Part shown: piece after piece, positions 1-64,000 of the stretch
Numbering within the stretch: the first letter of the stretch is position 1
Layout of the letters: each line of letters opens with the position of its first letter
Assembly: GCA_020632235.1 (NCBI GenBank)
Contig: JACKFY010000002.1
Location: 163,954 to 227,953, forward strand
DNA: 64,000 bases
Direction: 5' to 3'
Origin: Pseudomonadales bacterium
GTDB taxonomy: Bacteria > Patescibacteriota > Microgenomatia > UBA1400 > PJMF01
Position numbers and translations under genes: made by a program
The notes under the pieces: model-generated
The model's database searches: none
Told to the model about the DNA's origin: nothing
The model's input: the letters and a program-made list of their open reading frames with translations, nothing else

Positions 1-1
1 T

Positions 2-820
2 GACATAAAAGGCAGAATTATTATTTCCGAGGAAGGCATTAACGGCACGTGCGCTGGCACAAAAGCGGCCATAGAAGAGTACAAACGTGTCACAGGTTTG
101 GTTCCAGGGCTAGAAGATATGGAGTGGAAAGAATCACTTTCTCAAACCCAGGTGTTTCCTAAATTAAAGGTCAAGGTTCGACCCGAGATTGTGACGCTAG
201 GACTGAAAAAAGAAAGAGTCGATGTATCAATTCAGAACTCTGCCCAGTACATCGAGCCAGAAGAATTGTATCAACTGTACGAAAATGGTGAAGATGTAGT
301 GGTGATAGATGCACGAAATTTGTATGAAGGGGTAGTGGGGCAGTTTGAAAATGCCATTGTGCCCGATATCCAAAACTTTCGTGACTTTCCCGAGTATGTG
401 AAAAATAATCTCTCACACCTCAAAGATAAACAGGTAGTGACCTACTGCACAGGCGGCATTCGCTGCGAGAAAGCGTCTGCGTACCTAAAGGAGCAAGGGT
501 TCGCCAATGTTCGCCAGCTACATGGCGGTATTCATACGTATGGCGAAAAAACAGGTGGCAAACACTTTCAGGGCAAGCTGTATGTCTTTGATGGGCGAGT
601 GGTGATGGATGTCAACACGATTGACCCATCAATTATCAGCCAATGTCAGTTTTGTGGGGCAGAGACAGCAGCGTATCGTGACTGTAGCGAGCCATCATGC
701 GGCCCACAGTTTATCTGTTGTGATGGGTGTTTTAAAGAGAATGGTGGATATTGTGTGGGGCACGCAGACGCCCAACTACTAAATGACGATCTTTCTGTTG
801 AAGTAACTGTTGCTGTATGA
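2..820 (+). CDS. trhO: Rhodanese-domain tRNA U34 hydroxylase TrhO/YceA family (UPF0176). The 5' end is truncated by the window; the reading frame continues upstream of the M at 98.
   Basis: CTGGIRCEKAS rhodanese active-site loop. Upstream in-frame peptide ..ISEEGINGT.. is typical of YceA/TrhO. C-terminal Cys-rich tail. Confidence 0.65.
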   Translation, partial: DIKGRIIISEEGINGTCAGTKAAIEEYKRVTGLVPGLEDMEWKESLSQTQVFPKLKVKVRPEIVTLGLKKERVDVSIQNSAQYIEPEELYQLYENGEDVVVIDARNLYEGVVGQFENAIVPDIQNFRDFPEYVKNNLSHLKDKQVVTYCTGGIRCEKASAYLKEQGFANVRQLHGGIHTYGEKTGGKHFQGKLYVFDGRVVMDVNTIDPSIISQCQFCGAETAAYRDCSEPSCGPQFICCDGCFKENGGYCVGHADAQLLNDDLSVEVTVAV

Positions 821-1104
821 ACTCAGCTGAGATTGAACCAAGCAGAGATTTTATTACTATTTTGCTAGCCCAAATCAGTGGCTGGACAGCTGAAGATCAA
901 CAAGATTATGGAGGTGACGAAGGGTTTTTAAATCATGTAGCGGGCAACCTCGCAACCATTGTACAGGCCATGGATGTCCAGCAAATAGAGAGTCTTTTTA
1001 CTCTCCATAATCAAGAAATAGCAAAAGCTTTAGCACAATCTCCTTCTAGAGTATCACTTGAAGCATTGCGGAGTCGATTGCAGGCTGATTTTGAGAGTAC
1101 ATAA
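817..1104 (+). CDS. Hypothetical small protein (95 aa); ATGA start/stop overlap with trhO.
   Basis: ORF only; translational coupling with the upstream gene. Confidence 0.35.
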   Translation: MNSAEIEPSRDFITILLAQISGWTAEDQQDYGGDEGFLNHVAGNLATIVQAMDVQQIESLFTLHNQEIAKALAQSPSRVSLEALRSRLQADFEST

Positions 1105-1286
1105 GATGCGCCTTCGTTTTTATTACTTCTTTTGAGCATATTTTGTGTTGTACACTAAAGTATCAGGCTCGATCTCTCTGTGGTCGGCGATTGATATGCG
1201 AAGAGAACTGAAATCTGCATAAATTTGTATAAACACACTGTGTTTTTTTGGACGCCCCTTACTTAGAAAGAGTGAGGGGCGTCATG

Positions 1287-1292
1287 TATAAT
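1287..1292 (+). promoter_or_regulatory. Putative -10 hexamer TATAAT reading into the tRNA-Trp region.
   Basis: TATAAT lies about 10 nt upstream of the first tRNA-like fragment. No good -35. Confidence 0.25.
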
Positions 1293-1301
1293 GTTCTCCC
1301 A

Positions 1302-1376
1302 GCGGACCATAGTTTAATGGTAGAACAGAGGTCTCCAACCCCCCGATGCTGTAATCGGGGACGATTCCGGAGACAC
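1302..1376 (+). repeat. tRNA-Trp 5'-half-like fragment (acceptor, D-arm and anticodon loop TCTCCAA) fused to a CCCCGAT-N6-ATCGGGG hairpin.
   Basis: ATAGTTTAATGGTAGAACAGAGGTCTCCAA matches a canonical bacterial tRNA-Trp 5' half. No matching anticodon-stem 3' strand or T-arm follows; instead the hairpin 1341-1360 and GGAGAC, which pairs with GTCTCC. Confidence 0.5.
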
Positions 1377-1378
1377 AA

Positions 1379-1449
1379 GGGCTCATGATGTAACGGTAGC
1401 ATTAAGGTCTCCAAAACCTTCCGTCCAGGTTCAAATCCTGGTGAGCCTG
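1379..1449 (+). tRNA. trnW: tRNA-Trp (anticodon CCA); 3' CCA not encoded.
   Basis: Manual fold: acceptor GGGCTCA/TGAGCCT (one G-U pair); D-stem ATGT/GCAT; anticodon stem AAGGT/ACCTT with loop CTCCAAA; 4-nt variable loop; T-arm CCAGG-TTCAAAT-CCTGG. Confidence 0.75.
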
Positions 1450-1458
1450 CATAGTCTC

Positions 1459-1500
1459 CAATCCCGACGTTATAGTCGGGACGAATCCTGGTGAGCCCAC
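1459..1500 (+). repeat. Third tRNA-Trp-derived fragment: TCTCCAA plus hairpin TCCCGAC-N6-GTCGGGA plus AATCCTGGTGAGCC (T-arm 3' strand and acceptor 3' strand).
   Basis: Direct similarity to segments of the intact tRNA-Trp at 1379-1449. Confidence 0.45.
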
Positions 1501-1517
1501 TCGCACATACGTGTATA

Positions 1518-1546
1518 TTGACAAAATTAGCTAAGTTAGCTAACAT
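1518..1546 (+). promoter_or_regulatory. Sigma70-like promoter (-35 TTGACA 1518-1523, 17-nt spacer, -10 TAACAT 1541-1546) with tandem palindromic TTAGCTAA boxes in the spacer. It drives a leaderless phd-vapC transcript (ATG at 1553).
   Basis: Sequence motifs. TTAGCTAAgTTAGCTAA is a typical antitoxin operator-like site. Confidence 0.45.
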
Positions 1547-1552
1547 AGCACC

Positions 1553-1816
1553 ATGCAGATGACAACAACTGTATCGATTCACGATGCAAAAACGAATTTG
1601 AGTAAGTATATTGCTGCTGTCAAAAAAGGACAGAAAGTTTTTATTGGCGGATATGGTAAGCCAGAAGTATTACTTGTTGTTGTTTCTCCTGCTGATTTGG
1701 TTGCATCCAAAACACGTGATTTTTCACCCGCTGAAAATAAAATCACTGAACAACCAGATAGCTTTAGTGATGCAACAGAACTACTGATGCGCGACTTGAT
1801 CATGGGCGCTACATGA
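1553..1816 (+). CDS. Phd/YefM-family antitoxin.
   Basis: N-terminal ..IHDAKTNLSKYI..G..V.I...GKP..VLV pattern of Phd/YefM. Overlaps the downstream PIN gene by 4 nt. Confidence 0.6.
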   Translation: MQMTTTVSIHDAKTNLSKYIAAVKKGQKVFIGGYGKPEVLLVVVSPADLVASKTRDFSPAENKITEQPDSFSDATELLMRDLIMGAT

Positions 1817-2205
1817 AAATCTTGCTTGATACTCAGGTTTTTATTTGGCTAGTAAATGATGATCCTAGATTAGGAGCGCAAGCCAAAAAGGTAGTTGTTT
1901 CCACACAAAACCAGGTGTACATCAGTTTTTTATCTTTGTTTGAGATGGCAATCAAAGCTGCAATTGGCAAATTGAGTTTTGACCCTAGCATCATGAATGA
2001 TCTTGAAAGTATGGGAATAGAGTTGGTGCCGGGCGACTCTGCAAGTCTGTCTCAATACCAGGTGTTTAATGAGGAAAACAAAGATCCATTCGATAATTTT
2101 TTAGTGGCAGTAGCAAAAACACGTGACTATGTGTTCTTGACAAGTGACCGTTCAATCTTATCAGCTGATGCGAGCGGAGTGAGTATTATGGATGCTACGG
2201 TATAA
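1813..2205 (+). CDS. vapC: PIN-domain toxin (VapC-like).
   Basis: LLDTQVFIWL N-terminal PIN signature with conserved acidic residues; coupled to the antitoxin. Confidence 0.7.
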   Translation: MKILLDTQVFIWLVNDDPRLGAQAKKVVVSTQNQVYISFLSLFEMAIKAAIGKLSFDPSIMNDLESMGIELVPGDSASLSQYQVFNEENKDPFDNFLVAVAKTRDYVFLTSDRSILSADASGVSIMDATV

Positions 2206-2262
2206 CGGTAGCATGAGGGTCTCCAACCCCCCGATGTTGCAATCGGGACGAGTTTTGGCAGG
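2204..2262 (+). repeat. Second tRNA-Trp fragment (D-loop and anticodon loop, AACGGTAGCAT-GAGGGTCTCCAA) fused to a CCCGAT-N6-ATCGGG hairpin. It starts at the vapC stop codon.
   Basis: Near-identical to the D-loop and anticodon loop of the tRNA at 1379-1449, followed by the same hairpin type as at 1341-1360. Confidence 0.45.
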
Positions 2263-2354
2263 AATACACCTGGTAAGTAAAACCGTAATTGTAAAGTGTA
2301 GGTTATAATTATTTTAGAATACTGCAGACAGCGACGCTTTATCTGTGCGCAGGA

Positions 2355-2456
2355 GTTTGAATATTTCAACTTGAAATAACAGTATAAACAATCTTCATAG
2401 ATTGCTCATCAGCGCTCTTTAGTCTGAATATTTCAACTTGAAATAACAGTATAAAC
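2355..2456 (+). repeat. Two 35-bp direct repeats, GTTTGAATATTTCAACTTGAAATAACAGTATAAAC (2355-2389) and GTCTGAATATTTCAACTTGAAATAACAGTATAAAC (2422-2456; one mismatch), separated by a 32-bp unique spacer.
   Basis: Direct sequence comparison. Each repeat contains the perfect 15-bp palindrome ATTTCAAcTTGAAAT. Confidence 0.8.
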
Positions 2457-2785
2457 TCTTTTCTGGTGAGTGTAGATAGTTGCTTATTGAACTGCCTGAG
2501 GCTATTGGGAATCACTGAGCAATCCTCTGACAGCTCAGCTGGCTTATCTAGATTAAGTTCCTCAAAATTGACGCCACTATGTGTTCCATAGTCATCAGCA
2601 CTGAGTCGTAATATATGGGGAAAAACATATGTGAGAAGATTGAGGTTTGGGCGTGGCATCTCTTCAATCGATGTTAGTTTAGGTTGTTGCTCTTGCTCGG
2701 ATAATGCAAAAAATTTAGTAACAGCAGTATGCAATTCTCCTTGTGCTCCAAGAAATTCTTTCATACTTTGTTCTTTATTTAACAT
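2366..2785 (-). CDS. Hypothetical protein (139 aa). The C-terminal ~30 codons run through the two direct repeats, so the true 3' end is uncertain.
   Basis: ORF only. Confidence 0.35.
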   Translation of the reverse strand: MLNKEQSMKEFLGAQGELHTAVTKFFALSEQEQQPKLTSIEEMPRPNLNLLTYVFPHILRLSADDYGTHSGVNFEELNLDKPAELSEDCSVIPNSLRQFNKQLSTLTRKEFILLFQVEIFRLKSADEQSMKIVYTVISS

Positions 2786-3082
2786 TGTTGCCTTTTATTG
2801 TTCTTTATTAATTACTTGGTGCTTTTTTTGATTTTTTTTTCAAAAAAGGATTATGCTCTCTTTTTCTCTTTGTTCAATACCAAAAGAAAACAGAGGCTCC
2901 GTCGTGCTATCTGGCACAATTGTCAGGTGTAAGAATTACTCTTACCGTTAGCCACCCCCTTACTGTATTTTTGACGAGAGGGCTTTACAATGATGAGTAT
3001 GTACACATTGCTGTGTATTGTTTTAGAATAACTACAACGTACCGTCCCAGCAGGCGGGGTGGCAAAGCTTTGGTAATGTGGT

Positions 3083-3748
3083 ATGACAATACGCGAATTT
3101 TACTCTGAACTCCAAGTACCTACTAACCTTCAACGGCACATGTTGCAGGTAGCAGGCGTTGCCCGAGAAATATTGCTGTGCTGGGATGGAGTAGAAGAGG
3201 TTGACCAGCAAGCAGTTATTACCACTTGTCTCATCCACGATGTTGCTAACATTCTCAAGTTTGACCTTGAGGCCTCCCTTGACCCACTTGACCCAGCAGA
3301 GAGAGACCTTGCACGATGGACTTCCGTTCAAAATCACTATAGGGAAACATATGGTGATAACGAGCATGAGGCAGTGCTCAAGATTGCCGCAGAGTATAGA
3401 TTTTCGGAAGAAGTGCAGACACTACTTGGTTTGCTGCCTGGGTGGGCAGAAGACAGTATTTCACCAGCCGACCCGCTATTTATTGAGATGATGTTGTGTG
3501 TATATGCTGATGGTCGAGTGATGCCACAAGGGGTGGCTCCGGTTGCAGAGCGTTTTGATGACCTACTTGATCGCTATCAGGGAAAAGACCATATCCTGGC
3601 AAACGCAGAGTACATTGAGGCAGGCAGAGACCGTGCTGTTCGTTACGAACACGCCCTTCAAGCGCTTACGACCACTGATATTACGTTGATCGACACCACT
3701 ATGGCTGACAAACACGCTGAGTGGTTGCTAGAGCTTTCTTTGATGTAA
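3083..3748 (+). CDS. HD-domain metal-dependent phosphohydrolase.
   Basis: H..(L)IHDVA HD motif; helical domain. Confidence 0.6.
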   Translation: MTIREFYSELQVPTNLQRHMLQVAGVAREILLCWDGVEEVDQQAVITTCLIHDVANILKFDLEASLDPLDPAERDLARWTSVQNHYRETYGDNEHEAVLKIAAEYRFSEEVQTLLGLLPGWAEDSISPADPLFIEMMLCVYADGRVMPQGVAPVAERFDDLLDRYQGKDHILANAEYIEAGRDRAVRYEHALQALTTTDITLIDTTMADKHAEWLLELSLM

Positions 3749-3761
3749 ACTTGTCTGTCAC

Positions 3762-3880
3762 ACCGACCCCCGATGTGCATCGGGACTGGAGAAATCCCCA
3801 ACACGTCGGGGGAATGCCACACGCCTTCCTCCCTTTCGTAAGGGGAGAGATCAAGCGATAGCGTGATAGAGGGGTTTTTT
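3762..3880. repeat. Composite hairpin mosaic element in a convergent intergenic region: CCCCCGATG-tg-CATCGGG hairpin, TCCCTTTCGTAAGGGGA hairpin, and the 30-mer ATCAAGCGATAGCGTGATAGAGGGGTTTTTT.
   Basis: Modules recur at 59285-59372 and 60403-60489. The 30-mer is near-identical at 60459-60489. Confidence 0.7.
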
Positions 3881-3906
3881 TCTCTCTTCTCCAGGGAGAG
3901 TAGTCT

Positions 3907-5754
3907 CTACAGCAGCAGCAATAGCGCAGCACCTAGTGCAAGCGTAGCTACACCAATCTTGGCAATCAGTGAGAAGTTAAACGCACCAGTCTGGGGTAGT
4001 TCTTCAGGAAGGACTGGTTGGACAGGAGCAGGTGTCTGATAGACAGGAGTGGTAGGTGGAGCAACCGGAGCTCTGCAGTTGGTCTGAGTAGGATAGGCAC
4101 CCATTCTGCACGCACCCTCGTGACAGATGTAGCCACTACCTATGGTCTGACACTGCGCATCGGCACTACACGTGCTGTTACAGGCATACGTACCCTGTGC
4201 TGTTTGACACGTCGTACTACTTGGATTATTACTCATTCGACACACTCCTGTGCTGTTACCATTCTGTTTGTAGCAGACATAGCTATTGTTTGCCTCCTGA
4301 CACTGTGAGTCACTTGTACAGCTGCTGTTACAGGTATAAGTGATAAGTGAGGGAGAAGGGCTGACACTTGGACTCACTGAAGGGCTCACGCTTGGACTGG
4401 GAGAAACCGAAGCACTTGGAGACGGACTCACGCTGGGAGGAAGTGAGCAGGTAGCACTTGTGGGGTTAGCCTTCAGCCTACATCTGTACTCTTCTCTTTT
4501 TTCCATGGCAGGATCATCAACCAAGGTGCAGGCGTAGCCTGAACCCAATGCTTGTGAACAGGTATCCTCACCTGTTGCCGTTGAGAGGGGAATACAGGTG
4601 CTGTTACACACCGGTGCTTGTGGAGAAGGACTCGGAGAGGTTGTTTCAGGACAATACCCCAAGTTAAAGTTAATATCACTGACAGGAATATCTCGTTGAC
4701 AACTACCATCAGCGATCTCTCTGATAATAGTGTTGTTATTGATAAGAGAGATACCCTCAACATTACTATCAGGACAGGTAATGCCATTGTCTCTCCCTGT
4801 ATAGGCATCAGTAGCTGATGCATCAGGGAACTGCGCATTACCAATAGGTCGAATAGCACCGATGATTTGAGATGCCGGAGCAGTAATACTCCATCTACCA
4901 GTACGATCAGTCACTGCTCTCCACAGATCATCGTTTCTCTGACCAATGGTGATGTTTGATTGATATACCTTCTCACCGGTTGATTTCACCACACAGTAGG
5001 CGCGACCAGAGAGGGTGATGTCTTCTTGGGGCGTAGTACATCCAGGAGTATTTCCTTGATAGTAGACAACACCGTCATAGTTGAAGCAAGAGCCACCTGG
5101 ATCAACAAAATCCTCAGGTTGGCAATCAGCCCTATCTGATACATCGACTTGGATAGTTTGATTGCACGCAGTAGTAATAGTATCTAAATTTACAGATCGG
5201 AGCGGGCCCTGCATGTTAGAGAGACATGCATCATGTCTTCCTTCACAGGTAAAGACGTAAATATAACGATCAGGTTGAGACTCGACGCTACACGTCCTAT
5301 CCATAACCGTACAGATGGGCTTACCATTATTTCTATCCCGAGCGCATGGAGTCATAGAAGGGTCTCCATTAAACTGAGCAGGGAGCGGATCAGCATCTGG
5401 ACCGCTATAGAGTTGTGGAGGACTAAAGGTTCCAGGAACGCCACAAATGGCTAGAAATCCCTCATTTCTTACGATATCGGTAGTTCCAGGATCAATAGCT
5501 GCTTGATTTCTTAAGTCTTGATTTTGTTTTATTAAAAATACTCCTGCTAGAGAACCAACCGTGAGGACAAGGAGGAGTAATCCTGCAAGCACAAAAGAGG
5601 TGATGTTTCTTTTTGACTTCGTACTTCCTAAAGAAGGTGCTGTTTCCACTGGTGCGCGCGCACTCTCTGTAGCAGCACTATCAGTTGTACCTGGTTGTTG
5701 GAAGTCTGGAGGATGAGTGTTGATCATTGTGTTGTTCGCACCACTACAGTACAC
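3907..5754 (-). CDS. LPXTG-anchored cell-surface protein: N-terminal TM/signal anchor, repeated Cys-rich modules, SPSV low-complexity linker, C-terminal LPQTG plus hydrophobic tail.
   Basis: LPQTG followed by a hydrophobic segment at the C-terminus. Repeated C..C....C..C modules. (S-P-S-V)n linker. Confidence 0.7.
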   Translation of the reverse strand: MYCSGANNTMINTHPPDFQQPGTTDSAATESARAPVETAPSLGSTKSKRNITSFVLAGLLLLVLTVGSLAGVFLIKQNQDLRNQAAIDPGTTDIVRNEGFLAICGVPGTFSPPQLYSGPDADPLPAQFNGDPSMTPCARDRNNGKPICTVMDRTCSVESQPDRYIYVFTCEGRHDACLSNMQGPLRSVNLDTITTACNQTIQVDVSDRADCQPEDFVDPGGSCFNYDGVVYYQGNTPGCTTPQEDITLSGRAYCVVKSTGEKVYQSNITIGQRNDDLWRAVTDRTGRWSITAPASQIIGAIRPIGNAQFPDASATDAYTGRDNGITCPDSNVEGISLINNNTIIREIADGSCQRDIPVSDINFNLGYCPETTSPSPSPQAPVCNSTCIPLSTATGEDTCSQALGSGYACTLVDDPAMEKREEYRCRLKANPTSATCSLPPSVSPSPSASVSPSPSVSPSVSPSVSPSPSLITYTCNSSCTSDSQCQEANNSYVCYKQNGNSTGVCRMSNNPSSTTCQTAQGTYACNSTCSADAQCQTIGSGYICHEGACRMGAYPTQTNCRAPVAPPTTPVYQTPAPVQPVLPEELPQTGAFNFSLIAKIGVATLALGAALLLLL

Positions 5755-5821
5755 GCACTGCTATGTTGCGCGCTTGACTCATAATAGAGAAGAGTAAAGA
5801 AAGGTGTCAAGGGGGAAAATA

Positions 5822-6454
5822 TTATGGCTGTAACCACCACTTTTTGAAGTTCTCTATCGTTGTGGGTTCTCCATGACCAGGTAGCACAATGGTATGCCTA
5901 GGCAAATCAAGAATAGCTTTGATTGATGTATAGAGTTTATGGCTATTGCCATATGAGGTGTCTGTTCTACCAACTGCCTGATGAAATAGTGTGTCGCCAG
6001 AGAAGAGAAGATTGCTCTGCTCTGCATAGATGCAGACCGATCCTGGAGTATGCCCAGGTGTGTGGATGATGCGCATGGTTTCCCCCAAGAGAGAAACTTC
6101 ATTTTTATAGGGAGTGGCGTGGGTGGGTACAGGGTCGACGGGGTGACCTAGCCAATGCTGGGCACTAGAGGCAGCTTTCTCAAGTAAAAATTGGTCTTTT
6201 GGGTGCAGATAGGCAGGTGTGTTGAAGTTTGTGACCACCGAGAGCAAACCCAAAACATGGTCAAAATGGCCATGCGTGAGGTAGATGGCTTTGAGTTTCA
6301 GTTGCTGCTCGATTATTTTCTCTGAGAGAAAATCTCCGTCATCTGCTGGGTCGATCAGAATACACTCGCTTGTTACTTCGTTTGAGACAAGGTAGCAGTT
6401 GGTGTGTAGTTGTCCTAGGGTGAAGACTTGGGTGGTGAGCACGTTCTTACCCAA
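5822..6454 (-). CDS. MBL-fold metallo-hydrolase (glyoxalase II-like).
   Basis: HGHFDH metal-binding motif plus downstream His/Asp ligands. Confidence 0.8.
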   Translation of the reverse strand: MGKNVLTTQVFTLGQLHTNCYLVSNEVTSECILIDPADDGDFLSEKIIEQQLKLKAIYLTHGHFDHVLGLLSVVTNFNTPAYLHPKDQFLLEKAASSAQHWLGHPVDPVPTHATPYKNEVSLLGETMRIIHTPGHTPGSVCIYAEQSNLLFSGDTLFHQAVGRTDTSYGNSHKLYTSIKAILDLPRHTIVLPGHGEPTTIENFKKWWLQP

Positions 6455-7082
6455 TCAACACACCAGTAATAGCATCAATAATGGGTGAAATTAGCTGGGA
6501 AACAGCCGAACTGCCGTTCCAGGGAAAGATTAGTGCCAGAAGGATAATATTGCCGTACCGACTCATAAATTGTTCATACTCATGCGCTATAGACTCGGGT
6601 AGGAGCGGCAGTAGTACTTTGCTTCCATCCAGAGGGTAGACGGGAATCAGGTTAAACACAGCCAACATGACGTTATAAAAGATGGTGAGAGTGGCAAAGA
6701 CCTCAAAAATCTGTGATCCAAGACCCGTACCACTACCAAACACGTGAAGTAACACTGAAAGTCCGCCTGCTAGTAGTAAGTTTGAAACAGGCCCTGCCAG
6801 GGCAATGAGCGCGCTGTCACGCAGAGGTTTTTTGAGGTTGTAAGGGTCAAAGGGTACCGGTTTGCCCCAACCAAAACCGATAAAAAAGATGAGAATAGTA
6901 CCCAGTAGGTCGAGGTGAGCCAAAGGGTTGAGGGTGACTCTACCCTGACTTCTGGCGGTGGGGTCGCCAAGCTTGTCTGCCGTCCAGGCGTGAGCGAACT
7001 CGTGAATAGAAAGAGAAATGACTAAAGCGACGGCAATCAGGATAAAGGCAGCAGGATTGCTAAAGAGGAGTTGTATCAACAT
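6447..7082 (-). CDS. Site-2 protease family (peptidase M50) membrane metalloprotease.
   Basis: HEFAHA (HExxH) within a TM helix; polytopic membrane profile. Confidence 0.7.
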   Translation of the reverse strand: MLIQLLFSNPAAFILIAVALVISLSIHEFAHAWTADKLGDPTARSQGRVTLNPLAHLDLLGTILIFFIGFGWGKPVPFDPYNLKKPLRDSALIALAGPVSNLLLAGGLSVLLHVFGSGTGLGSQIFEVFATLTIFYNVMLAVFNLIPVYPLDGSKVLLPLLPESIAHEYEQFMSRYGNIILLALIFPWNGSSAVSQLISPIIDAITGVLIG

Positions 7083-7141
7083 CTGTCACGAGTATAGTCG
7101 CAACTTGCCATCTGGTCAATGAATGGTACAATGCTTTTCTT

Positions 7142-7360
7142 ATGGCATTTGCATTTAAATTTCCCCAGTCATCCCATGTAGGGCACACAGTGTCTCATGC
7201 TAAAAATCGCTCAAAACGTCGGTTTAAGTACAATCTCCAGACTGTAACGGTGGTGGATGCTGATGGCAACAAAAAACGTATGAAGTTGCCTGTGCGTATG
7301 ATCCGCAAACTAAAAAAAGCAGGTGTGACCACTCATTGGAAAAAACCAGCGGGGAAGTAG
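7142..7360 (+). CDS. rpmB: 50S ribosomal protein L28.
   Basis: ..VSHA.NRSKRRF.YNLQ.. matches the bL28 family; size 72 aa. Confidence 0.8.
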   Translation: MAFAFKFPQSSHVGHTVSHAKNRSKRRFKYNLQTVTVVDADGNKKRMKLPVRMIRKLKKAGVTTHWKKPAGK

Positions 7361-7418
7361 GGGTTTATTTACCTTTATCTAGAGTGTTGGGAGTTATTTT
7401 TTGATTTTGTTACCACTT

Positions 7419-7446
7419 TTGCGTGTATTTTTAGGTATGTTATAAT
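7419..7446 (+). promoter_or_regulatory. Strong sigma70-like promoter: -35 TTGCGT (7419-7424), 16-nt spacer, extended -10 TGtTATAAT (7438-7446). Sits upstream of the 876-aa NTPase gene.
   Basis: Consensus hexamers in an AT-rich intergenic region. Confidence 0.45.
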
Positions 7447-7482
7447 TTTGTTATTAGGGTATTAGTATTCGCTGAACTTTGT

Positions 7483-10113
7483 ATGCCTTCTCACTCTAGA
7501 GAAATCTTTAATCCTTTAGGTGTCATTAAAATGAGGGGAGCGCTTGTGCGACAACTGCTCCATAATTCTTTGGGGAAAAGAAGGTTGTTATCACAACAAG
7601 TAAATAGCAACCAACTTATTTCTGTTCAAAAAACAGATGGATCATTTAGAGAGCGTATGGTAAGTGTGAGGGGACCGTGGTATCAGCAGTATATGCAACA
7701 AGTATATGATAAACTTGATGTGTTGGCTGGCTTGCTGGCATGTGACACACGAAGCATAGACATGCTTTTTGGTGCATACCAAGAGGCATTTGATATGGTG
7801 GTTGCAAGTGCTCAAGAACCACGAGCCGAAGACCTGCTTTTACGAAAGTTTGAGCAGTACTTTCACCTTTTAAGTGCAGATGCTCTGACTGTTTTAATAC
7901 AAAGAAGACACAATTTTAAAAAACAGCAGTCTCGATTTCTTTTGCAGTTTAACCTTTTTGATTTTCTTGAGTTTGTTTTTTTGGAGGAAGTGCGAGCAAC
8001 GACTGCTGCAACCATAGCTTTTGACTTGAACCAGCATATAGTCACAGAGAAAGAAGCTAAGCGCATAGCCCATATGTCGCTGAGTGCAGCAACCAATTTA
8101 CTCCAGACAGTTTTGCAGTCTGATGATAATGCCCTACTTTATTGGTTTTTAGATACATTGATGATAGAGAATGGCAAGATAAGCATGGGTTTTATCTATG
8201 ATGCAAAACTGGAAAAGTTGTCGGACTTAGCTAGTAAAGACGAGCATTATAAAGATAAAGTACGCTCTTTGCAGCTGCTTGTTATTGCCCTGTACGTTCG
8301 GTCTTGCAATGTGTTTGACAAAACATTAGTCTCGGAAAAAAGTGTTGCAACTGTAACAACTAAAATATGTCCAGAGCTACAGTCGATTGTGTCGCAGATG
8401 TTAGGTGGTGGGTATGAAGCAGCAGATCCTGCAGAACAAACGCTATTACAAGAAATAGAAGTTTTTCAGTCCCTGCGAGAAACACAGCGTATATGGAAGC
8501 AGTTTCTAGATGATATTGCATCAGGAGAAATTTCCATAAGTGACGCTGGATTGAGGTTGTACGAGAGTGACTTACAACTATTGATACAGTTTTTTCAAAA
8601 AAAATATCCTAATATAAATACAGATAAGCTCAACTCTTTTGTTAATATTGACCAAGTTTCTCAGGTTTTAAGCAGTAGATTGTATGAAATCGAAAGGTCA
8701 AGTCAGATCAGTGCAGTGAGGCGTGAGTGGCCCCCTTTTTTAAAGAATCGTTTGCCTAGTATGAAAGAGGACGATTTAAGAGCTTTGGATGCACAGAGAT
8801 TATATGAAGAATTTCTTGAGCAAAACAATATTCCTCGAAATATAGCACGTGTTGTTGATCTGGATGAGGCCGTACGCACAGCCCACCAGCTATGGCAAAC
8901 CCGCAAAAATGCATCAAATGCAAGAAGGGAGGGTGCTTTTTCAAGAAAAGGCGCCCTGCAGTATGATGACGCTTTGCATGTAATAACGATAGATTTAGAA
9001 AGAGCAATTTTAGATATAGGGATGCAAAGGTCAACAAATAGCGGAGCAACTATATTGCAGGTTGATGGAGAAGCGTTTTCAGGCAAGACGTGGCTTGCCA
9101 TGCATGAAGTCAAGCAACATGCTATTGGTTCTCAAAAACTATATATTTCTTTAGGAAAAAAATCTTCAGTCTTTAGTCTGTCACCTCGATTTTTTCTTGG
9201 GTTGGGCGAAGACAGCATGCAGCGAAGCATAAGAACAAAAATGAGAGATAATTTGGTTGTTATCTTGCAGGTTTTGGGGTTTGACGTAGGAGCCAATATG
9301 ACTTTCGATGCCACGCCAGAGTTGATTACTCAAGGAGCATGGACGAATAAAAAAAAAATTACTTTATTTATTGATGATATTAGTGGCATATCACAAACTA
9401 CGCTTCATTTATTTAAACATTTTTTTTTATCCCCTCTGAGCTCATTTGAAAATGTATCGATTGTTTTGTTGGATGCACCGAGTAGTAGCTGCGACTGGTA
9501 TGATTTGAAATATACAAACGCTGAAAAAGTAACTTTACCCCCACTCACTCATCCTCAGGTTGCTGAGCTTACCGACAAGCTCATAGCTCAAGGTTTTTTC
9601 TTGGAAGAAACTGACCCGACCACATTACTAGAGTACAGCGGCGGCAATGCAGGGCTAGTAACTTTTTTTGCTAGAAACGGGATAGAGTTTCCTGATTGCA
9701 ATAGGTTTTTACACACACTACTTGATAGAGAAATAAATGAATCGCTAGTATTCTACCTCAAGCTACTCGCGCCGTTGGACGGATTTAACCAAGACATGAT
9801 CGAACATTTGCGAGATGATGCATGGTTTGGGAATGAAGATCCGTATGACAAGGACGAACGCAGTCTCGTGATTCGGGAACGGCTGCTGGATACTCATTTG
9901 GTGCGTTGGGACAACAGTGCTGCCTATTTTAGAATCGACCCCGCATTGCAACAACTCTTGAATCTGTGGATGAAAGATTACGAGCCGCAACGTTGGAGCA
10001 AGATTCGAGAGGCTATGGTGGGCTACTTTGCCTACTGGGCTGAGGAAGCAAGGAAAGAGGGGGAGGAAAAAATTGCACAAAGTTTTGAAAAACAACGTGA
10101 ATTTTATCAATAA
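7483..10113 (+). CDS. Large orphan P-loop NTPase (876 aa): ~500-aa N-terminal helical region, a Walker A/B core and a C-terminal helical region; possibly STAND/AAA-like. No recognisable effector or DNA-binding domain.
   Basis: GEAFSGKT (Walker A, about nt 9067-9090) and ITLFIDDIS (Walker B, about nt 9361-9387). The gene looks AT-richer than its neighbours by eye. Confidence 0.55.
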   Translation: MPSHSREIFNPLGVIKMRGALVRQLLHNSLGKRRLLSQQVNSNQLISVQKTDGSFRERMVSVRGPWYQQYMQQVYDKLDVLAGLLACDTRSIDMLFGAYQEAFDMVVASAQEPRAEDLLLRKFEQYFHLLSADALTVLIQRRHNFKKQQSRFLLQFNLFDFLEFVFLEEVRATTAATIAFDLNQHIVTEKEAKRIAHMSLSAATNLLQTVLQSDDNALLYWFLDTLMIENGKISMGFIYDAKLEKLSDLASKDEHYKDKVRSLQLLVIALYVRSCNVFDKTLVSEKSVATVTTKICPELQSIVSQMLGGGYEAADPAEQTLLQEIEVFQSLRETQRIWKQFLDDIASGEISISDAGLRLYESDLQLLIQFFQKKYPNINTDKLNSFVNIDQVSQVLSSRLYEIERSSQISAVRREWPPFLKNRLPSMKEDDLRALDAQRLYEEFLEQNNIPRNIARVVDLDEAVRTAHQLWQTRKNASNARREGAFSRKGALQYDDALHVITIDLERAILDIGMQRSTNSGATILQVDGEAFSGKTWLAMHEVKQHAIGSQKLYISLGKKSSVFSLSPRFFLGLGEDSMQRSIRTKMRDNLVVILQVLGFDVGANMTFDATPELITQGAWTNKKKITLFIDDISGISQTTLHLFKHFFLSPLSSFENVSIVLLDAPSSSCDWYDLKYTNAEKVTLPPLTHPQVAELTDKLIAQGFFLEETDPTTLLEYSGGNAGLVTFFARNGIEFPDCNRFLHTLLDREINESLVFYLKLLAPLDGFNQDMIEHLRDDAWFGNEDPYDKDERSLVIRERLLDTHLVRWDNSAAYFRIDPALQQLLNLWMKDYEPQRWSKIREAMVGYFAYWAEEARKEGEEKIAQSFEKQREFYQ

Positions 10114-10124
10114 GGCTTTGGTTG

Positions 10125-11177
10125 CTAGTTTATAACCCCATTCTTCACCTCGCTCCACTTCGCTGTATTTTGCCCCTCAATCCGCACTACCTCAAGTACT
10201 AGCTGATTATTCTGTTTGAGAGAAACCTCCAAGATCTTCATGCGTTTTTTACCTTTTTTAGTAGGAATAGTTGTCCATAGTCCTGGGTAGCCAGCCAGCG
10301 CGCGGGTGGCGCGCATCACCAACTTTGGCAGGGCTGGCTGTTCTTGGATTGGAAGGCTTTGCAGTACCTCTGCAAAAAGAGGCGGCATCTCTGCTGACTC
10401 AACGGCTTGATTACTAAGTATTTTTTGTAAGACACTCCATTGTATATACCCGTCATCTCGACTCAGTCTTCGCGCATATACACCAGCTTTAGGTTGGGGG
10501 GAGGGAGGGAGGTAGTACTGTGTCGCATCGCTATTTTTATTTTTTCCAGGCTGAATGTTTATTTTATGCGACAGTGTCTCTTTTTCTCGCATGTGCCAAT
10601 GGTGATATTTTTGTAGCATTTCTCCAATCTCCCTGGCTCCTAATGTGTATAGTGTTTCGTATAGTGTTTCTCTGGTATCGGTCGGCTGTATCTCTACAAT
10701 GCTTTGCGCAATCATCTTTCCCGTGTCAAATTGGGGTGACATCTCAATCAGTGTCACGCCAGCTTTTCTCTCGCCGCGCAGCAACATCCACTCGGCTGGG
10801 TTGGCGCCCCGATAGTGGGGTAGCAGGCTCAAATGGAGGTTGAGACTCGCTATGTGTGGGTGTTCAAGCCAACTTTGAGGTAACAGCTTGCCGTATCCAG
10901 CAGTCAAGAAATAATTTGACGGCTCGCTTGTTAGTTTTTGAAGCTCTTGGCTAGTTAGTGTATCGGGGGTACAAACCGGAGTGGCGTACGCTTCTGCTAG
11001 CTGGTGAACGGGGTTTTTAAGCATGCCTTTTTTCTTGTCGATGAGCGGTGGGGTAGTCACCACAGCTGTTACTTGAAACCGGCCATCATCAAGTAACGCT
11101 TGCAAAACAGAGGCAGAGTACTGCAGGAACGAGCCAAAAAAGACAAGAGAAACGGGCGGCTGTTTTGGATTTTGCAT
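10125..11177 (-). CDS. fmt: Methionyl-tRNA formyltransferase.
   Basis: N.H.SLLP.YRG..P formyltransferase motif plus the C-terminal Fmt domain. Confidence 0.85.
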   Translation of the reverse strand: MQNPKQPPVSLVFFGSFLQYSASVLQALLDDGRFQVTAVVTTPPLIDKKKGMLKNPVHQLAEAYATPVCTPDTLTSQELQKLTSEPSNYFLTAGYGKLLPQSWLEHPHIASLNLHLSLLPHYRGANPAEWMLLRGERKAGVTLIEMSPQFDTGKMIAQSIVEIQPTDTRETLYETLYTLGAREIGEMLQKYHHWHMREKETLSHKINIQPGKNKNSDATQYYLPPSPQPKAGVYARRLSRDDGYIQWSVLQKILSNQAVESAEMPPLFAEVLQSLPIQEQPALPKLVMRATRALAGYPGLWTTIPTKKGKKRMKILEVSLKQNNQLVLEVVRIEGQNTAKWSEVKNGVIN

Positions 11178-11214
11178 GGTAGGGGTAGTATACTAGATGA
11201 CCATCTAGCTATTT

Positions 11215-11676
11215 ATGAAATACTCCCACACGCAAATGAGCTACCCGATGATTTTGATCACACTGATTGTCTGGGCGCTGTTTATGTGGGCCCAGTTTGT
11301 TACTAGATTGGAACCAACTTCTGCCAATTCTGGCGCAAACTTTGGGGTCACTGCTGTGATGGTGCTTGCTGTTCTCGCTCTTGCCTCATTTATAACTATA
11401 CAGGTGAGTGTTGACGAGCGTTTTGTACGGGTCAAATTTGGGTATGGGCTATTTCGCAAGCGATTTTTACTTTCTGAAATCAAATCTGCAAAGGTGGTGA
11501 AGAGCCCCTGGTATTATGGCTGGGGGATTCATTATTGGCTGTGGCCACAGATGTGGATTTACAGCATTTCTGGACTTGATGCCGTAGAGATTGTGCTTAA
11601 AAATGAAGCGGTTTATCGCATAGGAAGCGATGAGGTAGAAAAACTAGAAGCAGCTATGACTCGCTCAATTACCTAA
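11215..11676 (+). CDS. Membrane protein with two N-terminal TM helices and a PH-like (YdbS/DUF304-like) domain.
   Basis: Hydrophobic hairpin plus a C-terminal beta-rich domain; weak family resemblance. Confidence 0.4.
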   Translation: MKYSHTQMSYPMILITLIVWALFMWAQFVTRLEPTSANSGANFGVTAVMVLAVLALASFITIQVSVDERFVRVKFGYGLFRKRFLLSEIKSAKVVKSPWYYGWGIHYWLWPQMWIYSISGLDAVEIVLKNEAVYRIGSDEVEKLEAAMTRSIT

Positions 11677-12018
11677 ATGCAAAAACCAAACATCTTGGTT
11701 GTATGTGGCAGAAATAAACGGCGCAGTAGAACTGCCGAAGAGATTTTCAAACACGATAGCCGCTTTTATATTCGCTCGGTTGGGCTGAGCCCTCGCAGCA
11801 GGCGCGTTATCTCTGGGAAAGATGTGCTGTGGGCAGATCTAATCTTGGTGATGGAAGACGAACAAAAAGCAAAGCTTTTACAGTTACACCCTCAGGTAGT
11901 ACAAGCCAAAGTGGAGGTTTTGCACATTCCCGATGAATACGAATGTATGGACGGCGAGCTGATAGAGATTCTTCAAAAGAGCATAGAGGGTGTTTTGCTA
12001 GAGATATTCCGTTTGTAA
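11677..12018 (+). CDS. Low-molecular-weight phosphatase/ArsC-like family protein (CX5R P-loop).
   Basis: VVCGRNKRRS = C-X5-R-S phosphatase P-loop at the N-terminus. Confidence 0.5.
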   Translation: MQKPNILVVCGRNKRRSRTAEEIFKHDSRFYIRSVGLSPRSRRVISGKDVLWADLILVMEDEQKAKLLQLHPQVVQAKVEVLHIPDEYECMDGELIEILQKSIEGVLLEIFRL

Positions 12019-12046
12019 GGATTCTGGGCGGTTTTTGCTTCTGTTT

Positions 12047-12613
12047 TCAAAACATCTCTAAAATATCATGCTTGATAGGGACCAGCTTGTCGGTTTTTGC
12101 ATCGCTCATGTGGGCGGGTAGCTCATACTTGAGCACGTAGTCAGTAAACAAAATACCTTCCAGGTGGTCAAACTCGTGTTGCATGACGCGAGCAGGGAAG
12201 TCGTAAAACGTTTCGGTTTTCTCTCTCCAGTTATTGTCTTCAAGCTCCAAAAACTGATAGGTGATGCTAGTGTAGCGTGGCACTGGCGCGTAGATACCTT
12301 TGATGGAGAGACAGCCCTCAAGGTCGGGGTCGTCGGGGTCTTTTCCCAGCGACTGTGTGCTTGACTGGTCAACCACAACAGGATTGATAAAGATGCGCAC
12401 GTTTCTTTGTTTTTCTTCGTCGCCAAAGGCAGTAGCAAATACGCGCAAGCTGGCGTTCACTTGTGGGGCCGCCAGGCCAACGCCTGGCGGATCGTTGGCG
12501 TCCAGCAGGGTTTCTGCCAGTTTTTCTAGAAAATTAAGTTGCGCTTGGTCGGCCAGGTCTACTTCTGTGGCTTTAGTGCGGAGGGTGGGGTGGGGGGCCT
12601 GGATGATGGTCAT
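12047..12613 (-). CDS. def: Peptide deformylase.
   Basis: GVGLAAPQV, EGCLS and HEFDHLEG motifs. Confidence 0.9.
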   Translation of the reverse strand: MTIIQAPHPTLRTKATEVDLADQAQLNFLEKLAETLLDANDPPGVGLAAPQVNASLRVFATAFGDEEKQRNVRIFINPVVVDQSSTQSLGKDPDDPDLEGCLSIKGIYAPVPRYTSITYQFLELEDNNWREKTETFYDFPARVMQHEFDHLEGILFTDYVLKYELPAHMSDAKTDKLVPIKHDILEMF

Positions 12614-12649
12614 GGGGTGGAGGTATTGTAGCAGAGAAGGAAAAAATTT

Positions 12650-14779
12650 TTACTCTTGAGTCACGTTATTTTTTTCTACTACCTCCAACGCCCGCTCATT
12701 GGCCGTATTTATATTCTCTAAAATATATTGGGCAGATTTCTTGGCTTCATCTTCGTACCCTTCAGCTAGCTGGAGCTCCATCAAGCTTTGCCAGGCTGCC
12801 TCGTAGTTTGGTTTGAGTGCTATCGCTTCTTCAAGTACCTGATGGGTTAACTCTGTTTGTTCTTGTCGTTTGTAGATCTCTGCCATGGTGAGCGGGAGAG
12901 TGGGGTCGGTGGGAGAGCGCTCGCGCGCCTCTTTCGTGTACTCGAGTGCTTCGTCAAGGTACTGCGCATCAATAGTCGAAAGCAGCAGGTCAATGCGTAT
13001 TCGTGAGTGGTAAAAGTTGAGGTGGACAGGGTTGAGGGCAAGCGCTGTGTCACTCAGTGCTATGGCGTTTTGCTCAAACTCGGTTGCTTCAGCCAGGCTG
13101 TTTTCGTGTAGTTGGGCGGCAATTTGGGCGTAGACATCTGCCAGGTAGTCGCTGTAGAGGGCCTCGTTTGGTCTGATTTGCACCGCTTGTTCCAGCGCAT
13201 CCAAACCTTTGGCATACTCGCCTGCCTCAATATACTGCTGTCCTTTGGCAAAGATGCGATCGGTGTTCCAGTAGACAAACAGTTGGTAGAGAAACGCGAG
13301 GCACGCAACGCACAGTATGCCTATGGTTTTTTTTTCACCTCTAACATGCCGAAAGAAACTGTGATTTTTTTGATAGAAATTATATTTTTTACTTGATTTA
13401 TCAATATCTTTTTTGCCAAAGATAGCAATTACGATATAAAAAACAGTGCCTAGCACTGCACTTGTAACAGTTGAAAAACCAAAGAAGTTGGCTATCCAAA
13501 CAGCAACACTGCCCGCAATGACTCCGACCGTTATGGTTGTCACAAACGGCGTTTGTTTTTTCTTGAGTAGCAGATAGCTCTGCCAGATAAGTGCGCCTTG
13601 CAATAACAGTAAGGCGATCAAACCCACAGTGCCGGTGGTAGCAGCAGTGTTGAGGTACTCGTTGTGGGCTTTGTTGTACAGGAAGCTCCACTCGGACACC
13701 AGGTTGTGTTCTACGGGTCGGTCTTGGTAATAGCTATAGGCAAACGTCTCGACGCCAGAGCCGAACAAAGGGTGGCGTCTCCAAACATCTATCGCTCCTC
13801 TCCAGACAATTTTTCTAATTTCGCCAGAGTCAGTGCCGCCTTGCTCTAGTCTATTAAGTGGTGGTGGCTCGACTACCTTGATAGGCGAGATGCGCTCGAC
13901 CAATCCAGGTGAATAAGGTGAGCCGAAAACCAGAACAACTGCCAGTATCGCCCCTAGTGTCCCGGCGAGCATGTTTTTCTTCTCTTCCAGGTGCGTGATG
14001 TTTTTTCTGCCCATCCAGAGAAACACAAGTGTGATCACGCCACTTGCCAAAAAGGCTAAAAACCCAGAGCGAGAACCGGTAAAAATAAGCGCCATCGTCA
14101 TGAATATACTCGAAACCCCGTAGATCAGACGCACCCATCGTTCTTTGTAGTAGGCGCCAAGCAGTACAGTTAGTGGAATCATGCCCACTAGATAGGTGGC
14201 CATCCAGTTAGGCTGGCCAAAGCTAGCAAAGACTCTAATCTGTACGGTCTGTACCCAGCAGGAAACATTAAACGAACCAGTGATAAGAGCGCAGCTGGGT
14301 GAGTGACCAAAGTGCTCTAAAATGCCATACACGCTTACCAGAGCAGTCGAGATCACCAGCGAGTGCATGAGCTTTGGAATGTCTTTTTTTTGCAGCGTGT
14401 TGACCGCCGCGTAGTAGATTGCTAGATAAGCTAGAGTCGAGAGAAGTCCACCATGAAAGCGACTATAGTAGCCAAAAAGACTGGTGTAGGGGTGCATCGA
14501 CAGAGCAGTTGAGATCATCTGGGAAAGTAAAAAAAGTGCCAGCGGGATGTCAAACACTGTTTTGCGTAGCCCCCCGGTTTTTTTGTGCACCATTTCGATG
14601 AGCCACAGCGCTACCACAATTACCGCAAAACCATAGGTGAAGACCATTTTGTTAAACTCAAACAGCTCGGTGTTGATCCAGGTAAAGACAAACGGCAGGG
14701 TAAAGAGATAGATCTGAAATAGTGTGACGATTCGTTTTCTCACAGGGGTGATTGTATGGCTTCGTTGGTTGTTGCTCAA
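12650..14779 (-). CDS. O-antigen ligase/polymerase-like polytopic membrane protein with a C-terminal TPR domain.
   Basis: About 10 TM helices with a Wzy_C-like loop; C-terminal TPR-like helical repeats. Confidence 0.6.
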   Translation of the reverse strand: MSNNQRSHTITPVRKRIVTLFQIYLFTLPFVFTWINTELFEFNKMVFTYGFAVIVVALWLIEMVHKKTGGLRKTVFDIPLALFLLSQMISTALSMHPYTSLFGYYSRFHGGLLSTLAYLAIYYAAVNTLQKKDIPKLMHSLVISTALVSVYGILEHFGHSPSCALITGSFNVSCWVQTVQIRVFASFGQPNWMATYLVGMIPLTVLLGAYYKERWVRLIYGVSSIFMTMALIFTGSRSGFLAFLASGVITLVFLWMGRKNITHLEEKKNMLAGTLGAILAVVLVFGSPYSPGLVERISPIKVVEPPPLNRLEQGGTDSGEIRKIVWRGAIDVWRRHPLFGSGVETFAYSYYQDRPVEHNLVSEWSFLYNKAHNEYLNTAATTGTVGLIALLLLQGALIWQSYLLLKKKQTPFVTTITVGVIAGSVAVWIANFFGFSTVTSAVLGTVFYIVIAIFGKKDIDKSSKKYNFYQKNHSFFRHVRGEKKTIGILCVACLAFLYQLFVYWNTDRIFAKGQQYIEAGEYAKGLDALEQAVQIRPNEALYSDYLADVYAQIAAQLHENSLAEATEFEQNAIALSDTALALNPVHLNFYHSRIRIDLLLSTIDAQYLDEALEYTKEARERSPTDPTLPLTMAEIYKRQEQTELTHQVLEEAIALKPNYEAAWQSLMELQLAEGYEDEAKKSAQYILENINTANERALEVVEKNNVTQE

Positions 14780-14795
14780 TGGTTGATCTTAGCTC

Positions 14796-14826
14796 TTGAT
14801 AAATTTAGAGAGAGAGAGAGGATAAT
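14796..14826 (+). promoter_or_regulatory. Putative promoter: TTGATA, 19-nt spacer containing (AG)7 (14807-14820), then GATAAT.
   Basis: Near-identical core to the promoter at 60511-60540. Confidence 0.4.
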
Positions 14827-14917
14827 GAGCTCTACTATGGGCAGAGAAGGACTACGTCAAACTATAGAGGGAATCAAAATTGAACATTCAAGGCCACCTC
14901 AAAAATAGGATGGACTG

Positions 14918-15139
14918 GTGACACTTGTTGGTGTGTTTTGTGAGCCAACAAACGCCCACGGTGTGACTGCAGAACAGATTAAAGCAGAAATAAGATTACT
15001 GGCGCCAGATTCTTCTATAAATATTCTCGATATTTTTTCGACTAGATATAGACTAGGTCAAATTTCGGTTACTCAGTTAGAACCATTACGATCTTTGTAC
15101 TATCAAGTAGCTGAAGAACTTCGCTCAGGATCAGGCTAA
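14918..15139 (+). CDS. Hypothetical small protein (73 aa).
   Basis: ORF only. Confidence 0.3.
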   Translation: MTLVGVFCEPTNAHGVTAEQIKAEIRLLAPDSSINILDIFSTRYRLGQISVTQLEPLRSLYYQVAEELRSGSG

Positions 15140-15206
15140 ACTCCTGCTTGGTTTTGTTTTTGGAGTGTGTCATACTTTGTTTGTACAGTAGTAATAGAAA
15201 GAACGT

Positions 15207-15674
15207 ATGCAAGATGCTGCCCAGCCTCAAGTTGCTACCAGTGAAGCACTTGAAGATCAAAATATTTTTCACCTTCTCGGGGTGACCGATGGCTCTGATG
15301 AAGAGCGCGAGTCATTTCTTGATGAACTACAGCAAGTGATTTGGGATGATTTTCTTGATTTTGATGTGAAGTTGCTCATTACCAGCGATGAGTACGAAGA
15401 GTTTCAGACCATTCGTTCTGGTGCAGATGCAACTGATCTGGAAAACCAAGAGAAAATTGTGGTGTTTTTAGAAAAGCTTATTCCTGACCTGGAAGATATT
15501 ATGCTTGAGAAAGCTTTAGAGCTCAAAGGAGACATGGTGCGTGAGCGTATTGCGGGCATGAGAGAGTACCACTCGGGGAATACGCAGGCTTTGGCGCAGA
15601 TTGACCAGGCAGAAGCCCAACTAAGAGACGACCTGTGGAAGTCTGCCGCCGATACGCTCAATGCTATTGGTTAG
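15207..15674 (+). CDS. Hypothetical acidic protein (155 aa).
   Basis: ORF; helical and acidic. Confidence 0.4.
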   Translation: MQDAAQPQVATSEALEDQNIFHLLGVTDGSDEERESFLDELQQVIWDDFLDFDVKLLITSDEYEEFQTIRSGADATDLENQEKIVVFLEKLIPDLEDIMLEKALELKGDMVRERIAGMREYHSGNTQALAQIDQAEAQLRDDLWKSAADTLNAIG

Positions 15675-15735
15675 TCCCGTTTTATTTTTTGTTTGAGTGA
15701 GTATCTCTTTGTTCTTCTAGATGGTAGGATGAGGT

Positions 15736-16698
15736 ATGTCTACGTTACTTATAGACTGCGGCTGTGCAAACACTCGGATTGTTGTTGATGGTGAGCTTGT
15801 TTTTGATCAACCCACCTGTATGGCAGTGCACGCACAGTCAGAATCAGTGGTGTCGTATGGTGACAAGGCGCTTGCTTTGTTGGGGAAAGTAGGGGCCGAT
15901 CTACGTGTTACATTTCCTGTCATGTATGGCATGCCAACTTCATATACCGCAGCCTCACGTTACTTTGATGCTGTTATCAAAGAACACGCACGCCCCGCAC
16001 TCTGGAGACGAATGTTTGCCCAGCCTGTGGTACTTACCTATTCTGGAGGTAGCTCTCCTGCTAGCACGACTGCCTGGCAGCGTGTGTTTTCATCAATTGG
16101 CTGTAGTGTAAAAAAGCACGTATTTGCTCCTGCTGCAGCGGCCAATACAGTATCTGCAAAGCTTGACGCACCGTTATGTATTTTGGTAATTGGTGCTCAG
16201 ATGAGCAGCATTGCGGTAGTGCGTGATAGGGCGGTGGTAGCATCTGCGAGCATTCGTTGGGGTGGTGCTAGGATAACCGAGATACTCCAGTCAGAGTTGG
16301 TTCGCATTCATCAGTTGCGTGTGGGGTGGAGCACAACAGAGAAACTTAAAAAACAAGTACACCTGTTTTCATCTTCATCACACAAGTCTATGGTGGTGGA
16401 AGGCAGAGATGCTATAGGCGGTAGAGCACTGAAGGTAGATATAGACACCCAAGCATGTGTGCAACCAGTGCGTGTGTACTTGGCAGAACTCGAGCACTTC
16501 ATAGCGCATTTTTTTTCTCAAATTTCGACCCAGTTAGCCACCTCGGTACTACAAAACGGCATCTTTCTTGCAGGAGGAACAGCACAGCTAATCGATGTGC
16601 CCCAGCATCTCTCGTCTGTGTTGGGGTGTCGGGTAGAGGTAGTGCCACATCCTTCTTTCGCAGCAATTAAGGGCTTACAGGTACAGTATGAAGCGTAG
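15736..16698 (+). CDS. mreB: Divergent actin-like rod-shape protein MreB.
   Basis: N-terminal IDCGCANTRIVV (cf. IDLGTANTLIYV) and C-terminal LAGGTAQL...G (cf. LTGGGALL). Followed by mreC-mreD-mrdA. Confidence 0.65.
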   Translation: MSTLLIDCGCANTRIVVDGELVFDQPTCMAVHAQSESVVSYGDKALALLGKVGADLRVTFPVMYGMPTSYTAASRYFDAVIKEHARPALWRRMFAQPVVLTYSGGSSPASTTAWQRVFSSIGCSVKKHVFAPAAAANTVSAKLDAPLCILVIGAQMSSIAVVRDRAVVASASIRWGGARITEILQSELVRIHQLRVGWSTTEKLKKQVHLFSSSSHKSMVVEGRDAIGGRALKVDIDTQACVQPVRVYLAELEHFIAHFFSQISTQLATSVLQNGIFLAGGTAQLIDVPQHLSSVLGCRVEVVPHPSFAAIKGLQVQYEA

Positions 16699-17488
16699 AG
16701 TTGCCCAGCATTCTTTTCATTTGACGCCTCAGATAGTAGTAGTGGCGTTTATCTGTTTTGTCTGTTTATTTAGCCTGAACGCTATTGGCGTGCTTACTCC
16801 TTTACAAGCAAGTATTCGTTGGACAGCACAACCTATGACGCAAGTGACCACCTCTTTTCTGTTTACGGCACAACACACACTAGATACTCTCGTGCAATTT
16901 CCTCAGTTGAGTGCAGATATTACAATACTACAAAAAGAAAATACTCTTTTGAAAGCCCAGCAAGCAACTACGCTATCACTTCTGCAAGAAAATGAAGCGC
17001 TGCGCGCCTTACTGCAGGTGGATGATACTGGTGCTGCGCATCAGGTGGTGGGACGAGTTGCCCAGGTGCACAACTATGTTACACCTATGATTTCATTTAA
17101 ACCAGAAGAAGGCGCACCAACCTCTGGCGACCTAGTGCTTTCACGAGGTGTGCTGCTGGGGTTTCTTGACGTTGTAGAACATTCGCAGGCCACAGTGTTG
17201 TTGCTTGAGCGTCGTACGGCACCTGTGGTGGCGCGCACCACTACAGGCGTTATTGGTGTTGTCCACAGAGAAGGGGACGTGTTTCTTTTTACCGATGTGC
17301 CCAGAGATACTGCTGTTACACCTGGTGAGCTGCTCGTAACTGCTGGCCAGCCCGGGGTGCCTGCGGATATCTTGATTGGTTCGGTAGGTACGCGGGTTGG
17401 CACGCGCACCTCATCTGTGCAGTCATTTCGAGTAGTACGTCCAGAGACATTTTCTTCAGTATCATTAGTAGAGCTGCGCTCGCCATGA
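16688..17488 (+). CDS. mreC: Rod shape-determining protein MreC.
   Basis: N-terminal TM helix, coiled-coil (LQKENTLLKAQ...ENEALRALL), beta-rich C-terminus; operon position. Confidence 0.6.
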   Translation: MKRRVAQHSFHLTPQIVVVAFICFVCLFSLNAIGVLTPLQASIRWTAQPMTQVTTSFLFTAQHTLDTLVQFPQLSADITILQKENTLLKAQQATTLSLLQENEALRALLQVDDTGAAHQVVGRVAQVHNYVTPMISFKPEEGAPTSGDLVLSRGVLLGFLDVVEHSQATVLLLERRTAPVVARTTTGVIGVVHREGDVFLFTDVPRDTAVTPGELLVTAGQPGVPADILIGSVGTRVGTRTSSVQSFRVVRPETFSSVSLVELRSP

Positions 17489-17895
17489 ATACCAGCTGGT
17501 TTCTCACTACTCTGCAGTTGGTTGCCCTCTGCCTGTGTCTTTTTTTTGAGGCAAGTATTGGTGTTCCTATCTTGACCGTGTGGTTGTTACTTTCTCTTGT
17601 TGCCAGAGTGTCAACGCCTTTTCTGTTTGTGTTGTTGGTGATTGTCTCTTTATTGCTGGGAGCGGTGTACTTCGTTTCTCCTGCTATTTTTTTTGTGGTC
17701 TTGTTTGTTGTAATGTGTAGTTTTTTTGTGTTACAACAACACGTATTTTTTGCTCGGTCGTTGTTGGCAGGGGTGGGGGGGGCGGGGGTTGGATTTTTTG
17801 TAGCACATCCAGAAATGAGCGTTTCATGGATATACTTTGTAGTATTGCTGATTCTTTTAGTATTGTTTGAATTTTTAGTACATAGATATGAATAA
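17485..17895 (+). CDS. mreD: MreD-like small polytopic membrane protein.
   Basis: 136 aa, 4-5 TM helices, lies between mreC and mrdA. Confidence 0.45.
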   Translation: MNTSWFLTTLQLVALCLCLFFEASIGVPILTVWLLLSLVARVSTPFLFVLLVIVSLLLGAVYFVSPAIFFVVLFVVMCSFFVLQQHVFFARSLLAGVGGAGVGFFVAHPEMSVSWIYFVVLLILLVLFEFLVHRYE

Positions 17896-19756
17896 AGTGC
17901 GTACGTTTATACCAATTGGAGTGCTAGCGGCAGTGATGTGCGCTACGACGGTGCTACGACTCTTTGATGTCCAGATAATCAGAGGTGAGCAGTTTGCACA
18001 CTTAGCAGAGCAAAATAGAGTGTTTACGGCTCCTGTTCCAGCAGAGCGAGGTGTGTTTTTTGACAGGTATGGTGATTTTTTGGTGTACAATTCTCCTGAA
18101 TACTTTCTCCTAGATAACCCAACTCAAGCATATAGTCAGGTAACACCAGTCAGTCGTGATCAGGCGTTGGCGGTGATGGCTACCGATAGTGCTCGGGTTT
18201 CATATAAGCCGTCACGCGTTTACACCTTTCCGACGGTCCTCTCGCACGTCGTAGGATGGGCTTCCAGCGTGACGGCAGAAGAGTTACAGCAAAACCCCAG
18301 CCTCTCTGTCCGCAGCGTTGTTGGTAAAACTGGTCTTGAACGCTTTTTTGAACGTAATCTGCAGGGTCAAGAAGGCTCTCGTCAGTACGAGGTGAATGCA
18401 CTTGGCCAGCACGAGCGCCTGCTTGCTACTACTCTTGGTAGCCCAGGTCAGTCGCTCACTACCACAATTGACCCCTATCTTTCAACGATGCTCGCCCGCT
18501 CCTTAGGAGAACAAAAAGGAGCGGCAGTGGTGTTTGATGCGGCCACTGGCGCAGTGCTTGCATTGGTTAGTACGCCCGGGTTTGATGCAAATCTGTTTAG
18601 TCACACTCCATTGGATATGGCAGAGAAGCAGCAACGCGCCCAGGCTTTGCAGAGTGTCGTGCGTGACGAGCGAAACCCGATGTTTAACCGGGCGGTGGGT
18701 GGGGCGTATCCACCTGGTTCGGTATTCAAGCTAGTTACCGCTGCCACCGGACTTGAAAATGGATCGTTTAATACCCAAACCAGTGTAATAGATACTGGTG
18801 TCTTGGAGGTGGGGCAGTACAGCTTTGCCAACTGGTTTTATACCCAGTATGGCGGTACTGATGGCGAGGTCAGCGTAGTCAGGGCACTAGCGCGCAGCAA
18901 TGATATCTTTTTTTACAAAGCAGCAGAGTGGATCGGGCCAGACGGACTAGCCCAGGGAGCACGTCTGCTCGGCTTGGGTGCGCCTACAGGCATCGAGTTG
19001 CTGGGTGAGAGTGCAGGGCTTGTGCCAGACCCTCAGTGGAAAGAAGAGGTAGTTGGTGAAAAGTGGTTTTTGGGCAATACCTATCACTTTGGAATAGGGC
19101 AGGCAGACTTACTGGTGACTCCGCTGCAAGTGGCTCAGTACACGCAAGTATTTGCCAACCAAGGCTTGTTGTGCCACCCGCACCTCATACAGTACGAAGA
19201 CGCTCAGTCTACGTGTAGCGAGGTTGGTTTATCAAGCGAAACAATAGACACAGTACTTGAAGGCATGATAGATGCATGTAGTGATGGTGGTACTGCCTAT
19301 CCCTTTTTCCCCATCAATGCAGCGGTTGAGGCTAGCGGGAGTGCTCGTGAGCGCATTCGCTCTGGTGCGGTTGCCTGCAAAACAGGTACGGCAGAGTTTG
19401 GCGGCGTTGACGAGAATGGCTATCGCAGCACGCATGGTTGGTTTACTGCCATACTTGATACAAGACCTCTTCTTTCTCAGACCACAGCACCTGTCCAGGC
19501 ACTACGTCCTTCTGCAGTTACCGAGGTTTCTAGTTCTGCCGAGCTCTATACTGCATGGAGAGAAAAGATAGACAGGGCTGCACTGCCTGAAAAGCTAGTG
19601 ATGGTGGTGTTGGTTGAGAGTGACGAAGAGCAGCCATATAAAGAGGGCTCTCGCGATGCAGCCCCTGTAGTCAAAGATATTGTTGACTGGATGGGCGGCA
19701 CGATGCAAGTAGCAACAGACTCGGCAGAAGTAGCGCCCGCAGGACAGGCAGAATGA
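17888..19756 (+). CDS. mrdA: Penicillin-binding protein 2 (peptidoglycan D,D-transpeptidase).
   Basis: SVFK (SxxK), SND (SxN) and KTGT motifs; N-terminal TM anchor. Confidence 0.85.
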   Translation: MNKVRTFIPIGVLAAVMCATTVLRLFDVQIIRGEQFAHLAEQNRVFTAPVPAERGVFFDRYGDFLVYNSPEYFLLDNPTQAYSQVTPVSRDQALAVMATDSARVSYKPSRVYTFPTVLSHVVGWASSVTAEELQQNPSLSVRSVVGKTGLERFFERNLQGQEGSRQYEVNALGQHERLLATTLGSPGQSLTTTIDPYLSTMLARSLGEQKGAAVVFDAATGAVLALVSTPGFDANLFSHTPLDMAEKQQRAQALQSVVRDERNPMFNRAVGGAYPPGSVFKLVTAATGLENGSFNTQTSVIDTGVLEVGQYSFANWFYTQYGGTDGEVSVVRALARSNDIFFYKAAEWIGPDGLAQGARLLGLGAPTGIELLGESAGLVPDPQWKEEVVGEKWFLGNTYHFGIGQADLLVTPLQVAQYTQVFANQGLLCHPHLIQYEDAQSTCSEVGLSSETIDTVLEGMIDACSDGGTAYPFFPINAAVEASGSARERIRSGAVACKTGTAEFGGVDENGYRSTHGWFTAILDTRPLLSQTTAPVQALRPSAVTEVSSSAELYTAWREKIDRAALPEKLVMVVLVESDEEQPYKEGSRDAAPVVKDIVDWMGGTMQVATDSAEVAPAGQAE

Positions 19757-21237
19757 GTAAGCGGGTGGTGATTCTTGGTGGTGGGTTTGGCGCTCTTGCC
19801 GCCGCACCGTTGCTAGCTCGGGATGGATACCACGTGACTGTTGTAGAAAAAAACGAGCAACTGGGTGGTAGAGCGTCGGTCTTGAAAAAAGATGGTTTTG
19901 TCTTTGATATGGGGCCTTCGTGGTACTTGATGCCTGAAGTGTTTGATCGGTACTTTGCGCAGTTTGGAAAGAAGCCAAGCGACTATTACGATCTTGTGCC
20001 GCTTGAGCCCCAGTACAGAGCATACTTTGATGACGGCACACTCGTTGATATTCCCCGAGACATAGACGAAACAGCCGCTGTCTTTGACAGGCTTGAGCCA
20101 GGCTCAGGCAAGATGCTACAAAAGTACCTCACCACTGCCCAAGAGTACTACCGGCTCGCAATGGACCACTTTTTGTACACGCCTATGCAGTCCTACCGAG
20201 ACTTGTGTGTGCTCCCGCTTCGTGCGTATCCATCGCTATTGCAGTCGTTGCGCAGCATGCACTCTGCCATCACTAGCACGTTTCGTAGTACACAGATCTA
20301 CCAACTCCTCACCTATCCTATGATTTTTTTAGGGTGTTCGCCAACGAATGCGCCGTCATTATTTCGACTTATGAACTACGTTGATTTTAAACAGAACGTT
20401 TACTATCCAATGGGTGGTATGAGTGCGGTGGTTTCAGCGCTTGTTGCTTTGGGCAAGGAATACGGAGTAGAGTACCGTGTGAACACACCTGTAGAGACCA
20501 TCGTAGTGCGTGATGGGAAAGTGTCAAAAGTAGTAGCCAGAGATCAAGAGTATCGTGCTGATCTCTATGTTTCGAACGCTTCGTATCCTCACACAGAGTC
20601 ACTGTTTAGCGACCAGAGTGCCCGCCGCTACCCTACTAAGTACTGGCAAAAAAAAGTGATCACTCCGTCTGCTTTTTTACTCTATTTAGGCTTAGACACC
20701 GCTATGCCAGACTATTTACATCACACGTTTGTTTTCTCGGATGCATTTGAGCAGCATTTTGAGCATATTTTTGGTGATCCAGCATGGCCTCAAAACCCCT
20801 CCATCTACGTGAACGCCCCGAGTAAAACCGATAGTACGTTGGCTCCCGCTGGCTCAGAAGTCATGACGGTACTCGTGCCTATTGCTCCTGGACTCACGGC
20901 ATCTTTGGCAGAAAAAAAGCGGTATGCAGAGCATATTGTGCAGCTGCTTGAACAAAAAGTAGGAGCCCCCATTCGCCCGCACATCGTGACGCAGCAGCTG
21001 TTTTCAGTCGAAGATTTTTCTCAAAGGTATAATGCGTACGAAGGAAATGCATTTGGCGATTTGTCAAATACACTACTACAAAGTATGCTGTTTCGTCCGC
21101 CTTTCTCGCACGCAAAGCTGGACAATTTATTTTTTGTAGGTACCAATACCCAACCTGGGGTTGGCGTGCCGCCAGCATTGATCTCTGCGCAATTACTTCA
21201 GGCAGAGCTACATAAAATGTACAGAACGAACACATGA
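19753..21237 (+). CDS. crtI: Phytoene desaturase (CrtI family FAD oxidoreductase).
   Basis: VVILGGGFGALA...E.N...GGRA dinucleotide fold; C-terminal ..NAYEGNAFG.....FRP.....NL.FVGT.TQPG.GVP CrtI signature. Confidence 0.8.
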   Translation: MSKRVVILGGGFGALAAAPLLARDGYHVTVVEKNEQLGGRASVLKKDGFVFDMGPSWYLMPEVFDRYFAQFGKKPSDYYDLVPLEPQYRAYFDDGTLVDIPRDIDETAAVFDRLEPGSGKMLQKYLTTAQEYYRLAMDHFLYTPMQSYRDLCVLPLRAYPSLLQSLRSMHSAITSTFRSTQIYQLLTYPMIFLGCSPTNAPSLFRLMNYVDFKQNVYYPMGGMSAVVSALVALGKEYGVEYRVNTPVETIVVRDGKVSKVVARDQEYRADLYVSNASYPHTESLFSDQSARRYPTKYWQKKVITPSAFLLYLGLDTAMPDYLHHTFVFSDAFEQHFEHIFGDPAWPQNPSIYVNAPSKTDSTLAPAGSEVMTVLVPIAPGLTASLAEKKRYAEHIVQLLEQKVGAPIRPHIVTQQLFSVEDFSQRYNAYEGNAFGDLSNTLLQSMLFRPPFSHAKLDNLFFVGTNTQPGVGVPPALISAQLLQAELHKMYRTNT

Positions 21238-21920
21238 CATATACCTACGCACTTTTGCTACTCAGTATTGTTTTTTTTCCGCTTTTGCTTGCGCACACTC
21301 GTCAATTTTCGTTTGCTGGCGAGTGGCGTCGTTTTGCTTGGGTGTGTATCGTTCTGTTGTTATTTTTTATTCCATGGGATGTCGCAGCGCACAGTATCGG
21401 CCACTGGTGGTTTAATCCAGAGTACACTCTGCCGTACACAGCCATAGGCTTACCTCTGGAAGAGTGGGGTTTTTTTACTGCAGTTTCGTTTAGCATGCTG
21501 TTTTTGTATGTGCAGTTGCGTCGTTTGTCTGGCGCGGGGGCAGCGTATCCACCAGTCTCAAGTAGGCAGTACTGTTTGTACTACACGGCAGTATTGGCGC
21601 TTGCTGTCATCCTTCCTGCTTTGGCTTTGCTGCATGTGTCCTACACCGCTCTCGTTGTCTTGGCTGCTGTGTGTACACTGTGTTTGTGGCGGGTGTTTGG
21701 CACTGCCGATAGAGCGCTGTCTGCGCATCTGATGCTTGGGTTTGTGTTCTTTTTTATCTATAACTACGCCTTAACCTCTCTTCCTGTGGTGTTGTACGGC
21801 AGCCCATGGATTCTTGGAGTGAGAATGCTCACCATTCCTGTCGAAGATAGTTTGTACAATGGGGTGCTGCTCATACTGATAGTCTTGACGTATCAAATGG
21901 AGTGCAGAAAGAAGGTGTGA
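21234..21920 (+). CDS. Lycopene cyclase domain (CrtYcd-type) membrane protein.
   Basis: Seven TM helices with a GLPLEEWGFF (PxEE) motif typical of heterodimeric-type lycopene cyclases; sits between crtI and crtB. Confidence 0.55.
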   Translation: MTYTYALLLLSIVFFPLLLAHTRQFSFAGEWRRFAWVCIVLLLFFIPWDVAAHSIGHWWFNPEYTLPYTAIGLPLEEWGFFTAVSFSMLFLYVQLRRLSGAGAAYPPVSSRQYCLYYTAVLALAVILPALALLHVSYTALVVLAAVCTLCLWRVFGTADRALSAHLMLGFVFFFIYNYALTSLPVVLYGSPWILGVRMLTIPVEDSLYNGVLLILIVLTYQMECRKKV

Positions 21921-22762
21921 GTACCACAAAACAAAGTGTATTTAGAAAGGGTAGCACAACCTATTTTTATAGTAGTTTGCTATTTGAAAAGGACGATTGG
22001 CAGAAGGTCGCAACACTGTATGAGTTTGTACGCAGAGTAGATGACTGTGTCGATGTTGTAGGTGGGCAAGTTGACACCGATCGCTTACCACAGTTGTATG
22101 AAGAGTGGCGCGGGGTGGTGGGCGGGGGCGAAAGCCGTTATCGATGGGTGAATGATTTTCACACACTCTCAGAGCAGGTTGGTTTTGAGCACTCATGGAT
22201 AGAGGCGTTTTTTCACTCAATGTTTTTGGATCTACACAATACACCGTGTCACACACTCAAAGACACACAGCGCTATATGTACGGCTCCGCCGAGGTTATA
22301 GGGCTCATGATGAACAGGATTGTAGGCATTCATGGGCGTACTGCAGATATGTGCGCCCAGTTGCAGGGTAGGGCAATGCAGTACATCAATTTTTTGCGTG
22401 ATATTGACGAAGATTGCGGGCTTGGGCGGCAGTACATTCCCATCGAAATCTTGAAAAAACATGGCCTTTCTTCTCTGAAAAAAGATGTTGCTTTGCGCCA
22501 GAGTGAGGCGTTTTACTCTCTCATGCGGGCCGAGATCAATCGTTATCAAGAGTGGCAAGTACAGGCAGAGCGTGGGTATCGGTACTTGCCGTTTCGGGCT
22601 CGGCTGGCTGTGAGTACTGCAGCAAGGCTGTATAATTGGACGGCGCGCGTCATACAGCATGATCCGTCTATTGTGTATCGTCTCAAAGTAAAACCAAGAA
22701 AACGACGAGTCGTGATGACGATGCTGCAGGCTTTATACGCATCGAAAAGGGTGAATGTATGA
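21902..22762 (+). CDS. crtB: Phytoene/squalene synthase family (CrtB).
   Basis: YEFVRRVDDCVD and FLRDIDED aspartate-rich motifs. Confidence 0.8.
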   Translation: MQKEGVSTTKQSVFRKGSTTYFYSSLLFEKDDWQKVATLYEFVRRVDDCVDVVGGQVDTDRLPQLYEEWRGVVGGGESRYRWVNDFHTLSEQVGFEHSWIEAFFHSMFLDLHNTPCHTLKDTQRYMYGSAEVIGLMMNRIVGIHGRTADMCAQLQGRAMQYINFLRDIDEDCGLGRQYIPIEILKKHGLSSLKKDVALRQSEAFYSLMRAEINRYQEWQVQAERGYRYLPFRARLAVSTAARLYNWTARVIQHDPSIVYRLKVKPRKRRVVMTMLQALYASKRVNV

Positions 22763-23820
22763 AACACATTATTCGTCACAAAGAGCAAATACAAGAGGTG
22801 TTACTGAGCCTGCTTGAGCAAGCGCAGGAGGAATACTCCTACCTTGAGTGGGGAGATCACGTCTTTGAGTTACTGCGCAACTTTGTAGTGGGGGGCAAGA
22901 TGTATCGCGGCTCTCTGCTGGTTTTTACCTATGAAATGCTGCATAACTCGCAGGTTAGTCAAGATCACCCTATCTATACGTTGGCAGCTGCCCTCGAGCT
23001 GTACGCCTCAACCCTCCTCGTCCAAGACGACATTATGGACGGCGATAGTTTGCGCAGAGGGAAGGCGACTCTTCACGTACAAATTGAGGATGACTACGCC
23101 GGCAGCACGTCTTCCCAGAAGGCCCGTTTTGGTACAGGAATGGCAATGATGTGTGCCACAATTGGCCAATTTTTGGTCCAAAAAATAATTACCGAGCTTG
23201 ATTTCTCGCAAGAAACAAAAGTACAGCTGTTCCATGCTATGAGCACGCTTTCAATCCCTACGGGCCTAGCCCAGATGAAAGATGTAGCCACCTCGATGAA
23301 CAAAGATGCGCTGACCAAGTCAGAAATACTTGGTGTCTATACGTACAAAACAGCGTACTACACCATGTGTTTGCCGTTTGCATTGGCGACTACTGCAGCA
23401 CAGAAAGACACACACCCAGCACATAACATCCTGCAAGACTTGGGTAGTTCACTTGGAGTTTTGTATCAAATTTCCGATGATGCCATTAGTTTATTTAGCA
23501 CATCTGCCCAAGCAGGTAAGACCCGCGGCAACGATGTCGTTGAGGGCAAACAGACGTTGTATTACTGGTATACTGCAGACTTACTTTCAGGCAAAGCGAA
23601 AGAGCGGTTTCTTTCTTTGTATGGTCACGCGCAATCAGAGAGTGAAGTGGCAGAAACAATAGCGCTGATAGAACAGAGTGGAGCTCGCTCTAGAGTGGAG
23701 GCAGACACACAGCGCTCTGTTGATATGTGTGCTCACCAGCTCGCGCAGCTACCAGTTGCAGAGAGATGGAAGGAAGAGCTGCGTAGTTTTATGCAGGTCA
23801 TAGTGCACAGAAAGAGATAG
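22759..23820 (+). CDS. Polyprenyl synthetase (GGPP synthase-like trans-prenyltransferase).
   Basis: LVQDDIMDGD (FARM) and YQISDDAISLF (SARM) motifs. Confidence 0.8.
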   Translation: MKHIIRHKEQIQEVLLSLLEQAQEEYSYLEWGDHVFELLRNFVVGGKMYRGSLLVFTYEMLHNSQVSQDHPIYTLAAALELYASTLLVQDDIMDGDSLRRGKATLHVQIEDDYAGSTSSQKARFGTGMAMMCATIGQFLVQKIITELDFSQETKVQLFHAMSTLSIPTGLAQMKDVATSMNKDALTKSEILGVYTYKTAYYTMCLPFALATTAAQKDTHPAHNILQDLGSSLGVLYQISDDAISLFSTSAQAGKTRGNDVVEGKQTLYYWYTADLLSGKAKERFLSLYGHAQSESEVAETIALIEQSGARSRVEADTQRSVDMCAHQLAQLPVAERWKEELRSFMQVIVHRKR

Positions 23821-23821
23821 C

Positions 23822-24625
23822 ATGAGTGATACATCTTTAATCGCCATCAAGCTTGGCGGATCAGTCTTTAGTGATAAAAAACGAGCCTTTAGTTTAAACA
23901 CCGAGGTGCTCGAGTTACTGACCGAGCAAATTGCCGAGGCATGTGTAAAGGGTGTCCGACTAATAATAGGTCATGGTGCTGGCTCATTTGGGCACACGGT
24001 GGCTCACGAATACCAAACTCACAAAGGCATGATCAATGCGCAGAGCAAAAAAGGCTTTGTAGAGGTGTCCTACACTATGGTCAAGCTCAACATGCTGATC
24101 TTGGAGTACCTACGCAACAAAGGCCTCCCTGTCATCTCGCTCAACCCGCAATCAATCATGACCACCAACAACTTCCAGCTAGAGTATCTCAGCACCACCA
24201 CGCTGGAACACAGCATTGGCCACGGCATGATACCCGTGGTGTATGGGGCGCAGTTATTTGACACAGCAAAAGGGTGTAGTATTTTTTCAACAGAAAATGT
24301 ACTCGCAGCGCTGGGGTTAGCACTCAAGAAAAAAGCAATATGCATCTCAAAGATCATTTTTGTGGGTCAAACTGACGGTGTGTATGATAGCAATGGCGCC
24401 ACTATTCCAGAAATTACGAAAGATACTATCGCTCAATTTCGCTCTGCTCTAAAAGGGTCTGATGGAGTCGATGTCACTGGCGGCATGCTACACAAGGTGG
24501 AGAAAGCACTTTCGCTTGCAGACCAGGGTATTGCGAGTCAAATCATAAACGGCACTAGAAGAGGAGAGCTCCTTCGCGCTCTTCTTGAAAAAGAGGTGTG
24601 CGGCACGCATATAGGAGCAGCATGA
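23822..24625 (+). CDS. Isopentenyl phosphate kinase (amino-acid-kinase fold).
   Basis: IKLGGSVFSDK, HGAGSFGH and VDVTGGM motifs matching archaeal-type IPK. Confidence 0.65.
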   Translation: MSDTSLIAIKLGGSVFSDKKRAFSLNTEVLELLTEQIAEACVKGVRLIIGHGAGSFGHTVAHEYQTHKGMINAQSKKGFVEVSYTMVKLNMLILEYLRNKGLPVISLNPQSIMTTNNFQLEYLSTTTLEHSIGHGMIPVVYGAQLFDTAKGCSIFSTENVLAALGLALKKKAICISKIIFVGQTDGVYDSNGATIPEITKDTIAQFRSALKGSDGVDVTGGMLHKVEKALSLADQGIASQIINGTRRGELLRALLEKEVCGTHIGAA

Positions 24626-25302
24626 ATGATGCACTCCAGCATGTAGCGATCATTATGGATGGCAATAGGCGTTGGGCGCGCTCGCGGGGTTTGCCAGGGC
24701 TTAAGGGCCATGAGTACGTGGTAGAAGAGCGTCTGGAAGAACTGTGTGATGCGTGTATTGAACAAGGCATTGCCTACGTGACGATGTGGGCGTTTAGCAC
24801 TGAAAACTGGTCACGGGATGACGCTGAGATAGAAGGGTTGATGGCGTTATTTAGGCGTGTGTGTGAGGAAGAGTTTGAAGCACTGCACAACAAAGGCGTG
24901 CAGATTCGCACTATCGGTAATCTAGATGCCTTTCCACCAGACATCACCCAGAGTGTTACAGCTTGGGTAGAAAAAACAAAAAAGAATAGTGCAATCACCG
25001 TTATTTTTGCACTCAATTATGGCGGGCGAGACGAGCTGGTTCGCGCATTTGAGAAGAGTAACGCCCAAGATCTAAGCCCCTCGGAAGCAAGCATCGCGCA
25101 GTCACTCGATACCGCTGGTATTCCTGACCCTGAACTCATCATTCGGCCTGGTGGTCAGCAACGCTTGTCTGGGTTTTTGCCGTGGCAGAGTGTCTATAGT
25201 GAGCTGTACTTCACCGATGTCTTGATGCCAGATTTTGATAGATACGAACTGAAAAAAGCGCTTGCAGAGTACAGTAGGAGGAAGCGGACGTTTGGGGGGT
25301 AA
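24598..25302 (+). CDS. uppS: Undecaprenyl/di-trans,poly-cis-prenyl diphosphate synthase.
   Basis: MDGNRRWA motif and the UppS fold. Confidence 0.85.
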   Translation: MRHAYRSSMNDALQHVAIIMDGNRRWARSRGLPGLKGHEYVVEERLEELCDACIEQGIAYVTMWAFSTENWSRDDAEIEGLMALFRRVCEEEFEALHNKGVQIRTIGNLDAFPPDITQSVTAWVEKTKKNSAITVIFALNYGGRDELVRAFEKSNAQDLSPSEASIAQSLDTAGIPDPELIIRPGGQQRLSGFLPWQSVYSELYFTDVLMPDFDRYELKKALAEYSRRKRTFGG

Positions 25303-25305
25303 TGT

Positions 25306-25587
25306 TTACAACTGCAGTGTAATTTTTCTTTGGTTGTACTGGCGAATGAGGCTGGTGATGAGCGTTTGATAGGGGATGCCAGACTCAATTGACCTTGCCT
25401 TTAGTTTTTCTATGTCACTACTGGCTATGCGTAGGCTGATAGTACGGTCTTTTTTTGTATGACGTCGTGCTATGTTTTGGTAGCGTTGTATTTTTGCAGC
25501 ACCATCTTGTATAGGGTGGTATTTTCCATCTGTGTAGTCTTGAACGAGCTGTTTTTCCTGGGTAGTGAGTGGTGTGGTTTGTTTCAT
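25306..25587 (-). CDS. brnA: BrnA-like antitoxin (RHH/CopG-like). Internal ATG start chosen; the long ORF goes to 25722.
   Basis: C-terminal ..RTISLRIASSDIEKLKARSIESGIPYQTLITSLIRQY matches the BrnA family; immediately downstream of the BrnT gene. Confidence 0.5.
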   Translation of the reverse strand: MKQTTPLTTQEKQLVQDYTDGKYHPIQDGAAKIQRYQNIARRHTKKDRTISLRIASSDIEKLKARSIESGIPYQTLITSLIRQYNQRKITLQL

Positions 25588-25594
25588 GTGTTTT

Positions 25595-25876
25595 TCAAGT
25601 ATTTTTTTGTTGCTTTCTACTGGGGATGATAGTTTTGAGAAAAATTTGGGTGTTGTCCTCAACGAACGGCACGAGGTAGGCGTAGTCATGCATTTCCACG
25701 ATAAAAATATTTTGTTTTTCATATTTTTCTTGGTTGGAGTGTTCTTCTACAGCCAGCAACTTTCCTTCTGCTATTGCCGATACAATCTCTTCAAACGAGA
25801 TCTTTCTTTCTGCTTGGAGTTTTTGGTTTTTAGCCAAGTTCCAACTATAGTACTTCACTCGCATATTGTAGTCCAA
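25595..25876 (-). CDS. brnT: BrnT-family (DUF497) ribonuclease toxin.
   Basis: ..W...KN..KH.ISFEE...... pattern; about 93 aa. Confidence 0.6.
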   Translation of the reverse strand: MDYNMRVKYYSWNLAKNQKLQAERKISFEEIVSAIAEGKLLAVEEHSNQEKYEKQNIFIVEMHDYAYLVPFVEDNTQIFLKTIIPSRKQQKNT

Positions 25877-25966
25877 GAGATGTCAAATGTCAATTCTTTG
25901 TATATACAGTAGCAGGCTGAGCTGAAAGTGTGTCTTCACAGTAGTGCTATCAGAAGTTTGACGGAG

Positions 25967-26530
25967 TCAGTTTTTTTCATGAGCAAATAATTGATGAGAT
26001 GTTTTTAGTAGCTCTAGCAAATCGGCATCCGAGATAGAGAAGTAGTTTTTGATGACATCAAGTCGTGATTGGATAGCCCAATAGATCAGTTTCTCCAGTC
26101 GTGTTGTGGGCTGGTTTTCTTTAAGGTGAATGAATATATATCCATAGTCAAGTAGAAAGTATTTTTTATACTCAAATGAGTCGACAGCAGACCAAGCGTA
26201 TTCTTTTTCTAGTCGCTGAGGTTGTTTATAGATAATACCTTCTTTCTTGATGGTGAGCGATGTTCTTAGCGGCGATGAGCGTAGTGATTGTACAAATACT
26301 CTTGCAAGAGTAGCAAGCAGTATGGTGAGTGTGCCTGCGAAAGGCTCAAAAAATAGCAGGGTTACTCCAATTACTGCAAATAAACCAAAGCTACCATTTA
26401 CAACACGCATGGATCTAAAAGTAACTCTCTCTTTTTTAAATATAACGGGGAAGTCTGCCGGCGTCATTTGTCTACTCATACTTTTATCGCTGTTTATCCC
26501 AAAACTCACCGCGCCTGCAGAGTACTTCAT
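25967..26530 (-). CDS. Hypothetical membrane protein (PH-like/YdbS-like); true start probably internal.
   Basis: ORF with TM hairpin. Confidence 0.35.
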   Translation of the reverse strand: MKYSAGAVSFGINSDKSMSRQMTPADFPVIFKKERVTFRSMRVVNGSFGLFAVIGVTLLFFEPFAGTLTILLATLARVFVQSLRSSPLRTSLTIKKEGIIYKQPQRLEKEYAWSAVDSFEYKKYFLLDYGYIFIHLKENQPTTRLEKLIYWAIQSRLDVIKNYFSISDADLLELLKTSHQLFAHEKN

Positions 26531-27806
26531 CTGCTTTTTCTGGCTCTGCCATCAGCATCTGGACAGCGATCTCTAGAAAGAGGGTATTTTGCGAGGCCTT
26601 CACCAGCAGTACATCGTCTTTTTGTAGCTGTGTTTTTAGGTACTTTCCTGCTTCACCAGCGGTCGCAAACCACATGGTAGGAATAGCGGCACTCTCCAAG
26701 ATTGGCAGCATGTGTTGTTTGGTCAGCGGCCCTACCAGATACACCTCGTCACATAATTTGGCGGCTTTTTTGGCTAAAATTTCATGCTCCGCTGGGGTGG
26801 ATGCTCCCAGCTCTCGCATATCTCCCAGGAGTGCTAGTTTTCTTCCTTTGCTAATTTGCAGGGTGTCAAGCATATCGAGCGCGGGGGCGAGTGACGAGTT
26901 ATATGAGCTATCGATAATGTGCGAGTCATTGATACCAGCAAGCAGTGTCGAGCGCGAGCGCGGTAGCTGAAACTTTTTTTGGAGATTAGTGACGCTTGTT
27001 TGTATGCTTACATCTTGGGTTATCCCTACCAAAAGTGCGGCCATAAGGCTGTAGGTAGTCTGTTTTGGTATCAAAAAGTGCGGAAAATGTAGCTGGTATG
27101 TTTTTGATTGGTATGAAACAGTTAGCTGTGTGCCCTCGAGGTTTATTGTATGCTTGGTCAGCACAATGTCGCTTTTCTTACTTGTGCCAAATGTTTTGAC
27201 GTGAGCGTTGGTTTTTTTGGCAGTGGTCATCACATTTCTGTCATTAGCGTTGAGAATGGCGACGCCAGTACTTGGCAGTTGTTCGATTAGTTTTCCTTTT
27301 TCCCCAGCAATGAGTTTCGTTATATCTTGCAAGTACTCTGCGTTGTTTGTGTTTGCAGAGGGCAAAAGACTATCAAAGTTCTCTGCATGTGTGGGTCCAG
27401 CATTGAGAAACACCCCCACATTTGGCTGCACGATGCTGAGTAGATACCCCATGTTTTTGGGCGGATGGGGGCTGTCGATGCCCATCTCGACCACGTAGGC
27501 CTCGTAGCGCTCCCAGTTGGTGAGTAGTTTCCATATGCCAAGCACTGCATACCACAGCCAGTGAAAAGGAGAAAATCCCCTGGGCGTAATCCCCAGTATA
27601 TTGAGCGGAATGCCCGACTCTGAGTTTGCTTTGTAGCTGATTTTGATGTTTTTTTCTGGTTTAAGCACTGCTTCAACAGCCGAGAGCGTACTGGTTTTGC
27701 CTGCCGAGCCCGTGATGCCGATAATGGTAGGATTATTTTTTTTCAGCTGCAGCTGTGCTAGCAATCGAAAGTAAGCAAGGAGTAGAGCGGCCAAGTACTG
27801 TTTCAT
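26484..27806 (-). CDS. murF: Mur ligase family, MurF-like (UDP-MurNAc-pentapeptide synthetase), lacking the N-terminal domain.
   Basis: GITGSAGKTST P-loop; DSSYNSS and LGDMRELG motifs as in MurF. Confidence 0.6.
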   Translation of the reverse strand: MKQYLAALLLAYFRLLAQLQLKKNNPTIIGITGSAGKTSTLSAVEAVLKPEKNIKISYKANSESGIPLNILGITPRGFSPFHWLWYAVLGIWKLLTNWERYEAYVVEMGIDSPHPPKNMGYLLSIVQPNVGVFLNAGPTHAENFDSLLPSANTNNAEYLQDITKLIAGEKGKLIEQLPSTGVAILNANDRNVMTTAKKTNAHVKTFGTSKKSDIVLTKHTINLEGTQLTVSYQSKTYQLHFPHFLIPKQTTYSLMAALLVGITQDVSIQTSVTNLQKKFQLPRSRSTLLAGINDSHIIDSSYNSSLAPALDMLDTLQISKGRKLALLGDMRELGASTPAEHEILAKKAAKLCDEVYLVGPLTKQHMLPILESAAIPTMWFATAGEAGKYLKTQLQKDDVLLVKASQNTLFLEIAVQMLMAEPEKADEVLCRRGEFWDKQR

Positions 27807-27859
27807 GAGTGAGAGTAGTATACCCGAGGTCTGAGTGCTGCGCCATCTTTGTGTAAGCT

Positions 27860-28978
27860 TTGCCTGCTAGTCTCTCTACTATGACAAGTGACGCAGTTCT
27901 AATGGCCTATCTCGTTTCTCTACCTGGCATTGGCAGGCGCACGCTTGAGGTTCTATCTCGGTCTGCTACTGACCAAGGGTTTTTTCTCTCTGACTACATC
28001 TTTGGCAAAGAGTTTTTGAGCATAGAGCGAGTCACTGAAACAAAAAAGCAAACGATTGCGTCGAGCCTTGATTCTGGCTTGATCGAGCGATTTCAAGACC
28101 ACCTGGAAACAAAAAGTATTCGCATTATTACTCCACAAGATGAGGAGTATCCAGAACTACTCCAGCCACTCGAAGACAAGCCGCTGGTGTTGTTTGCGCG
28201 CGGTGAAGTGCATCAACAGCACAACCTTCCTATTGCAGTGGTGGGGACGCGCAGAATGACAGCGTATGGCAAGAAAGCTACCACTACACTAGTTCGTGAC
28301 CTCGTTACCGCTGGGTGCAGTATTATCTCTGGCTGTATGTATGGGGTGGACACTGCTGCCCACACGGCTTGTTTGAGCGCTGACGGCTACACGGCGGCAG
28401 TGTTGGGGTATGGATTTGATCATTGCTATCCTGCTTCGCATCGGCGAGTGCTGGACAAACTACTAGAGGGTGGGGCAACGCTTTTGAGTGAGTTTGCGCC
28501 TGCAGTGGCCCCCCAACCTGGTAACTTTCCTGTGCGAAACCGTATTGTAGCCGGCATGAGTGCGGCAACAGTTGTGGTCGAGGCAGCAGAGAAGAGTGGC
28601 AGTCTCATCACCGCTCAGTTTGCACTAGAGTACGGCAGAAGTGTGGGCGCTGTTTCAGGGCCGATACACAGCCCGTATGCCGTTGGTACGCAGCATCTGG
28701 TAAATCAAGGCGCCAAGCTTATTCTCTCGGCAGCTGATATTTTGGAAGACGTTGGTGTGATTTCTGATGCCAATACGCTGCTTACCCAGTCAAAAGAGCC
28801 AGAGTTTCACTCTGCGGGTGAGCGTGAGGTGTGGCACGCCATTCCCGAACAGATGCTCTTTGATGAACTGCTTGAAACAACTGGTTTTTCAGTGAGTGAA
28901 TTGACGGTGTTTGTGAGTACGCTTGAGCTGCGTGGACTGGTACGCAGAGCTGGGGTGATGGTGGAAAAGTGCGCCTAG
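27860..28978 (+). CDS. dprA: DNA processing protein DprA (Smf).
   Basis: Rossmann-like ..AVVGTR..T.YG.....L...L.......SG...G.D..AH core; C-terminal winged helix. Confidence 0.8.
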   Translation: MPASLSTMTSDAVLMAYLVSLPGIGRRTLEVLSRSATDQGFFLSDYIFGKEFLSIERVTETKKQTIASSLDSGLIERFQDHLETKSIRIITPQDEEYPELLQPLEDKPLVLFARGEVHQQHNLPIAVVGTRRMTAYGKKATTTLVRDLVTAGCSIISGCMYGVDTAAHTACLSADGYTAAVLGYGFDHCYPASHRRVLDKLLEGGATLLSEFAPAVAPQPGNFPVRNRIVAGMSAATVVVEAAEKSGSLITAQFALEYGRSVGAVSGPIHSPYAVGTQHLVNQGAKLILSAADILEDVGVISDANTLLTQSKEPEFHSAGEREVWHAIPEQMLFDELLETTGFSVSELTVFVSTLELRGLVRRAGVMVEKCA

Positions 28979-29065
28979 GTTTTGGGCAGCATGATACAAT
29001 CGCCCTGGACAACACAGTAGTACTGTAGGTATCCTAGCCCTCATCGTACGTATCATCATAATACT

Positions 29066-31273
29066 ATGCAACTTGTTATAGTCGAGTCACCAACAAAAGC
29101 TAAAAAGCTCTCTTCTTATTTAGGAAGCGAGTATGAGGTTGTAGCCTCAGTGGGCCACATTCGTGATCTGCCAAAATCTGGTCTATCTATCGATATTGAG
29201 CATGATTTTGAGCCAACCTACGAGGTTTCTCCTGGCAAAACAAAGGTTATTTCTAGTTTAAAAAAGGCCGCAAAAGCAGCTGACACTGTTATCTTGGCTA
29301 CTGACCCTGATCGAGAAGGAGAGGCCATCGCCTGGCATGTGCAACACGTGATTGAAGAAAAAACCAAGGTGCCGTTTCAACGTGCTACGTTTCACGAAAT
29401 TACCAAACAAGCGGTGCTCAAGGCTCTTGAAAACCCTGGTGTTGTCAATATGGACTTGGTTGATGCACAGCAAGCGCGTCGGGTTGTTGATAGACTAGTA
29501 GGGTATCAGGTTTCGCCGGTGCTGTGGAAAAAGGTGCGGCGTGGTCTTTCGGCCGGGCGGGTGCAGTCGGTAGCACTTCGTTTGATTGTCGAGCGCGAGC
29601 GCGAGATCGAGGCATTCAAGCCAGATGAGTACTGGGAAGTCGATGTTGCTCTTTCAAAAGAGCACCTGAAAATCGAGGTTTTTGCAGATAACAAGCTCCC
29701 TGAAGGGGCGCCGGCATCGGTGTTTGTAGCAAGAGTGACAACAGTAGATGGTACAAAGTTTGCCCCAAGTACAGCAGACGATGTAGCTCCGCTCCGCTCG
29801 TTTTTGCCTAGTGCTATTTATAGCGTGAGTGCAGTTGAGCGAAAGCAAAGAAAGCGTTCTGCCTTTCCACCATTTACTACCTCGACCCTGCAGCAAGCGG
29901 CTGCAACACGACTAGGGTTTAGTAGCAAGCAAACCATGGCGGTAGCCCAACAGCTGTATGAAGAAGGCTACATTACCTATCATCGCACCGACTCGTTCAA
30001 CTTGTCTGCCGACTCTATCACTGCCGCGCGTGAGCATATTGCTGCCAAGTATGGCAGTGAGTATGTACCTTCCAAGCCCAACTACTACCGCAGCAAATCA
30101 AAAAATGCTCAAGAAGCACACGAGGCTATTCGCAGCACCTCTGCCTCACTCAAATCACAAGAAGTTGTAGGGGCAAAGATCACCGACAGACATCGCAAGC
30201 TCTACGACCTTATTCAGCGTCGCTACCTCGCGTCACAAATGACACCTGCACTGTACGACCAAACAAGCATCACTATTATAGCCACTGGCGATGCAGCAGG
30301 TGTTACCAGCGCCACTCTTCGTTCATCTGGGTCTATATTGAAGTTTGATGGCTGGATGCGTCTGTTTCCAAGTGGTGATGACACCTTGCTTCCTGAGCTA
30401 GCAGAGGGTGAGGCGCTCCATTTTGTACAAGACAACTATGCCCAAAAGTTTACCCAACCACCTGCCCGATACAATGATGCATCGCTGGTCAAAGAGCTGG
30501 AAAAGCGCGGCATTGGCCGGCCGAGCACGTACGCCTCGATTATCTCGGTCATTCTTGATCGCGGGTATGTGGAGCGTGTGCAGAAACGTTTTTTTGCAAC
30601 ACCAGTAGGTACGACAGTGAGTGACTTTTTACTCAAACACTTTCCCGTGTTTATGGAGTACGAGTTTACCGCCCAAATGGAAGATGATCTTGACAGTATT
30701 GCGGTTGGTGAAAAACAGTGGCGAGCGGTGGTGGGTGATTTTTATATTCCGTTTGAAAAGAAGGTGTTGGCGGCCGAAGATATTGAGCGCGTGCAGATAC
30801 CGGTTGAGAAAACGGGCGAGATCTGCCCCGAATGCACAGAGGGGGAGATCGTCATTCGCTCTGGCAAGTACGGCAAGTTTAAAAGCTGTGGTCGATTTCC
30901 TGACTGCAAGTACACCCAAAATATCGTTGAAAAACTAGATGATATGAGCTGCCCACTGTGTGGTGAGGGCGAGGTACATGTCAAAAAATCTCGCTGGGGT
31001 AAGCCGTTTTATGGCTGCAGTCGGTATCCAAAGTGTGACTGGGCTGCCTGGAGTAAACCAGACAAAGAGTTTACGATTACAAAAGAGGAGTGGGACGAAG
31101 AAAAAAAACAGCGTGAAGAGAGAAAAGCAGCGCGGAAGGGTAAGTGGAGCAAAAAAGGGAGTAAAAAAACAACTGCAAAAACTAAAGCAAAAACCACAAA
31201 ATCAAAAAAAGTAGCAACAAAGACAAAGAAGACGACAAGTAAGAAAGAAACAGCGAAGAGTAAAAAAAAGTAA
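29066..31273 (+). CDS. topA: DNA topoisomerase I with C-terminal zinc ribbons and a Lys-rich tail.
   Basis: TOPRIM (LVIVESPTKAKK...GHIRDL), catalytic Tyr region, three C4 zinc ribbons, KKxxxK tail. Confidence 0.9.
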   Translation: MQLVIVESPTKAKKLSSYLGSEYEVVASVGHIRDLPKSGLSIDIEHDFEPTYEVSPGKTKVISSLKKAAKAADTVILATDPDREGEAIAWHVQHVIEEKTKVPFQRATFHEITKQAVLKALENPGVVNMDLVDAQQARRVVDRLVGYQVSPVLWKKVRRGLSAGRVQSVALRLIVEREREIEAFKPDEYWEVDVALSKEHLKIEVFADNKLPEGAPASVFVARVTTVDGTKFAPSTADDVAPLRSFLPSAIYSVSAVERKQRKRSAFPPFTTSTLQQAAATRLGFSSKQTMAVAQQLYEEGYITYHRTDSFNLSADSITAAREHIAAKYGSEYVPSKPNYYRSKSKNAQEAHEAIRSTSASLKSQEVVGAKITDRHRKLYDLIQRRYLASQMTPALYDQTSITIIATGDAAGVTSATLRSSGSILKFDGWMRLFPSGDDTLLPELAEGEALHFVQDNYAQKFTQPPARYNDASLVKELEKRGIGRPSTYASIISVILDRGYVERVQKRFFATPVGTTVSDFLLKHFPVFMEYEFTAQMEDDLDSIAVGEKQWRAVVGDFYIPFEKKVLAAEDIERVQIPVEKTGEICPECTEGEIVIRSGKYGKFKSCGRFPDCKYTQNIVEKLDDMSCPLCGEGEVHVKKSRWGKPFYGCSRYPKCDWAAWSKPDKEFTITKEEWDEEKKQREERKAARKGKWSKKGSKKTTAKTKAKTTKSKKVATKTKKTTSKKETAKSKKK

Positions 31274-31836
31274 TGAATATCGCAGTCTTTGGCGGGGCGT
31301 TTGATCCCCCACATCTGGGACATATCCAGATCATCCAGTCGCTTCTTGAGTCTTCATTCGACGAGGTGTGGTGTGTGCCGGTCAAAAATCACGCCTTTGG
31401 CAAGCAGATGTTGCCCGCTCATCATCGGGTAGCTATGCTAGAACTTGCTCTTTCTGGTATGAATAATATCAAGATAGATGAGTACGAACTTCACCAACCA
31501 GGAGTAAATTATACCTATGACACCCTTGTAGCCTTCAAGCAGCATTACCCAGAGCATACATTTTCGTTTGTGATAGGGTCTGATAACTTGCCCACCTTTT
31601 ACACTTGGTTTGACGACACACCTGGTATTTTAGAGTTTCCTTTTTTTGTGTATCCCAGGAAAGGTTTTTCTTTTGAGCCCCTTTTTGAAGGCATGACGCC
31701 AATGAGAAATATGCAGGAAGTAGCTATCTCATCGACCCAAGTTCGTCAGGCAGTTATGGCGGGAGAGAGCATTGAACACCTTGTACCACCAGCAGTAGAA
31801 AAGTATATACAACAACAGAAACTCTACCAGCCATAG
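31273..31836 (+). CDS. nadD: Nicotinate-nucleotide adenylyltransferase.
   Basis: FGGAFDPPHLGH motif. Confidence 0.85.
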   Translation: MNIAVFGGAFDPPHLGHIQIIQSLLESSFDEVWCVPVKNHAFGKQMLPAHHRVAMLELALSGMNNIKIDEYELHQPGVNYTYDTLVAFKQHYPEHTFSFVIGSDNLPTFYTWFDDTPGILEFPFFVYPRKGFSFEPLFEGMTPMRNMQEVAISSTQVRQAVMAGESIEHLVPPAVEKYIQQQKLYQP

Positions 31837-31914
31837 AGCTAGAGCTTTTTGCTTTTTCGTTGCAAGTGAACACGGACTCTGCTTCTGGATTTCAGTATTA
31901 GATTTGAAAAAAGA

Positions 31915-32736
31915 TTACACCGCCATTTTTGCTTTTATAGCAGGCCAATGTTCGTATTTTTCTAGACGTATGTCGTCCACTGTAAAAGCGTCAATGCTGG
32001 TGATGGCGGGGTTAAGCCAAAGCGTTGGTAGTTTTTTTGGTTTTCTTGTCAGTAGTTCTTGTACTTGCTCAATATGATTTTTATATATGTGCGCGTCACC
32101 CAATACATGAATAAATTCATATGGTTTTAGTTGAGTTACCTGCGCAACCATAGAGAGAAGGAGAGAGTATGAGGCAATGTTAAATGGTACTCCCAAAAAC
32201 ATATCACAGCTGCGCTGGTACATTTGCAAGGATAACTTGTCTTCGTCTACAAAAAACTGGAACATGAGATGACAGGGGGGGAGTGCCATCTGGTCCAGTT
32301 CTCCGGGATTCCATGCAGAAACAATGAGTCGTCTATCAGTTGGGTTAGTTTTAATTCTTTCAATAATTTCTGAAAGTTGATCAAGCATGCTTCCATCTGG
32401 CTTCTGCCAAGATCGCCATTGTACGCCATAAACTCTACCTAGATCGCCATCAAACTTCGCTTTTGACTTCCAGTAGTCAGCATTTGCATTTGCGTCCCAT
32501 ATGTGACAGCCTAAATCGTTTAGTTTGGTGTTGTCACCACTGCCAGAAATAAACCAGAGGAGTTCTGCTACCACTTGCTGGAAGGCTAATTTTTTTGTGG
32601 TTACTGCAGGAAATCCATCTTGTAAGTTGTATCGTTGTTGCATGCCAAAGGTTGCAATTGTTCCTACACCAGTTCTATCATCTCTAGTTGATCCGTATTC
32701 TAAAATAAATCGCAGAGCATCTCGATATTGTTTCAT
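31915..32736 (-). CDS. thyA: Thymidylate synthase (ThyA).
   Basis: ..R.DRTG.GT...FG.. and ..LPPCH..FQF.. motifs. Confidence 0.9.
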   Translation of the reverse strand: MKQYRDALRFILEYGSTRDDRTGVGTIATFGMQQRYNLQDGFPAVTTKKLAFQQVVAELLWFISGSGDNTKLNDLGCHIWDANANADYWKSKAKFDGDLGRVYGVQWRSWQKPDGSMLDQLSEIIERIKTNPTDRRLIVSAWNPGELDQMALPPCHLMFQFFVDEDKLSLQMYQRSCDMFLGVPFNIASYSLLLSMVAQVTQLKPYEFIHVLGDAHIYKNHIEQVQELLTRKPKKLPTLWLNPAITSIDAFTVDDIRLEKYEHWPAIKAKMAV

Positions 32737-32739
32737 CGG

Positions 32740-33306
32740 TTAGTTTTGAAAATTTTTATACATACTGCTGGCCTGGACGTCTCGTGCCTGGTGGTATTTA
32801 CTACCCAATTCCTTATCTCCGTAACCTTTACTAGCGGGAGAAGATAGCGTATGAAATGCTATTTGAGCAATTTTCATACCTGGATAGAGACGAATGGGGT
32901 AGTTGCTAGCATTGACAAACTCAAGAGTGAGGTTGAGTGCATTACCAGGGTCTAAAAACCCTGCAGTAGTGTGGATGATGAGTCCTAATCGAGCAATGCT
33001 ACTTTTTCCCATAAGGTGACAGGCATGCGCATTGTCAACTCCAATAAAATCGGCTACCACTCCCAGAGCAAACTGTTGAGGATGAAGCACAAAGTAGCCA
33101 GTGTTTTCTACAGTAATTTTTCTCATGTGCGGAGACATGTCTTTTTTAGGGTCAATCACCTCAAAGCCATGACCTTCAAAAATCATGAAGTTATTCCCTA
33201 GCAATACGTCATAACTTGCGGGTTGCAAACGTGTTTGATCAAAGTTTTCAATAATAATCTGTTCCTTTTCAAGGGCTTTGAGAATGTCGCTATCTGATAG
33301 ATACAT
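32740..33306 (-). CDS. dcd: dCTP deaminase.
   Basis: Dcd/dUTPase-like beta-barrel; N-terminal MYLSD.DI...L signature. Confidence 0.8.
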   Translation of the reverse strand: MYLSDSDILKALEKEQIIIENFDQTRLQPASYDVLLGNNFMIFEGHGFEVIDPKKDMSPHMRKITVENTGYFVLHPQQFALGVVADFIGVDNAHACHLMGKSSIARLGLIIHTTAGFLDPGNALNLTLEFVNASNYPIRLYPGMKIAQIAFHTLSSPASKGYGDKELGSKYHQARDVQASSMYKNFQN

Positions 33307-33381
33307 GATGATCGTTCTACCACACCCCGTCCTGTGCTGTGTAGTATGAATTTTTTTCTCGTGGTATAATCCCCACTAGTA

Positions 33382-33717
33382 ATGAGTAACAGAAAGAGTG
33401 TAATGAAAGATGTTTTGCAGCAATTTATGGATTTTATTCGTGAGCAAGGGGTGGTTGGCTTGGCCATTGCCTTTGTCTTGGGTGGCGCAGTCACCAAGCT
33501 TGTTGGCTCATTTGTAGAAGACGTCATCAATCCGCTAATTGGTATTCTCTTGGGTGCAGCGGGGGACTTGAGCAGCTATTCGCTTACGATCGGCTCGGCA
33601 GAGATCATGTGGGGTAGCTTTGTCTCGGCGCTGATTGACTTCATTGTGGTGGCAGCAGTAGTCTACTTTGCCTTCAAAGGCTTGGGTCTTGACAAACTAG
33701 ACAAGAAAAAAGAGTAG
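33382..33717 (+). CDS. mscL: Large-conductance mechanosensitive channel.
   Basis: FIREQGVVGLAIAFVLGGAV...VNPLIG TM1 motif. Confidence 0.85.
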   Translation: MSNRKSVMKDVLQQFMDFIREQGVVGLAIAFVLGGAVTKLVGSFVEDVINPLIGILLGAAGDLSSYSLTIGSAEIMWGSFVSALIDFIVVAAVVYFAFKGLGLDKLDKKKE

Positions 33718-33743
33718 TTTTTTTTCTCGTACACAACATAAAA

Positions 33744-33794
33744 CCCCTCACTTTCGCGCTTGGAGACAACCAGGCAGAAAAGTGAGGGGTTTTT
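33744..33794. terminator. Bidirectional Rho-independent terminator: 11-bp stem CCCCTCACTTT/AAAGTGAGGGG flanked by A-run and T-run.
   Basis: Perfect stem, TTTTT downstream on +, AAAA upstream. Lies between convergent mscL and the 121-aa gene. Confidence 0.7.
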
Positions 33795-34158
33795 ATTCTT
33801 GAAGCAACTTGTTTATCTCTTGCATGCTTTTAATAACTTGCTCTAAAGCTTGTTCCACTAGTTGGATATTTTCTGGAGTATTATTTGTATGAAGTTGGCG
33901 CAATTTTTTTCTGTACTCACTTAGGCACTGCTTTGCTGCATTAAGTTGAATCATAAGGTTCAATTGTTTCTGGTAGGCCCAACTTGTTGGAGGAGTCCAC
34001 TCTAAAATACTCTCTATGAGAGAACTTGAGTGAGCTGATTTTAGTATATATAGTTGTATAGTAGTCAGACTCACCTCAACTGAAGATCGTATTTGAAAGA
34101 GTTCTTGCTGAAATGTTGCTAGCTGTTCTTCCACCGCTTCCCTAAAGTACTGCTGCAC
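33793..34158 (-). CDS. Hypothetical helical protein (121 aa).
   Basis: ORF only. Confidence 0.35.
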   Translation of the reverse strand: MQQYFREAVEEQLATFQQELFQIRSSVEVSLTTIQLYILKSAHSSSLIESILEWTPPTSWAYQKQLNLMIQLNAAKQCLSEYRKKLRQLHTNNTPENIQLVEQALEQVIKSMQEINKLLQE

Positions 34159-34287
34159 TAATTCTTCACTGGGGGGGTGACTGGCAGGCTGTCAAACCAC
34201 GCAGTAGGTGATTCCTCTCCGTGTTTCTCCCAGCCTTGCGCAGGGATGATGGGTTGTTCTAATTCTGATTGTGTCATGTGTTTTTTC

Positions 34288-34740
34288 CTAAATACCGTTC
34301 GTGTTCATAGTTCCTAGTTGTTCCTGTAGGTTGGTTATTGCATTGATAACATCATTATATCTATATCTAACTTGATTTTCGATCAATGATGCCTGTTTTT
34401 CAGCATCTATGTTTGCATTTCCTTGAAATGTTTGTCTCAGCTGTATTTTCAGATTTTTAATATAAACATTTAGAGGATTAATATAGCCCAATAACTCTTG
34501 AGCTTTATTTTGGTCTGGGAGCGTTCGAGCTGATTCTATTACTTCCTCGCAATACGTGATGATGTCCTCTAGTGTTCCCAAAATACCACTAATCAAACTT
34601 GAATTTATATTCAGTATAGAAAGACAATCTTTCCTTACCTGTTTGAATGTTATCTTTGAGCGTACCCCCCCCATCTTCATGATCTGCCATACAAACCTAT
34701 CTTTGTATCTACTTTGATATATTTTATAGGATTTTGGCAT
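34288..34740 (-). CDS. Hypothetical protein (150 aa).
   Basis: ORF only. Confidence 0.35.
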   Translation of the reverse strand: MPKSYKIYQSRYKDRFVWQIMKMGGVRSKITFKQVRKDCLSILNINSSLISGILGTLEDIITYCEEVIESARTLPDQNKAQELLGYINPLNVYIKNLKIQLRQTFQGNANIDAEKQASLIENQVRYRYNDVINAITNLQEQLGTMNTNGI

Positions 34741-34764
34741 CTAGTCAAGGTGCGCTACAATACA

Positions 34765-35289
34765 CCCATGCACGTTACCCTCATAGTCGCTACTTCCGCT
34801 GATGGCTTCATTGCCAGGAAAACAGAGGAGAGCTCATTTGACTGGACCAGTCCAGAAGATAAGCAGTTCTATATTCAAACAATAAAAGAATACAAAACGG
34901 TGGTGATGGGCTCGCGCTCGTTTCAGACATTTACGCGCTACCCCAAGGGGTTACGCTTCATTATCTACTCGCGCTCGCCAGAAAACTTTAGTAACCCAAA
35001 GCCGCACGTTATCACTGCGGACGCTACCCGTGTGAGTCCTGCAGAACTAGTCGAGACACTGAGGAGCGAAGGGGTAGAAAAAGTCTTGATTGCTGGGGGC
35101 AGCTCTATCTACACACAGTTTTTTGCCGCAGGCGTGGTGGACACGCTCTATATTACCCAAGAGCCAGTGTTTTTTGGGCAGGGCGTGCCACTTTTCACCA
35201 AGTCTATTGAAGAGAGGGTGCAGCTACTATCTTCCCGAAAACTCAACGATCGCGGCACGTTGCTACTGCAGTACCAGGTAGAAAAGTGA
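34765..35289 (+). CDS. Dihydrofolate reductase-like (RibD C-terminal domain family) protein; candidate DHFR partner of ThyA.
   Basis: MHVTLIVATSADGFIA...W motif of the DHFR/RibD_C fold. Internal ATG chosen; the ORF opens at 34714. Confidence 0.6.
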   Translation, partial: PMHVTLIVATSADGFIARKTEESSFDWTSPEDKQFYIQTIKEYKTVVMGSRSFQTFTRYPKGLRFIIYSRSPENFSNPKPHVITADATRVSPAELVETLRSEGVEKVLIAGGSSIYTQFFAAGVVDTLYITQEPVFFGQGVPLFTKSIEERVQLLSSRKLNDRGTLLLQYQVEK

Positions 35290-35341
35290 TGTATACATCA
35301 CTTTTGACATACATCATAATGTATGATATAGTATAGTCACT

Positions 35342-35587
35342 ATGATGGTACGAACGCAGGTGTACATGCCGCCAGATCTTCACCAGCAAGCTTTGCAACA
35401 CGCCAATAGTAAAGGCGTTTCTCTATCTGCCGTTGTTCGGCAGGGGGTCACCCAGGTGATTCACCCCGGAAAACAGTCGGAACAAATGCAACCAAAACAA
35501 AAAACTATTTCATCGGTACTGCCAGTTTTGAACTCTGGTCGGGATCCTGGAGTTATCACCAGAGAAATGATCTATGACGGATTTTAG
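35342..35587 (+). CDS. Putative antitoxin (RHH-like) of a VapBC pair.
   Basis: Small basic/helical protein immediately upstream of, and overlapping, the PIN gene. Confidence 0.45.
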   Translation: MMVRTQVYMPPDLHQQALQHANSKGVSLSAVVRQGVTQVIHPGKQSEQMQPKQKTISSVLPVLNSGRDPGVITREMIYDGF

Positions 35588-36017
35588 TGTTGGGTGTGTG
35601 GATACAAATATTTTCATCTATGCATTTGATAATGCCTCTCGCTTTCATATACCATCTGTAAAGACTATTAATACATTATCTACGCTAGGCATAGTGATAA
35701 TGCCGCAGATACAACTAGAGATCTTTAGTGCACTTCATTATATCGAGCCGCTTTCTCAAAAAAGACTTGATCTTATTGATTCTATTCTTTGTCTTCCAAA
35801 AGTACAAAATGTGTATCCTCTAGAAACTACACACACTCGTGCTTTGCAAGAAGCCTTGAAAATTACTCAGTTAGGTAAAAGAAAAATCTTCGACTACTAT
35901 CTTGCCCAAACATTGGTGGATAATGGAGTAGAGGTGCTCTACACCCATAACACAGCAGATTTTTCCGCTTATGCTGAAAAACTGACCATCATCAACCCAC
36001 TCGAACAATCATGGTAA
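35574..36017 (+). CDS. vapC: PIN-domain toxin (VapC-like).
   Basis: VDTNIFIYAFD N-terminal PIN motif. Confidence 0.65.
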   Translation: MTDFSVGCVDTNIFIYAFDNASRFHIPSVKTINTLSTLGIVIMPQIQLEIFSALHYIEPLSQKRLDLIDSILCLPKVQNVYPLETTHTRALQEALKITQLGKRKIFDYYLAQTLVDNGVEVLYTHNTADFSAYAEKLTIINPLEQSW

Positions 36018-36454
36018 AAGCAGCCATCCACCTTCCCATCAAGCTGTTTGACACCACGCTGCCGCTGCCAGAATACCAGACAGGCGGGGCAGCGGGTTTT
36101 GATCTCTGCTCTCGGCTAGACACAGACATTCCCCCAGGGGAAGTGGTACTTGTGCCACTCAACATTGCTATTCAGTTGCCAGAGGGGTACTGGGCGATGG
36201 TGGCAGCGCGCAGTAGCCTGCACAAACTAGGTTTGCAGCTGGTCAACGGGGTGGGGGTGGGGGACGGGGACTACCGGGGGGACGGCGATGAGTATCATGC
36301 GCCACTCTACAACTTTACTAGTCAAGAAGTGCGTATTGCTAAAGGCCAGCGCATTGTCCAGATGATTATCATGCCCCAGATAAGAGCTGAGCTAGAGCTT
36401 CACGCCTCTTTTGATGGCCCAGATAGGGGTGGGTTTGGGAGTACGGGGAGGTAG
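36011..36454 (+). CDS. dut: dUTP diphosphatase.
   Basis: AAGFDL, GxxDxDYRG and RGGFGSTG motifs. Confidence 0.85.
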   Translation: MVKAAIHLPIKLFDTTLPLPEYQTGGAAGFDLCSRLDTDIPPGEVVLVPLNIAIQLPEGYWAMVAARSSLHKLGLQLVNGVGVGDGDYRGDGDEYHAPLYNFTSQEVRIAKGQRIVQMIIMPQIRAELELHASFDGPDRGGFGSTGR

Positions 36455-36645
36455 GTGCTCGAGGTTGGATGTTTAGATAGCTGGACTTTGGGTGCTAGAT
36501 TGTTGGCTTCGACCTACCTTGTTGACTTTGAACACTTTTTTTTCGCAAGGGAAGACATCCCGACATGTCAGGGTTAGAGAAATCCCTAATGCAGATTTTT
36601 TGACTATACTCGAAGTAATAAGCCGGGGTTACTCAGCGTTTTTAG

Positions 36646-36903
36646 CTAGTCTTTTTTTATTTCTTCTTGGTATTTAGCATATTTGTCTGGCTCGTCACTA
36701 GGCCAAGAAACCGTGGTGAAAACCATACCATGTTCGGCATCTTGCAAGTGGTCTTCCTCCATACGACCTGTCCCAAATCTAAATTGTAAACCCATCTCAG
36801 CTGCTACTTCCTCCATAATAAGAACATCTGCAATAGAGTGGTGGCCGCTTACATCGATCCTGACTTTTTTGGTTGTTGGTTCTATTTCTGCTTTTTCAGA
36901 CAT
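36646..36903 (-). CDS. Small hypothetical protein, paralog A (86 aa from the internal ATG; the ORF track extends to 36960 with a TTG).
   Basis: Paralogous to 43461-43718 (shared EEVAAEMGLQ/KEVAQEMGLR core). A conserved promoter lies upstream. Confidence 0.5.
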   Translation of the reverse strand: MSEKAEIEPTTKKVRIDVSGHHSIADVLIMEEVAAEMGLQFRFGTGRMEEDHLQDAEHGMVFTTVSWPSDEPDKYAKYQEEIKKD

Positions 36904-36935
36904 AAGAAAATTTTTATATCTTTTTACTAAGCCTA

Positions 36936-36960
36936 ATTTTCCTCTCTCTCTGAAAGTCAA
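36936..36960 (-). promoter_or_regulatory. Promoter of paralog A: -35 TTGACT, 13-nt spacer = ttc(AG)5, -10 GAAAAT. The spacer is too short.
   Basis: Aligned with the paralog B promoter, which has (AG)7 and a 17-nt spacer. Confidence 0.45.
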
Positions 36961-37045
36961 GTACTAAAATCCTATAACATCTAATAGCCTGCTAGAAAAT
37001 AGAATATTGGGTTTTGGGTTTTGGATGCTGGGGGCTGGTTTTTAT

Positions 37046-37169
37046 CCCCTCTTTTGAAAGAGGGGCTGCTGTCAGCTGACGGAAGGGGTGTTTTGTAAAA
37101 AAAGAGGGAACACAAACACCTCGCCCACTCATCCTTCGAATGAGGGATGCTCCTCTTAAAAAGAGGAGA
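37046..37169. repeat. Hairpin mosaic element: CCCCTCTT-ttga-AAGAGGGG plus GC-rich arms, CCACTCATCC..GAATGAGGG hairpin, CTCCTCTT-aaaa-AGAGGAG hairpin.
   Basis: Homologous modules at 43991-44118 and 60365-60400. Confidence 0.7.
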
Positions 37170-37308
37170 TTTAGTTCCGAACACACTATGTCTTCATTTT
37201 TGCCAAAACAAGCGGGTTTTGAGCACAGTTAGTATGTGTACAAAGCACAAGATGTAGTTTTTTCGGGTTGCGCGTACACAATATGTTGTGGTTTAGTGAT
37301 CAGCTGAT

Positions 37309-38088
37309 ATGAACCAAGAACTTACAGCTCAGATAATCTACGTTGCGCAGCAAAACGTGCAAAGTGCGCGAAATAGAGTGCCACTACTACCTATGGTTGA
37401 TGGCCTGCATGGGCGGTCATTTTTACTCGAATTAGCTCTCCAAGAGCTCAAAGAACTAGAAGAAGCTATCGGTTTATACGGTAGTGTGACAGCACGAGAG
37501 TTTCTCTCTCAGGTAGTGGCAGAGCTCGATGATGTATTTGTATTTCTTGTCTCTTGGGTGAGTGTACACGCACCTGATGTTGACTTGGGCGCGCGCCCGG
37601 GTACAGCCAACGGCTTTGGTGAGAAATCATATGCTTTTGATAGGTTGGCAGAGACAATCATGGATGCTGTAGATGATCCCCAACATGCTTTGGCAGAGGT
37701 TATTGCCCGTCTCGAGTCAATCGCCCGTCACGCCCCAGTAGCATTTGTGCCGTTTGTTGATTCGCTTCAAAAGACACTTCACCAGGCATTACGCATTCAC
37801 CGCCCTCCAGAACTCTACACTTCACATGATCCACTGACAGGAAAACCGCTTTCTTCAGAGGAGGCGCTGCAGAAATATAATAATCTAGAAGCATGCATGA
37901 AGATGATCAGGGCGGCAGTTGACCCAGAAAACCGTAAACTACGAGGTGGGGAATGGCGACCATACAAATGGTACTTGCTTGAGTGGAGAAATAGTAGCAG
38001 GACTCAAGAGCAACTTCGCCAGCAACTATTTGCAGACTATCCGCTTGATCAGAGTGGGCGAGAGGTAGTAGTTTTTAATAGTGGCTAG
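37309..38088 (+). CDS. Hypothetical protein; possibly an all-alpha NTP pyrophosphohydrolase (MazG-like). Tentative.
   Basis: Helical EE-rich N-terminal region; sits within the dNTP-metabolism cluster. Confidence 0.3.
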   Translation: MNQELTAQIIYVAQQNVQSARNRVPLLPMVDGLHGRSFLLELALQELKELEEAIGLYGSVTAREFLSQVVAELDDVFVFLVSWVSVHAPDVDLGARPGTANGFGEKSYAFDRLAETIMDAVDDPQHALAEVIARLESIARHAPVAFVPFVDSLQKTLHQALRIHRPPELYTSHDPLTGKPLSSEEALQKYNNLEACMKMIRAAVDPENRKLRGGEWRPYKWYLLEWRNSSRTQEQLRQQLFADYPLDQSGREVVVFNSG

Positions 38089-38208
38089 TACCGCCAAGTG
38101 AGTATGACTCAGAGTGGAGTAGAAGTTGTTACTCATGCGGTACAGAGACTACCTGGTAGACATCCAACGCTTGTCAGAGTAGCGTAATACTTTTACACTA
38201 AGTCTACT

Positions 38209-38853
38209 ATGCCAACAAAAGCCAAACATCTAGGAGTCTTGATCACCTTTGAAGGGGGAGAGGGGGGTGGGAAAACAACCCAAATTGTGCGTCTTCGCGA
38301 GCGCCTGACGAGTATTGGAAAAGACGTAGTGGTGCTTCGTGAGCCTGGTGGCACGGTGATTAGCGACCAGATCCGCGAGGTAGTGTTATCGAGCAAAAAT
38401 GTGGGCATTGCCTACACCACCGAGGTGTTATTGTTTCAAGCAGCCCGTGCCCAGATTTACCGTGAGATAGTGCTACCCTCTTTAGATGCTGGCAAAGTAG
38501 TGCTGATGGATAGGTCGCGTGACAGCAGCGTGGTCTACCAAGGGATCGTGCGTGGCTTCGGGCAGGAGATGATAGAGCAGCTCAATGATATCTCTACCAA
38601 AAAAACCACCCCAGATATAACTTTTTTGCTTGACTTGCCCGTAGATGTTGGTTTAAAAAGGAGGGAAGAATCAGGCAAGATAGATCGCCTTGATATGGAA
38701 GCCAAGGAGTTTCATCAAAAGGTGCGTGATGGATACTTAGAGCTGGCACGGCGTGACACTTCGGGTCGCTGGCACGTCATCGATGCTTCAAAATCACTTG
38801 AAACAGTAGAGGAAGAGATTTGGAGTACCTTGCAGAACTATCTGGCTGAGTAA
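38209..38853 (+). CDS. tmk: Thymidylate kinase.
   Basis: ITFEGGEGGGKTTQ P-loop, DRS motif, LID region. Confidence 0.85.
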   Translation: MPTKAKHLGVLITFEGGEGGGKTTQIVRLRERLTSIGKDVVVLREPGGTVISDQIREVVLSSKNVGIAYTTEVLLFQAARAQIYREIVLPSLDAGKVVLMDRSRDSSVVYQGIVRGFGQEMIEQLNDISTKKTTPDITFLLDLPVDVGLKRREESGKIDRLDMEAKEFHQKVRDGYLELARRDTSGRWHVIDASKSLETVEEEIWSTLQNYLAE

Positions 38854-38883
38854 TCTTCTTGTTTTGTGTGATATAGTTTTTGT

Positions 38884-39219
38884 ATGACAATTATTCTTAA
38901 TCTTCTTCTCTCGGCTTTAGCTGTGTTTGTCGCAGCATACGTTATTCCAGGAGTGACTCTTGATTCGTACTGGACAGCAGTTATTGTGGCAGTTGTACTT
39001 GGGGTGCTCAATGCCTTTGTGAAGCCTATTGCCCAGGCGATTTCTCTACCGATCACCATACTTACATTCGGTTTTTTTTCGTTGGTGATAAATGTTTTTA
39101 TGCTCTACATTGCCGATTATCTTGTTACTGGGTTTGAACTGGGCAGTGTGCTCAATGCGCTTTTGTTTGCACTCACCCTTTCTTTGATTAACAGTTTTTT
39201 GGGCATGATGGGGAAGTAG
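38884..39219 (+). CDS. Small 4-TM membrane protein of the phage-holin-4_2/YvlD (DUF360) family.
   Basis: 111 aa, four TM helices; typical family sequence profile. Confidence 0.5.
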   Translation: MTIILNLLLSALAVFVAAYVIPGVTLDSYWTAVIVAVVLGVLNAFVKPIAQAISLPITILTFGFFSLVINVFMLYIADYLVTGFELGSVLNALLFALTLSLINSFLGMMGK

Positions 39220-39349
39220 TTTTTTTGAATGTTTTTCTTGTAGATATAATTTGGGTTTTGCCAAGTGAAATGTATACTTAAATAGTCATAGAACTGTACA
39301 TGCAAATATATTTTTAAATCTACACTTTTGTGTACATTGTGGTATACTA

Positions 39350-39631
39350 GTGGGTACTATGCAGTACATCTCGACAACTGATTTGAGAACACAGACGTCC
39401 CAGCTTATCGCAGCGCTCGACAGAGGAGAAGAGGTTACTCTCATCCATCGCTCCAAAGTAAGAGGAAAGATTCTTCCGTATAAAAATAAACGGAACGTAG
39501 TGGCGTTTGATGCTCAAAAGTTTGAGCAGTTTGTTGCTGATTTGAGCGAACTCCCCCCAGAGTCGCACACAGAAAGAGAAAAAAACTACAAAGCTCACTT
39601 GAGAAAAAAGTATGGATCGGATTTTTCTTGA
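39350..39631 (+). CDS. Phd/YefM-like antitoxin.
   Basis: ISTTDLRTQTSQLIAAL..GEEV.L profile; overlaps the downstream PIN gene. Confidence 0.5.
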   Translation: MGTMQYISTTDLRTQTSQLIAALDRGEEVTLIHRSKVRGKILPYKNKRNVVAFDAQKFEQFVADLSELPPESHTEREKNYKAHLRKKYGSDFS

Positions 39632-40001
39632 CACTAATATAGTGATAGATCTTATCTTGAGAAGAGAAGAGCACTCTGTACTATTTGATTACCCTGTTGC
39701 GTTATTTCTTTCTCCTTTGTCAGTCCATATTTTGATGTATGTAACCAAAAATGCGCTACCACCAAAAGAGCTCATACCTCTTGAAGAGATCTTTATGTTT
39801 GTAAGTTTTACAGGAAAGATTTCTATGCGTGCTTTGACAGGTCCTACCCCTGACTTTGAAGACAACGTCCAGCTACACTCGGCTGTAGCCAGTAAGTGTC
39901 ATGTTTTTTTGACGAGTGATACAAAATTACTGCAGTTGGGTCAGTTTCGCGGGGTTGAGATAATGACTCCTCCACATTGGGCTACTACTCGTGCTGCTTG
40001 A
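39612..40001 (+). CDS. vapC: PIN-domain toxin (VapC-like).
   Basis: FLDTNIVIDLIL N-terminal PIN motif. Confidence 0.6.
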   Translation: MDRIFLDTNIVIDLILRREEHSVLFDYPVALFLSPLSVHILMYVTKNALPPKELIPLEEIFMFVSFTGKISMRALTGPTPDFEDNVQLHSAVASKCHVFLTSDTKLLQLGQFRGVEIMTPPHWATTRAA

Positions 40002-40035
40002 TTTGAGCTCTCTTTTTTTCGTATAGTAGGGGGTA

Positions 40036-41421
40036 ATGCTGTCAAAAACAAAGCACAATCTGCCCCAGCCACCATCCTTGATCAAAACTATCGGCCCATC
40101 ATTTATCTTGGTTGGTTTGGCTTTGGGTAGTGGCGAGGTTATTCTGTGGCCGTACTTGATTAGCCACTACGGCCTTGGCCTGCTCTGGGGCGCAGTGCTT
40201 GGCGTCTCATTTCAGTATCTCCTTAATACAGAAATTATGCGCTACACCTTGTATTGGGGCGAGAGCGTGTTTGTGGGCTTTCGGCGATTGAGTGCGTGGC
40301 TGCCATGGTGGTTTGTTGTCTCAACGGTGATCCCGTGGTCGCTGCCGGGGTTTTCATCTGCCTCAGCCGAGATTTTTTCAACACTGTTTCCCGCTCTGCC
40401 AGTCGAGACAACTATGATCGGCATGTTGCTGTTTTGTGGCATTCTGCTTTCTGTAGGGAGTAGTGTTTATAAAACAATGGAGCGCCTCGAGAAAGGGGTG
40501 GTGATAGGTTCGCTTATTTTTATCTTCGTGCTCGTTTGTCTGTTTACGGGTCTCGCCGACTGGTCGCAGGCGGCGGTGGGGTTGGTGGGGGTGGGGGATG
40601 GGTGGTGGTTATTTCCAGAAACGATTGCTTTGATGAGCTTTTTGGCAGCATTTGCCTATGCGGGCGGTGGGGGGAACTTAAACTTTGCCCAGTCGTACTA
40701 TATCAAGGAAAAGGGGTTTGGCATGGGGGCGTACGCGCCAAAAATTGGCTCGATTACTTCTTCCTCGATGGACGAGCGACCATCACTACTGGGTCAAACA
40801 TTTCCCAAAACAAAACAGAACAAAGCCATGTGGCAACAGTGGTGGCAGCTGGTTACTACCGAGCACCGATTGGTATTTTGGGGCGGGGGCATTGTCTCGA
40901 TTGTGATGCTGTCGGTGTTGGCACACGCACTTGTCCCTGAGGGAGTGACGACCGAAGGGCTAGCGTTTCTCTATAGCGAGGCAGCCACTCTTGCTGTGGT
41001 TTCGCCCCTGTTGGGCAAAGTATTTCTCTTGAGTGTGGCTACTATGTTGTTCTCCACGCAGTTGATCGTGTTGGAGTCTACCTCTCGGATTATCTCGGAA
41101 AATATCTTGCTTATTCGCTCAAAAACAGGCAATACCTGGAGTCAGACCAAAGCGTTTTTTACTGCGCTGTGGGGGCAAATTACATTGGGAGTTATGATTA
41201 TTATTTCTGGGTTTCAAGAGCCGCACTTTTTACTCACCCTTGCAGCAGCACTCAATGCCGGCGCGATGATGGTAGCGTTTATCTTGATCTTTTTCTTGAA
41301 CAAAAAACAGCTTGAGCCCGAGTTTCAACCAGGAAAACTGCGCAGTATTGGGCTGGGCATCGCTACGTTATTTTTTATTTTCTTTGTCTGCATGACCATC
41401 TGGCAGGGTATTACTGGATGA
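40036..41421 (+). CDS. Polytopic membrane transporter, NRAMP-like divalent-metal transporter family (tentative).
   Basis: About 11 TM helices. N-terminal GPSFILVGLALGSGEV..WP resembles the NRAMP TM1 region, but the DPGN motif is absent. Confidence 0.4.
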   Translation: MLSKTKHNLPQPPSLIKTIGPSFILVGLALGSGEVILWPYLISHYGLGLLWGAVLGVSFQYLLNTEIMRYTLYWGESVFVGFRRLSAWLPWWFVVSTVIPWSLPGFSSASAEIFSTLFPALPVETTMIGMLLFCGILLSVGSSVYKTMERLEKGVVIGSLIFIFVLVCLFTGLADWSQAAVGLVGVGDGWWLFPETIALMSFLAAFAYAGGGGNLNFAQSYYIKEKGFGMGAYAPKIGSITSSSMDERPSLLGQTFPKTKQNKAMWQQWWQLVTTEHRLVFWGGGIVSIVMLSVLAHALVPEGVTTEGLAFLYSEAATLAVVSPLLGKVFLLSVATMLFSTQLIVLESTSRIISENILLIRSKTGNTWSQTKAFFTALWGQITLGVMIIISGFQEPHFLLTLAAALNAGAMMVAFILIFFLNKKQLEPEFQPGKLRSIGLGIATLFFIFFVCMTIWQGITG

Positions 41422-41735
41422 AGATAGTATTACTTGATTTTCTAGGTAGTACTTTGTACACTTATTCTGCAAGTATGCAGATGGTTACTACTGTTACTAC
41501 CAAAGGCCAGGTGGTTATCCCACAACACCTGCGTGATGCGTTGGGTCTGCACCCATCTCAAAAAGTGCTCTTTGACAGAAAGGGTGAGACTCTTGTGCTA
41601 AAAAAGGTGCCAACTGTCAAGACCATGAGAGGTTTTATTACCGCAAAAAAGAAGGTGTCCGCTCGAAACTTTGACGCGGCAATCAAACAAGCAGTGCTAA
41701 TAAAACATCATAAGAAACAACATGATAATTCTTGA
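41418..41735 (+). CDS. AbrB/MazE/SpoVT-family antitoxin.
   Basis: TTKGQVVIPQHLRDALGL swapped-hairpin motif. Confidence 0.6.
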   Translation: MKIVLLDFLGSTLYTYSASMQMVTTVTTKGQVVIPQHLRDALGLHPSQKVLFDRKGETLVLKKVPTVKTMRGFITAKKKVSARNFDAAIKQAVLIKHHKKQHDNS

Positions 41736-42093
41736 TACAAACGTACTCATTCGTTACTTTATAAACGATGATGTGGCGATAGCAAAGAAAGTTGAAGCAG
41801 TACTGCAAACAGCAGAGCACCTGCATATTCCAGCAGTAGTTTTTCCCGAAATAGAGTATGTGTTGCTGAAACTGTATGATTCCACCAGGGATGCTGTGGG
41901 CGAGGCGTTTTCTTTCTTGTGTTCTCTGTCAAATGTAAAGGTGGATCTGGTAGTGCAACAAGCAGTCGTGTTGTACAAAAAAACCAATCTAGATATGGCT
42001 GACTGCATTGTCGCGTGTAGCGGCAGGCAGGGTGATTTGATTGCTAGTCTGGACAGAGCCCTCGTGAACAACACCAATATGGAGGCGTACTAG
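41722..42093 (+). CDS. vapC: PIN-domain toxin (VapC-like).
   Basis: ILDTNVLIRYF motif. Confidence 0.7.
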   Translation: MIILDTNVLIRYFINDDVAIAKKVEAVLQTAEHLHIPAVVFPEIEYVLLKLYDSTRDAVGEAFSFLCSLSNVKVDLVVQQAVVLYKKTNLDMADCIVACSGRQGDLIASLDRALVNNTNMEAY

Positions 42094-42135
42094 AAGTGAT
42101 TTGTTTACTTGTTTCTCATAGATATCTGGGTTAGC

Positions 42136-42747
42136 ATGAGCCGCATGCCGACACTCCCGAAAGCAATTCGCCAGCTGACTGAATCATTTGAAAAACTGCC
42201 GGGTATTGGCCCGAAATCTGCCCAGCGACTGGTGTTTTATCTTCTCCACACGCCAGAAGCGTCGCTGCAGCAGTTCGCCGACCGCTTGATAGCGCTTAAA
42301 AAGGACGTTGTGCTATGTGAGGTGTGTCATAACGTCAGTGAGCGCTCGCCGTGCAGTATTTGTGATGATGCGGCTCGCGACAACACACTGCTGTGTGTTG
42401 TAGAGCAGCCACTAGACGCCATAGCACTCGAGAGTTCTGGCACGTATGCAGGCACCTATCATGTGCTGCACGGCGCTATTGCGCCGCTAAATAACATTGG
42501 TCCTGACCAGTTGTATCTCAAGGATGTAGTTGGGCGACTAGAAGGCGTGAGTGAGCTTATTTTGGCCACCAATCCAACCATGGAAGGGGAGGCGACAGCT
42601 TTGTACATTACCGAACTGGTTCGTGCAAAAGCACATGAATCGTTGCGTATTACGAGAATAGGGCACGGTCTGCCCATTGGGGCGGACATCGAGTACGCCG
42701 ACAGCATGACGCTTAAGCGTGCTATGGAAGGCAGGCGAGAGTTGTAA
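42136..42747 (+). CDS. recR: Recombination protein RecR. Start probably internal; the ORF opens at 42109.
   Basis: LPGIGPKSAQR HhH, C4 zinc finger CEVC...CSIC, Toprim domain. Confidence 0.85.
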   Translation: MSRMPTLPKAIRQLTESFEKLPGIGPKSAQRLVFYLLHTPEASLQQFADRLIALKKDVVLCEVCHNVSERSPCSICDDAARDNTLLCVVEQPLDAIALESSGTYAGTYHVLHGAIAPLNNIGPDQLYLKDVVGRLEGVSELILATNPTMEGEATALYITELVRAKAHESLRITRIGHGLPIGADIEYADSMTLKRAMEGRREL

Positions 42748-42936
42748 CTTTTTCCTATGAATAGGTGTTTTATCGGTCTTGATTTTTAATAGCATCATGC
42801 TTATGATGAGGAGTAACTATGACACTGTACATAGTACAAACAGTAGGCTCCTCGCAAACTCACTTACTAGTGTGTTGAGGGGCTTTTTTGTCTCTGGGTA
42901 GTCAAATACTTGAGGGACAAGAAGAAAGGACAAGGC

Positions 42937-43260
42937 ATGAGAGTGCTGATTTCTTCCAAAAAAATAGAAGTGACCGAGGCATTGCGCTCGGCCATAGAGG
43001 CGCAGGCCCAAAAACTGGGCAAACTCCACAAGCAGATTTCCTGGGTGCAGGTGTTTATAGAGCATGTTCCCAAAAAGAGCAAAGATGTTTTTGCCAATAA
43101 GGTTACTTTTGAGGTTTCATTGCCAGGGAAAAATGTAGTTGTAAAAAACCACGCTCACGATATGTACAAAGCAATTTCTGGCGCAGCCGAGAGTGCAGTA
43201 CGGCAGGTGCGAAAAGAGTATGAGCGTCGCGCGACGCTGAGGCGAAAACAGATCGCATAG
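42937..43260 (+). CDS. hpf: Ribosome hibernation promoting factor (HPF/YfiA).
   Basis: ..I.S..IEVTEALR profile. AAGGA Shine-Dalgarno upstream of the internal ATG (the ORF opens at 42910). Confidence 0.7.
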   Translation: MRVLISSKKIEVTEALRSAIEAQAQKLGKLHKQISWVQVFIEHVPKKSKDVFANKVTFEVSLPGKNVVVKNHAHDMYKAISGAAESAVRQVRKEYERRATLRRKQIA

Positions 43261-43460
43261 AAACTAGGCTGTTGGCTTTGGGTGCTGGAGGCTGGTCACT
43301 TTGTCAACTCTGAACTCTTGCCCGAAATGCTACGCAAATGCGTTGCAGGCGAGTGTTTCAGAGTCTGCTTTGATTGTTTTAGCGTGATGATTAGCGAGCT
43401 CGTCCATACGCTTTTTGTTTATCAAACCTTTGGCGAACACTATGGAAGATGCCTGTCGAT

Positions 43461-43718
43461 CTAATTGCCGGTTCTTTTGATAGTGTTATCAACACGTTTC
43501 CAAAAATCCGTCAGTCCTTCTGGTCCCTGCCCAGATATTTCGACCCAACCTTTGCCAGGCTCAGGTTCGTGTAATGTGTTTGTTCCATCGTTGTATGGAG
43601 CCATTTCAGGAGTATCAAGTCTGAGTCCCATTTCTTGCGCAACTTCCTTCATAACTTCAATGTGTTCAAGTAGGTATTGTCCTCTCATAGGTTGGTTTTT
43701 TATAAATAACTCTTTCAT
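43461..43718 (-). CDS. Small hypothetical protein, paralog B (85 aa).
   Basis: Paralog of 36646-36903. Confidence 0.5.
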   Translation of the reverse strand: MKELFIKNQPMRGQYLLEHIEVMKEVAQEMGLRLDTPEMAPYNDGTNTLHEPEPGKGWVEISGQGPEGLTDFWKRVDNTIKRTGN

Positions 43719-43756
43719 AACATGCTTTCTTGTTTATTTTTTACACTTGTTTGGCT

Positions 43757-43785
43757 ATTTTCCTCTCTCTCTCTCTGAAAGTCAA
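43757..43785 (-). promoter_or_regulatory. Promoter of paralog B: -35 TTGACT, 17-nt spacer = ttc(AG)7, -10 GAAAAT.
   Basis: Sequence; optimal spacing, in contrast to paralog A. Confidence 0.45.
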
Positions 43786-43990
43786 GTATCAAAATCCTAT
43801 AACTATGATAGTTTGTTGGAAAATAGGATGTTGGGTTTTAGGCACCTAGTTGCTTTGTCATTTCGACTGGAACAAAGTGAAGTGGAAAAATCTCATCTAG
43901 ATACCCCTGCCCGTAGTGTCTGCGACACAGTCGTTGTAGGCGGGTCAATTTGCAGTCGATATGACAGAGTAAGTAGCCGAAGTCGGGACG

Positions 43991-44118
43991 TCTTCCCTTA
44001 CAAGGGAAGTGTTAAAACACCCCTGGCTTTCAGCCAGCCCCTCTTGAAAAGAGGGGATATAAAACACCCTTCCCCTCACCATTCTATGGTGAGGGATGCC
44101 CCTCTTGCAAAGAGGGGA
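43991..44118. repeat. Hairpin mosaic element: CTTCCCTTACAAGGGAAG, CCCCTCTT-gaaa-AGAGGGG, CCCCTCACCATTCTATGGTGAGGG, CCCCTCTT-gcaa-AGAGGGG.
   Basis: Same modules as at 37046-37169 and 60365-60400, partly in inverted order. Confidence 0.7.
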
Positions 44119-44147
44119 CAGTAAGCAAGATATGCTACTATGAATAC

Positions 44148-44534
44148 ATGACAGATGACGCAAGTGCTAGCTCGTTAATCACTCCTCCCTCAGACAGTGG
44201 TCAGAGTCCTCTTGATGCGCTTGAAGAGCTGTTACAAGAAGCACAAGCCGCCCAGTCGGGCGGCCCACCACCTGCAAGCAGTGGTAGTGATGGAAAAGAC
44301 GAAACTCCAGAAGATGAATCAAGTAAAGCAGAGCGAGAAGCTTTTGAACAGCGACAAGCCGAGCAACAAGAGAAAGACGCAACAGCCATTCAAGACCAGA
44401 TTCAAAAAATTCACACTATTGGCGAAACCCCAGCCGAGCAAGCCCGCCAACAGCAGGAAGCAGAAAAAAAGCAACAGGCAAGCAGCAGTGATGATGGTTT
44501 TGCGATCAGGCAATTAGAACACACGAAGAGGTAA
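44148..44534 (+). CDS. Hypothetical low-complexity (Q/E/A-rich) protein.
   Basis: ORF only. Confidence 0.3.
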   Translation: MTDDASASSLITPPSDSGQSPLDALEELLQEAQAAQSGGPPPASSGSDGKDETPEDESSKAEREAFEQRQAEQQEKDATAIQDQIQKIHTIGETPAEQARQQQEAEKKQQASSSDDGFAIRQLEHTKR

Positions 44535-44539
44535 TTAGC

Positions 44540-45154
44540 ATGCAAAAACAAACAGTCAGACCGCGCTCTGGCGGAGGTTTTACCTCAGGAATGGGTTCGT
44601 TTGGCGAGCACATGGACGAGAATGCTATGACCCAAGCCATGGGGCAAAAGCAACTCTCACAGCTCGGGGCACATCCAGCCACTGCCATGCAGGGTGTGGC
44701 CAACCAAAAAGCCCAACAACAGCAACAAAAACCACCCAGGAGCGTGGGCACACTCAAGGATGAGCTTATTACTCGCCCAGTAGGTGACTTTTTTGAAGAA
44801 CTCAAGCAGTTTTTTAGCTTGCACGCTTGGCTAGGGATAGAGCCAGCAAGTAGCAAAGATCCAGCCGAGCAAGCTCGCCAGCAACAGGCTATTAAGCGCT
44901 ACCAGCAGTTGAACGAAGAGCAACAAGCCTATGCCAGACAAAAATACCAGGCTGAACTGCAAAAGAAAAAGCAGGAAGAGGAAGAAAACATGCAGAAAAA
45001 ACAGGCAGAAGAGCAGAGAAAGAGAGACTCTATCCAGATGCCAAGCAGCCCTAAGAAAGGTCCCGTCGGGCCTGCGGGTAGTAAAAAACAAAAGGCAGCG
45101 CAAAAACTCCACCAAGATAGAAAACAATTAAGTGGGCCGGGGAGTGCGAATTAG
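44540..45154 (+). CDS. Hypothetical Q/K/E-rich protein.
   Basis: ORF only. Confidence 0.35.
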   Translation: MQKQTVRPRSGGGFTSGMGSFGEHMDENAMTQAMGQKQLSQLGAHPATAMQGVANQKAQQQQQKPPRSVGTLKDELITRPVGDFFEELKQFFSLHAWLGIEPASSKDPAEQARQQQAIKRYQQLNEEQQAYARQKYQAELQKKKQEEEENMQKKQAEEQRKRDSIQMPSSPKKGPVGPAGSKKQKAAQKLHQDRKQLSGPGSAN

Positions 45155-45217
45155 TATTTTGACTGATACACGCATATTGCTTGACAGTTTTTCTTTCATT
45201 GTTATAGTGAAAGTATT

Positions 45218-45991
45218 ATGAAACAAAACCTCATCACTTTGTTTGTATTTTCTCTTGTGGTCTTGGCTCTACTAGCTCTCTTCCCATGGAAAGATATTAA
45301 CTGGGGTAGTATTAATATCCAACCAGCAGAGACCATCACGGTGAGTGGATATGCTACGAGTATGGAAGAAACCCAAATCGCGCACTTTAGCGCGGGGGCA
45401 GAGGCGAGTGGGAGCGACCCGCAAGCATTACGAAACCAGGTGGATAGCATCATTGCAGCCACAGTGCAGCAGCTGCTTGACCTTGGTATTTCCCGAAATG
45501 ATATCCAGACACAAAGCACTTCGTTGTATGAAGAGCCAGCTGATGCTGGTCAACCCATTACGCTCGAGTACAGAGTTGATCCAGACGGCAATGCCATTCC
45601 CCCAGAAGGAGTAGAAAGCGGCAGTGGTCAATGGCGGGCCAGTAACACTATTAGCATCACGCTTAGGGATATTTCAAAGGCAGACAAAGTGTTAAGTATT
45701 CTTAGTACTGGTGACCTAACCAATGTGTATGGTCCTAACTTTATGCTTGACGATACAATAGCTGCTCAAGAAGAGTTGCTTGCCCAGGCTGTGGCAAATG
45801 CCAGACAGAAAGCAGATACGTTGGCTATGGCAGCTGATAAGCAAGTGGTAGAGGTAGTGAGTATATCCGAGGGCGGCTTTGTTGGTGGCTACATGCCGAT
45901 GATGTTAGAGAGTGCAGCCACTACAGACGCCATCATGCCTGGAACAGAGCAGGTATCGCAAAGTGTGACGGTGGTGTTTGCGATTCGTTAG
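45218..45991 (+). CDS. SIMPL-domain (DUF541) secreted/periplasmic protein.
   Basis: N-terminal signal anchor; ..I.VSG.A....P..A.FS.G....G.. SIMPL profile. Confidence 0.65.
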   Translation: MKQNLITLFVFSLVVLALLALFPWKDINWGSINIQPAETITVSGYATSMEETQIAHFSAGAEASGSDPQALRNQVDSIIAATVQQLLDLGISRNDIQTQSTSLYEEPADAGQPITLEYRVDPDGNAIPPEGVESGSGQWRASNTISITLRDISKADKVLSILSTGDLTNVYGPNFMLDDTIAAQEELLAQAVANARQKADTLAMAADKQVVEVVSISEGGFVGGYMPMMLESAATTDAIMPGTEQVSQSVTVVFAIR

Positions 45992-46056
45992 AGATTTTGA
46001 TCTGCAATGCGCATTACGCATTGCACTTTGATTGTACTTGCGTTACACTACTTTAT

Positions 46057-46323
46057 ATGTCTCAAATAGTGGTTCGGATGGATCCAGCAGATAAGTTGTG
46101 GTGGCAGCAAGAGGCTGCTCGTAAAAACATTGGTTTTAGTGAGCTGGTGCGCCAGGTTTTAGCAGATAAGAAACAACAAGCACAAAAAAAGAAAAAGGGT
46201 CGCACCATGGGTGAGGTCATGAAAGAATTTCGAGCACAACACCCCGAGTTGGCCACAGCAGATGTGCCAAAAGATCTTTCTACCAACTACAAACAGTATC
46301 TCTACGGAACAGATTTCCGATGA
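46057..46323 (+). CDS. Ribbon-helix-helix antitoxin.
   Basis: IVVRMDPADKLWWQQEAARKNIGFSELVRQVL RHH pattern; overlaps the downstream PIN gene. Confidence 0.5.
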   Translation: MSQIVVRMDPADKLWWQQEAARKNIGFSELVRQVLADKKQQAQKKKKGRTMGEVMKEFRAQHPELATADVPKDLSTNYKQYLYGTDFR

Positions 46324-46727
46324 TATATGTAGACTCGTCAGTTTTTATTTCGTACTTATTTGCAGTAGATGATAACCATGCTCGTGCCCAAGAGCTACTA
46401 GGAAACATACCGGTTGACGAAATGCTTGCTTCATATAGCGTGGTTGGGGAAGTGTTAACGGTGGGTAGCCAGCGTTATGATAGAGCTGTGACCCTTTCAT
46501 TTATTCAGTACATGTTTAAAGAGCAGTGGCGATGCGTGAGGGAAGACGCAGATACACTAGACCGGACATTTCAAATATTCCAAACAATCACCCAAAAAAA
46601 TATCAGTTGGGTTGATTGTTACTCGGTGGCTGTTATGCAGAGCATGGGAGTGCGCCAGATTGCTACCTTTGACAAAGACTTTGTACAGCTAAAAGTAGTC
46701 TATCCAGAGCTAGAAGTTATGAGTTAG
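46320..46727 (+). CDS. vapC: PIN-domain toxin (VapC-like).
   Basis: IYVDSSVFISYLF motif. Confidence 0.65.
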   Translation: MIYVDSSVFISYLFAVDDNHARAQELLGNIPVDEMLASYSVVGEVLTVGSQRYDRAVTLSFIQYMFKEQWRCVREDADTLDRTFQIFQTITQKNISWVDCYSVAVMQSMGVRQIATFDKDFVQLKVVYPELEVMS

Positions 46728-46737
46728 TATCATCTAT

Positions 46738-48162
46738 ATGCAGCTCTACAACACCCTCACCCGTACCATCGAGCCAATCCAAGCAGACAATGACAAGAGT
46801 CTTGGTCTGTATGCCTGTGGCCCTACGGTGTATGACCACACCCATCTGGGGCACCTGAGGAAGTACATCATGGATGATGTGCTGGTGCGCGCACTGCGCC
46901 AGACGGGTTTTTCTGTCACGCATGTGCAGAATATTACCGACGTGGGGCACTTGACATCCGATGGAGACACGGGTGAAGACAAACTAGAGAAAGGTGCAAA
47001 AAAACAAGGCTTGACAGCCTGGCAGGTAGCCCAGCAGTTTGAAGAGTTTTACTGGCAGAGCATGGAGGCGGTTAACGTAGTGCGACCAGATGTTTCTTGC
47101 AGAGCAACTGATCATATTGAGAGCCAGCTCCAGCTAGTCAAAACTCTTGAGAAAAAGGGCTTCACCTATGTTATTGCCAGTGATGGGGTGTACTTTGATA
47201 CCTCGTTACTTGATGACTACGGCAAGCTTTCTGGTCAAAAACGAGAAGAGAAAAAGGCTGGTGCCAGGCTAGATTTGGTAGAAGGAAAACGAAACCCGAC
47301 AGACTTTGCTGTGTGGAAGTTTGAGCGCGAAGGTGAAAACAGAGCTATGGTGTGGCCCAGCCCCTGGGCAGAGCGTAGTTTCCCGGGTTGGCATATTGAG
47401 TGTAGCGCTATGAGCATGCAGTATCTCGGCCCTCAGTTTACCATTCACACGGGCGGTATTGACCACATCCCTGTGCATCACACCAATGAGATCGCTCAAT
47501 CAGAGGCAGCTATGGGCAAACAGCCGTTTGTGCGCTACTGGGTGCACCATAATTTTTTGCAGATCGAGGGTGAGAAAATGAGCAAGTCTTTGGGCAACTT
47601 TTTTACTGTTGAAGATTTAGAAAAACGAGGCATTCATCCACTGGCATTTCGCCTTCTACTTCTGGGCAGCCACTATCGCTCAGAACTTAATTTTACCTGG
47701 GAAAATGCCCTGGGTGCACAGTCTGCCTATATGAGATTGCTGCGGACAGTCGTCGAGCTGCCCGCTCAGTCAGAGCGTACCGTGTTGAGTCAAGACAAGC
47801 TCGAAAAAGTAGATAGGTATAGAGAACAATTCTTGGCAGCGCTTCATGCTGATCTCAACACGCCCCAGGCGCTCGCAACCATGTGGGAGGTGACAAAGTC
47901 CAACATTCCTAGTGGTGATAAGTACGATCTACTACTTTTTTTTGATGAGGTCTTTGGGTTGAAACTAAGCCACGCAGAAGAGGTGCTCAAAGAAATAGAC
48001 CAACTTCAGAAATCTCAAGAGCCAGAGATAACCCCAGAAATTCAGGCGCTACTAGACAAGCGAGCCACCGCCAGAGCGAACCAAGACTGGCAGACGGCCG
48101 ATACCATTCGTGACCAGCTGGTGGAGCTTGGGGTGAGCCTGCGGGATGGTTTTCTTAGTTGA
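46738..48162 (+). CDS. cysS: Cysteine--tRNA ligase.
   Basis: HLGH (HIGH) and KMSKS motifs; C-terminal anticodon-binding helical domain. Confidence 0.9.
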   Translation: MQLYNTLTRTIEPIQADNDKSLGLYACGPTVYDHTHLGHLRKYIMDDVLVRALRQTGFSVTHVQNITDVGHLTSDGDTGEDKLEKGAKKQGLTAWQVAQQFEEFYWQSMEAVNVVRPDVSCRATDHIESQLQLVKTLEKKGFTYVIASDGVYFDTSLLDDYGKLSGQKREEKKAGARLDLVEGKRNPTDFAVWKFEREGENRAMVWPSPWAERSFPGWHIECSAMSMQYLGPQFTIHTGGIDHIPVHHTNEIAQSEAAMGKQPFVRYWVHHNFLQIEGEKMSKSLGNFFTVEDLEKRGIHPLAFRLLLLGSHYRSELNFTWENALGAQSAYMRLLRTVVELPAQSERTVLSQDKLEKVDRYREQFLAALHADLNTPQALATMWEVTKSNIPSGDKYDLLLFFDEVFGLKLSHAEEVLKEIDQLQKSQEPEITPEIQALLDKRATARANQDWQTADTIRDQLVELGVSLRDGFLS

Positions 48163-48490
48163 GAATAATATTTTTTATTATAAGATGTTGCATTGTTAAT
48201 GCAATGATAGTCTTTTTCTGTCTTATTTGTAATATTAAAGCCGATAAAGTAAGGAAATTATGAGTTCTAAAGAGAGAGGGGGGGTGGAGGTCTCCACCGC
48301 AACCACTACGTCAGCGACTAACTCGGGTTGGTGAAAAAATAAATAGTGGCTTTGCAAGATTAAATCTTTTCTCTAGCCCTCCAAGAGACAAAAAAGATCA
48401 TCTTAATAGAGTTAGAATGGAAAAAGGAGTATTTTTTACTTCTGGGTTTTTAGCTGGAGCAGTTTTACATCTTTTGCTCAAGGATCAGAT

Positions 48491-49660
48491 GTGGGTAGAT
48501 TATTTCGTTCTATTTTATTTGCATCTTTAGGTAGTATTACTTATCTTAAGTCAAGAACTGTTGTTGGCTTATATGATTGGAATGCTGATGACAGATTTAT
48601 TAACTTTGCAGATCAGATTGAGCGGAATTTATTACTGTTTTCTTCTGGTTTTGCCGTTGGCGGATTTAGTCACATAGCTCTTGAGCAGCTTGCCAACCTA
48701 GATTTCTCTGATGTAGAGCAGTTGCTCCAAGCTGCTAACACTGATGGCGACGGTAAGATAGAGGCATACATTGCCACCCCAGACCCAGACCTACAAGAGG
48801 TTTCTTTATATCAAGATCCTACTCAAGTTTCGGGTCAGACAATTGAAGCAGTTGTTTTAGATCCAAATGAAATCACTCTCCCAGATTTAGAGAGTGGAGT
48901 AGAAATGCCTGACTTGAGTCTAGACGACTCACAAACAATGCAAGTACCAGATGACGCTCTTTCAGTAGGAAGTAGTTTTGAGAGTCAAGAGCCAACTGTT
49001 ACGACTCAAGATGTGGTAGTTTCACCACTTAGTGATGTACAAGAAGTAACTATCCCAGAACATGAGGTCACTACTTCCTTAGATGAGGCGCAATCGGCTC
49101 TAAACGTACCAGAAAATGACATGCAACCTCACCAACCAGAAGGAATATTAGGAGAAGAAGATATGTTGGTTGTGGAGGATATCGGGCAAGTTGCTGATGA
49201 ACTACCTCCAATTGTGGAAAAGGGCGGATTTTTGTATGACAGAGATCAAAGTTTAATCACTCACAATTTTCGCGAACTATATCAACAACATGAGAATATT
49301 TTTGGCACAGTAGACACTATTGCAGGTGTATCAAACGCAGATACTTTGTGGATGTATGCGGAGAGTGTTATAGAGAATAATCCTGATTTTCTTGGAATTT
49401 TGCAAAGGAGTGATGTTGACTACACAGATGCATTTGTCAACCAACTCTTGGAAATATCAGAAAGTACTCAAGATAATTTTTACTCCAGCTGTCAGCTCGT
49501 TGTTTTAAATGACCCAGACGGACTTCATGCACTTGCTACAGCTATGGTACAGGCAATAGAGTCTTCTGATCAATCAAGTGCGCTCACAGTAGGGTGGGGC
49601 GGCCGCAGGCCACTCAATACAGGTGAGATGCAAGGTATTCTGGCTGTCATTAGCCAATGA
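48491..49660 (+). CDS. Hypothetical highly acidic protein (389 aa). The GTG start is uncertain, and a possible frameshift against the upstream hydrophobic mini-ORF 48417-48530 cannot be excluded.
   Basis: ORF; the D/E-rich central region is probably disordered. Confidence 0.4.
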   Translation: MGRLFRSILFASLGSITYLKSRTVVGLYDWNADDRFINFADQIERNLLLFSSGFAVGGFSHIALEQLANLDFSDVEQLLQAANTDGDGKIEAYIATPDPDLQEVSLYQDPTQVSGQTIEAVVLDPNEITLPDLESGVEMPDLSLDDSQTMQVPDDALSVGSSFESQEPTVTTQDVVVSPLSDVQEVTIPEHEVTTSLDEAQSALNVPENDMQPHQPEGILGEEDMLVVEDIGQVADELPPIVEKGGFLYDRDQSLITHNFRELYQQHENIFGTVDTIAGVSNADTLWMYAESVIENNPDFLGILQRSDVDYTDAFVNQLLEISESTQDNFYSSCQLVVLNDPDGLHALATAMVQAIESSDQSSALTVGWGGRRPLNTGEMQGILAVISQ

Positions 49661-49715
49661 TTCTACACTAATGTGCTTTCTGTGACATTTTCCTCTTGCG
49701 GCGCTTTAAAAAATC

Positions 49716-50108
49716 ATGTTTAATGAAGCCATTATGAGACAAAGCCTCCTTGCCCAACTTGGCGATGTACTCGAACAGATCGTTCGTGATGAAGTTTCTC
49801 GCCAGCTTCAATCTAGCCCTACTGCTTCTGCACAGACTGGTGCTTCGGTTGCCCTGAGTGACTCAGCACCGAGCAATCCAGATTCCAGCACCCAAAACCA
49901 AGCAAAATGGGGCGATGACCTGATCAAGCAGCTCGAGGCTATGCGCGATGAGCGCCTGCAGCGCCAGGGCAATGCGCACGATGCAGTTGTGAGTGTTCCT
50001 AGTAGCGCTACTCCGTCAAGTAGGTCTGCTGTGTCCTCTGCAACAGCTGATACAAGCCTTGATGCTGCCAGAGGCTACCTCCAACGCATTAAAAGTGCTA
50101 AAATATAG
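49716..50108 (+). CDS. Hypothetical protein (130 aa).
   Basis: ORF only. Confidence 0.35.
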   Translation: MFNEAIMRQSLLAQLGDVLEQIVRDEVSRQLQSSPTASAQTGASVALSDSAPSNPDSSTQNQAKWGDDLIKQLEAMRDERLQRQGNAHDAVVSVPSSATPSSRSAVSSATADTSLDAARGYLQRIKSAKI

Positions 50109-50111
50109 TTC

Positions 50112-50336
50112 ATGAATGAAGAAATTGTTATTTCTGAGGGTAGAGCGCGCAGTCCTCGCCGTTTTGTCCGTCCCAAAGAAGGGAGGAAGATAGCTGGTGT
50201 TGCCATTGGCATGGCTAATTACTTTGGTGTCAGTGTCGTATTGGTCAGGCTTATCTGGGCGCTTCTCCTTCTTCCTGGCGGCCTTCCTGGTTTGATTCCC
50301 TACATTGTGTGTTGGTTTATTATTCCCAGCGAGTGA
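50112..50336 (+). CDS. PspC-domain membrane protein.
   Basis: KIAGVAIGMANYFGVSVVLVRLIW PspC signature. Confidence 0.7.
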   Translation: MNEEIVISEGRARSPRRFVRPKEGRKIAGVAIGMANYFGVSVVLVRLIWALLLLPGGLPGLIPYIVCWFIIPSE

Positions 50337-50455
50337 TCTTTCTGCTAGAGTATGCCTGTGTGCAAAACTCGGTTCTTATTTGTGGAGCGGCATTTGGATA
50401 GAGGAGTAAGTCATTACTATTTGACTTTTCATTATTTTTTCATAAAATAATGTGT

Positions 50456-50710
50456 ATGCAACACATAGTTTCTATTACTACTCAGGGACAGCTCACCGTC
50501 CCCGCCTCTGTCAGGAGAAAATTAGGCATCACTCACTCTACCAAAGCAATAGTGGAGCAGAGAGGTGGGTCATTTGTGGTAACACCAAAAAGGGATTTTT
50601 GGTCACTACCTGGTTCTTTGGCGAAAGGTGTTTCATTAACTGATGAAGAGCTGGAGCATGCTACTAGCTTATTTGAGAAAAACTGGGCTATGAATGAAAA
50701 AACTGGTTGA
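50456..50710 (+). CDS. AbrB/MazE-family antitoxin.
   Basis: TTQGQLTVPASVRRKLGI motif. Confidence 0.55.
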   Translation: MQHIVSITTQGQLTVPASVRRKLGITHSTKAIVEQRGGSFVVTPKRDFWSLPGSLAKGVSLTDEELEHATSLFEKNWAMNEKTG

Positions 50711-51101
50711 TACAAACGTTATTATTCGACTACTGCAAAAAGATGGTACAGCAGAGCAGTTTGCCCAAGCCAAGAAATGGTTTTTACAAGCAGAGCAAAA
50801 AGAGATCTCTTTGAAAATACCTACTATTGTAGTAGCAGAAACATGCTACGTGCTTGAGTCATTTTACCTGCATGATAGACCCACAATAGTTGCGACCATG
50901 AGCGTGTTGCTTTCTCAATCCTGGATAGAGGTTCCAGGCAGAACAATACTACAAAATAGCTGGAGGTGGTACATGCAAGGCTTTCATTTTGTTGACAGCA
51001 TGTTGCTTTCCGAGGCAGAGTATAAAAACTATGATATAGCAACATTTGATAAGAAAGTAGCAACTGCAGTCAAAGGTTTTGAGTTGTCCAAGGCGTATTG
51101 A
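50694..51101 (+). CDS. vapC: PIN-domain toxin (VapC-like).
   Basis: LVDTNVIIRLL motif. Confidence 0.7.
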   Translation: MKKLVDTNVIIRLLQKDGTAEQFAQAKKWFLQAEQKEISLKIPTIVVAETCYVLESFYLHDRPTIVATMSVLLSQSWIEVPGRTILQNSWRWYMQGFHFVDSMLLSEAEYKNYDIATFDKKVATAVKGFELSKAY

Positions 51102-51136
51102 CAACTTGGTCTAACTAGACTAGACTAGGTCTAGTC

Positions 51137-51364
51137 ATGAAAGTTATTAATATATACCAGGCAAAAACCCAGCTTTCACAGCTGGTTGACCGCTCCCTTG
51201 CAGGGGAAGAGATTGTGATCGGCCGGTATGGAAAGCCGGTGGTTTCTTTGCAGGTGGTGGCTCCTACCCCCACTCGCTCGTCCGGACTATTAGAAGGAAA
51301 AATTGTTATACCAAAAGACTTTGATGATGAAAATCCCGTAATAGAGGCGCTTTTTTATGAGTAA
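51137..51364 (+). CDS. Phd/YefM-family antitoxin.
   Basis: INIYQAKTQLSQLV...GEEIVI.RYGKPV motif. Confidence 0.6.
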   Translation: MKVINIYQAKTQLSQLVDRSLAGEEIVIGRYGKPVVSLQVVAPTPTRSSGLLEGKIVIPKDFDDENPVIEALFYE

Positions 51365-51758
51365 TGCATTATTACTCGATACACATGTGTTTCTTTGGTT
51401 TGTTGGAGATGATGACGCTCTTTCTGAGAAGGTAAGGCACTATATACGTGATTTTGATGGGCTAGTATACGTCAGCTCAATCTCTTTGTGGGAGATTCAA
51501 GTTAAGCATGAAATAGGCAAATTAGAACTTAACACCTCATTTGAAGAGATCACAGATGTAGTAGCGCAGAGTGGTTTTGAGCACCTATCATTTTCTGCTA
51601 GTCATGTAGTTGGTCTTTCATCTTTGCCACAGCTGCACAAAGATCCTTTCGACAGAGCGTTAGTTTCCCAGGCTTTGTATGAAGAATGTGTGTTATTTAC
51701 TGCTGACAAAAAGATTTTGCAGTATGAGTGTGAGATAATAGATGTGCGGTCATTTTGA
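51357..51758 (+). CDS. vapC: PIN-domain toxin (VapC-like).
   Basis: LLLDTHVFLWF motif. Confidence 0.7.
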   Translation: MSNALLLDTHVFLWFVGDDDALSEKVRHYIRDFDGLVYVSSISLWEIQVKHEIGKLELNTSFEEITDVVAQSGFEHLSFSASHVVGLSSLPQLHKDPFDRALVSQALYEECVLFTADKKILQYECEIIDVRSF

Positions 51759-51801
51759 AACTAGTGTTGTTCGGTATAATTTCTTAGAAAAAAGATAATC
51801 T

Positions 51802-52962
51802 ATGTCACTCTCAGTTGGAATTGTTGGCTTGCCAAATGTGGGTAAATCAACCCTTTTTAATGCACTTTTAAAGCAACAAGCAGCACTCGCTGCCAACTAC
51901 CCGTTTGCTACGATAGAGCCAAACGTGGGCGTGGTGCCCGTGCCCGATGAACGGCTGGAGGAGCTAGCGGTAGTTATTGCCGCCCAAACTCCAGGAGCCC
52001 AACAACAAGTGTCCCAAAACACCCCCGGCTCTCAGCCCGCCCCTCTTTCAAAGAGGGGATTGCCACCCATAAAGCCAGCTACCGTTGAGTTTGTTGATAT
52101 TGCAGGGCTGGTGAAAGGGGCGAGCGCTGGTGAAGGGCTGGGCAACCAGTTTCTCTCTCACATCCGCGAGGTTGACGTGATTGCGCAGGTGATCCGCGAC
52201 TTTAGTGACACGCAAGTACTTCGCGAGGGGAGTGTGGACGTGCAGAGCGACTTGGAAACAATCCAGATGGAGCTGCTTTTGGCAGACCTCAGCACCCTTG
52301 AGAAACAAAAAGAACCCAAAGCAACCAAAGACAAACAACTATTAGACCGCTGGGAGGTGATCCAAACGTTTTTGAGCACTGCACGAGAGGGGACGCAGCT
52401 ACGGGACGCCCTAGGGAGTCCAGAAGCCAGTCAGATTGCCAAAGAGCTGAACCTACTTACCACCAAACCAATACTGTACGTCCTCAACATTGATGAAGAG
52501 AGACTGCGCGAGAGTGACACGTTGGCGCGCGAGTACGCCGTGATGCTTGGTTGCTCGCAAACCCAAGTGGTGGTGGTGTCCGCCCAGATAGAGAGCGAGC
52601 TTTCGAGCCTGAGCGACAGCGACCAAGCGCTGTATCTCAAGGACCTTGGGTTAGCCCAAAGTGGTCTTGAGCGATTGATCACAACAGCCTACGAAACGCT
52701 CAAGTTGCAGAGTTTCCTCACGGCAGGAGAAAAAGAAGTCAGAGCCTGGACGATCCGCCAGGGCACAACTGCACCACAAGCAGCAGGCGTGATCCACACT
52801 GATTTTGAAAAAAAATTTATCAAGGCGAAAGTGAGCTCTTACGCAGACTTTGTTGCTCACAATGGCTGGAAGGGGGTGAAGGAATCTGGTCAACTGCGCC
52901 TGGAGGGCAGAGAGTACGTGATGCAGGAAGGCGATGTAGTAGAGTTTATGGTGGGATCTTAG
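51802..52962 (+). CDS. ychF: Ribosome-binding ATPase YchF (Obg-family GTPase). Carries a ~28-aa insertion that contains a hairpin repeat.
   Basis: GIVGLPNVGKSTLFNAL, FVDIAGLVKGAS.GEGLGN.FL and a C-terminal TGS domain. Insertion TPGAQQQVSQNTPGSQPAPLSKRGLPPIKP relative to E. coli YchF. Confidence 0.9.
   Translation: MSLSVGIVGLPNVGKSTLFNALLKQQAALAANYPFATIEPNVGVVPVPDERLEELAVVIAAQTPGAQQQVSQNTPGSQPAPLSKRGLPPIKPATVEFVDIAGLVKGASAGEGLGNQFLSHIREVDVIAQVIRDFSDTQVLREGSVDVQSDLETIQMELLLADLSTLEKQKEPKATKDKQLLDRWEVIQTFLSTAREGTQLRDALGSPEASQIAKELNLLTTKPILYVLNIDEERLRESDTLAREYAVMLGCSQTQVVVVSAQIESELSSLSDSDQALYLKDLGLAQSGLERLITTAYETLKLQSFLTAGEKEVRAWTIRQGTTAPQAAGVIHTDFEKKFIKAKVSSYADFVAHNGWKGVKESGQLRLEGREYVMQEGDVVEFMVGS
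52040..52058. repeat. CCCCTCTT-tca-AAGAGGGG hairpin repeat lying in-frame inside ychF (encodes ..PLSKRG..).
   Basis: Identical stem sequence to the intergenic repeats at 37046, 44041, 44098 and 60365. Confidence 0.7.
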
Positions 52963-52999
52963 GTAGTCTCCACACCCTCTTTTCAAATAGACATTTCAA

Positions 53000-53266
53000 G
53001 TGTATAATACGCTACATATGAACGTCATTACCGCCACTACTCTGAGAAACAATTTTTCCGATAGCATGCAGCAAGTTGCTGATGCAAAAGATTATTTGTT
53101 AGTAGCAAAACGAGGAAAAATTCAGTCTGCTGTGGTCAATATAGAGTTATTTGAAGAGCTATTAGATCTTCGAGACTCTTCCTATCTTAAAAGCATTCAG
53201 AAAGCAAGAAAAGAGTACGAAACTGGTGACGCGTTGAGTCATGACGAAGTGTTTGGAGAGCTTTAG
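53000..53266 (+). CDS. Phd/YefM-family antitoxin.
   Basis: ITATTLRNNFSDSM profile; overlaps the RelE-like gene. Confidence 0.6.
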   Translation: MYNTLHMNVITATTLRNNFSDSMQQVADAKDYLLVAKRGKIQSAVVNIELFEELLDLRDSSYLKSIQKARKEYETGDALSHDEVFGEL

Positions 53267-53520
53267 TGTACAGCGTTGTGTATACAAACCAAGCAATCAA
53301 GGATATCAAAAAACTTGATGCAGTATCCAAAAAGAAACTTGGCAAAAAGATACTGTTGTATGTAGCAGATCTTCTTGTGCATGCAAGAAAATTAGTACAC
53401 TCTGATCTGGGTTCATACCGTTGGCGAGTGGGAAAACTTCGAGTGGTATTTGATCTTGACGAGCACAATACTACCATTGTGGTGCTCAGAGTTCGTTTCC
53501 GCAGAGATATCTATAGGTAG
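53266..53520 (+). CDS. RelE/ParE-family toxin.
   Basis: ..Y.V.Y...A.KD.KKLD......I......L...P......L.G....YR.RVG.LRVVF.......T..V..V..R. profile. Confidence 0.65.
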   Translation: MYSVVYTNQAIKDIKKLDAVSKKKLGKKILLYVADLLVHARKLVHSDLGSYRWRVGKLRVVFDLDEHNTTIVVLRVRFRRDIYR

Positions 53521-53628
53521 TATTGCCCCAGTCGCTATGTTTTTTTTGTGATACACTACACACAACACCTTCTCTCACGTTCGTAGTGAGAGATCCAATA
53601 GCTCTTCGGGTGTAGAACAGGAGTATCT

Positions 53629-54012
53629 ATGAAACTAGCGAAAAAAACAGCAGCTCGTCAGTATGAGGTAACGTACCTCATACCTTCTTCGCTTTCGACC
53701 TCGGAACAAAAAGCACTCCATGATGCTGTGCAGGCCCTTATTTCCAAACACTCTGGGACGGTTGTTAATAGTGATGACTGGGGGGTAAAAGAGCTGGCGT
53801 ACACCATTATTGTTGGGGGCGAGCGCTATCATGAGGCAGTCTACACTCATCTTCTTGCAGACCTTGACGGAGCAACTATTTCCAAACTAGAAAAAGATCT
53901 AGGAATACTCAAAGGGGTGATTCGTCACCTGGTAGTTCGAGCAGATGAGGCAGACACCTCTTCCACTAGCAAAGCAAGTACAAAAGCAAGCAAAGAAACA
54001 AGCGAAGAGTAA
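53629..54012 (+). CDS. rpsF: 30S ribosomal protein S6.
   Basis: RQYEVTYLI start and acidic C-terminal tail; rpsF-ssb-rpsR order. Confidence 0.8.
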   Translation: MKLAKKTAARQYEVTYLIPSSLSTSEQKALHDAVQALISKHSGTVVNSDDWGVKELAYTIIVGGERYHEAVYTHLLADLDGATISKLEKDLGILKGVIRHLVVRADEADTSSTSKASTKASKETSEE

Positions 54013-54033
54013 ACACTACGAAGGAAAGGCTCT

Positions 54034-54519
54034 ATGGCGTCACGATCATTAAATAAAGTGCAGTTGATTGGCAATCTTACCCGCGATCCAGAGTTGCGAT
54101 ACATTCCTAGTGGGGCAGCAGTGTGTTCATTTGGGCTGGCTACCAACCGCAGTTGGACATCTGATAGTGGTGAAAAACAAGAGTCAGTCGAGTTTCACAA
54201 CATCACTGCCTGGAGAAAACTAGCCGAGATTTGCGATCAACTACTTGGTAAGGGCGACAAAGTCTACATTGAGGGTAGGCTGCAAACCCGCAGCTGGACA
54301 GGCGAGGACGGCAACGAGCGTAAGACAACAGATATTGTAGCTGAAAACATGATCTTATTGCGTTCCATCAAAGGTGCTGATGGTGAGTATGAAAGCACTG
54401 GTGATAAAAAATCAGCTCCATCAGCAAAATCAAAGAGTGGTAGTAAATCACAAGATGATCCAGAGCCAAAAGAAGAAGCAAGCGCGGTAGAAGATATCTC
54501 TGACGATATTCCATTTTAG
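54034..54519 (+). CDS. ssb: Single-stranded DNA-binding protein.
   Basis: OB fold; C-terminal acidic tip DDIPF. Confidence 0.9.
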   Translation: MASRSLNKVQLIGNLTRDPELRYIPSGAAVCSFGLATNRSWTSDSGEKQESVEFHNITAWRKLAEICDQLLGKGDKVYIEGRLQTRSWTGEDGNERKTTDIVAENMILLRSIKGADGEYESTGDKKSAPSAKSKSGSKSQDDPEPKEEASAVEDISDDIPF

Positions 54520-54554
54520 TAGTAGATACCTCTTAAAAAACAGACACTCATTCT

Positions 54555-54782
54555 ATGCCAAAGCGAAAAAGTCCTAGAAAAATCATTAGAAAAGTAAAAG
54601 TACCCAAAGGCGTGGTGCTCAGCTATAAAGACAGCGAGACACTCAAGCTGTTTGTTACCGAGCAAGGTGCTTTGTTACCCAGAGAAGCCACTACCTTGAG
54701 TCAAAAAAACCAGCGCAAGCTAGCCCGAGAGGTTAAGCGCGCACGCCACTTGGCGCTACTGCCGTTTACCCAGACTCTGTGA
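54555..54782 (+). CDS. rpsR: 30S ribosomal protein S18.
   Basis: bS18 profile; operon context. Confidence 0.85.
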   Translation: MPKRKSPRKIIRKVKVPKGVVLSYKDSETLKLFVTEQGALLPREATTLSQKNQRKLAREVKRARHLALLPFTQTL

Positions 54783-54822
54783 GTGCTCGTCGGCCGACGG
54801 AGGGAAATCTACTTGGACTCCT

Positions 54823-56607
54823 TTAGACGTGCGTTGATTGCGCGCGCGTTTCTTGCGCAAACACGAAGGTGTAGTCTCCTCCTGGTTTTTCTGGTATTGT
54901 CACTGCTGCATTTCTAGACAACATGTTGTTTGTGACAGGTGGGATGAGTGTATCAACCCGTCCGTCAAACAAAATTGTTTCTATCGTTTTACTATCTTTG
55001 TGTTCCTCTAATAATGCTTCTATTACACTGCGCAATACCATGATGGCGTTGGTGCTGTGTTTGAGCAGGTTGATAATTTCAAGCAGTCTGCGCGAAGCGC
55101 CGCGTGGTGTTTGAATGATGTCTTGATTGTCAAACACCAATGCCTCAACAGAGAGGGTAGCTGGCAGTAGTTCTTTGACCAGCAAGTGATGCACAGCAAC
55201 AAATTCTCTTGAGTCATTGCTTTGGACACCCAGCTCTTTATGTTCAGCAAGAGCAGAGAGCGACAATTGACCGCTACTGGCCAGCTCGCAGCGATAGCAG
55301 ACAGAGCACTCGCCAACGAGCGCTGCGCTACCACATGAAACGCATGTTCCATGCTTCCACAACTTGGCGCGCTCTGCCCCGATGAGGCTGGTGAGCTCCG
55401 CATGACTGAGTGAGTTTGCCAGAATACTTGGGTTGAGTTGCATTTGTAGCCCCAGCGAGGTGGGTGTGCCCAAGATACAGTGGGCAGCGCTGGCTAGTTG
55501 TTTCATGGGTCCAGACAGCTGGACGGCGCTGCCCAGCAGAGCGATACTCGCTTTTTCTTCCTTTGAAGAAACTTCTCCTTCTTTTTTGAGTGTCAGGTGC
55601 CTTATTTTTTCTAGTGTTGCGTGGCCAAGCTGGTAGTTTCCTTCCATGCTGATGCCAAACTGTTGTTTGAATGCCGTGCGTTCTTGCTCTGTCTCGTTTG
55701 AAGCCTTATAGTTTTCTGCGTGGTCTTCCACCCACATCAAAAATAACTCTCTGCAGGTGAGTACAAGCCTGTCAAACTGCGCTATTTCTGCTTGGTTGCC
55801 ATGGTCTATATCAGCAAATGTCTGACTCAAAAAGGTGGTAAAGAGTTGTTGTTGTGCTTGGTAGAGGTCTAGATTTACTTTGGGTAGACTATTGAGTTTT
55901 ATCGCCCAGGTGTACTCACGCAGATAGAGCCACTGCTCTATATCTTCGTCAGATACCGCATGATGAGTCTGGAGTATCGAGCCAATGAGGCAATGATCAA
56001 TTCTACTTGTGTGTTTGTTGTTGGGCCAAAGCTGGGTTTTTTCAAAATGTAACTTTGACTGGATATTGGCCGAGAGGGTAGCAAGCTGGATGTCGTTGTC
56101 GTACGAGCGGTACTGCGTGAGGGTTGCTATTCCACCTTGAGTTTTTCGAAACACATTTATAAACGAGTAGTGTTCTGGCTTTTTGCCCGGATAGCCCTCA
56201 TCTGGCGTGCCGGTGGGACTGATGGCGATGAGTGTCGCACCAGTGGGCACCGCGCTGTCTGTCATCCAGTGTTGAAGATAGCCAAGGGACGCAGACTCCA
56301 AGATAGCGCGGGTGGGCTCCAGGCTACGCACCACAGCGCTTTCTACCATTTTTTGTCCTACCTGGATCAGGGAGAGTGGTGAGGCGCCACGAATACCGTG
56401 TGTGGTGTACTCGTAGCGCACCTTGGCCATCATGGCAGCGTACTCATCAAACAGTGTGTTGAGTTCTACTTTAAAGTGATCTAAAACATCGCTTATTTCT
56501 CTGCCAGTGGCAATGTGTGCAGCATAACTAGAGCTATCCCAAATGGATGGTTTGTGTTGTGGCTTCAAGTGCGAAATAGCTTGGCTGATTCGCTCTGTAA
56601 ATGACAT
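54823..56607 (-). CDS. Hypothetical 594-aa protein with a C-terminal Cys cluster (CVSCGSAALVGECSVCYRC). Start chosen at the ATG with AAGGAG 5 nt upstream.
   Basis: ORF; Shine-Dalgarno-supported start; no recognisable catalytic motif. Confidence 0.5.
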   Translation of the reverse strand: MSFTERISQAISHLKPQHKPSIWDSSSYAAHIATGREISDVLDHFKVELNTLFDEYAAMMAKVRYEYTTHGIRGASPLSLIQVGQKMVESAVVRSLEPTRAILESASLGYLQHWMTDSAVPTGATLIAISPTGTPDEGYPGKKPEHYSFINVFRKTQGGIATLTQYRSYDNDIQLATLSANIQSKLHFEKTQLWPNNKHTSRIDHCLIGSILQTHHAVSDEDIEQWLYLREYTWAIKLNSLPKVNLDLYQAQQQLFTTFLSQTFADIDHGNQAEIAQFDRLVLTCRELFLMWVEDHAENYKASNETEQERTAFKQQFGISMEGNYQLGHATLEKIRHLTLKKEGEVSSKEEKASIALLGSAVQLSGPMKQLASAAHCILGTPTSLGLQMQLNPSILANSLSHAELTSLIGAERAKLWKHGTCVSCGSAALVGECSVCYRCELASSGQLSLSALAEHKELGVQSNDSREFVAVHHLLVKELLPATLSVEALVFDNQDIIQTPRGASRRLLEIINLLKHSTNAIMVLRSVIEALLEEHKDSKTIETILFDGRVDTLIPPVTNNMLSRNAAVTIPEKPGGDYTFVFAQETRAQSTHV

Positions 56608-56835
56608 AGACTCCTTTGTCTTTGTATGTGACAAAAGAGCATCAGCGTTTGTGTGTATGTGTAGAAAAAAAACGCCCGATGCTCGTCGGTATACTGAGTG
56701 ACACAGCACTCGGTATTTATCGCCAAGATCGGACTTGTCTCTTGTATGCAGAGCTTCACCGTTGCGGCACAGTCCCGGAATGAAGACCGGAGTTCCAGTG
56801 CGATAGAGTCTTACTCTAACGCATTCACACGAGTG

Positions 56836-56853
56836 TTGTCAACGTGCTACAAT
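56836..56853 (+). promoter_or_regulatory. Extended -10 promoter TGcTACAAT (56845-56853), with TTGTCA just upstream. The transcript would start about 8 nt before ATG 56862, giving a near-leaderless ctpA.
   Basis: Sequence motif. Places the track's GTG start (56844) inside the promoter. Confidence 0.4.
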
Positions 56854-56861
56854 GGCTTTCT

Positions 56862-58103
56862 ATGCGCGGTCGTTTTGAGGTATTTTCTCAAGTAGTAATT
56901 GGTTTGTTGCTGGTGGGCATCGGTCTTTTGGCACAGTATCGCTATCACGTTGTTGAGCGGGTGCGGGCAAATGTTGCCGATACAGGTAGTGGCGTTACGC
57001 GTAGCACCACTGCGTACACCGACCCTCAGAGTGTTGACCTAACCACGTTTTGGCAGGTGTGGCGGGCGCTTGAAACCGAGTACATCGAGCCAGAAAAGCT
57101 TGACCAAGAAGTGATGGTAGACGGGGCTATTCAGGGCATGACCGCGTCGTTGGGTGACCCGTACACTATGTACTTACCACCAGAAGATAATAAACGGAGC
57201 GCTGAAGACCTGGCAGGTTCGTTTTATGGAGTAGGAATTGAGCTGGGGTATCGTGAAGGAGTTTTGGCGGTGGTAGCACCACTCAAAGGCACGCCGGCAG
57301 GAAGTGCCGACGTGCAGCCAGGAGACTTGATTTTGAGAGTGAAGGATGAGCAGAAGTCACTTGATGCTGACTCTACCAACTGGGCACTTGGTGAGGCAGT
57401 GGACAACATTCGCGGACCAAAGGGAACGCCTGTCACGCTAACTTTATTTCGCCAAGATTACAACGACAACCAACCATTTGAAGTCGTGTTGGAGCGCGGC
57501 GAGATCGTAGTCAACTCGGTAGAGCTAGAGTATGTTGAGAGTGCTGGCAAGCGTGTGGCTCACCTGACGGTATCCAGGTTTGGTGAGCGTACGAACGATG
57601 AGTGGAACACCGCAGTAGCCGATATTTTGGCACAAAAAGGGTCTCTTTCTGGCATAATTTTGGACATGCGCAACAATCCTGGTGGGTTTTTTGATGGCGC
57701 GATCACTATCGCTAGTGATTTTATCCCGAGTGGAGTAGTCGTTTCGCAAAAAGGAACGGGAGGCTCAAGAGAGTACAGTGTTGATCATCGCTCGCGACTA
57801 GATGGCATTCCCGTTGAGGTGTTAGTCAATCGAGGCTCTGCGTCTGCCTCCGAGATCGTGGCTGGCGCACTGCGTGACAGAGTGGGCGCGCAGTTGATTG
57901 GTGAGCAAACCTTTGGCAAAGGCACTGTCCAAGACAGGCTAGAGCTGGCTAATGGTGGCGGTGTGCACATCACCATTGCCCGTTGGTTGTTGCCCAGCGG
58001 CGAGTGGATTCATGACGAGGGTATTCCTGTTGATATTGCGGTAGAGCAAAATCTAGAGACAGAAGAGGACGAAGTGCTACTTACAGCAATTGAGGTGTTG
58101 TGA
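56862..58103 (+). CDS. ctpA: Carboxyl-terminal processing protease (S41 family) with PDZ domain and N-terminal TM anchor.
   Basis: PDZ (GVGIELGYREGVL.V..P..G.PA..A....GD.I) plus S41 catalytic region (DMRNNPGG ... NRGSASASEI). Confidence 0.85.
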   Translation: MRGRFEVFSQVVIGLLLVGIGLLAQYRYHVVERVRANVADTGSGVTRSTTAYTDPQSVDLTTFWQVWRALETEYIEPEKLDQEVMVDGAIQGMTASLGDPYTMYLPPEDNKRSAEDLAGSFYGVGIELGYREGVLAVVAPLKGTPAGSADVQPGDLILRVKDEQKSLDADSTNWALGEAVDNIRGPKGTPVTLTLFRQDYNDNQPFEVVLERGEIVVNSVELEYVESAGKRVAHLTVSRFGERTNDEWNTAVADILAQKGSLSGIILDMRNNPGGFFDGAITIASDFIPSGVVVSQKGTGGSREYSVDHRSRLDGIPVEVLVNRGSASASEIVAGALRDRVGAQLIGEQTFGKGTVQDRLELANGGGVHITIARWLLPSGEWIHDEGIPVDIAVEQNLETEEDEVLLTAIEVL

Positions 58104-59274
58104 TATGACTGCTCGCACATCATTTCTTCTTGGTCTGGGCATCTCCATTTTGATTATGTTCTCATTTTTTGCCGGAGCGTTGGCAGATAGAGTGTTTGTA
58201 ATACGACCACTTGACGCGCTTGCACCTCGAATCACCTCTTCTGCTGAAAATGCTAGTAATGACATCTCCAATCTTGGTACGCTATTGATACCCGAGCAGG
58301 AAAACTCAGTCGCTGATGTAGCAGAGCGCGCATCTACTAGTGTGGTGACGGTCTCTGTGAAAACCCAGCAGCAACTATTTGAAGAAGTGCCAGGCCTATT
58401 TGGCTTTGGCTTTCAGGTGCCAAGTGGTGAGGTGCAAGAAGTGCAGCAAGACATAGGTACGGGGTTTGTGGTGAGTGAAGGGTTGGTGGTGACCAACAAA
58501 CACGTGGTGTCGGGTGCTGCTTCAGAATACCTGGTGATCACCGCCGATAACACCGAGCATGTAGTTTCACAAATATACCGTGACCCCGAGATTGACATGG
58601 CCATTCTCAAAGTTGCTAACCTTACTAGCGCTGCATTACCACTAGGTGACTCTGACAGCGTGCGGGTGGGGGAGGGTGTGATAGCGATAGGCACCGCACT
58701 AGGCGAGTTTCGGCATACGGTTACCACGGGTGTAGTATCTGGCCTGGGACGAGCTATCACGGCTGGGGGTGGGGTGGGTAGTGCTACTGAAAGTCTAGAA
58801 AATGTGATCCAGACTGACGCAGCTATTAACCCAGGAAACTCTGGCGGGCCACTACTTAGTTCGGCTGGTCAAGTGATTGGGGTGAATGTGGCCGTCTCGC
58901 AGTACGCAGAGAATATAGGGTTTGCTATTCCTATCAACGTGATTAAACATTCATTAGAACATTTTAACAACACAGGGCAGTTTACCCGTCCATTTCTAGG
59001 AGTAGGGTATAGCGTGGTGTCAGAGCAAGCAGCGCTGGCAAATGAAGTGCCGCAAGGCGCGTACGTAACCCAAGTACAGTCAGGTTCAACGGCTGATAGG
59101 GCAGGTTTGAGGCCAGGTGATATTATTACTTCGTTTGCTGGTACTCAACTGAAGGATGTAGAGCTTGCCACCCTCATTAATGACCACACAGTAGGTGAGA
59201 GTGTTGTCATAGAGTACTGGCGAGAAGGCGTGCGCCAGACGGTCTCCGTTACCCTGGAGGCTGCCAACGAGTAA
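58090..59274 (+). CDS. htrA: HtrA/DegP-family serine protease with C-terminal PDZ domain (TTG start).
   Basis: GTGFVV...VVTNKHVV (His), D (Asp), NPGNSGGPLL (Ser), PDZ GLRPGDIIT. Confidence 0.85.
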   Translation: MRCCDMTARTSFLLGLGISILIMFSFFAGALADRVFVIRPLDALAPRITSSAENASNDISNLGTLLIPEQENSVADVAERASTSVVTVSVKTQQQLFEEVPGLFGFGFQVPSGEVQEVQQDIGTGFVVSEGLVVTNKHVVSGAASEYLVITADNTEHVVSQIYRDPEIDMAILKVANLTSAALPLGDSDSVRVGEGVIAIGTALGEFRHTVTTGVVSGLGRAITAGGGVGSATESLENVIQTDAAINPGNSGGPLLSSAGQVIGVNVAVSQYAENIGFAIPINVIKHSLEHFNNTGQFTRPFLGVGYSVVSEQAALANEVPQGAYVTQVQSGSTADRAGLRPGDIITSFAGTQLKDVELATLINDHTVGESVVIEYWREGVRQTVSVTLEAANE

Positions 59275-59284
59275 GGCGAGGTGT

Positions 59285-59372
59285 TTAAAACCCCTCTATC
59301 CTGAACTAAAGTCGGGATGTCCCCGTGCCCCCCGATGTTTCATCGGGGAGTCCCCTTACGAAAGGGAGGGAG
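59285..59372. repeat. Hairpin mosaic element (left arm of an inverted pair flanking prfA): AAAACCCCTCTATC ... CCCCCCGATG-ttt-CATCGGGG ... TCCCCTTACGAAAGGGAGGG.
   Basis: Reverse-complement match to 60403-60489. Confidence 0.7.
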
Positions 59373-59382
59373 GTGCTTAGCA

Positions 59383-60336
59383 CTACATAACAGGCGAAGA
59401 GTCTTCTTCCCTTTCCATCTCGGTTTTTAGCTCTACGAGCATCTCTGCAATCCCACCATCCAGAATGCCCTCAAGGTTGTACCACGACTGCTTAGTGCGA
59501 TGGTCGGTAACTCTATTTTGCGGAAAGTTGTAGGTGCGGATCTTCTCAGACCGCCTGTTGCGCCCGATAGCGCTTCTGGCATCGCCTAGCTCTTTGAGGC
59601 GCTTTTCTTCTTCAATCTCCCACAGCTGCGCGCGCAAGAGCTCGAGGGCAATCTTGCGGTTTTGCTCTTGTTTTTTTTCTTGCCTGGCCTGTACGGCAAT
59701 ACCACTAGGGGTGTGTGTCAGGCGCACCGCGCTATTTACTTTATTTACATTTTGCCCACCCGCCCCCCCCGCGCGCATGAACTGCCACTCTAGGTCTTCA
59801 TCGCGAATTTCAACTGCTGTGCTCGCAACTTCTGGCAAAACCGCCACGCTGGCAGTAGAGGTATGAATGCGGCCTTGTGACTCTGTCTCTGGCACGCGCT
59901 GCACTCGGTGCACACCACTTTCATACTGCAGGAGCTCGTAGGCTGTCAGGCGAATTGTCTGCTCGTCAGATTGCACCTTGGTGCTGCCGATCAGTTTGAT
60001 CACTAGGTCGTCAATGTACTCAATCTTCAGTTTTGAGGTTTCGGCAAACCTGGCATACATTCGCATCAAGTCAGCCGCCCAGATTTTAGCCTCATCACCA
60101 CCAGCCCCAGGGCGGAACTCAAGCGTACAGTTGGTGTGGATGGTGGTTTGACCACTTTCTGCATTCATGGCGTCTTCCAGATCACTTGCGAGCGTTTCTA
60201 GTTGTTTTTTTTGTGTTTCTAGCTGTTCTATTTCGCTTGCGGCTAGCTCCGCCATGTCTGGGTCGTCTAGTAGAGCAGTGGTTTCTGCAATCTGGTGGTC
60301 TAGCAGGTCAAGTTGTGATTGATACGGATTCTGCAT
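59383..60336 (-). CDS. prfA: Peptide chain release factor 1 (short form, 317 aa).
   Basis: PET (PxT tripeptide), GGQ motif (RAGGAGGQNVNK) and the C-terminal RNRTYNFPQNRVTDHR class-I RF signature. Confidence 0.85.
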   Translation of the reverse strand: MQNPYQSQLDLLDHQIAETTALLDDPDMAELAASEIEQLETQKKQLETLASDLEDAMNAESGQTTIHTNCTLEFRPGAGGDEAKIWAADLMRMYARFAETSKLKIEYIDDLVIKLIGSTKVQSDEQTIRLTAYELLQYESGVHRVQRVPETESQGRIHTSTASVAVLPEVASTAVEIRDEDLEWQFMRAGGAGGQNVNKVNSAVRLTHTPSGIAVQARQEKKQEQNRKIALELLRAQLWEIEEEKRLKELGDARSAIGRNRRSEKIRTYNFPQNRVTDHRTKQSWYNLEGILDGGIAEMLVELKTEMEREEDSSPVM

Positions 60337-60364
60337 GAGACATCTAGTATAGCAGGTGTTTCAT

Positions 60365-60489
60365 CCCCTCTTTTCAAGAGGGGCTGGCTGCAAGCCAGGG
60401 GTGTTTTATCACTCCCTTTGTAAGGGGACCCCCTGATGAAACATCGGGGGACAGGGACATCAAGCGCTAGTGTGATAGAGGGGTTTTTT
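60365..60489. repeat. Hairpin mosaic element (right arm): CCCCTCTT-ttca-AGAGGGG with GC arms, TCCCTTTGTAAGGGGA, CCCCCTGATG-aaa-CATCGGGGG, and the 30-mer ATCAAGCGCTAGTGTGATAGAGGGGTTTTTT.
   Basis: Matches 3762-3880 (same orientation) and 59285-59372 (inverted). Confidence 0.7.
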
Positions 60490-60510
60490 ATTATCTTATA
60501 ACTTTGAATA

Positions 60511-60540
60511 TTGACAAATGAAGAGAGAGAGAGAGATAAT
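60511..60540 (+). promoter_or_regulatory. Promoter: -35 TTGACA, 18-nt spacer containing (AG)7 (60522-60535), -10 GATAAT. Upstream of the 269-aa hypothetical gene; GAAGGGGGG Shine-Dalgarno at 60569-60577.
   Basis: Consensus hexamers; same architecture as 14796-14826. Confidence 0.45.
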
Positions 60541-60582
60541 GGAGAGAGTTGGAAACTATAATTAATTGAAGGGGGGAAATAT

Positions 60583-61392
60583 ATGCCTTTTTTTGAAAGA
60601 TTTAGGAAGGATCGTGGTCAACACCCTCCCGAACCATCAGAATCAGAAGCATCTCAACTTAGAGAACTGAACCAAGAAAATGAGACTAGGTTGGCATTGG
60701 CATGTCAGCAACTGAGAAATCTATGGCATATTTATAATCAATATTTTCCCGAGTTAGGATTTCTTCACACTTCTGTTGACGGGAACTTATTATCCCTAGA
60801 GCAGGGAGCTCGTAGTGGTTTTTTTGCAACTCTTGAGAAACCATACAATAAACAAACAAACACGCGAGAGGTTTTAGCTGCATTTTCATTTCACTTTGGC
60901 GCCGATGATTTGCCAGATGTTTCTTTTGGATTTGGCACCGATGAAATTAGCGTACATGAGAACTCTGCCACAATCACCAATGCAAAAGAGAAACAACGCA
61001 TAGTAGAATACCTAGAAGGCTACTTGGCGGCATTGATGGAGCAACTATTTGTAGCAGTAGACACGCTTACTGAACTAGTAATGGAGGATTTAAGAAATTC
61101 AGACCCCGAGTCACAAGACGGAGAATATGCTTTATTTTTTGAAAACCAATTCGTTACAGTAGACATTACAAGCTCTGGCTTGGTGATCAACAACAATGCT
61201 CCAGGAGAGATTATATTGCAGAGAGACATACAGTCATTTATGAAGCGTTGGCCAGATGATGATACGAAATGGTTGTCAAGCTACATTAAAACAATAAGAG
61301 ATCTTTCTAGGTGGATACATCAACATAATATTGAAAAAAGACTCAAAAACAAAATAGAAACAGAAATAGGGAATAAACTAGCAAAAAACTAG
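60583..61392 (+). CDS. Hypothetical protein (269 aa), AT-richer than its neighbours.
   Basis: ORF with an upstream Shine-Dalgarno. Confidence 0.45.
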
Positions 61393-61721
61393 CTCGTCTT
61401 CCCCGCCCGCATCTCACTTTTTTGCGCACGAAGGATATCTTTGTATGACTGTGGGTCTGCCTGGTTGCCCTGTTTTTTCTTTGCCTGTTTGCCAATAGTG
61501 GCGGTCTTTTCTTTTGACTTGGCTGCTGCCTCCATCTTTTTCTTAAACCGGTCAACGCGGCCCTGGCGGTCAACAAACTTCATCTCACCGGTAAAGAACG
61601 GGTGACACTTGCTGCAGATATCAACCTGCAAAGACTCAACAGTAGAGCCAACAGTAAAGCTATTGCCACAACTACACGTAACAGTAGCTTGATGCCAGGT
61701 GGGGTGAATGCCTTGTTTCAT
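61389..61721 (-). CDS. rpmE: 50S ribosomal protein L31 (Zn-ribbon type A) with a C-terminal basic extension.
   Basis: CSCGN...[10 protein letters not shown] motif. Confidence 0.85.
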
Positions 61722-62188
61722 AAGGAACGTATTTTAGCATACTTTGAAGGTGTGGTATAGTGTGGATAGTGTTAGTGAAACCAAAAGAAAGGAGGTTGTT
61801 TATATAAATTACATAGAGCGTGTGGTCCCCCTCACCTTGTTTTCTGGTCCAGTCGCCAGACCACAAGGTGAGGGGGGATACGAGGAAGCAGGTCCCTCAC
61901 TTGCAAGTGAGGGAAATCGGACTCTTTGGCTACATATATGGTGTAGCCTTTGAAGCATCTGCGGAAACCTGCTGGGTGAGCGTGAACATCCATCAATGCG
62001 TAGCATCAAACCTTTTTAGTAATGAAAAGAACAAAGTGCTAAGCAGCTTCGCCACCTTAACAAGTAGTTGAGGTGTTTTTATCACCAGTAAAAACAACTC
62101 TCTCTAGAGAGTAGTGGAAGCTCGCTTTTGGCACGTGCAGCTTTGTTGCACCTTTGCCTTTGATGAGTGCACTAAGAAAAGGAGTACT

Positions 62189-63967
62189 ATGTGTGGAATT
62201 TATGTTGCAGTATGTGACGATGCTCAAGAGAAAGTCTTAGCAGGTTTGAAGCGCCTAGAGTACAGGGGGTACGACTCGTGGGGCGTGGCTGTTGTGAGTG
62301 ACACGGCGCTCCACATAGAGAAGTATGTGGGTCAGATAGGTGCTGTGCAAGAACTGTTGCTGCCATCCACACGCGTTGCGCTTGGGCATACTAGGTGGGC
62401 AACCCATGGTGGCGTGACACAAGCCAACGCGCACCCCCACTCGGCTAGCGATGACTCCTTCGTGCTAGTGCAGAACGGCGTGGTAGAGAACTACCAAGAG
62501 CTGAAAGCTAGTCTGAAAACAGAAGGATATGAATTTGTTTCCCAAACTGATACCGAGGTGATTGTGCGCTTGCTAGAAAAAGAGATGAAAAAGGGTGGTG
62601 AAGAGTTGCCTTCTCGCACTTCATTTCAAGCCACGATGGACCAACTAGAGGGCAGAAGTACGGTTGCTGTTCTAGCCCAAAACAACTTGCTGCTGCTGTA
62701 TCGCAATGGTTCGCCATTGGTGCTTGGGAAAAATAAAAAGGGAGCAGTCTTTTGCTCATCCGATGTCTTGAGTATGGCCGGCGATGCCACAGAGTATTAC
62801 ACAGTAGAAAATGGCGAGGTGGTCACGATCTCACCCACAGGTGAAGTAGTATGCTTTACAACTAGTAGTGATGAGCCGGTTGTCATGAGATACAAAAAAA
62901 TTGATGTAGAGGCACATACTATAGATAAGAATGGCTATGCGCACTACATGCTCAAAGAGATATTTGACCAAGGACAAGTGTTACTCCAGGTCACCAATCA
63001 ACCTGCTGCAGAGCTCAAAAAGACTGTTTCATATATAAAAAATGCGCGGATGGTGTACACGTTGGGGGCAGGGAGCGCTAGTTTTGCGGCTCAGTTCTTG
63101 AGTTTTCAGCTCAGACAACTTGGCATCCAGTCAGACTCGCTGCCTTCTTACGAAGCACGTTCGTTCCAGTCATTGTTTCAAAAAGACGACGTGGTGATTG
63201 TGTTTAGTCAAAGCGGCGAGACCGCCGACACCAACGAGGTGGTGGAGTGGATGAAAAAACAGGGAGTGAAAGTGGTGAGCATTGTCAACATGTTGGGCTC
63301 AACCCTGACTCGACTATCAGATAGTCCACACATGTTGCAAGTGGGGCCGGAGGTAGCGATTGCGAGCACCAAGGCATTATCTGGACAGCTAGTATGGAGC
63401 TTGTTCATTGCTTGGCTGGTTGCAGGAAAGAGCGAGCAAGACTTTCGAAAGCAGTTGCAGGTATATCAGGCGCATCTCCAAGAGTGGCTGGAGAGCACTA
63501 GCCTGCAGCACCAGCTTGAAGAGCTTTCGGTCCAACTACTGCAGCACAACCAGATGTTTATCTTGGGTCGCGGGCAGTTACACACGAGTGCGCTTGAGTT
63601 TGCGTTAAAAATGAAAGAGATCAGCTACATTCACGCTGAGGGGTTTTCTGGTGGTGAGCTCAAGCATGGGGTGATTGCACTGATTAGCTCGGGTACTCCT
63701 GTATTTTGTCTTATTGCTCAAGACAGCGAAAAAGCAGATATGCTTTCGGCTGCCGCCGAAGTGCGCGCGCGGGGTGGGTGGGTGGTGGGGGTGGCCCGGG
63801 AGAACAATGAGCTCTTCTCAGAATGGATCCAGTTGCCTGAAGACGAGCTGTTTGTTGCTATCTCCAGCTTTGTACCCGCACAGTTACTGACGTATTACTT
63901 GGCACTCAAACATGGGTTTGACCCTGATAAACCAAGAAACCTAGCCAAGAGCGTGACGGTAAAGTAA
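62189..63967 (+). CDS. glmS: Glutamine--fructose-6-phosphate aminotransferase. Start at MCGI; the ORF opens at 62114.
   Basis: N-terminal MCGI (Cys2 nucleophile), two SIS domains, C-terminal ..KPRNLAKSVTV. AAGGAG Shine-Dalgarno 6 nt upstream of ATG 62189. Confidence 0.9.
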   Translation: MCGIYVAVCDDAQEKVLAGLKRLEYRGYDSWGVAVVSDTALHIEKYVGQIGAVQELLLPSTRVALGHTRWATHGGVTQANAHPHSASDDSFVLVQNGVVENYQELKASLKTEGYEFVSQTDTEVIVRLLEKEMKKGGEELPSRTSFQATMDQLEGRSTVAVLAQNNLLLLYRNGSPLVLGKNKKGAVFCSSDVLSMAGDATEYYTVENGEVVTISPTGEVVCFTTSSDEPVVMRYKKIDVEAHTIDKNGYAHYMLKEIFDQGQVLLQVTNQPAAELKKTVSYIKNARMVYTLGAGSASFAAQFLSFQLRQLGIQSDSLPSYEARSFQSLFQKDDVVIVFSQSGETADTNEVVEWMKKQGVKVVSIVNMLGSTLTRLSDSPHMLQVGPEVAIASTKALSGQLVWSLFIAWLVAGKSEQDFRKQLQVYQAHLQEWLESTSLQHQLEELSVQLLQHNQMFILGRGQLHTSALEFALKMKEISYIHAEGFSGGELKHGVIALISSGTPVFCLIAQDSEKADMLSAAAEVRARGGWVVGVARENNELFSEWIQLPEDELFVAISSFVPAQLLTYYLALKHGFDPDKPRNLAKSVTVK

Positions 63968-64000
63968 TTGCTGGCGGTTTGCTCCTCTGCTTGACCACTC

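Follow-up and report, generated by a model that had tools for sequence, protein, structure and literature searches.

The question raised by this locus is whether the GC-rich hairpins that recur along a 64-kb stretch of DNA (the window) are unrelated terminators of similar style or copies of a single family and, if the latter, what kind of element they are and how they reached their present sites. We suggest, with a probability of roughly 0.65, that they belong to one family of palindromic repeats in a Patescibacteria (CPR) genome, the repeats being short, modular, non-coding and specific to the lineage.

Hairpin modules and the DNA that carries them

The window has the housekeeping gene content of Patescibacteria, near the Pacebacteria/Microgenomates group, and the nearest database relatives of its YchF and PrfA proteins share at most 69% and 68% identity, respectively; all of these are Patescibacteria MAGs. 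A phage origin was rejected on that gene content and on zero megablast matches. GC content is 46%, below the ~50% that had been assumed for the genome, GC skew is positive throughout, and toxin-antitoxin cassettes are unusually frequent. Contig JAGQLT010000003.1 (MAG GCA_020429115.1) matches the window at 100% identity wherever the two overlap, and contigs from Logan runs SRR12358675 and SRR12358676, and from several ENA assemblies, do so at 99.9–100%. Because the NCBI MAG, Logan and ENA assemblies agree, the window is not an assembly artefact. In total, 76.3 kb of a genome of about 1 Mb was analysed: the window plus about 12 kb of flanks (L003 and L005).

About eight hairpin types were found, and in all of their stems the 5' arm consists only of pyrimidines and the 3' arm only of purines; the stems of H1, H2, H3, H4 and H5 are 6–10 bp long. 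H1 (CCCCTCTT-N3/4-AAGAGGGG) has exact copies at 37046, 44038, 44099, 52040 and 60365, and a compensated variant at 37150 in which both arms have changed (CTCCTCTT/AAGAGGAG). The recurring GC-rich hairpin family proposed in the preliminary description is therefore real, since H1 has 4–5 exact copies (four with the N3 loop) where 100 dinucleotide shuffles gave an expectation of 0.00. H2, with arms CCCCGATG/CATCGGGG, is exact at 59330 and has one mismatch at 60431; its strict form was seen twice, against 0.02 expected. H3 (TCCCTT/AAGGGA) lies at 3830-3846, 59351-59366 and 60413-60428, with a variant at 43992-44008, and H4 (CCCTCAC/GTGAGGG) at 44072-44095, with a variant at 37126-37147. H5 is a CTGGCT/AGCCAG stem, CTGGCTnnnAGCCAG. 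A linker, GGGGTGTTTT, was observed four times (0.21 expected).

Every module listed previously exists, although some of the positions assigned (44041, 44063 and 60405) were off by up to 9 nt. The list of H2 copies held for 59327 and 60430 only: those at 1341, 2230 and 3767 are looser versions differing in loop or register, and that at 1467 has another stem (CCCGAC/GTCGGG). The copies at 1341, 1467 and 2230 form a separate subfamily, each joined to a tRNA-Trp-derived fragment. A supposed 30-mer repeat was recovered as a 31-mer pair, 3850-3880 and 60459-60489, at 93.5% identity.

Pairing within the hairpins has been preserved through compensatory changes, and compensated stem variants were seen in H1, H3 and H2. 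Stems were compared directly for this purpose, a MAFFT alignment of H3 having mis-registered copies that differ in loop length. The composite RNA folds are chains of stem-loops, with z scores of -3.0 to -5.7 relative to shuffles for the four most stable composites. They do not correspond to a known structured RNA: at gathering and E-value thresholds, Rfam matched only tRNA-Trp (1379-1450) and the glmS ribozyme (61806-62054) in the window, and matches at the element loci were at chance level (E ~0.5 or higher).

Composite units and their placement

The hairpins had been described as separate short modules. The same hairpins are indeed shared, but they are pieces of longer composites of about 60–90 nt with fixed linkers (AT-H1-C..., GGGGTGTTTT and GATAGAGGGGTTTTTT), and two arms of such composites, 43995-44065 and 60356-60426, are 90% complementary over 71 nt. 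Unit A consists of AT-H1-C, either H5 or H4, the linker GGGGTGTTTT (AnCAC) and (H3); a profile HMM search found seven copies in 76.3 kb, at 60362+, 44060-, 44120-, 52062-, 37042+, 37172- and L003 13455-. Unit B, in short H3-H2-...GATAGAGGGGTTTTTT and more fully H3-H2-ACnGGGACATC...GATAGAGGGGTTTT, has three copies, at 3822+, 59374- and 60409+. The units and their possible relatives are as follows.

60356..60430, + strand: A1 (unit A); AT-H1 at 60365-60383, H5 at 60384-60398, GGGGTGTTTTATCAC (H6), H3 at 60413-60428; nhmmer E=1e-19; fold z=-3.6
43975..44062, - strand: A2 (unit A); H1, H5, H6, H3, then GACGTCCCGACTTCGG (H7); nhmmer E=1e-19
44058..44122, - strand: A3 (unit A); H1, H4, GGGTGTTTTATAT; head-to-tail tandem with A2; nhmmer E=4e-12
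52003..52062, - strand: A4 (unit A); in frame within ychF; nhmmer E=1e-13; 89% identical to 44014-44058
37042..37100, + strand: A5 (unit A); H1 with a 4-nt loop, variant second hairpin, GGGGTGTTTTGT; nhmmer E=2e-10
37104..37172, - strand: A6 (unit A); the H1 variant of 37150 and an H4 variant; inverted doublet with A5; nhmmer E=3e-14
L003 13310-13455, - strand: A7 (unit A); 1.8 kb outside the window, overlapping the end of hisS
3822..3885, + strand: B1 (unit B); H3 and tail, without H2; 3' end of an HD-domain gene, convergent spacer; nhmmer E=6e-13
59282..59374, - strand: B2 (unit B); fills the convergent spacer between a trypsin/PDZ gene and prfA, in the same orientation as prfA, whose 3' end it adjoins; nhmmer E=8e-25
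60409..60494, + strand: B3 (unit B); H3, H2 at 60431-60449, ACAGGGACATCAAGCGCTAGTGTGATAGAGGGGTTTTTT; nhmmer E=3e-26
3758..3812, + strand: H2-variant long hairpin; CCCCCGATGTG...CACGTCGGGGG around GGGACTGGAGAAATCCCC, from the fold
36540..36590, + strand: degenerate copy; decayed H3, GACATCCCGAC (H7), GGGTTAGAGAAATCCC; 18 nt at 94% to 43999-43982
43319..43351, + strand: further module TGCCCGAAATGCTACGCAAATGCGTTGCAGGCG; convergent spacer; 88% over 33 nt to L003 13284-13316, which adjoins the extra A-unit copy
33741..33792, no strand assigned: possible relative; H4-type stem AAACCCCTCACTTT/AAAGTGAGGGGTTT enclosing a second hairpin; fold -30.8 kcal/mol; convergent spacer

The last of these resembles a bidirectional terminator, and its membership of the family is uncertain, the common part being the CCCCTCAC/GTGAGGGG stem only. 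The submodule GAGAAATCCC of the long hairpin at 3758-3812 is found again at 36577, and a sensitive comparison of spacers with one another matched a G/T-rich block at 37020-37039 to 43277-43296.

Long matches link loci that are otherwise unrelated. The segment 43995-44058 is 94% identical to 60426-60363 over 64 nt; 59316-59368 matches 60461-60412 on the opposite strand, within B3, at 89% over 53 nt (the tail of B3 being one member of the 31-mer pair); 44060-44118 matches L003 13390-13448 at 86% over 59 nt; and 44014-44058 matches 52016-52060 at 89% over 45 nt, with 45-nt matches overall at 87–89%. Copies are thus 85–94% identical over 45–71 nt and their flanks are unrelated, so they are not independent terminators lacking shared modules, and we conclude that they are homologous rather than convergent. 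Nor are they confined to the window, as the copy in L003 demonstrates. Alignment and profile searches agree that the modules are shuffled in order and orientation, as had been claimed; some units stand alone, whereas A3-A2 form a direct tandem, A5/A6 a tail-to-tail pair and A1+B3 a fusion. The A2+A3 region (43980-44125) folds with z=-5.7. The family makes up 1.4% of the window.

It is true that short GC-rich hairpins are common in spacers, and that related genomes carry 0–7 unique ones per locus, which might suggest that the likeness arose by chance among independent terminators in an AT-rich background, or through assembly of a chimeric MAG. We give such an explanation next to no credence. 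The likeness extends through the linkers between hairpins, the hairpins of the relatives all differ from one another, and the independent assemblies are the same over the parts they cover; the agreement of the assemblies, the 64-nt match at 94% and the H1 shuffles together refute it.

Independent short-read contigs stop inside the elements, at 37100/37103 (in Logan contigs), 44078 and 60464. This is the behaviour expected of repeats longer than an assembler's k-mer, and it implies that more copies exist elsewhere in the genome; as about 76 kb of ~1 Mb was covered, any copy number for the family is an extrapolation. An old segmental duplication could explain part of the sharing between 36455-37308 and 43261-44147, where the flanking ORFs are small and weakly paralogous, at ~38% identity. 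Against this, the repeats are 85–94% identical, compared with ~38% for the ORFs.

Placement in convergent and divergent spacers was as previously stated, except that the H1 copy at 52040 lies in frame within ychF. Among spacers of at least 40 nt in the window, A or B units occupy 5 of the 19 at strand switches and none of the 21 between co-directional genes (hypergeometric p=0.018). Three loci (B1, B2 and the hisS copy) mark the 3' end of an upstream gene, whose orientation they share, and finish in G4T4-7. Three others (A1+B3, A2+A3 and A5+A6) are in divergent regions. A1+B3 sits between the divergent prfA and ORF 60583, with a promoter-like site for prfA at 60517-60490, and is probably located in the prfA 5' leader, downstream of that site. 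Blocks of the form TTGAC-(GA)n-GATAAT adjoin three element loci. The A units are oriented + - - - + - -, with no strand bias relative to the direction of replication; a bias of the kind seen in IS200/IS605 or REP elements was rejected, given the mixed orientations and uniformly positive GC skew.

Relatives, coding insertions and the tRNA-Trp locus

Neither modules nor HMM matches (E <=1) were found in 44 related Patescibacteria loci around prfA or ychF, amounting to 760 kb. The closest relative found (L064) has the same gene order, ychF-S6-SSB-S18-S41-PDZ-prfA-L31...hisS, without an element; between its convergent PDZ and prfA genes there are 0 nt, against 108 nt here, all of it unit B2. The hairpins in the relatives' loci are unique and never repeated, and the idea that relatives harbour related hairpin families of their own was rejected on these grounds. 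H2-like hairpins in two of them (L039 and L028) appear, judging by flanking sequence only, to be the P1 stem of the glmS ribozyme. Since the corresponding sites in relatives are empty and shorter, the sequence comparison indicates that insertion took place in this lineage. The samples, all at least 99.9% identical, showed no presence/absence polymorphism, so that mobility is read from distant relatives only.

Wider searches likewise support the earlier view that the elements cannot be placed in a known family. A single composite-pattern scan per collection gave 0 matches in GTDB genomes and, in JGI metagenomes, one chance match without the second hairpin; three patterns gave 0 matches in IMG/VR, and plasmid and phage collections gave no blastn match. 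The papers searched on Patescibacteria/CPR describe no repeats of REP-, BOX- or RPE-like type.

Two copies reach into essential genes. YchF is 386 aa long here, versus 360 aa in most homologues, and protein alignment places a 26-aa insertion just before the conserved IKPATVEFVDIAGL. A4 contributes to this insertion, its 45-nt core (52016-52060) encoding QNTPGSQPAPLSKRG. In the AlphaFold model of YchF, residues 66-84 have pLDDT <50 and form a loop between helix 50-62 and strand 94-99, and the insertion is thus predicted to occupy a disordered surface loop. The C-terminus of HisRS reads ...QDKLATYPLFSRGASLVTKW, as opposed to ...EKLKI in a relative; from this difference, H1 and H4 of A7 supply the last 14 codons and the stop of hisS. 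No conserved recurrent peptide derived from the elements was found in protein databases, either with a chimeric six-frame peptide or with a 72-aa ORF spanning A3-A2. The elements have reached all kinds of context, namely 3' ends, divergent promoter regions or 5' leaders, the YchF surface loop and the region of the hisS stop codon.

These observations bear on whether the elements are functional RNAs first, that is, terminators, 3'-end stabilisers or insulators kept alike by selection and multiplied by local duplication only, rather than selfish DNA. The three loci at which a T run closes the element behind a co-oriented upstream gene are what this would predict, as are the preference for convergent and divergent spacers and the compensatory changes in the stems; a terminator scan flags H5 plus GGGGTGTTTT, and unique hairpins of like style stand in other convergent spacers, for instance at 33741-33792. 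However, the three loci in divergent regions have no upstream gene to terminate, termination inside ychF would be lethal, and the T run of unit B is not directly behind a strong stem. The first 20 kb showed no excess of terminator-like sites (16, versus 18.8 expected), and function alone would explain neither why unrelated loci share 64 nt at 94% identity nor why relatives lack the elements. We consider this reading unlikely, if deserving of some weight. Homology, restriction to one lineage, placement regardless of context and in-frame insertion instead lead us to regard the elements as dispersed repeats spread by insertion and not as dedicated regulatory sites.

A different picture is suggested by the intact tRNA-Trp, where ARAGORN and Rfam call a single tRNA (1379-1450) near 1308-1500 and where three tRNA-derived fragments are found.

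1308..1375, + strand: tRNA-Trp-like 5' half with an H2-type hairpin; D arm to GGTCTCCAA, fused to CCCCCCGATGCTGTAATCGGGGACG; from repeat matches and fold
1451..1500, + strand: tRNA-linked hairpin; GTCTCCAA, hairpin TCCCGACGTTATAGTCGGGACG and a second tRNA-Trp 3' end (AATCCTGGTGAGCC direct repeat)
2196..2250, + strand: third tRNA-Trp-like 5' half with an H2-type hairpin; 93% over 30 nt to 1330-1359

The second and third of these flank a Phd/PIN toxin-antitoxin cassette (1553-2205) beside the intact tRNA, and the direct repeat of the tRNA-Trp 3' end is 14 nt long. From their sequence, these hairpins look like scars of recombination or insertion. Indeed, the hairpins in general might be sites or scars (att or attC-like) of a site-specific recombinase whose cargo is small cassettes, toxin-antitoxin modules among them, with the tRNA-Trp locus as the clearest case; the three fragments with H2-type hairpins, two of them around the cassette, the 14-nt repeat and the abundance of toxin-antitoxin cassettes in the window are in keeping with this. 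We nevertheless find it quite doubtful as a general account, as the window has no integrase or recombinase gene, the toxin-antitoxin cassettes at 41418-42093, 50694-51758 and 53018-53520 lack flanking modules, units A and B bracket no genes, and the coding insertions are not cassette boundaries.

If the elements are dispersed repeats, we infer that they spread as non-autonomous DNA. Their folded single-strand hairpins would be recognised by an enzyme acting in trans, most plausibly, by analogy, a RAYT-like or IS200/IS605-like HUH/Y1 transposase; copying by hairpin-primed repair or by gene conversion between hairpins is an alternative. Copies would then persist where they are harmless, in strand-switch spacers and not in co-directional (operon-internal) ones, and it is plausible from their sequence that some have been co-opted as 3' hairpins, which would terminate transcription weakly or stabilise the RNA. 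Among the ORFs of the window and the genes tabulated for two short flanking stretches, there was no transposase, RAYT, integrase, recombinase or other candidate mobilising enzyme. The 85-aa ORFs beside the loci at ~37 kb and ~44 kb were considered as a cognate protein and rejected: they are too small for a transposase, are weak paralogues and have no Pfam match.

Comparison with known systems and significance

The preliminary description likened the elements to REP/BIME or RPE-type mosaics, and this comparison has gained support from the homology of repeats with unrelated flanks and, for RPEs, from the ychF and hisS copies. The REP/BIME/REPIN sequences of Enterobacteria and Pseudomonas, which are mobilised by RAYTs, are likewise short GC-rich imperfect palindromes in spacers, form direct or inverted mosaics with conserved linkers, and frequently occupy 3' ends and the gaps between converging genes. 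The short palindrome in many copies that marks a REP is present here, as 7 A and 3 B units in 76 kb, and A5/A6 resemble a REPIN in being inverted tail-to-tail and folding together, while A3/A2 form a direct tandem and the others are single. However, no GTAG flanks any module (each H1 copy has (A/G)T before it and C after it) and no RAYT was found in the sequence analysed, so that membership of the REP-RAYT system is not supported. In addition, several hairpin types are chained here, as opposed to one or two REP types, and two A-unit copies overlap coding sequence. As for BIMEs, mosaic combination and conserved linkers (GGGGTGTTTT, AT...C) are present, but strict alternation of orientation is not.

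RPEs are palindromic repeats that insert in frame into essential proteins of a reduced genome, where they add a peptide to a surface loop and leave the protein intact (PMC10969869). Compared by behaviour, the elements described here do the same, as they have inserted in frame in essential genes (ychF and the C-terminus of hisS) and the added peptide appears to be tolerated. They differ in being modular units of 60–90 nt that are mostly intergenic, whereas RPEs are ~100–150 bp, and they are not RPEs by lineage, since the host belongs to the Patescibacteria and not to Rickettsia. Two further likenesses are by description: pneumococcal BOX elements are modular chains of stem-loops (boxA-boxB(n)-boxC), as here, with another set of modules and another host, and SPRITE, a repeat resembling a rho-independent terminator, looks like a mobile one, while some units here close with a T run where a gene ends.

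MITEs such as Correia/NEMIS and ERIC are small and hairpin-forming, can lie in 5' leaders with or near promoters, and are occasionally fused to ORFs (PMC10969869). The elements reported here are also small, non-autonomous, multi-copy and hairpin-folding. Yet they are a string of local palindromes and not one long pair of terminal inverted repeats, and neither element-spanning TIRs nor target-site duplications were identified; the ends of the A1+B3 composite share a 7-nt CCCCTCT/AGAGGGG match only, and the window holds no parent IS. The elements are closest in form to REP/BIME mosaics and BOX, and closest in behaviour to RPEs. This is an ordinary kind of feature, dispersed palindromic mosaic repeats, in an unusual host and with a notable RPE-like property.

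We can also imagine a more radical possibility, which we think improbable: a Patescibacteria-specific, hairpin-recognising mobility or recombination system that inserts and shuffles single-stranded DNA hairpins, carries promoter modules and exonises into essential genes, with the tRNA-Trp-linked forms as attC-like junctions that capture toxin-antitoxin cassettes. If this were true, such a system would be integron-like or REPIN-like and would have been invented independently in an ultra-small genome.

Genomes of CPR/Patescibacteria are about 1 Mb in size, gene-dense and generally regarded as poor in mobile DNA. The proliferation of hairpin repeats in one of them parallels that of RPEs in Rickettsia, another reduced genome, and offers a way to study how repeats, whether selfish or domesticated, survive when a genome is being strongly streamlined. 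In practical terms, the elements are a source of MAG fragmentation, as contigs break at them, and they could be of use in typing strains. Discovery of a cognate enzyme would extend hairpin-directed transposition to the CPR.

Arm composition and the promoter-like GA module

All of the hairpin modules, for example H1 at 60365-60383, H4 at 44072-44095 and H3 at 3830-3846, have a 5' arm composed only of pyrimidines and a 3' arm composed only of purines. The purine arms (AAGAGGGG, GGTGAGGG, AAGGGGA) are similar to Shine-Dalgarno sequences, and the pyrimidine arms to anti-Shine-Dalgarno sequences.

A promoter-like module occurs in four copies in the window, and hairpin elements adjoin three of them:
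14790-14830 (+), promoter-like module
36942-37015 (-), promoter-like module
43767-43839 (-), promoter-like module
60495-60545 (+), promoter-like module

Its pattern is TTGAC(A/T)...(GA)5-7...G(A/G)(T/A)AAT, with the GA dinucleotide repeat in the spacer; differing repeat length could alter promoter spacing. Over a stretch of 74 nt, two of the copies share 85% identity, yet the small ORFs downstream of them are only ~38% identical.

The tRNA-Trp locus and the glmS ribozyme

Three partial copies of tRNA-Trp surround an intact gene within 1296-2262:
1379-1450, intact tRNA-Trp(CCA)

An H2-type hairpin (H2 being one module of the family) is joined to each partial copy at GGTCTCCAA, in the anticodon loop, and the tRNA 3' end, AATCCTGGTGAGCC, is repeated in the partial copy at 1451-1500. 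Together with the copy at 2196-2250, the latter brackets a Phd/PIN toxin-antitoxin cassette. This arrangement of tRNA-Trp fragments and H2-type hairpins at 1296-2262 looks like att-site or insertion scars.

The glmS ribozyme at 61806-62054 is 249 nt long, compared with 167 nt for the model. Its P1 is very long and nested (CCCCCTCACCTTGT...ACAAGGTGAGGGGG), and it carries a 63-nt insertion with TCCCTCACTTGCAAGTGAGGGA inside. H4-type stems (H4 being the CCCTCAC/GTGAGGG module) are found in both, as if the peripheral loops had been extended by element-like hairpins. P1 has its outer stem type and nested architecture in common with a hairpin in a convergent spacer, flanked by A and T runs, which looks like a bidirectional terminator:
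33741-33792, nested hairpin AAACCCCTCACTTT[...CTTGGAGACAACCAGG...]AAAGTGAGGGGTTT

Other genes and toxin-antitoxin modules

Two further features lie in the window:
3907-5754 (-), 615-aa protein with no Pfam match
19753-25302, carotenoid or isoprenoid gene cluster

The former, a probable surface protein, has long Ser/Pro/Val repeats (SPSPSASVSPSPSVSPSVSPSV) and numerous Cys residues. Within its gene, at ~4479 as inferred from record coordinates, is the apparent start of a Logan short-read contig. The cluster, immediately downstream of mreBC-PBP2 in this CPR genome, encodes an amine oxidase/phytoene desaturase-like protein, lycopene cyclase, squalene/phytoene synthase, polyprenyl synthase and prenyltransferase.

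Scattered between housekeeping genes are at least seven toxin-antitoxin modules in the 64 kb, of PIN, PhdYeFM, ParE, MazE and BrnT/CopG types:
1553-2205, toxin-antitoxin module
25306-25864, toxin-antitoxin module
35574-36017, toxin-antitoxin module
41418-42093, toxin-antitoxin module
46320-46727, toxin-antitoxin module
50694-51758, toxin-antitoxin module
53018-53520, toxin-antitoxin module

This density is very high, given a genome size of probably about 1 Mb.

What the first reader, a model, noticed from the sequence alone, without database searches (positions are those of the whole stretch)
14796..60540. Promoters with (AG)n tracts forming the -35/-10 spacer; paralogue copies differ by exactly two repeat units
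Four promoters share the architecture TTGAC(A/T)/TTGATA - short linker - (AG)5-7 - GA(T/A)AAT. They are at 14796-14826 ((AG)7, 19-nt spacer, upstream of small genes leading to the mreB operon and divergent from the O-antigen-ligase/TPR gene), 60511-60540 ((AG)7, 18-nt spacer), 43757-43785 ((AG)7, 17-nt spacer, paralogue B) and 36936-36960 ((AG)5, 13-nt spacer, paralogue A). Dinucleotide tracts inside promoter spacers are the classic slipped-strand phase-variation switch. Here the two paralogue copies differ by exactly two AG units, converting an optimal 17-nt spacer into a non-functional 13-nt one. That is consistent with ON/OFF switching by repeat slippage. Alternatively the (AG)n is simply part of a conserved promoter or UP-like element.
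Basis: partly seen in the sequence, partly recalled or inferred. Interest (0 to 1): 0.6.

Follow-up and report, generated by a model that had tools for sequence, protein, structure and literature searches.

The report
AG-repeat spacers in Woesebacteria promoters
Four promoters in an uncultured Woesebacteria genome use a run of AG repeats as the stretch between their two recognition boxes, so gaining or losing repeats would change promoter strength, but no such switching was detected and it remains a plausible, unproven idea.

Summary
The window has four perfect (AG)n tracts (n=7,7,7,5). They are its only dinucleotide repeats longer than 4 units. Each fills the gap between a TTGAYW box and a GAWAAT box, in an intergenic region, facing an ORF. 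The full pattern has 4 matches against 0.00 expected.

The organism is a Candidatus Woesebacteria (Patescibacteria) MAG. Its other promoter-like sites are canonical, with 16-18-nt spacers.

- All four downstream ORFs are lineage-specific ORFans with genome-typical codon usage.
- Site 1 lies in a ~300-nt insertion absent from relatives. The mreB operon keeps its own promoter.
- The 5-versus-7 pair shares an 82%-identical promoter block while the proteins are about 31% identical.

The same architecture recurs in other uncultured bacteria. One tandem cassette family there has n=9,6,9.

Against rapid switching, every tract has the same length in two to four assemblies per site, and n=7 is kept at three sites whose spacers differ.

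Verdict: real, unusual repeat-spacer promoters. Repeat slippage has changed the spacing over evolutionary time. High-frequency phase variation is plausible but unproven.

The parts
14796..14826 (+). Site 1 promoter: TTGATA (14796-14801), AATTT, (AG)7 (14807-14820), GATAAT (14821-14826). Spacer 19 nt.
   Evidence: The length is identical in L003 and L004.
14918..15139 (+). Unannotated 73-aa ORF with a GTG start, inside the lineage-specific insert downstream of site 1. It is the likely product of that promoter.
   Evidence: ORF listed. Codon-usage log-odds is +0.23 in frame and negative in the other five frames. No homologue was found. The insert is absent from relatives.
15148..15176 (+). Native promoter of the operon that starts with the 155-aa gene and continues through mreB and mreC: TTGGTT-17-CATACT, with no repeat.
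   Evidence: Sequence read. Positional homologue of TTGACC-17-CATACT in relative L080.
36936..36960 (-). Copy A promoter: TTGACT, TTC, (AG)5 (36951-36942), GAAAAT. Spacer 13 nt, which is non-canonical.
   Evidence: The same n=5 is seen in L001 and L002.
36961..37017 (-). Conserved block upstream of the -35 box of copy A, shared with copy B.
   Evidence: The compared stretch (36952-37017 versus 43777-43841, which includes the -35 box and linker) matches at 54 of 66 nt, versus ~54% nt identity in the CDS. The block occurs only at these two places in the window.
36646..36903 (-). ORFan A, 85 aa.
43757..43785 (-). Copy B promoter: TTGACT, TTC, (AG)7 (43776-43763), GAAAAT. Spacer 17 nt.
   Evidence: Identical in L085.
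43786..43841 (-). Conserved block upstream of the -35 box of copy B.
43461..43718 (-). ORFan B, 85 aa. The model suggests a small alpha/beta fold resembling the ferredoxin type.
60511..60540 (+). Site 2 promoter: TTGACA, AATGA, (AG)7 (60522-60535), GATAAT (60535-60540). Spacer 18 nt.
   Evidence: Identical in L077.
60583..61392 (+). ORFan of 269 aa. NCBI annotates it as 233 aa from a later start.

Best explanation
These are genuine sigma-70-type promoters of an unusual class. The stretch between the -35 and -10 boxes consists of a short linker plus a perfect (AG)n repeat. Each promoter drives a small, lineage-specific ORFan gene.

Because the repeat is the spacer, gaining or losing AG units by replication slippage changes the box-to-box distance in 2-bp steps, and with it the promoter's activity. 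In the sequenced population:
- copy B (17 nt) and site 2 (18 nt) are in a permissive state;
- site 1 (19 nt) is weak to permissive;
- copy A (13 nt) is effectively off from this promoter.

Shown: the architecture; its non-random occurrence; a two-unit difference between otherwise conserved paralogous promoters; canonical 16-18-nt spacing at the genome's other promoter-like sites.

Inferred: that spacing controls expression here, and that the change is reversible. The data suggest switching is slow, over evolutionary or strain-level time, rather than rapid. The repeats therefore act more like a heritable, slippage-adjustable setting than a proven high-frequency phase-variation switch.
For: Architecture and statistics.

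Other promoter-like sites in the same window are TTGACA-like boxes with 16-18-nt spacers that are not AG-rich. The orthologous promoter in a relative is TTGACC-17-CATACT. This organism's RNA polymerase should therefore need canonical spacing.

The tract is on the sense strand in 4 of 4 sites, and an ORF with genome-typical codon usage starts 32-91 nt after the -10 box.

The A and B promoter blocks are 82% identical over 66 nt, and 95% over the 37 nt next to the tract. The coding sequences are ~54% identical at the nucleotide level and ~31% at the protein level. The tract differs by exactly 2 units.

There is an independent parallel. Tandem promoter-gene cassettes in an unrelated MAG carry n=9,6,9, giving spacers of 19, 13 and 19, and all have intact genes. 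Another copy has n=10.

The architecture recurs in intergenic regions of Saccharibacteria and other Patescibacteria, a Chloroflexota MAG and an Anaerovoracaceae MAG. Spacers there range from 13 to 21 nt.

Three tracts reach the cut-off of at least 6 dinucleotide units used to call candidate phase-variable repeats (PMC6321876). Repeats that alter the spacing between the -35 and -10 boxes are an established switch mechanism (PMC3899988).
Against: Tract lengths are identical in every independent assembly found:
- site 1 in three assemblies;
- site 2 in two;
- copy B in two;
- copy A in three, from at least two BioSamples.
These are consensus sequences, so minority lengths would be hidden.

n=7 is kept at three sites whose linkers differ, so the spacers are 17, 18 and 19. 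Selection on spacing would predict the reverse: a constant spacer with n varying to compensate.

In the other cassette family, most complete copies across two species have n=9 (six copies, plus an interrupted copy that keeps the same 19-nt spacer). A freely hypermutable tract would not look like this.

The downstream proteins show no signal peptide or membrane segment on reading, whereas classic contingency genes encode surface or restriction-modification functions.

(AG)7 is short, and copy A at n=5 is below the usual threshold. No transcript data are available.
Confidence: 0.45

Rival explanations
1. A fixed promoter module, not a switch. The (AG)n tract is a stable, inherited or convergently favoured part of a portable promoter cassette, for instance because a homopurine spacer gives useful helical or strength properties. 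The cassette has been duplicated together with ORFan genes. Copy A is simply a decayed or weakly expressed copy.
For: n=7 is kept at three sites despite different linkers and spacers. Sites 1 and 2 share 22 of 25 nt across the -35 box, linker and tract (D13), and A and B share a block. Both facts fit descent from common modules.

There is no length variation between assemblies.

In the JALSOA01/CAZQKL01 family, the 19-nt spacer is kept in most copies, including one whose tract is interrupted by a substitution (L071).

Four Patescibacteria share the core TTGACA-N3-5-(AG)5-7-TTAAATGAAAAT in front of unrelated genes.
Against: Perfect repeats persist while the flanking sequence has diverged by about 18%. 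Without selection for perfection, tracts should accumulate interruptions.

Spacers of 13 to 21 nt cannot all be functional for a polymerase that otherwise uses 16-18 nt. Intact genes sit behind 13-nt spacers in two unrelated genomes.

No known sigma-70 requirement calls for an AG spacer.
Confidence: 0.3
2. Operator site. The (AG)7 tract, possibly with the conserved block upstream of A and B, is bound by a repressor or activator specific for polypurine DNA. The four ORFans would then form one regulon, and the tract length matters for binding rather than for spacing.
For: The same n=7 occurs at three promoters with otherwise different sequence. A ~55-nt block upstream of the -35 box is conserved between A and B, which suggests factor binding there. 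All targets are ORFans of the same lineage.
Against: I know of no bacterial regulator that recognises (GA)n. The tract sits exactly between consensus boxes in phylogenetically distant bacteria (Chloroflexota at 74% GC, Saccharibacteria, an Anaerovoracaceae MAG) with n from 5 to 10. A lineage-specific factor does not explain that. Sites 1 and 2 lack the upstream block.
Confidence: 0.1
3. Sensor of DNA supercoiling or triplex formation. The homopurine-homopyrimidine mirror repeat (purine runs of 15-19 nt) changes conformation with superhelical stress, making promoters with slightly long 18-19-nt spacers responsive to DNA topology.
For: The purine runs are read directly from the sequence. AG-spacer promoters here and elsewhere tend to be longer than the optimum, at 17-19 nt and often 19 nt. 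(GA)n tracts are the textbook sequences that form triplex DNA; this rests on established knowledge, not on a test here.
Against: 14-bp tracts are short for triplex formation. No test was possible. The idea does not explain the 13-nt copies.
Confidence: 0.05
4. Chance low-complexity sequence, or an assembly artefact.
For: None beyond the fact that short AG runs occur by chance. Most n=5 hits in other genomes lie inside ORFs.
Against: The expectation is 0.00 matches against 4 observed. All four are intergenic and correctly oriented. The sequence is identical in independently assembled MAGs and contigs.
Confidence: 0.01

Closest known systems
Haemophilus influenzae hifA/hifB fimbrial promoter with a (TA)n repeat
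   Same: A dinucleotide repeat forms the spacer between the -35 and -10 boxes, and unit changes alter the spacing and so the transcription (PMC3899988). As at hif, site 2 here also has a candidate divergent promoter overlapping its -35 box.
   Different: The unit is AG (homopurine), not TA. The organism is an uncultured Patescibacteria member, not a pathogen. The targets are small ORFans without a recognisable signal peptide, not fimbriae. No length polymorphism has been observed yet. The repeat lies in only one of the two divergent promoters.
Homopolymer-spacer promoters: Neisseria meningitidis porA (poly-G), with similar promoter repeats cited for Bordetella pertussis and Mycoplasma hyorhinis outer membrane proteins
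   Same: A simple repeat in or near the promoter spacer sets promoter strength, and several such loci can occur per genome (PMC3899988).
   Different: Those repeats change in 1-bp steps that grade expression. Here the steps are 2 bp. Those tracts are demonstrably polymorphic between strains and within cultures.
Mycoplasma multigene families controlled by promoter-associated repeats: M. gallisepticum vlhA (GAA)n, M. mycoides Vmm (TA)n. This comparison rests on my own knowledge and was not checked here.
   Same: Several paralogous promoter-gene cassettes carry the same repeat with different unit numbers, and only some lengths allow expression. This resembles A versus B here and the n=9,6,9 cassettes in L035.
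   Different: Those are surface lipoprotein families in cultured organisms with measured switching. In vlhA the repeat lies upstream of the promoter rather than in the spacer.

Membership tests
Phase-variable promoter driven by a simple-sequence repeat (contingency locus) | A perfect repeat long enough to slip (at least 6 dinucleotide units in the PhasomeIt cut-offs) | tested here: met
   n=7 at sites 1, 2 and B. Copy A has n=5, below the cut-off.
Phase-variable promoter driven by a simple-sequence repeat (contingency locus) | The repeat lies between the -35 and -10 elements, so unit changes alter the spacing | tested here: met
   The tract is flanked by TTGAYW 3-5 nt upstream and by GAWAAT immediately downstream at all four sites. 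The elements are inferred from sequence only.
Phase-variable promoter driven by a simple-sequence repeat (contingency locus) | Tract length is polymorphic between strains or within a population | tested here: inconclusive
   Lengths are identical in all independent consensus assemblies. No close strains exist in the collections, and the nearest orthologue context lacks the insert. Paralogous copies do differ: A versus B, and L035 with n=9,6,9.
Phase-variable promoter driven by a simple-sequence repeat (contingency locus) | Expression level depends on repeat number | not testable with these tools
   No transcript or reporter data are available.
Phase-variable promoter driven by a simple-sequence repeat (contingency locus) | Switching is reversible and frequent | not testable with these tools
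   This needs culture work or deep read data.
Sigma-70-type -35/-10 promoter | Hexamers close to TTGACA and TATAAT, with A at position 2 and T at position 6 of the -10 box | tested here: met
   TTGATA/TTGACA/TTGACT paired with GATAAT/GAAAAT.
Sigma-70-type -35/-10 promoter | Spacer of 16-18 nt | tested here: inconclusive
   Met by copy B (17 nt) and site 2 (18 nt). Site 1 is borderline at 19 nt. Copy A fails at 13 nt.
Sigma-70-type -35/-10 promoter | Transcription starts about 7 nt downstream of the -10 box | not testable with these tools
   No 5'-end data are available.
UP element | An A/T-rich sequence located upstream of the -35 box (about -40 to -60) | tested here: not met
   The tract is 50% G and lies between the -35 and -10 boxes. 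The definition of an UP element is from established knowledge.
Triplex-forming (H-DNA) homopurine mirror repeat | An uninterrupted homopurine-homopyrimidine mirror repeat | tested here: met
   Purine runs of 15-19 nt are read from the sequence. This is short for stable triplex formation.
Triplex-forming (H-DNA) homopurine mirror repeat | A structural transition under negative supercoiling | not testable with these tools
   This needs chemical or enzymatic probing.

The most novel reading that the evidence does not exclude
AG-repeat spacer promoters may be a convergently evolved, slippage-adjustable promoter class in uncultured bacteria (Patescibacteria, Chloroflexota and others). They would be attached to fast-evolving ORFan or small secreted-protein cassettes. 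In this Woesebacteria genome they would form a small set of true contingency loci, and I know of no earlier report of repeat-driven phase variation in the Candidate Phyla Radiation.
Probability: 0.3. Interest if true: 0.7.

Novelty: new member of a known kind. Interest (0 to 1): 0.5.

Why it matters
Patescibacteria have tiny genomes and, by general knowledge, are thought to live largely as episymbionts. Very little is known about how they regulate genes or vary their phenotype.

If these repeats do switch ORFan genes on and off, the lineage would have a cheap, regulator-free way of hedging its bets. The unknown genes behind the promoters would then be good candidates for roles in host or phage interaction.

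The idea can be tested with sequencing reads that already exist. Even without switching, the finding defines a recognisable promoter class tied to new genes in several uncultured phyla. That is useful for annotating such genomes and for finding unannotated small genes, such as the 73-aa ORF here.

Tried and rejected
- Metagenome scan for the A/B promoter with a variable gap.
- The window's own species is not in the genome collection, so no genome-wide count was possible. Extending the window by about 12 kb gave no further promoter-type tract. It gave only one (AG)5 that by the called gene coordinates lies in the 3' end of the coding region upstream of a PemK-toxin gene.
- Exact-protein look-ups failed for B, the 269-aa protein, HPF and RecR, probably because gene callers chose different start codons.
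- Phage origin: no PHROG hits, no viral relatives of the 269-aa protein, and only two unrelated viral matches to the promoter pattern.
- A structured RNA or riboswitch behind the promoters: no Rfam match even at E<=1, and folding z-scores of -0.03 and -1.3.
- An antisense small RNA starting at the CU-rich strand of the A/B block: considered, but there is no structural or promoter support.
- Protein function: no Pfam hits. The AlphaFold model of the 269-aa protein is unusable (pLDDT 42). The B model (pLDDT 76) resembles a generic ferredoxin-type alpha/beta fold with no significant PDB match. The afdb50 library was unavailable.
- Reading site 1 as the mreB-operon promoter: rejected.
- UP-element reading: rejected on position and base composition.
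- No mismatch-repair gene turned up among the large ORFs checked in the window. This says nothing about the genome as a whole.
Full report
**1. The observation**

| Site | Strand | -35 box | Linker | Tract | -10 box | Spacer |
|---|---|---|---|---|---|---|
| 1 | + | TTGATA 14796-14801 | AATTT | (AG)7 14807-14820 | GATAAT 14821-14826 | 19 nt |
| 2 | + | TTGACA 60511-60516 | AATGA | (AG)7 60522-60535 | GATAAT 60535-60540 | 18 nt |
| B | - | TTGACT 43785-43780 | TTC | (AG)7 43776-43763 | GAAAAT 43762-43757 | 17 nt |
| A | - | TTGACT 36960-36955 | TTC | (AG)5 36951-36942 | GAAAAT 36941-36936 | 13 nt |

- (AG)5 matches only within these four tracts, against 0.19 matches expected from shuffles.
- A census of all dinucleotide repeats shows nothing else in the window above four units.
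- The complete pattern TTGAYW-N3-5-(AG)5+-N0-4-GAWAAT has 4 matches against 0.00 expected.
- All four are intergenic, with the purine strand on the sense strand of a downstream ORF.

**2. Organism and promoter background**

Proteins of the window are named in public records as Candidatus Woesebacteria (Patescibacteria, Microgenomates group). The same sequence occurs in MAG GCA_020429115.1 and in several metagenome assemblies.

Other promoter-like sites in the window's intergenic regions are canonical. They are TTGACA-like boxes followed by 16-18 nt and a TAnnnT box, and their spacers are not AG-rich. A relative's orthologous promoter is TTGACC-17-CATACT. This organism's polymerase should therefore have the usual spacing requirement. 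On that basis 17-18 nt is good, 19 nt is poor, and 13 nt is non-functional. This last step is an inference from established sigma-70 knowledge.

**3. What the promoters drive**

- Site 2 precedes a 269-aa ORF (annotated as 233 aa by NCBI). Its only database match is itself.
- A and B precede 85-aa proteins. They are weak paralogues: 31% identity overall, with one conserved MxEVAxEMGL segment. A profile of the two finds only themselves among 1.84 billion representative proteins.
- Site 1 is not the mreB-operon promoter.
  - In the closest relatives, the gap between the divergent O-antigen-ligase/TPR gene and the conserved 155-aa gene (followed by mreB and mreC) is about 120 nt. It holds a plain promoter and no repeat.
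  - The window has an extra ~300 nt that contain the AG promoter and a 73-aa ORF at 14918-15139.
  - The native promoter is retained at 15148-15176.
  - The 73-aa ORF is not annotated and has no homologue.
- By a codon-usage log-odds score, all four ORFs score like real genes of this genome in the correct frame and negatively in the other five frames. The scores are +0.23 to +0.35 per codon, against 0.22 +/- 0.09 for known genes.
- None has a Pfam or PHROG match.
- None shows a signal peptide or membrane segment on reading the translations.
- The B model suggests a small fold resembling the ferredoxin type, with no significant structural relative.

Each AG promoter is therefore attached to a lineage-specific ORFan.

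**4. The paralogue comparison**

A and B share a promoter block that is much better conserved than the genes.
- The block matches at 54 of 66 nt from the -35 box upstream, and at 95% over the 37 nt next to the tract.
- By contrast, identity is about 61% in the 5' leader, 54% in the coding sequence and 41% further upstream.
- The block occurs nowhere else in the window.
- Within it, the only length change is two AG units.

Sites 1 and 2 also resemble each other across the -35 box, linker, tract and -10 box (22 of 25 nt; D13). The four sites may therefore descend from two promoter modules.

**5. Tests for length variation**

Every independent assembly retrieved has the same tract lengths:
- site 1 in a Logan contig and in GCA_020429115.1;
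- site 2 in GCA_020429115.1;
- copy B in GCA_020429115.1;
- copy A in a Logan contig and in an ENA assembly from another BioSample.

These are consensus sequences with 100% identical flanks. They rule out different majority states between these samples, but not minority variants. No closely related strain exists in the collections. The nearest orthologue of the neighbouring gene is 71% identical, and its context lacks the insert. A metagenome scan for the A/B promoter found only unrelated sequences.

**6. The same architecture elsewhere**

A scan of 185,579 species genomes for the general pattern gave 44 stretches. Most n=5 hits lie inside long ORFs and look like chance. A distinct subset is intergenic, with the tract abutting a -10-like box:
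- a Saccharibacteria MAG (L073): TTGACA-ATTC-(AG)7-ATAAT, spacer 17;
- a 74%-GC Chloroflexota MAG (L057): TTGACA-(AG)9-ATAAT, spacer 17;
- an Anaerovoracaceae MAG (L060);
- four Patescibacteria (L045, L047, L053, L066) that share TTGACA-N3-5-(AG)5-7-TTAAA(A)TG(G)AAAAT in front of unrelated genes.

A multi-copy cassette family occurs in two AT-rich MAGs (JALSOA01 and CAZQKL01).
- There, TTGACA-YR-(AG)n-ATAAT plus a conserved leader drives small Cys-rich secreted peptides and two further genes.
- Six complete copies have n=9 (spacer 19), one has n=10, and one has an interrupted tract of the same total length.
- The middle one of three tandem cassettes in L035 has n=6, giving a 13-nt spacer, with intact genes.
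- None of the downstream proteins tested has a Pfam domain above its family's cut-off; two matches for the L045 protein fall well below it. Several have signal peptides or membrane anchors by inspection.

This shows three things:
- The architecture recurs in distant lineages.
- Unit-number differences between otherwise near-identical paralogous promoters have arisen independently.
- A dominant length can also be kept across many copies.

**7. Weighing the explanations**

For a slippage-set switch:
- The repeat lies in the one position where length matters.
- It is perfect and of one unit type at several loci.
- Three tracts meet the cut-off of at least 6 units used for candidate phase-variable dinucleotide repeats.
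- Paralogues differ by whole units.
- Spacers across all examples run from 13 to 21 nt, which cannot all be active.
- Repeats that alter the spacing between the -35 and -10 boxes are an established mechanism.

Against rapid switching:
- No consensus variation was found.
- n=7 is kept at three sites although the spacers then differ.
- n=9 is kept in most copies of the other family.
- The targets show no signal peptide or membrane segment.
- The tracts are short.

My best reading (confidence 0.45) is that these are genuine promoters whose spacing, and hence activity, is set by the repeat and has been changed by slippage. B and site 2 would be on, site 1 weak, and A off. Switching is probably slow rather than classic high-frequency phase variation.

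The rivals, in order:
- a stable portable promoter module in which the AG tract is structural and A is a decayed copy (0.3);
- an operator for an unknown polypurine-binding regulator (0.1);
- a supercoiling- or triplex-sensitive spacer (0.05);
- chance, which is excluded.

**8. Comparison with known systems, and novelty**

The closest known systems are:
- the (TA)n spacer of the H. influenzae hifA/hifB promoter;
- homopolymer-spacer promoters such as Neisseria porA, with similar promoter repeats cited for Bordetella and Mycoplasma hyorhinis;
- Mycoplasma multigene families, in which paralogous promoters carry different repeat numbers (my own knowledge).

The sequence-level defining features of a repeat-driven phase-variable promoter are met. 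The population-level features are untested or inconclusive. I therefore describe these as working like such promoters, without claiming demonstrated membership.

A literature search returned no paper linking Patescibacteria with phase variation among its top results. I rate this a new member of a known kind. Interest is moderate (0.5), and would rise to about 0.7 if read-level heterogeneity were shown.

Noticed in passing
window 3760-3880, 37026-37170, 43990-44120, 60360-60490: Intergenic clusters of short GC-rich hairpins, such as CCCCTCTT..AAGAGGGG, CCCCGATG..CATCGGGG and CTGGCT..AGCCAG, often followed by GGGGTGTTTT. They are partly homologous to one another (repeat families D6 and D10). Three clusters lie 20-250 nt upstream of AG promoters. 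They look like REP-type or terminator-type elements.
   Followed up: partly
window 1312-1449 and 2200-2247: Partial copies of a tRNA 3' half (repeat families D2, D4, D5) lie next to the tRNA gene at 1379-1449. This may be an attachment-site duplication left by an integrated element.
   Followed up: no
window 61806-62054 and 62098-62111: A glmS ribozyme lies upstream of the glmS gene (Rfam, 50.6 bits). It is followed by the palindrome CTCTCTCTAGAGAG just before the start codon.
   Followed up: no
window 60490-60517, - strand: A candidate promoter for the divergent release-factor gene, TTGTCA-16-GATAAT, overlaps the -35 box of the site 2 AG promoter. The two promoters would then be back to back and share DNA.
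   Followed up: partly
window 14918-15139: A 73-aa ORF with genome-typical codon usage is not called as a gene in the two assemblies whose gene calls were seen. It lies in an insert absent from relatives.
   Followed up: yes
L034 and L035 (whole loci), L037:2239-2271, L040:5215-5245, L056:89-119, L071:9-39: Two AT-rich MAGs carry tandem cassettes. Each has an AG-spacer promoter, a conserved leader with a hairpin and T-run, a 72-85-aa Cys-rich secreted peptide, a ~340-395-aa lipoprotein and a ~150-195-aa protein. They resemble precursor-peptide gene clusters. Repeat numbers are 6, 9 and 10.
   Followed up: partly
L045:1250-1283, L047:2879-2915, L053:1042-1073, L066:3531-3563: Four different Patescibacteria species share a ~35-nt promoter core, TTGACA-N3-5-(AG)5-7-TTAAA(A)TG(G)AAAAT, in front of unrelated genes. 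The flanking sequence is unrelated. This suggests either a mobile promoter module or strong convergence.
   Followed up: partly
window 39612-40001, 41418-42093; also 35574-36017: Several PIN-domain and MazE-type toxin-antitoxin genes lie around the A/B region.
   Followed up: no

Follow-up and report, generated by a model that had tools for sequence, protein, structure and literature searches.

The stretch of DNA analysed here (the window) is 64,000 nt long and includes a ychF gene whose reading frame encloses a complete copy of a short, two-hairpin repeat. The features of this locus are listed below.

51802–52962, + strand: ychF coding sequence, 386 aa; the host gene, intact, with G1 GLPNVGKS, G3 DIAG and G4 NxxE kept
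51991–52068, + strand: extra 26-residue segment P64–P89 relative to the 360-aa YchF form, of which only the middle 45 nt are repeat-derived
52016–52060, + strand: complete 45-nt repeat unit in ychF, AAAACACCCC-C-GGCTCTCAGCC-CG-CCCCTCTT-TCA-AAGAGGGG-AT
52025–52039, + strand: weakened hairpin H2, consensus CTGGCT-nnn-AGCCAG, here CCGGCT-CTC-AGCCCG
52040–52058, + strand: hairpin H1, perfect 8-bp stem and 3-nt loop, CCCCTCTT-TCA-AAGAGGGG, encoding PLSKRG

The interval 51802–52962 is the only long ORF at the hairpin site. Its 386-aa product, with the N-terminus MSLSVGIVGLPNVGKST, matches the Pfam domains MMR_HSR1 and YchF-GTPase_C and aligns over its full length with YchF proteins. The YchF/OLA1 ATPases are defined by a P-loop G1 motif, a G3 DxxG motif, an unusual G4 motif (N/T)(M/L/V)xE, an inserted helical domain and a C-terminal TGS domain (PMC11814078). 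The product belongs to this family by its Pfam domains, its Foldseek matches and its invariant residues: every column invariant among 120 homologues is kept (G9–T17, D99–G102, N229 and E232), including the P-loop, DIAG and the YchF-type G4 N..E. The initial annotation was therefore right to place H1 in frame within ychF, translated as PLSKRG, since the hairpin lies inside an intact ORF. It had also called YchF essential, which does not hold in Escherichia coli: the protein is universally conserved, and deletion of ychF shows no marked phenotype in normal growth (PMC11814078).

The ychF unit (52016–52060; full sequence AAAACACCCCCGGCTCTCAGCCCGCCCCTCTTTCAAAGAGGGGAT) is laid out as the tag AAAACACCCC, a 6-bp hairpin, an 8-bp hairpin and a final AT, and runs from codon Q72 through codon G86 and one base into codon L87, with residues 81–86 (P-L-S-K-R-G) encoded by H1. 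In the predicted fold, H1 forms its full 8-bp stem and H2 forms four of its six consensus pairs. A search with the 19-mer of H1, allowing at most three mismatches, found five sites in the window, whereas 100 dinucleotide-preserving shuffles gave no match; the hairpin is thus real and part of a repeat family. Membership of a family had been proposed at the outset, with H1 alone as the repeat; the full element is in fact the 45-nt two-hairpin unit with its 5′ tag. Indeed, the ychF unit aligns without gaps over 45 nt with 44014–44058 (88.9% identity) and with the reverse complement of 60363–60407 (86.7% identity), and an nhmmer profile built from these two copies only recovers the ychF copy over model positions 1–45 (E = 5.2e-9 in 72.7 kb). 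Five private differences separate it from its closest relative, 44014–44058. Two lie in the H2 stem (CCT to CCC and CCA to CCC), where they are synonymous third-position changes that jointly weaken the stem; one, in the H2 loop, replaces F by S, and two, in the H1 loop, replace E by S. The first description of H1 as identical to the intergenic copies is accordingly correct for the stems and not for the 3-nt loop, which is TCA in ychF versus GAA, GCA, TTC or TTGA in the intergenic copies.

On neither side of the ychF unit does the sequence significantly resemble the flanks of the other units (p = 0.05–0.9 by shuffling), and exactly one complete unit is therefore present in ychF. An extension of the repeat match into the PGAQQQVS or LPP codons was rejected by the same shuffling (p = 0.05–0.9), and a candidate half-hairpin past the ychF stop (52972–52990) was rejected with E = 14 in the profile search. 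The hexamer AAGTGT stands 4 nt upstream of the ychF unit, as it does before three intergenic units, which is suggestive only. The copy has neither a target-site duplication nor terminal inverted repeats: its two ends, AAAACACCCC and GGGGAT, do not form an inverted pair, no duplicated sequence is seen in the flanks GTGTCCC and TGCCACC, and the copies of a CACCC repeat at the unit are 44 nt apart, out of frame with the conserved LPP codons. As 45 nt make 15 codons, an insertion of this length preserves the frame behind it. Of the six ways to read the consensus unit, four are open, the one used in ychF included.

We examined 72.7 kb for further units, namely the window and 8.7 kb to its right (L118). 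Seven H1 hairpins were found, all of one architecture: the tag AAAACACCCC(T), a variable inner hairpin that is either H2 (CTGGCT-nnn-AGCCAG) or of the H3 type (CCCTCACC...GGTGAGGG), then H1 and AT, for a total length of 45–59 nt. Five of the units are intergenic, one is in ychF and one extends over the 3′ end of hisS. Listed next are the intergenic units and the clusters of related modules.

37044–37094, − strand: intergenic unit with another inner hairpin and a 4-nt H1 loop
37114–37170, + strand: intergenic H3–H1 unit, its H1 with the compensatory change CTCCTCTT...AAGAGGAG
44014–44058, + strand: intergenic H2–H1 unit, the closest copy, 88.9% identical to the ychF unit
44061–44119, + strand: intergenic H3–H1 unit, in tandem with 44014–44058
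60363–60407, − strand: intergenic H2–H1 unit, 86.7% identical to the ychF unit, inside a 71-nt match with 43995–44065
59323–59382, no strand assigned: related hairpin modules (CCCCGATG-nnn-CATCGGGG; TCCCCTTACGAAAGGGA), clustered in a spacer where genes converge
3760–3890, no strand assigned: cluster of the same accessory hairpin modules, with an GATAGAGGGGTTTTTT motif also found at 60456–60497

The closest copy, 44014–44058, lies 8 kb upstream of the ychF unit in the same orientation, and the cluster at 59323–59382 adjoins the stop codon of a release-factor gene. Between 44099–44117 and 37150–37168, a compensatory double change turns CCCCTCTT/AAGAGGGG into CTCCTCTT/AAGAGGAG with pairing retained, and the intergenic units have a fold stability well above that of shuffles (z about −4.4); from these two observations, hairpin formation is under constraint in the family. 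Assemblies made independently break at the repeat clusters, and one contig (L001) has repeat clusters at both ends, which fits what a multi-copy family would give. In Rfam, no family reached its gathering score over the hairpins, and metagenome scans with specific unit patterns returned no matches. The concatenated translated repeat clusters found nothing in the protein database at E ≤ 10, the peptides being too short for significance. The searched literature holds no description of such repeats in Patescibacteria, nor of the motif sequence.

Two non-coding stretches of the window, 36455–37308 and 43261–44147, are unusually long (about 850 nt) and contain hairpin units. They also contain the full copies (36942–36978 and 43767–43803, 95% identity) of a 37-nt repeat, (CT)n-GAAAGTCAAGTAYYAAAATCCTATAAC, of which inverted partial copies are found at 14804–14826 and 60503–60533. 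An ORF without a Pfam match, 43465–44124, crosses one of these stretches and is probably not a gene.

The unit that overlaps hisS is located past the right end of the window (L118 13391–13449, about 65870–65928 in window numbering). The hisS product ends ...QDKLAT-YPLFSRGASLVTKW, and its last 13 codons and stop are within the unit; the orthologue in L003, a contig of one of the nearest relatives, has a different C-terminus (...EGIIEKLKI, then stop). Coding sequence is touched by two of the seven units in the 72.7 kb (ychF and hisS), with no gene-internal copy other than that in ychF.

The repeat contributes 15 of the 26 extra residues of the window YchF (QNTPGSQPAPLSKRG, Q72–G86); the remaining 11, PGAQQQVS upstream and LPP downstream, are not repeat-derived. 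A segment of about 28 residues had initially been read as the insertion. The gap between A56 and K91 is 8 residues long in 111 of the 120 nearest homologues, 13–27 in the other nine and 34 in the window protein. All nine longer loops end in (L)PP, like that of the window, their sequences are unlike each other and unlike QNTPGSQPAPLSKRG, and the repeat peptide is absent from the 120 homologues. In a neighbour-joining tree without support values these nine sequences are scattered and do not form one clade. No repeat-free relative carries an unrelated insert of the same length, but the shorter, unrelated expansions in these nine limit the repeat claim to 15 residues. PGAQQQVS and LPP are thus part of an older or independent loop expansion, and the A56–K91 connection is a place where length has changed repeatedly within this Patescibacteria group. 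Removal of 52015–52059 would give ...QQQVS-LPPIKPATVEF, with a loop length within the range of the relatives. An origin of the relatives' expanded loops from repeats of their own was considered and rejected: the loop sequences of L003 (19 kb), L116 (8 kb) and L115 (1.6 kb) have no copies elsewhere in their own DNA, and L003 and L116 contain no GC-rich hairpin family and no units of the ychF repeat.

The nearest YchF homologue is 69–70% identical, and the nearest sources are MAGs of Patescibacteria, Woesebacteria, Pacebacteria and Microgenomates. No close insert-free ychF was found: the 90% cluster comprises the protein MCB9801994.1 and a 160-aa fragment without the insert region. The contig of this fragment is 100% identical to the window, and the fragment therefore comes from the same strain.

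An AlphaFold model of the window YchF (mean pLDDT 81, pTM 0.77) has a helix at 50–62, no assigned secondary structure at 63–93 and a strand at 94–101, with pLDDT below 50 at residues 67–82. Foldseek pairs the model with 50S-bound E. coli YchF (8kie) and Thermus thermophilus YchF (2dby) at E = 4e-38, and also with Haemophilus influenzae YchF (1jal); in the alignment with 1jal, the solved protein has a 26-residue gap exactly at the insert site. The insert had been expected in a surface loop of the helical insert domain. The model does place it in an unstructured, low-pLDDT connection, but not in that domain, which is found at about 147–195: the predicted location is in the ATPase (G) domain, past the G2 region and ahead of the DIAG of G3. 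By general G-domain topology, the entry of strand 94–101 should be far from the nucleotide site. The added peptide QNTPGSQPAPLSKRG is rich in Pro, Gly, Ser and Gln, and this composition, together with the low model confidence, is consistent with an exposed and flexible loop.

Our preferred explanation, to which we give a probability of roughly 80%, is that a 45-nt unit of the intergenic family was copied into a permissive loop of ychF and tolerated there. A small non-coding repeat unit, usually confined to short intergenic spacers, would have landed in the connection between helix 50–62 and strand 94–101 of the ATPase domain, a connection whose length and variability among these Patescibacteria would already have exceeded those of other YchF proteins. 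With its 15 codons and a stop-free frame, the unit would have lengthened YchF by QNTPGSQPAPLSKRG instead of breaking it, and its survival would be owed to a length that is a multiple of three, an open frame and a hydrophilic, flexible peptide. Tolerance by selection is what we infer from the flexibility of the loop peptide and its low model confidence, and the insertion would be neutral. Both the direction of the event (insertion into ychF) and its age are read across the 69–70% identity to the nearest YchF. The perfect 8-bp stem of H1 fits a recent insertion and equally fits selection on the hairpin.

As for the copying route, it may have been a single-strand hairpin transposition of the REP/RAYT type, or else recombination or template switching. 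Entry without a dedicated transposase, with a nearby copy such as 44014 as the source and recombination, gene conversion or replication template switching as the process, is possible, if on the unlikely side. It would agree with the lack of a target-site duplication and of terminal inverted repeats, with a nearest copy only 8 kb away in the same orientation, and with the annotated genes of window positions of about 36–72 kb (L118 extension included), among which there is no transposase. However, the flanks offer no significant homology to guide recombination, and the insert matches the unit boundaries of all seven copies exactly, which a discrete mobile unit fits better.

We may also wonder whether the unit, once inserted, has been put to use, either as an mRNA hairpin (pausing, stability or processing) or as a functional peptide of the ATPase domain. 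H1 has kept a perfect 8-bp stem while H2 has decayed, another copy of the family shows a compensatory change, and, among the five differences, two are synonymous and the other three (F to S, E to S) make the peptide more hydrophilic. On the other hand, five substitutions are too few for a selection test, the loop is of low confidence in the model and its connection varies freely among relatives, H1 has no T tail and no terminator was called at the hairpin, and the insert occurs in no second lineage. We regard such a use as improbable.

That all of the extra segment arose by ordinary loop expansion specific to the lineage, with a hairpin resemblance due to chance or convergence in a GC-rich stretch, is very improbable. 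The unrelated 13–27-residue expansions at this exact site in nine of the 120 homologues, scattered as they are in the neighbour-joining tree, do show that the loop grows without the repeat. They account for the 11 flanking residues and not for the central 15, where the gap-free 87–89% match over 45 nt covers the non-palindromic AAAACACCCC and both hairpins in the same order, with no match expected from shuffles and an independent profile E-value of 5e-9. An assembly artefact, in which reads of an intergenic repeat were misjoined into ychF, can be dismissed almost entirely: repeats do break assemblies, L001 with its two repeat-cluster ends being a case in point, but the ychF copy has five private differences and keeps the frame, an exact 15-codon insert between conserved blocks is not what a chimeric join would give, the ychF DNA is 100% identical in the Logan assemblies of two unrelated runs (SRR12358676 and SRR28385529), whence the insert is no one-off artefact, and the identical protein is deposited at NCBI as MCB9801994.1 (on a 245-kb contig).

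The insertion of a unit into ychF can be compared with known repeat systems, beginning with the palindromic elements (RPEs) of Rickettsia, which are about 100–150 bp long. Like RPEs, the family found here is small and palindromic, occurs both between genes and in frame in conserved genes, where it is read as extra peptide, and its placement in YchF is compatible with the protein fold. The likeness to RPEs suggested in the initial annotation stands: a repeat of an intergenic family lies in frame in ychF and is read through. With respect to in-frame translation, ychF gains 15 codons with its motifs intact and the tail of the hisS product is unit-encoded. Unlike RPEs, the unit measures 45–59 nt, with two short hairpins and a 10-nt tag, and is set apart by this length; its host is a member of the Patescibacteria, and the coding cases in 72.7 kb are one internal and one C-terminal. 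The intergenic arrays, built from few hairpin modules in varying order and orientation (clusters at 37.0, 44.0, 59.3 and 60.4 kb), are reminiscent of the enterobacterial BIMEs, although without sequence relationship and in a different host phylum. To our knowledge, BIMEs are extragenic.

The RPEs (Ogata et al., 2000; see the summaries in PMC10969869 and PMC3733652) are the classic in-frame palindromic repeats. Intragenic REPs are on record for several species (Di Nocera et al., 2013; PMC3733652); the GTAG and CGTC super-families of REPs are imperfect palindromes of 20–40 nt with a GTAG or CGTC tag at one end (PMC3733652). In-frame fusions are also made by MITEs, namely ERIC, BOX and cyanobacterial MITEs (PMC10969869). 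With REPs, our units share short GC-rich stem-loops, a conserved single-stranded end tag and mosaic arrays in short spacers, and their position, over the seven units in 72.7 kb, may likewise be mostly downstream of genes and occasionally within them; they differ in that no GTAG or CGTC borders the stems, that they start with AAAACACCCC and end with AT, and that each holds two hairpins. REPs go together with a RAYT, an IS200/IS605-like tyrosine transposase; the genes annotated at about 36–72 kb include no Pfam family of this kind. With MITEs, they share the nature of a small non-autonomous repeat able to sit in reading frames and add peptide, whereas the ychF copy has no terminal inverted repeats or target-site duplication and is far shorter than is typical. 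The ychF unit thus behaves like RPEs and intragenic REPs, but it has neither the REP tag, nor the RPE length, nor the terminal repeats and target duplications of MITEs.

Known repeat behaviour is left unchanged by this finding, which extends a Rickettsia-type phenomenon to another lineage with reduced genomes. A very small, gene-dense Patescibacteria genome carries modular hairpin repeats that sometimes enter reading frames: one unit lengthens a loop of a universally conserved, translation-associated ATPase, and another supplies the last 13 codons and the stop of histidyl-tRNA synthetase. The connection between helix 50–62 and strand 94–101 of YchF would be a permissive insertion site.

A scan of a genome collection with the pattern GCCCCTCTT-N3-4-AAGAGGGGA, which is loose, gave a listing whose matches come from many phyla (loci L004–L114) and do not include the source genome. 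Among the matches listed, 27 of 141 CCCCTCTT...AAGAGGGG hairpins show the motif (A)AATC[TA]CCCCTAG-CCCCTCTT-nnnn-AAGAGGGGAA, or in short form (A)AATCNCCCCTAG followed by the hairpin; variant spacers included, the extended motif has at least 47 copies. Its hosts are Acinetobacter, other Gammaproteobacteria, Peribacteria, Saccharibacteria, cyanobacterial MAGs and others (for example L005 3088, L019 925 and L044 5370), and it is often found head-to-head with a similar GGGGGATT-type hairpin. The unit of the window corresponds to this motif once a second hairpin is placed precisely within the TA of CCCCT^AGCCCC, the nested hairpin varying from copy to copy. Rfam, plasmid annotation and the searched literature provided no explanation for the motif. 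That the unit is part of a much wider, undescribed class of hairpin elements is a doubtful proposition for now. If true, hairpins would be mobile in this reduced Patescibacteria genome and prefer a particular nesting site, and the system would form a new repeat class, one that reshapes conserved proteins here (the ychF loop and the tail of the hisS product).

Judged by gene content and homologues, the host is a member of the Patescibacteria (CPR). The database labels conflict: the YchF protein MCB9801994.1 is filed under 'Pseudomonadales bacterium', and an identical 20-kb contig, with 100% identity to window 52480–62962, under 'Candidatus Woesebacteria bacterium' (GCA_020429115.1). This is a warning for annotation and binning, as assemblies break at the repeats and a single contig carries the label Pseudomonadales or Woesebacteria depending on the MAG.

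Several other features of the window deserve mention. The ychF gene is located within a dense series of toxin–antitoxin pairs at 50450–53520 (PIN/VapC, PhdYefM and ParE); the nearest relatives, L003 and L116, lack these pairs in the syntenic region. The PIN toxin of 1813–2205 has an identical protein in another sample, where it adjoins a dUTPase gene (L122 119–1080, compared with window 1813–2205 and 36011–36454); this context differs from that of the window and suggests that the toxin cassette moves. Partial copies of tRNA-Trp are found at 1303–1375, 1452–1497 and 2196–2250, around the true gene at 1379–1450. After the anticodon loop GGTCTCCAA, their sequence is replaced or continues with a CCCCGATG...ATCGGGG hairpin, and they may be duplicated integration sites or hairpin repeats in tRNA-like sequence. 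Contigs of other samples break at these partial copies, and leftward matches are all shorter than 2 kb. A glmS ribozyme (61806–62054; Rfam RF00234, 50.6 bits) lies upstream of glmS (62189–63967). Finally, in the sequence from SRR12358675 (L119), which is 99.9% identical to L118 with three gap openings, the acetyltransferase gene is predicted as three short ORFs and not as one (L119 4471–5013 versus L118 12734–13189), and may be a frameshift variant.
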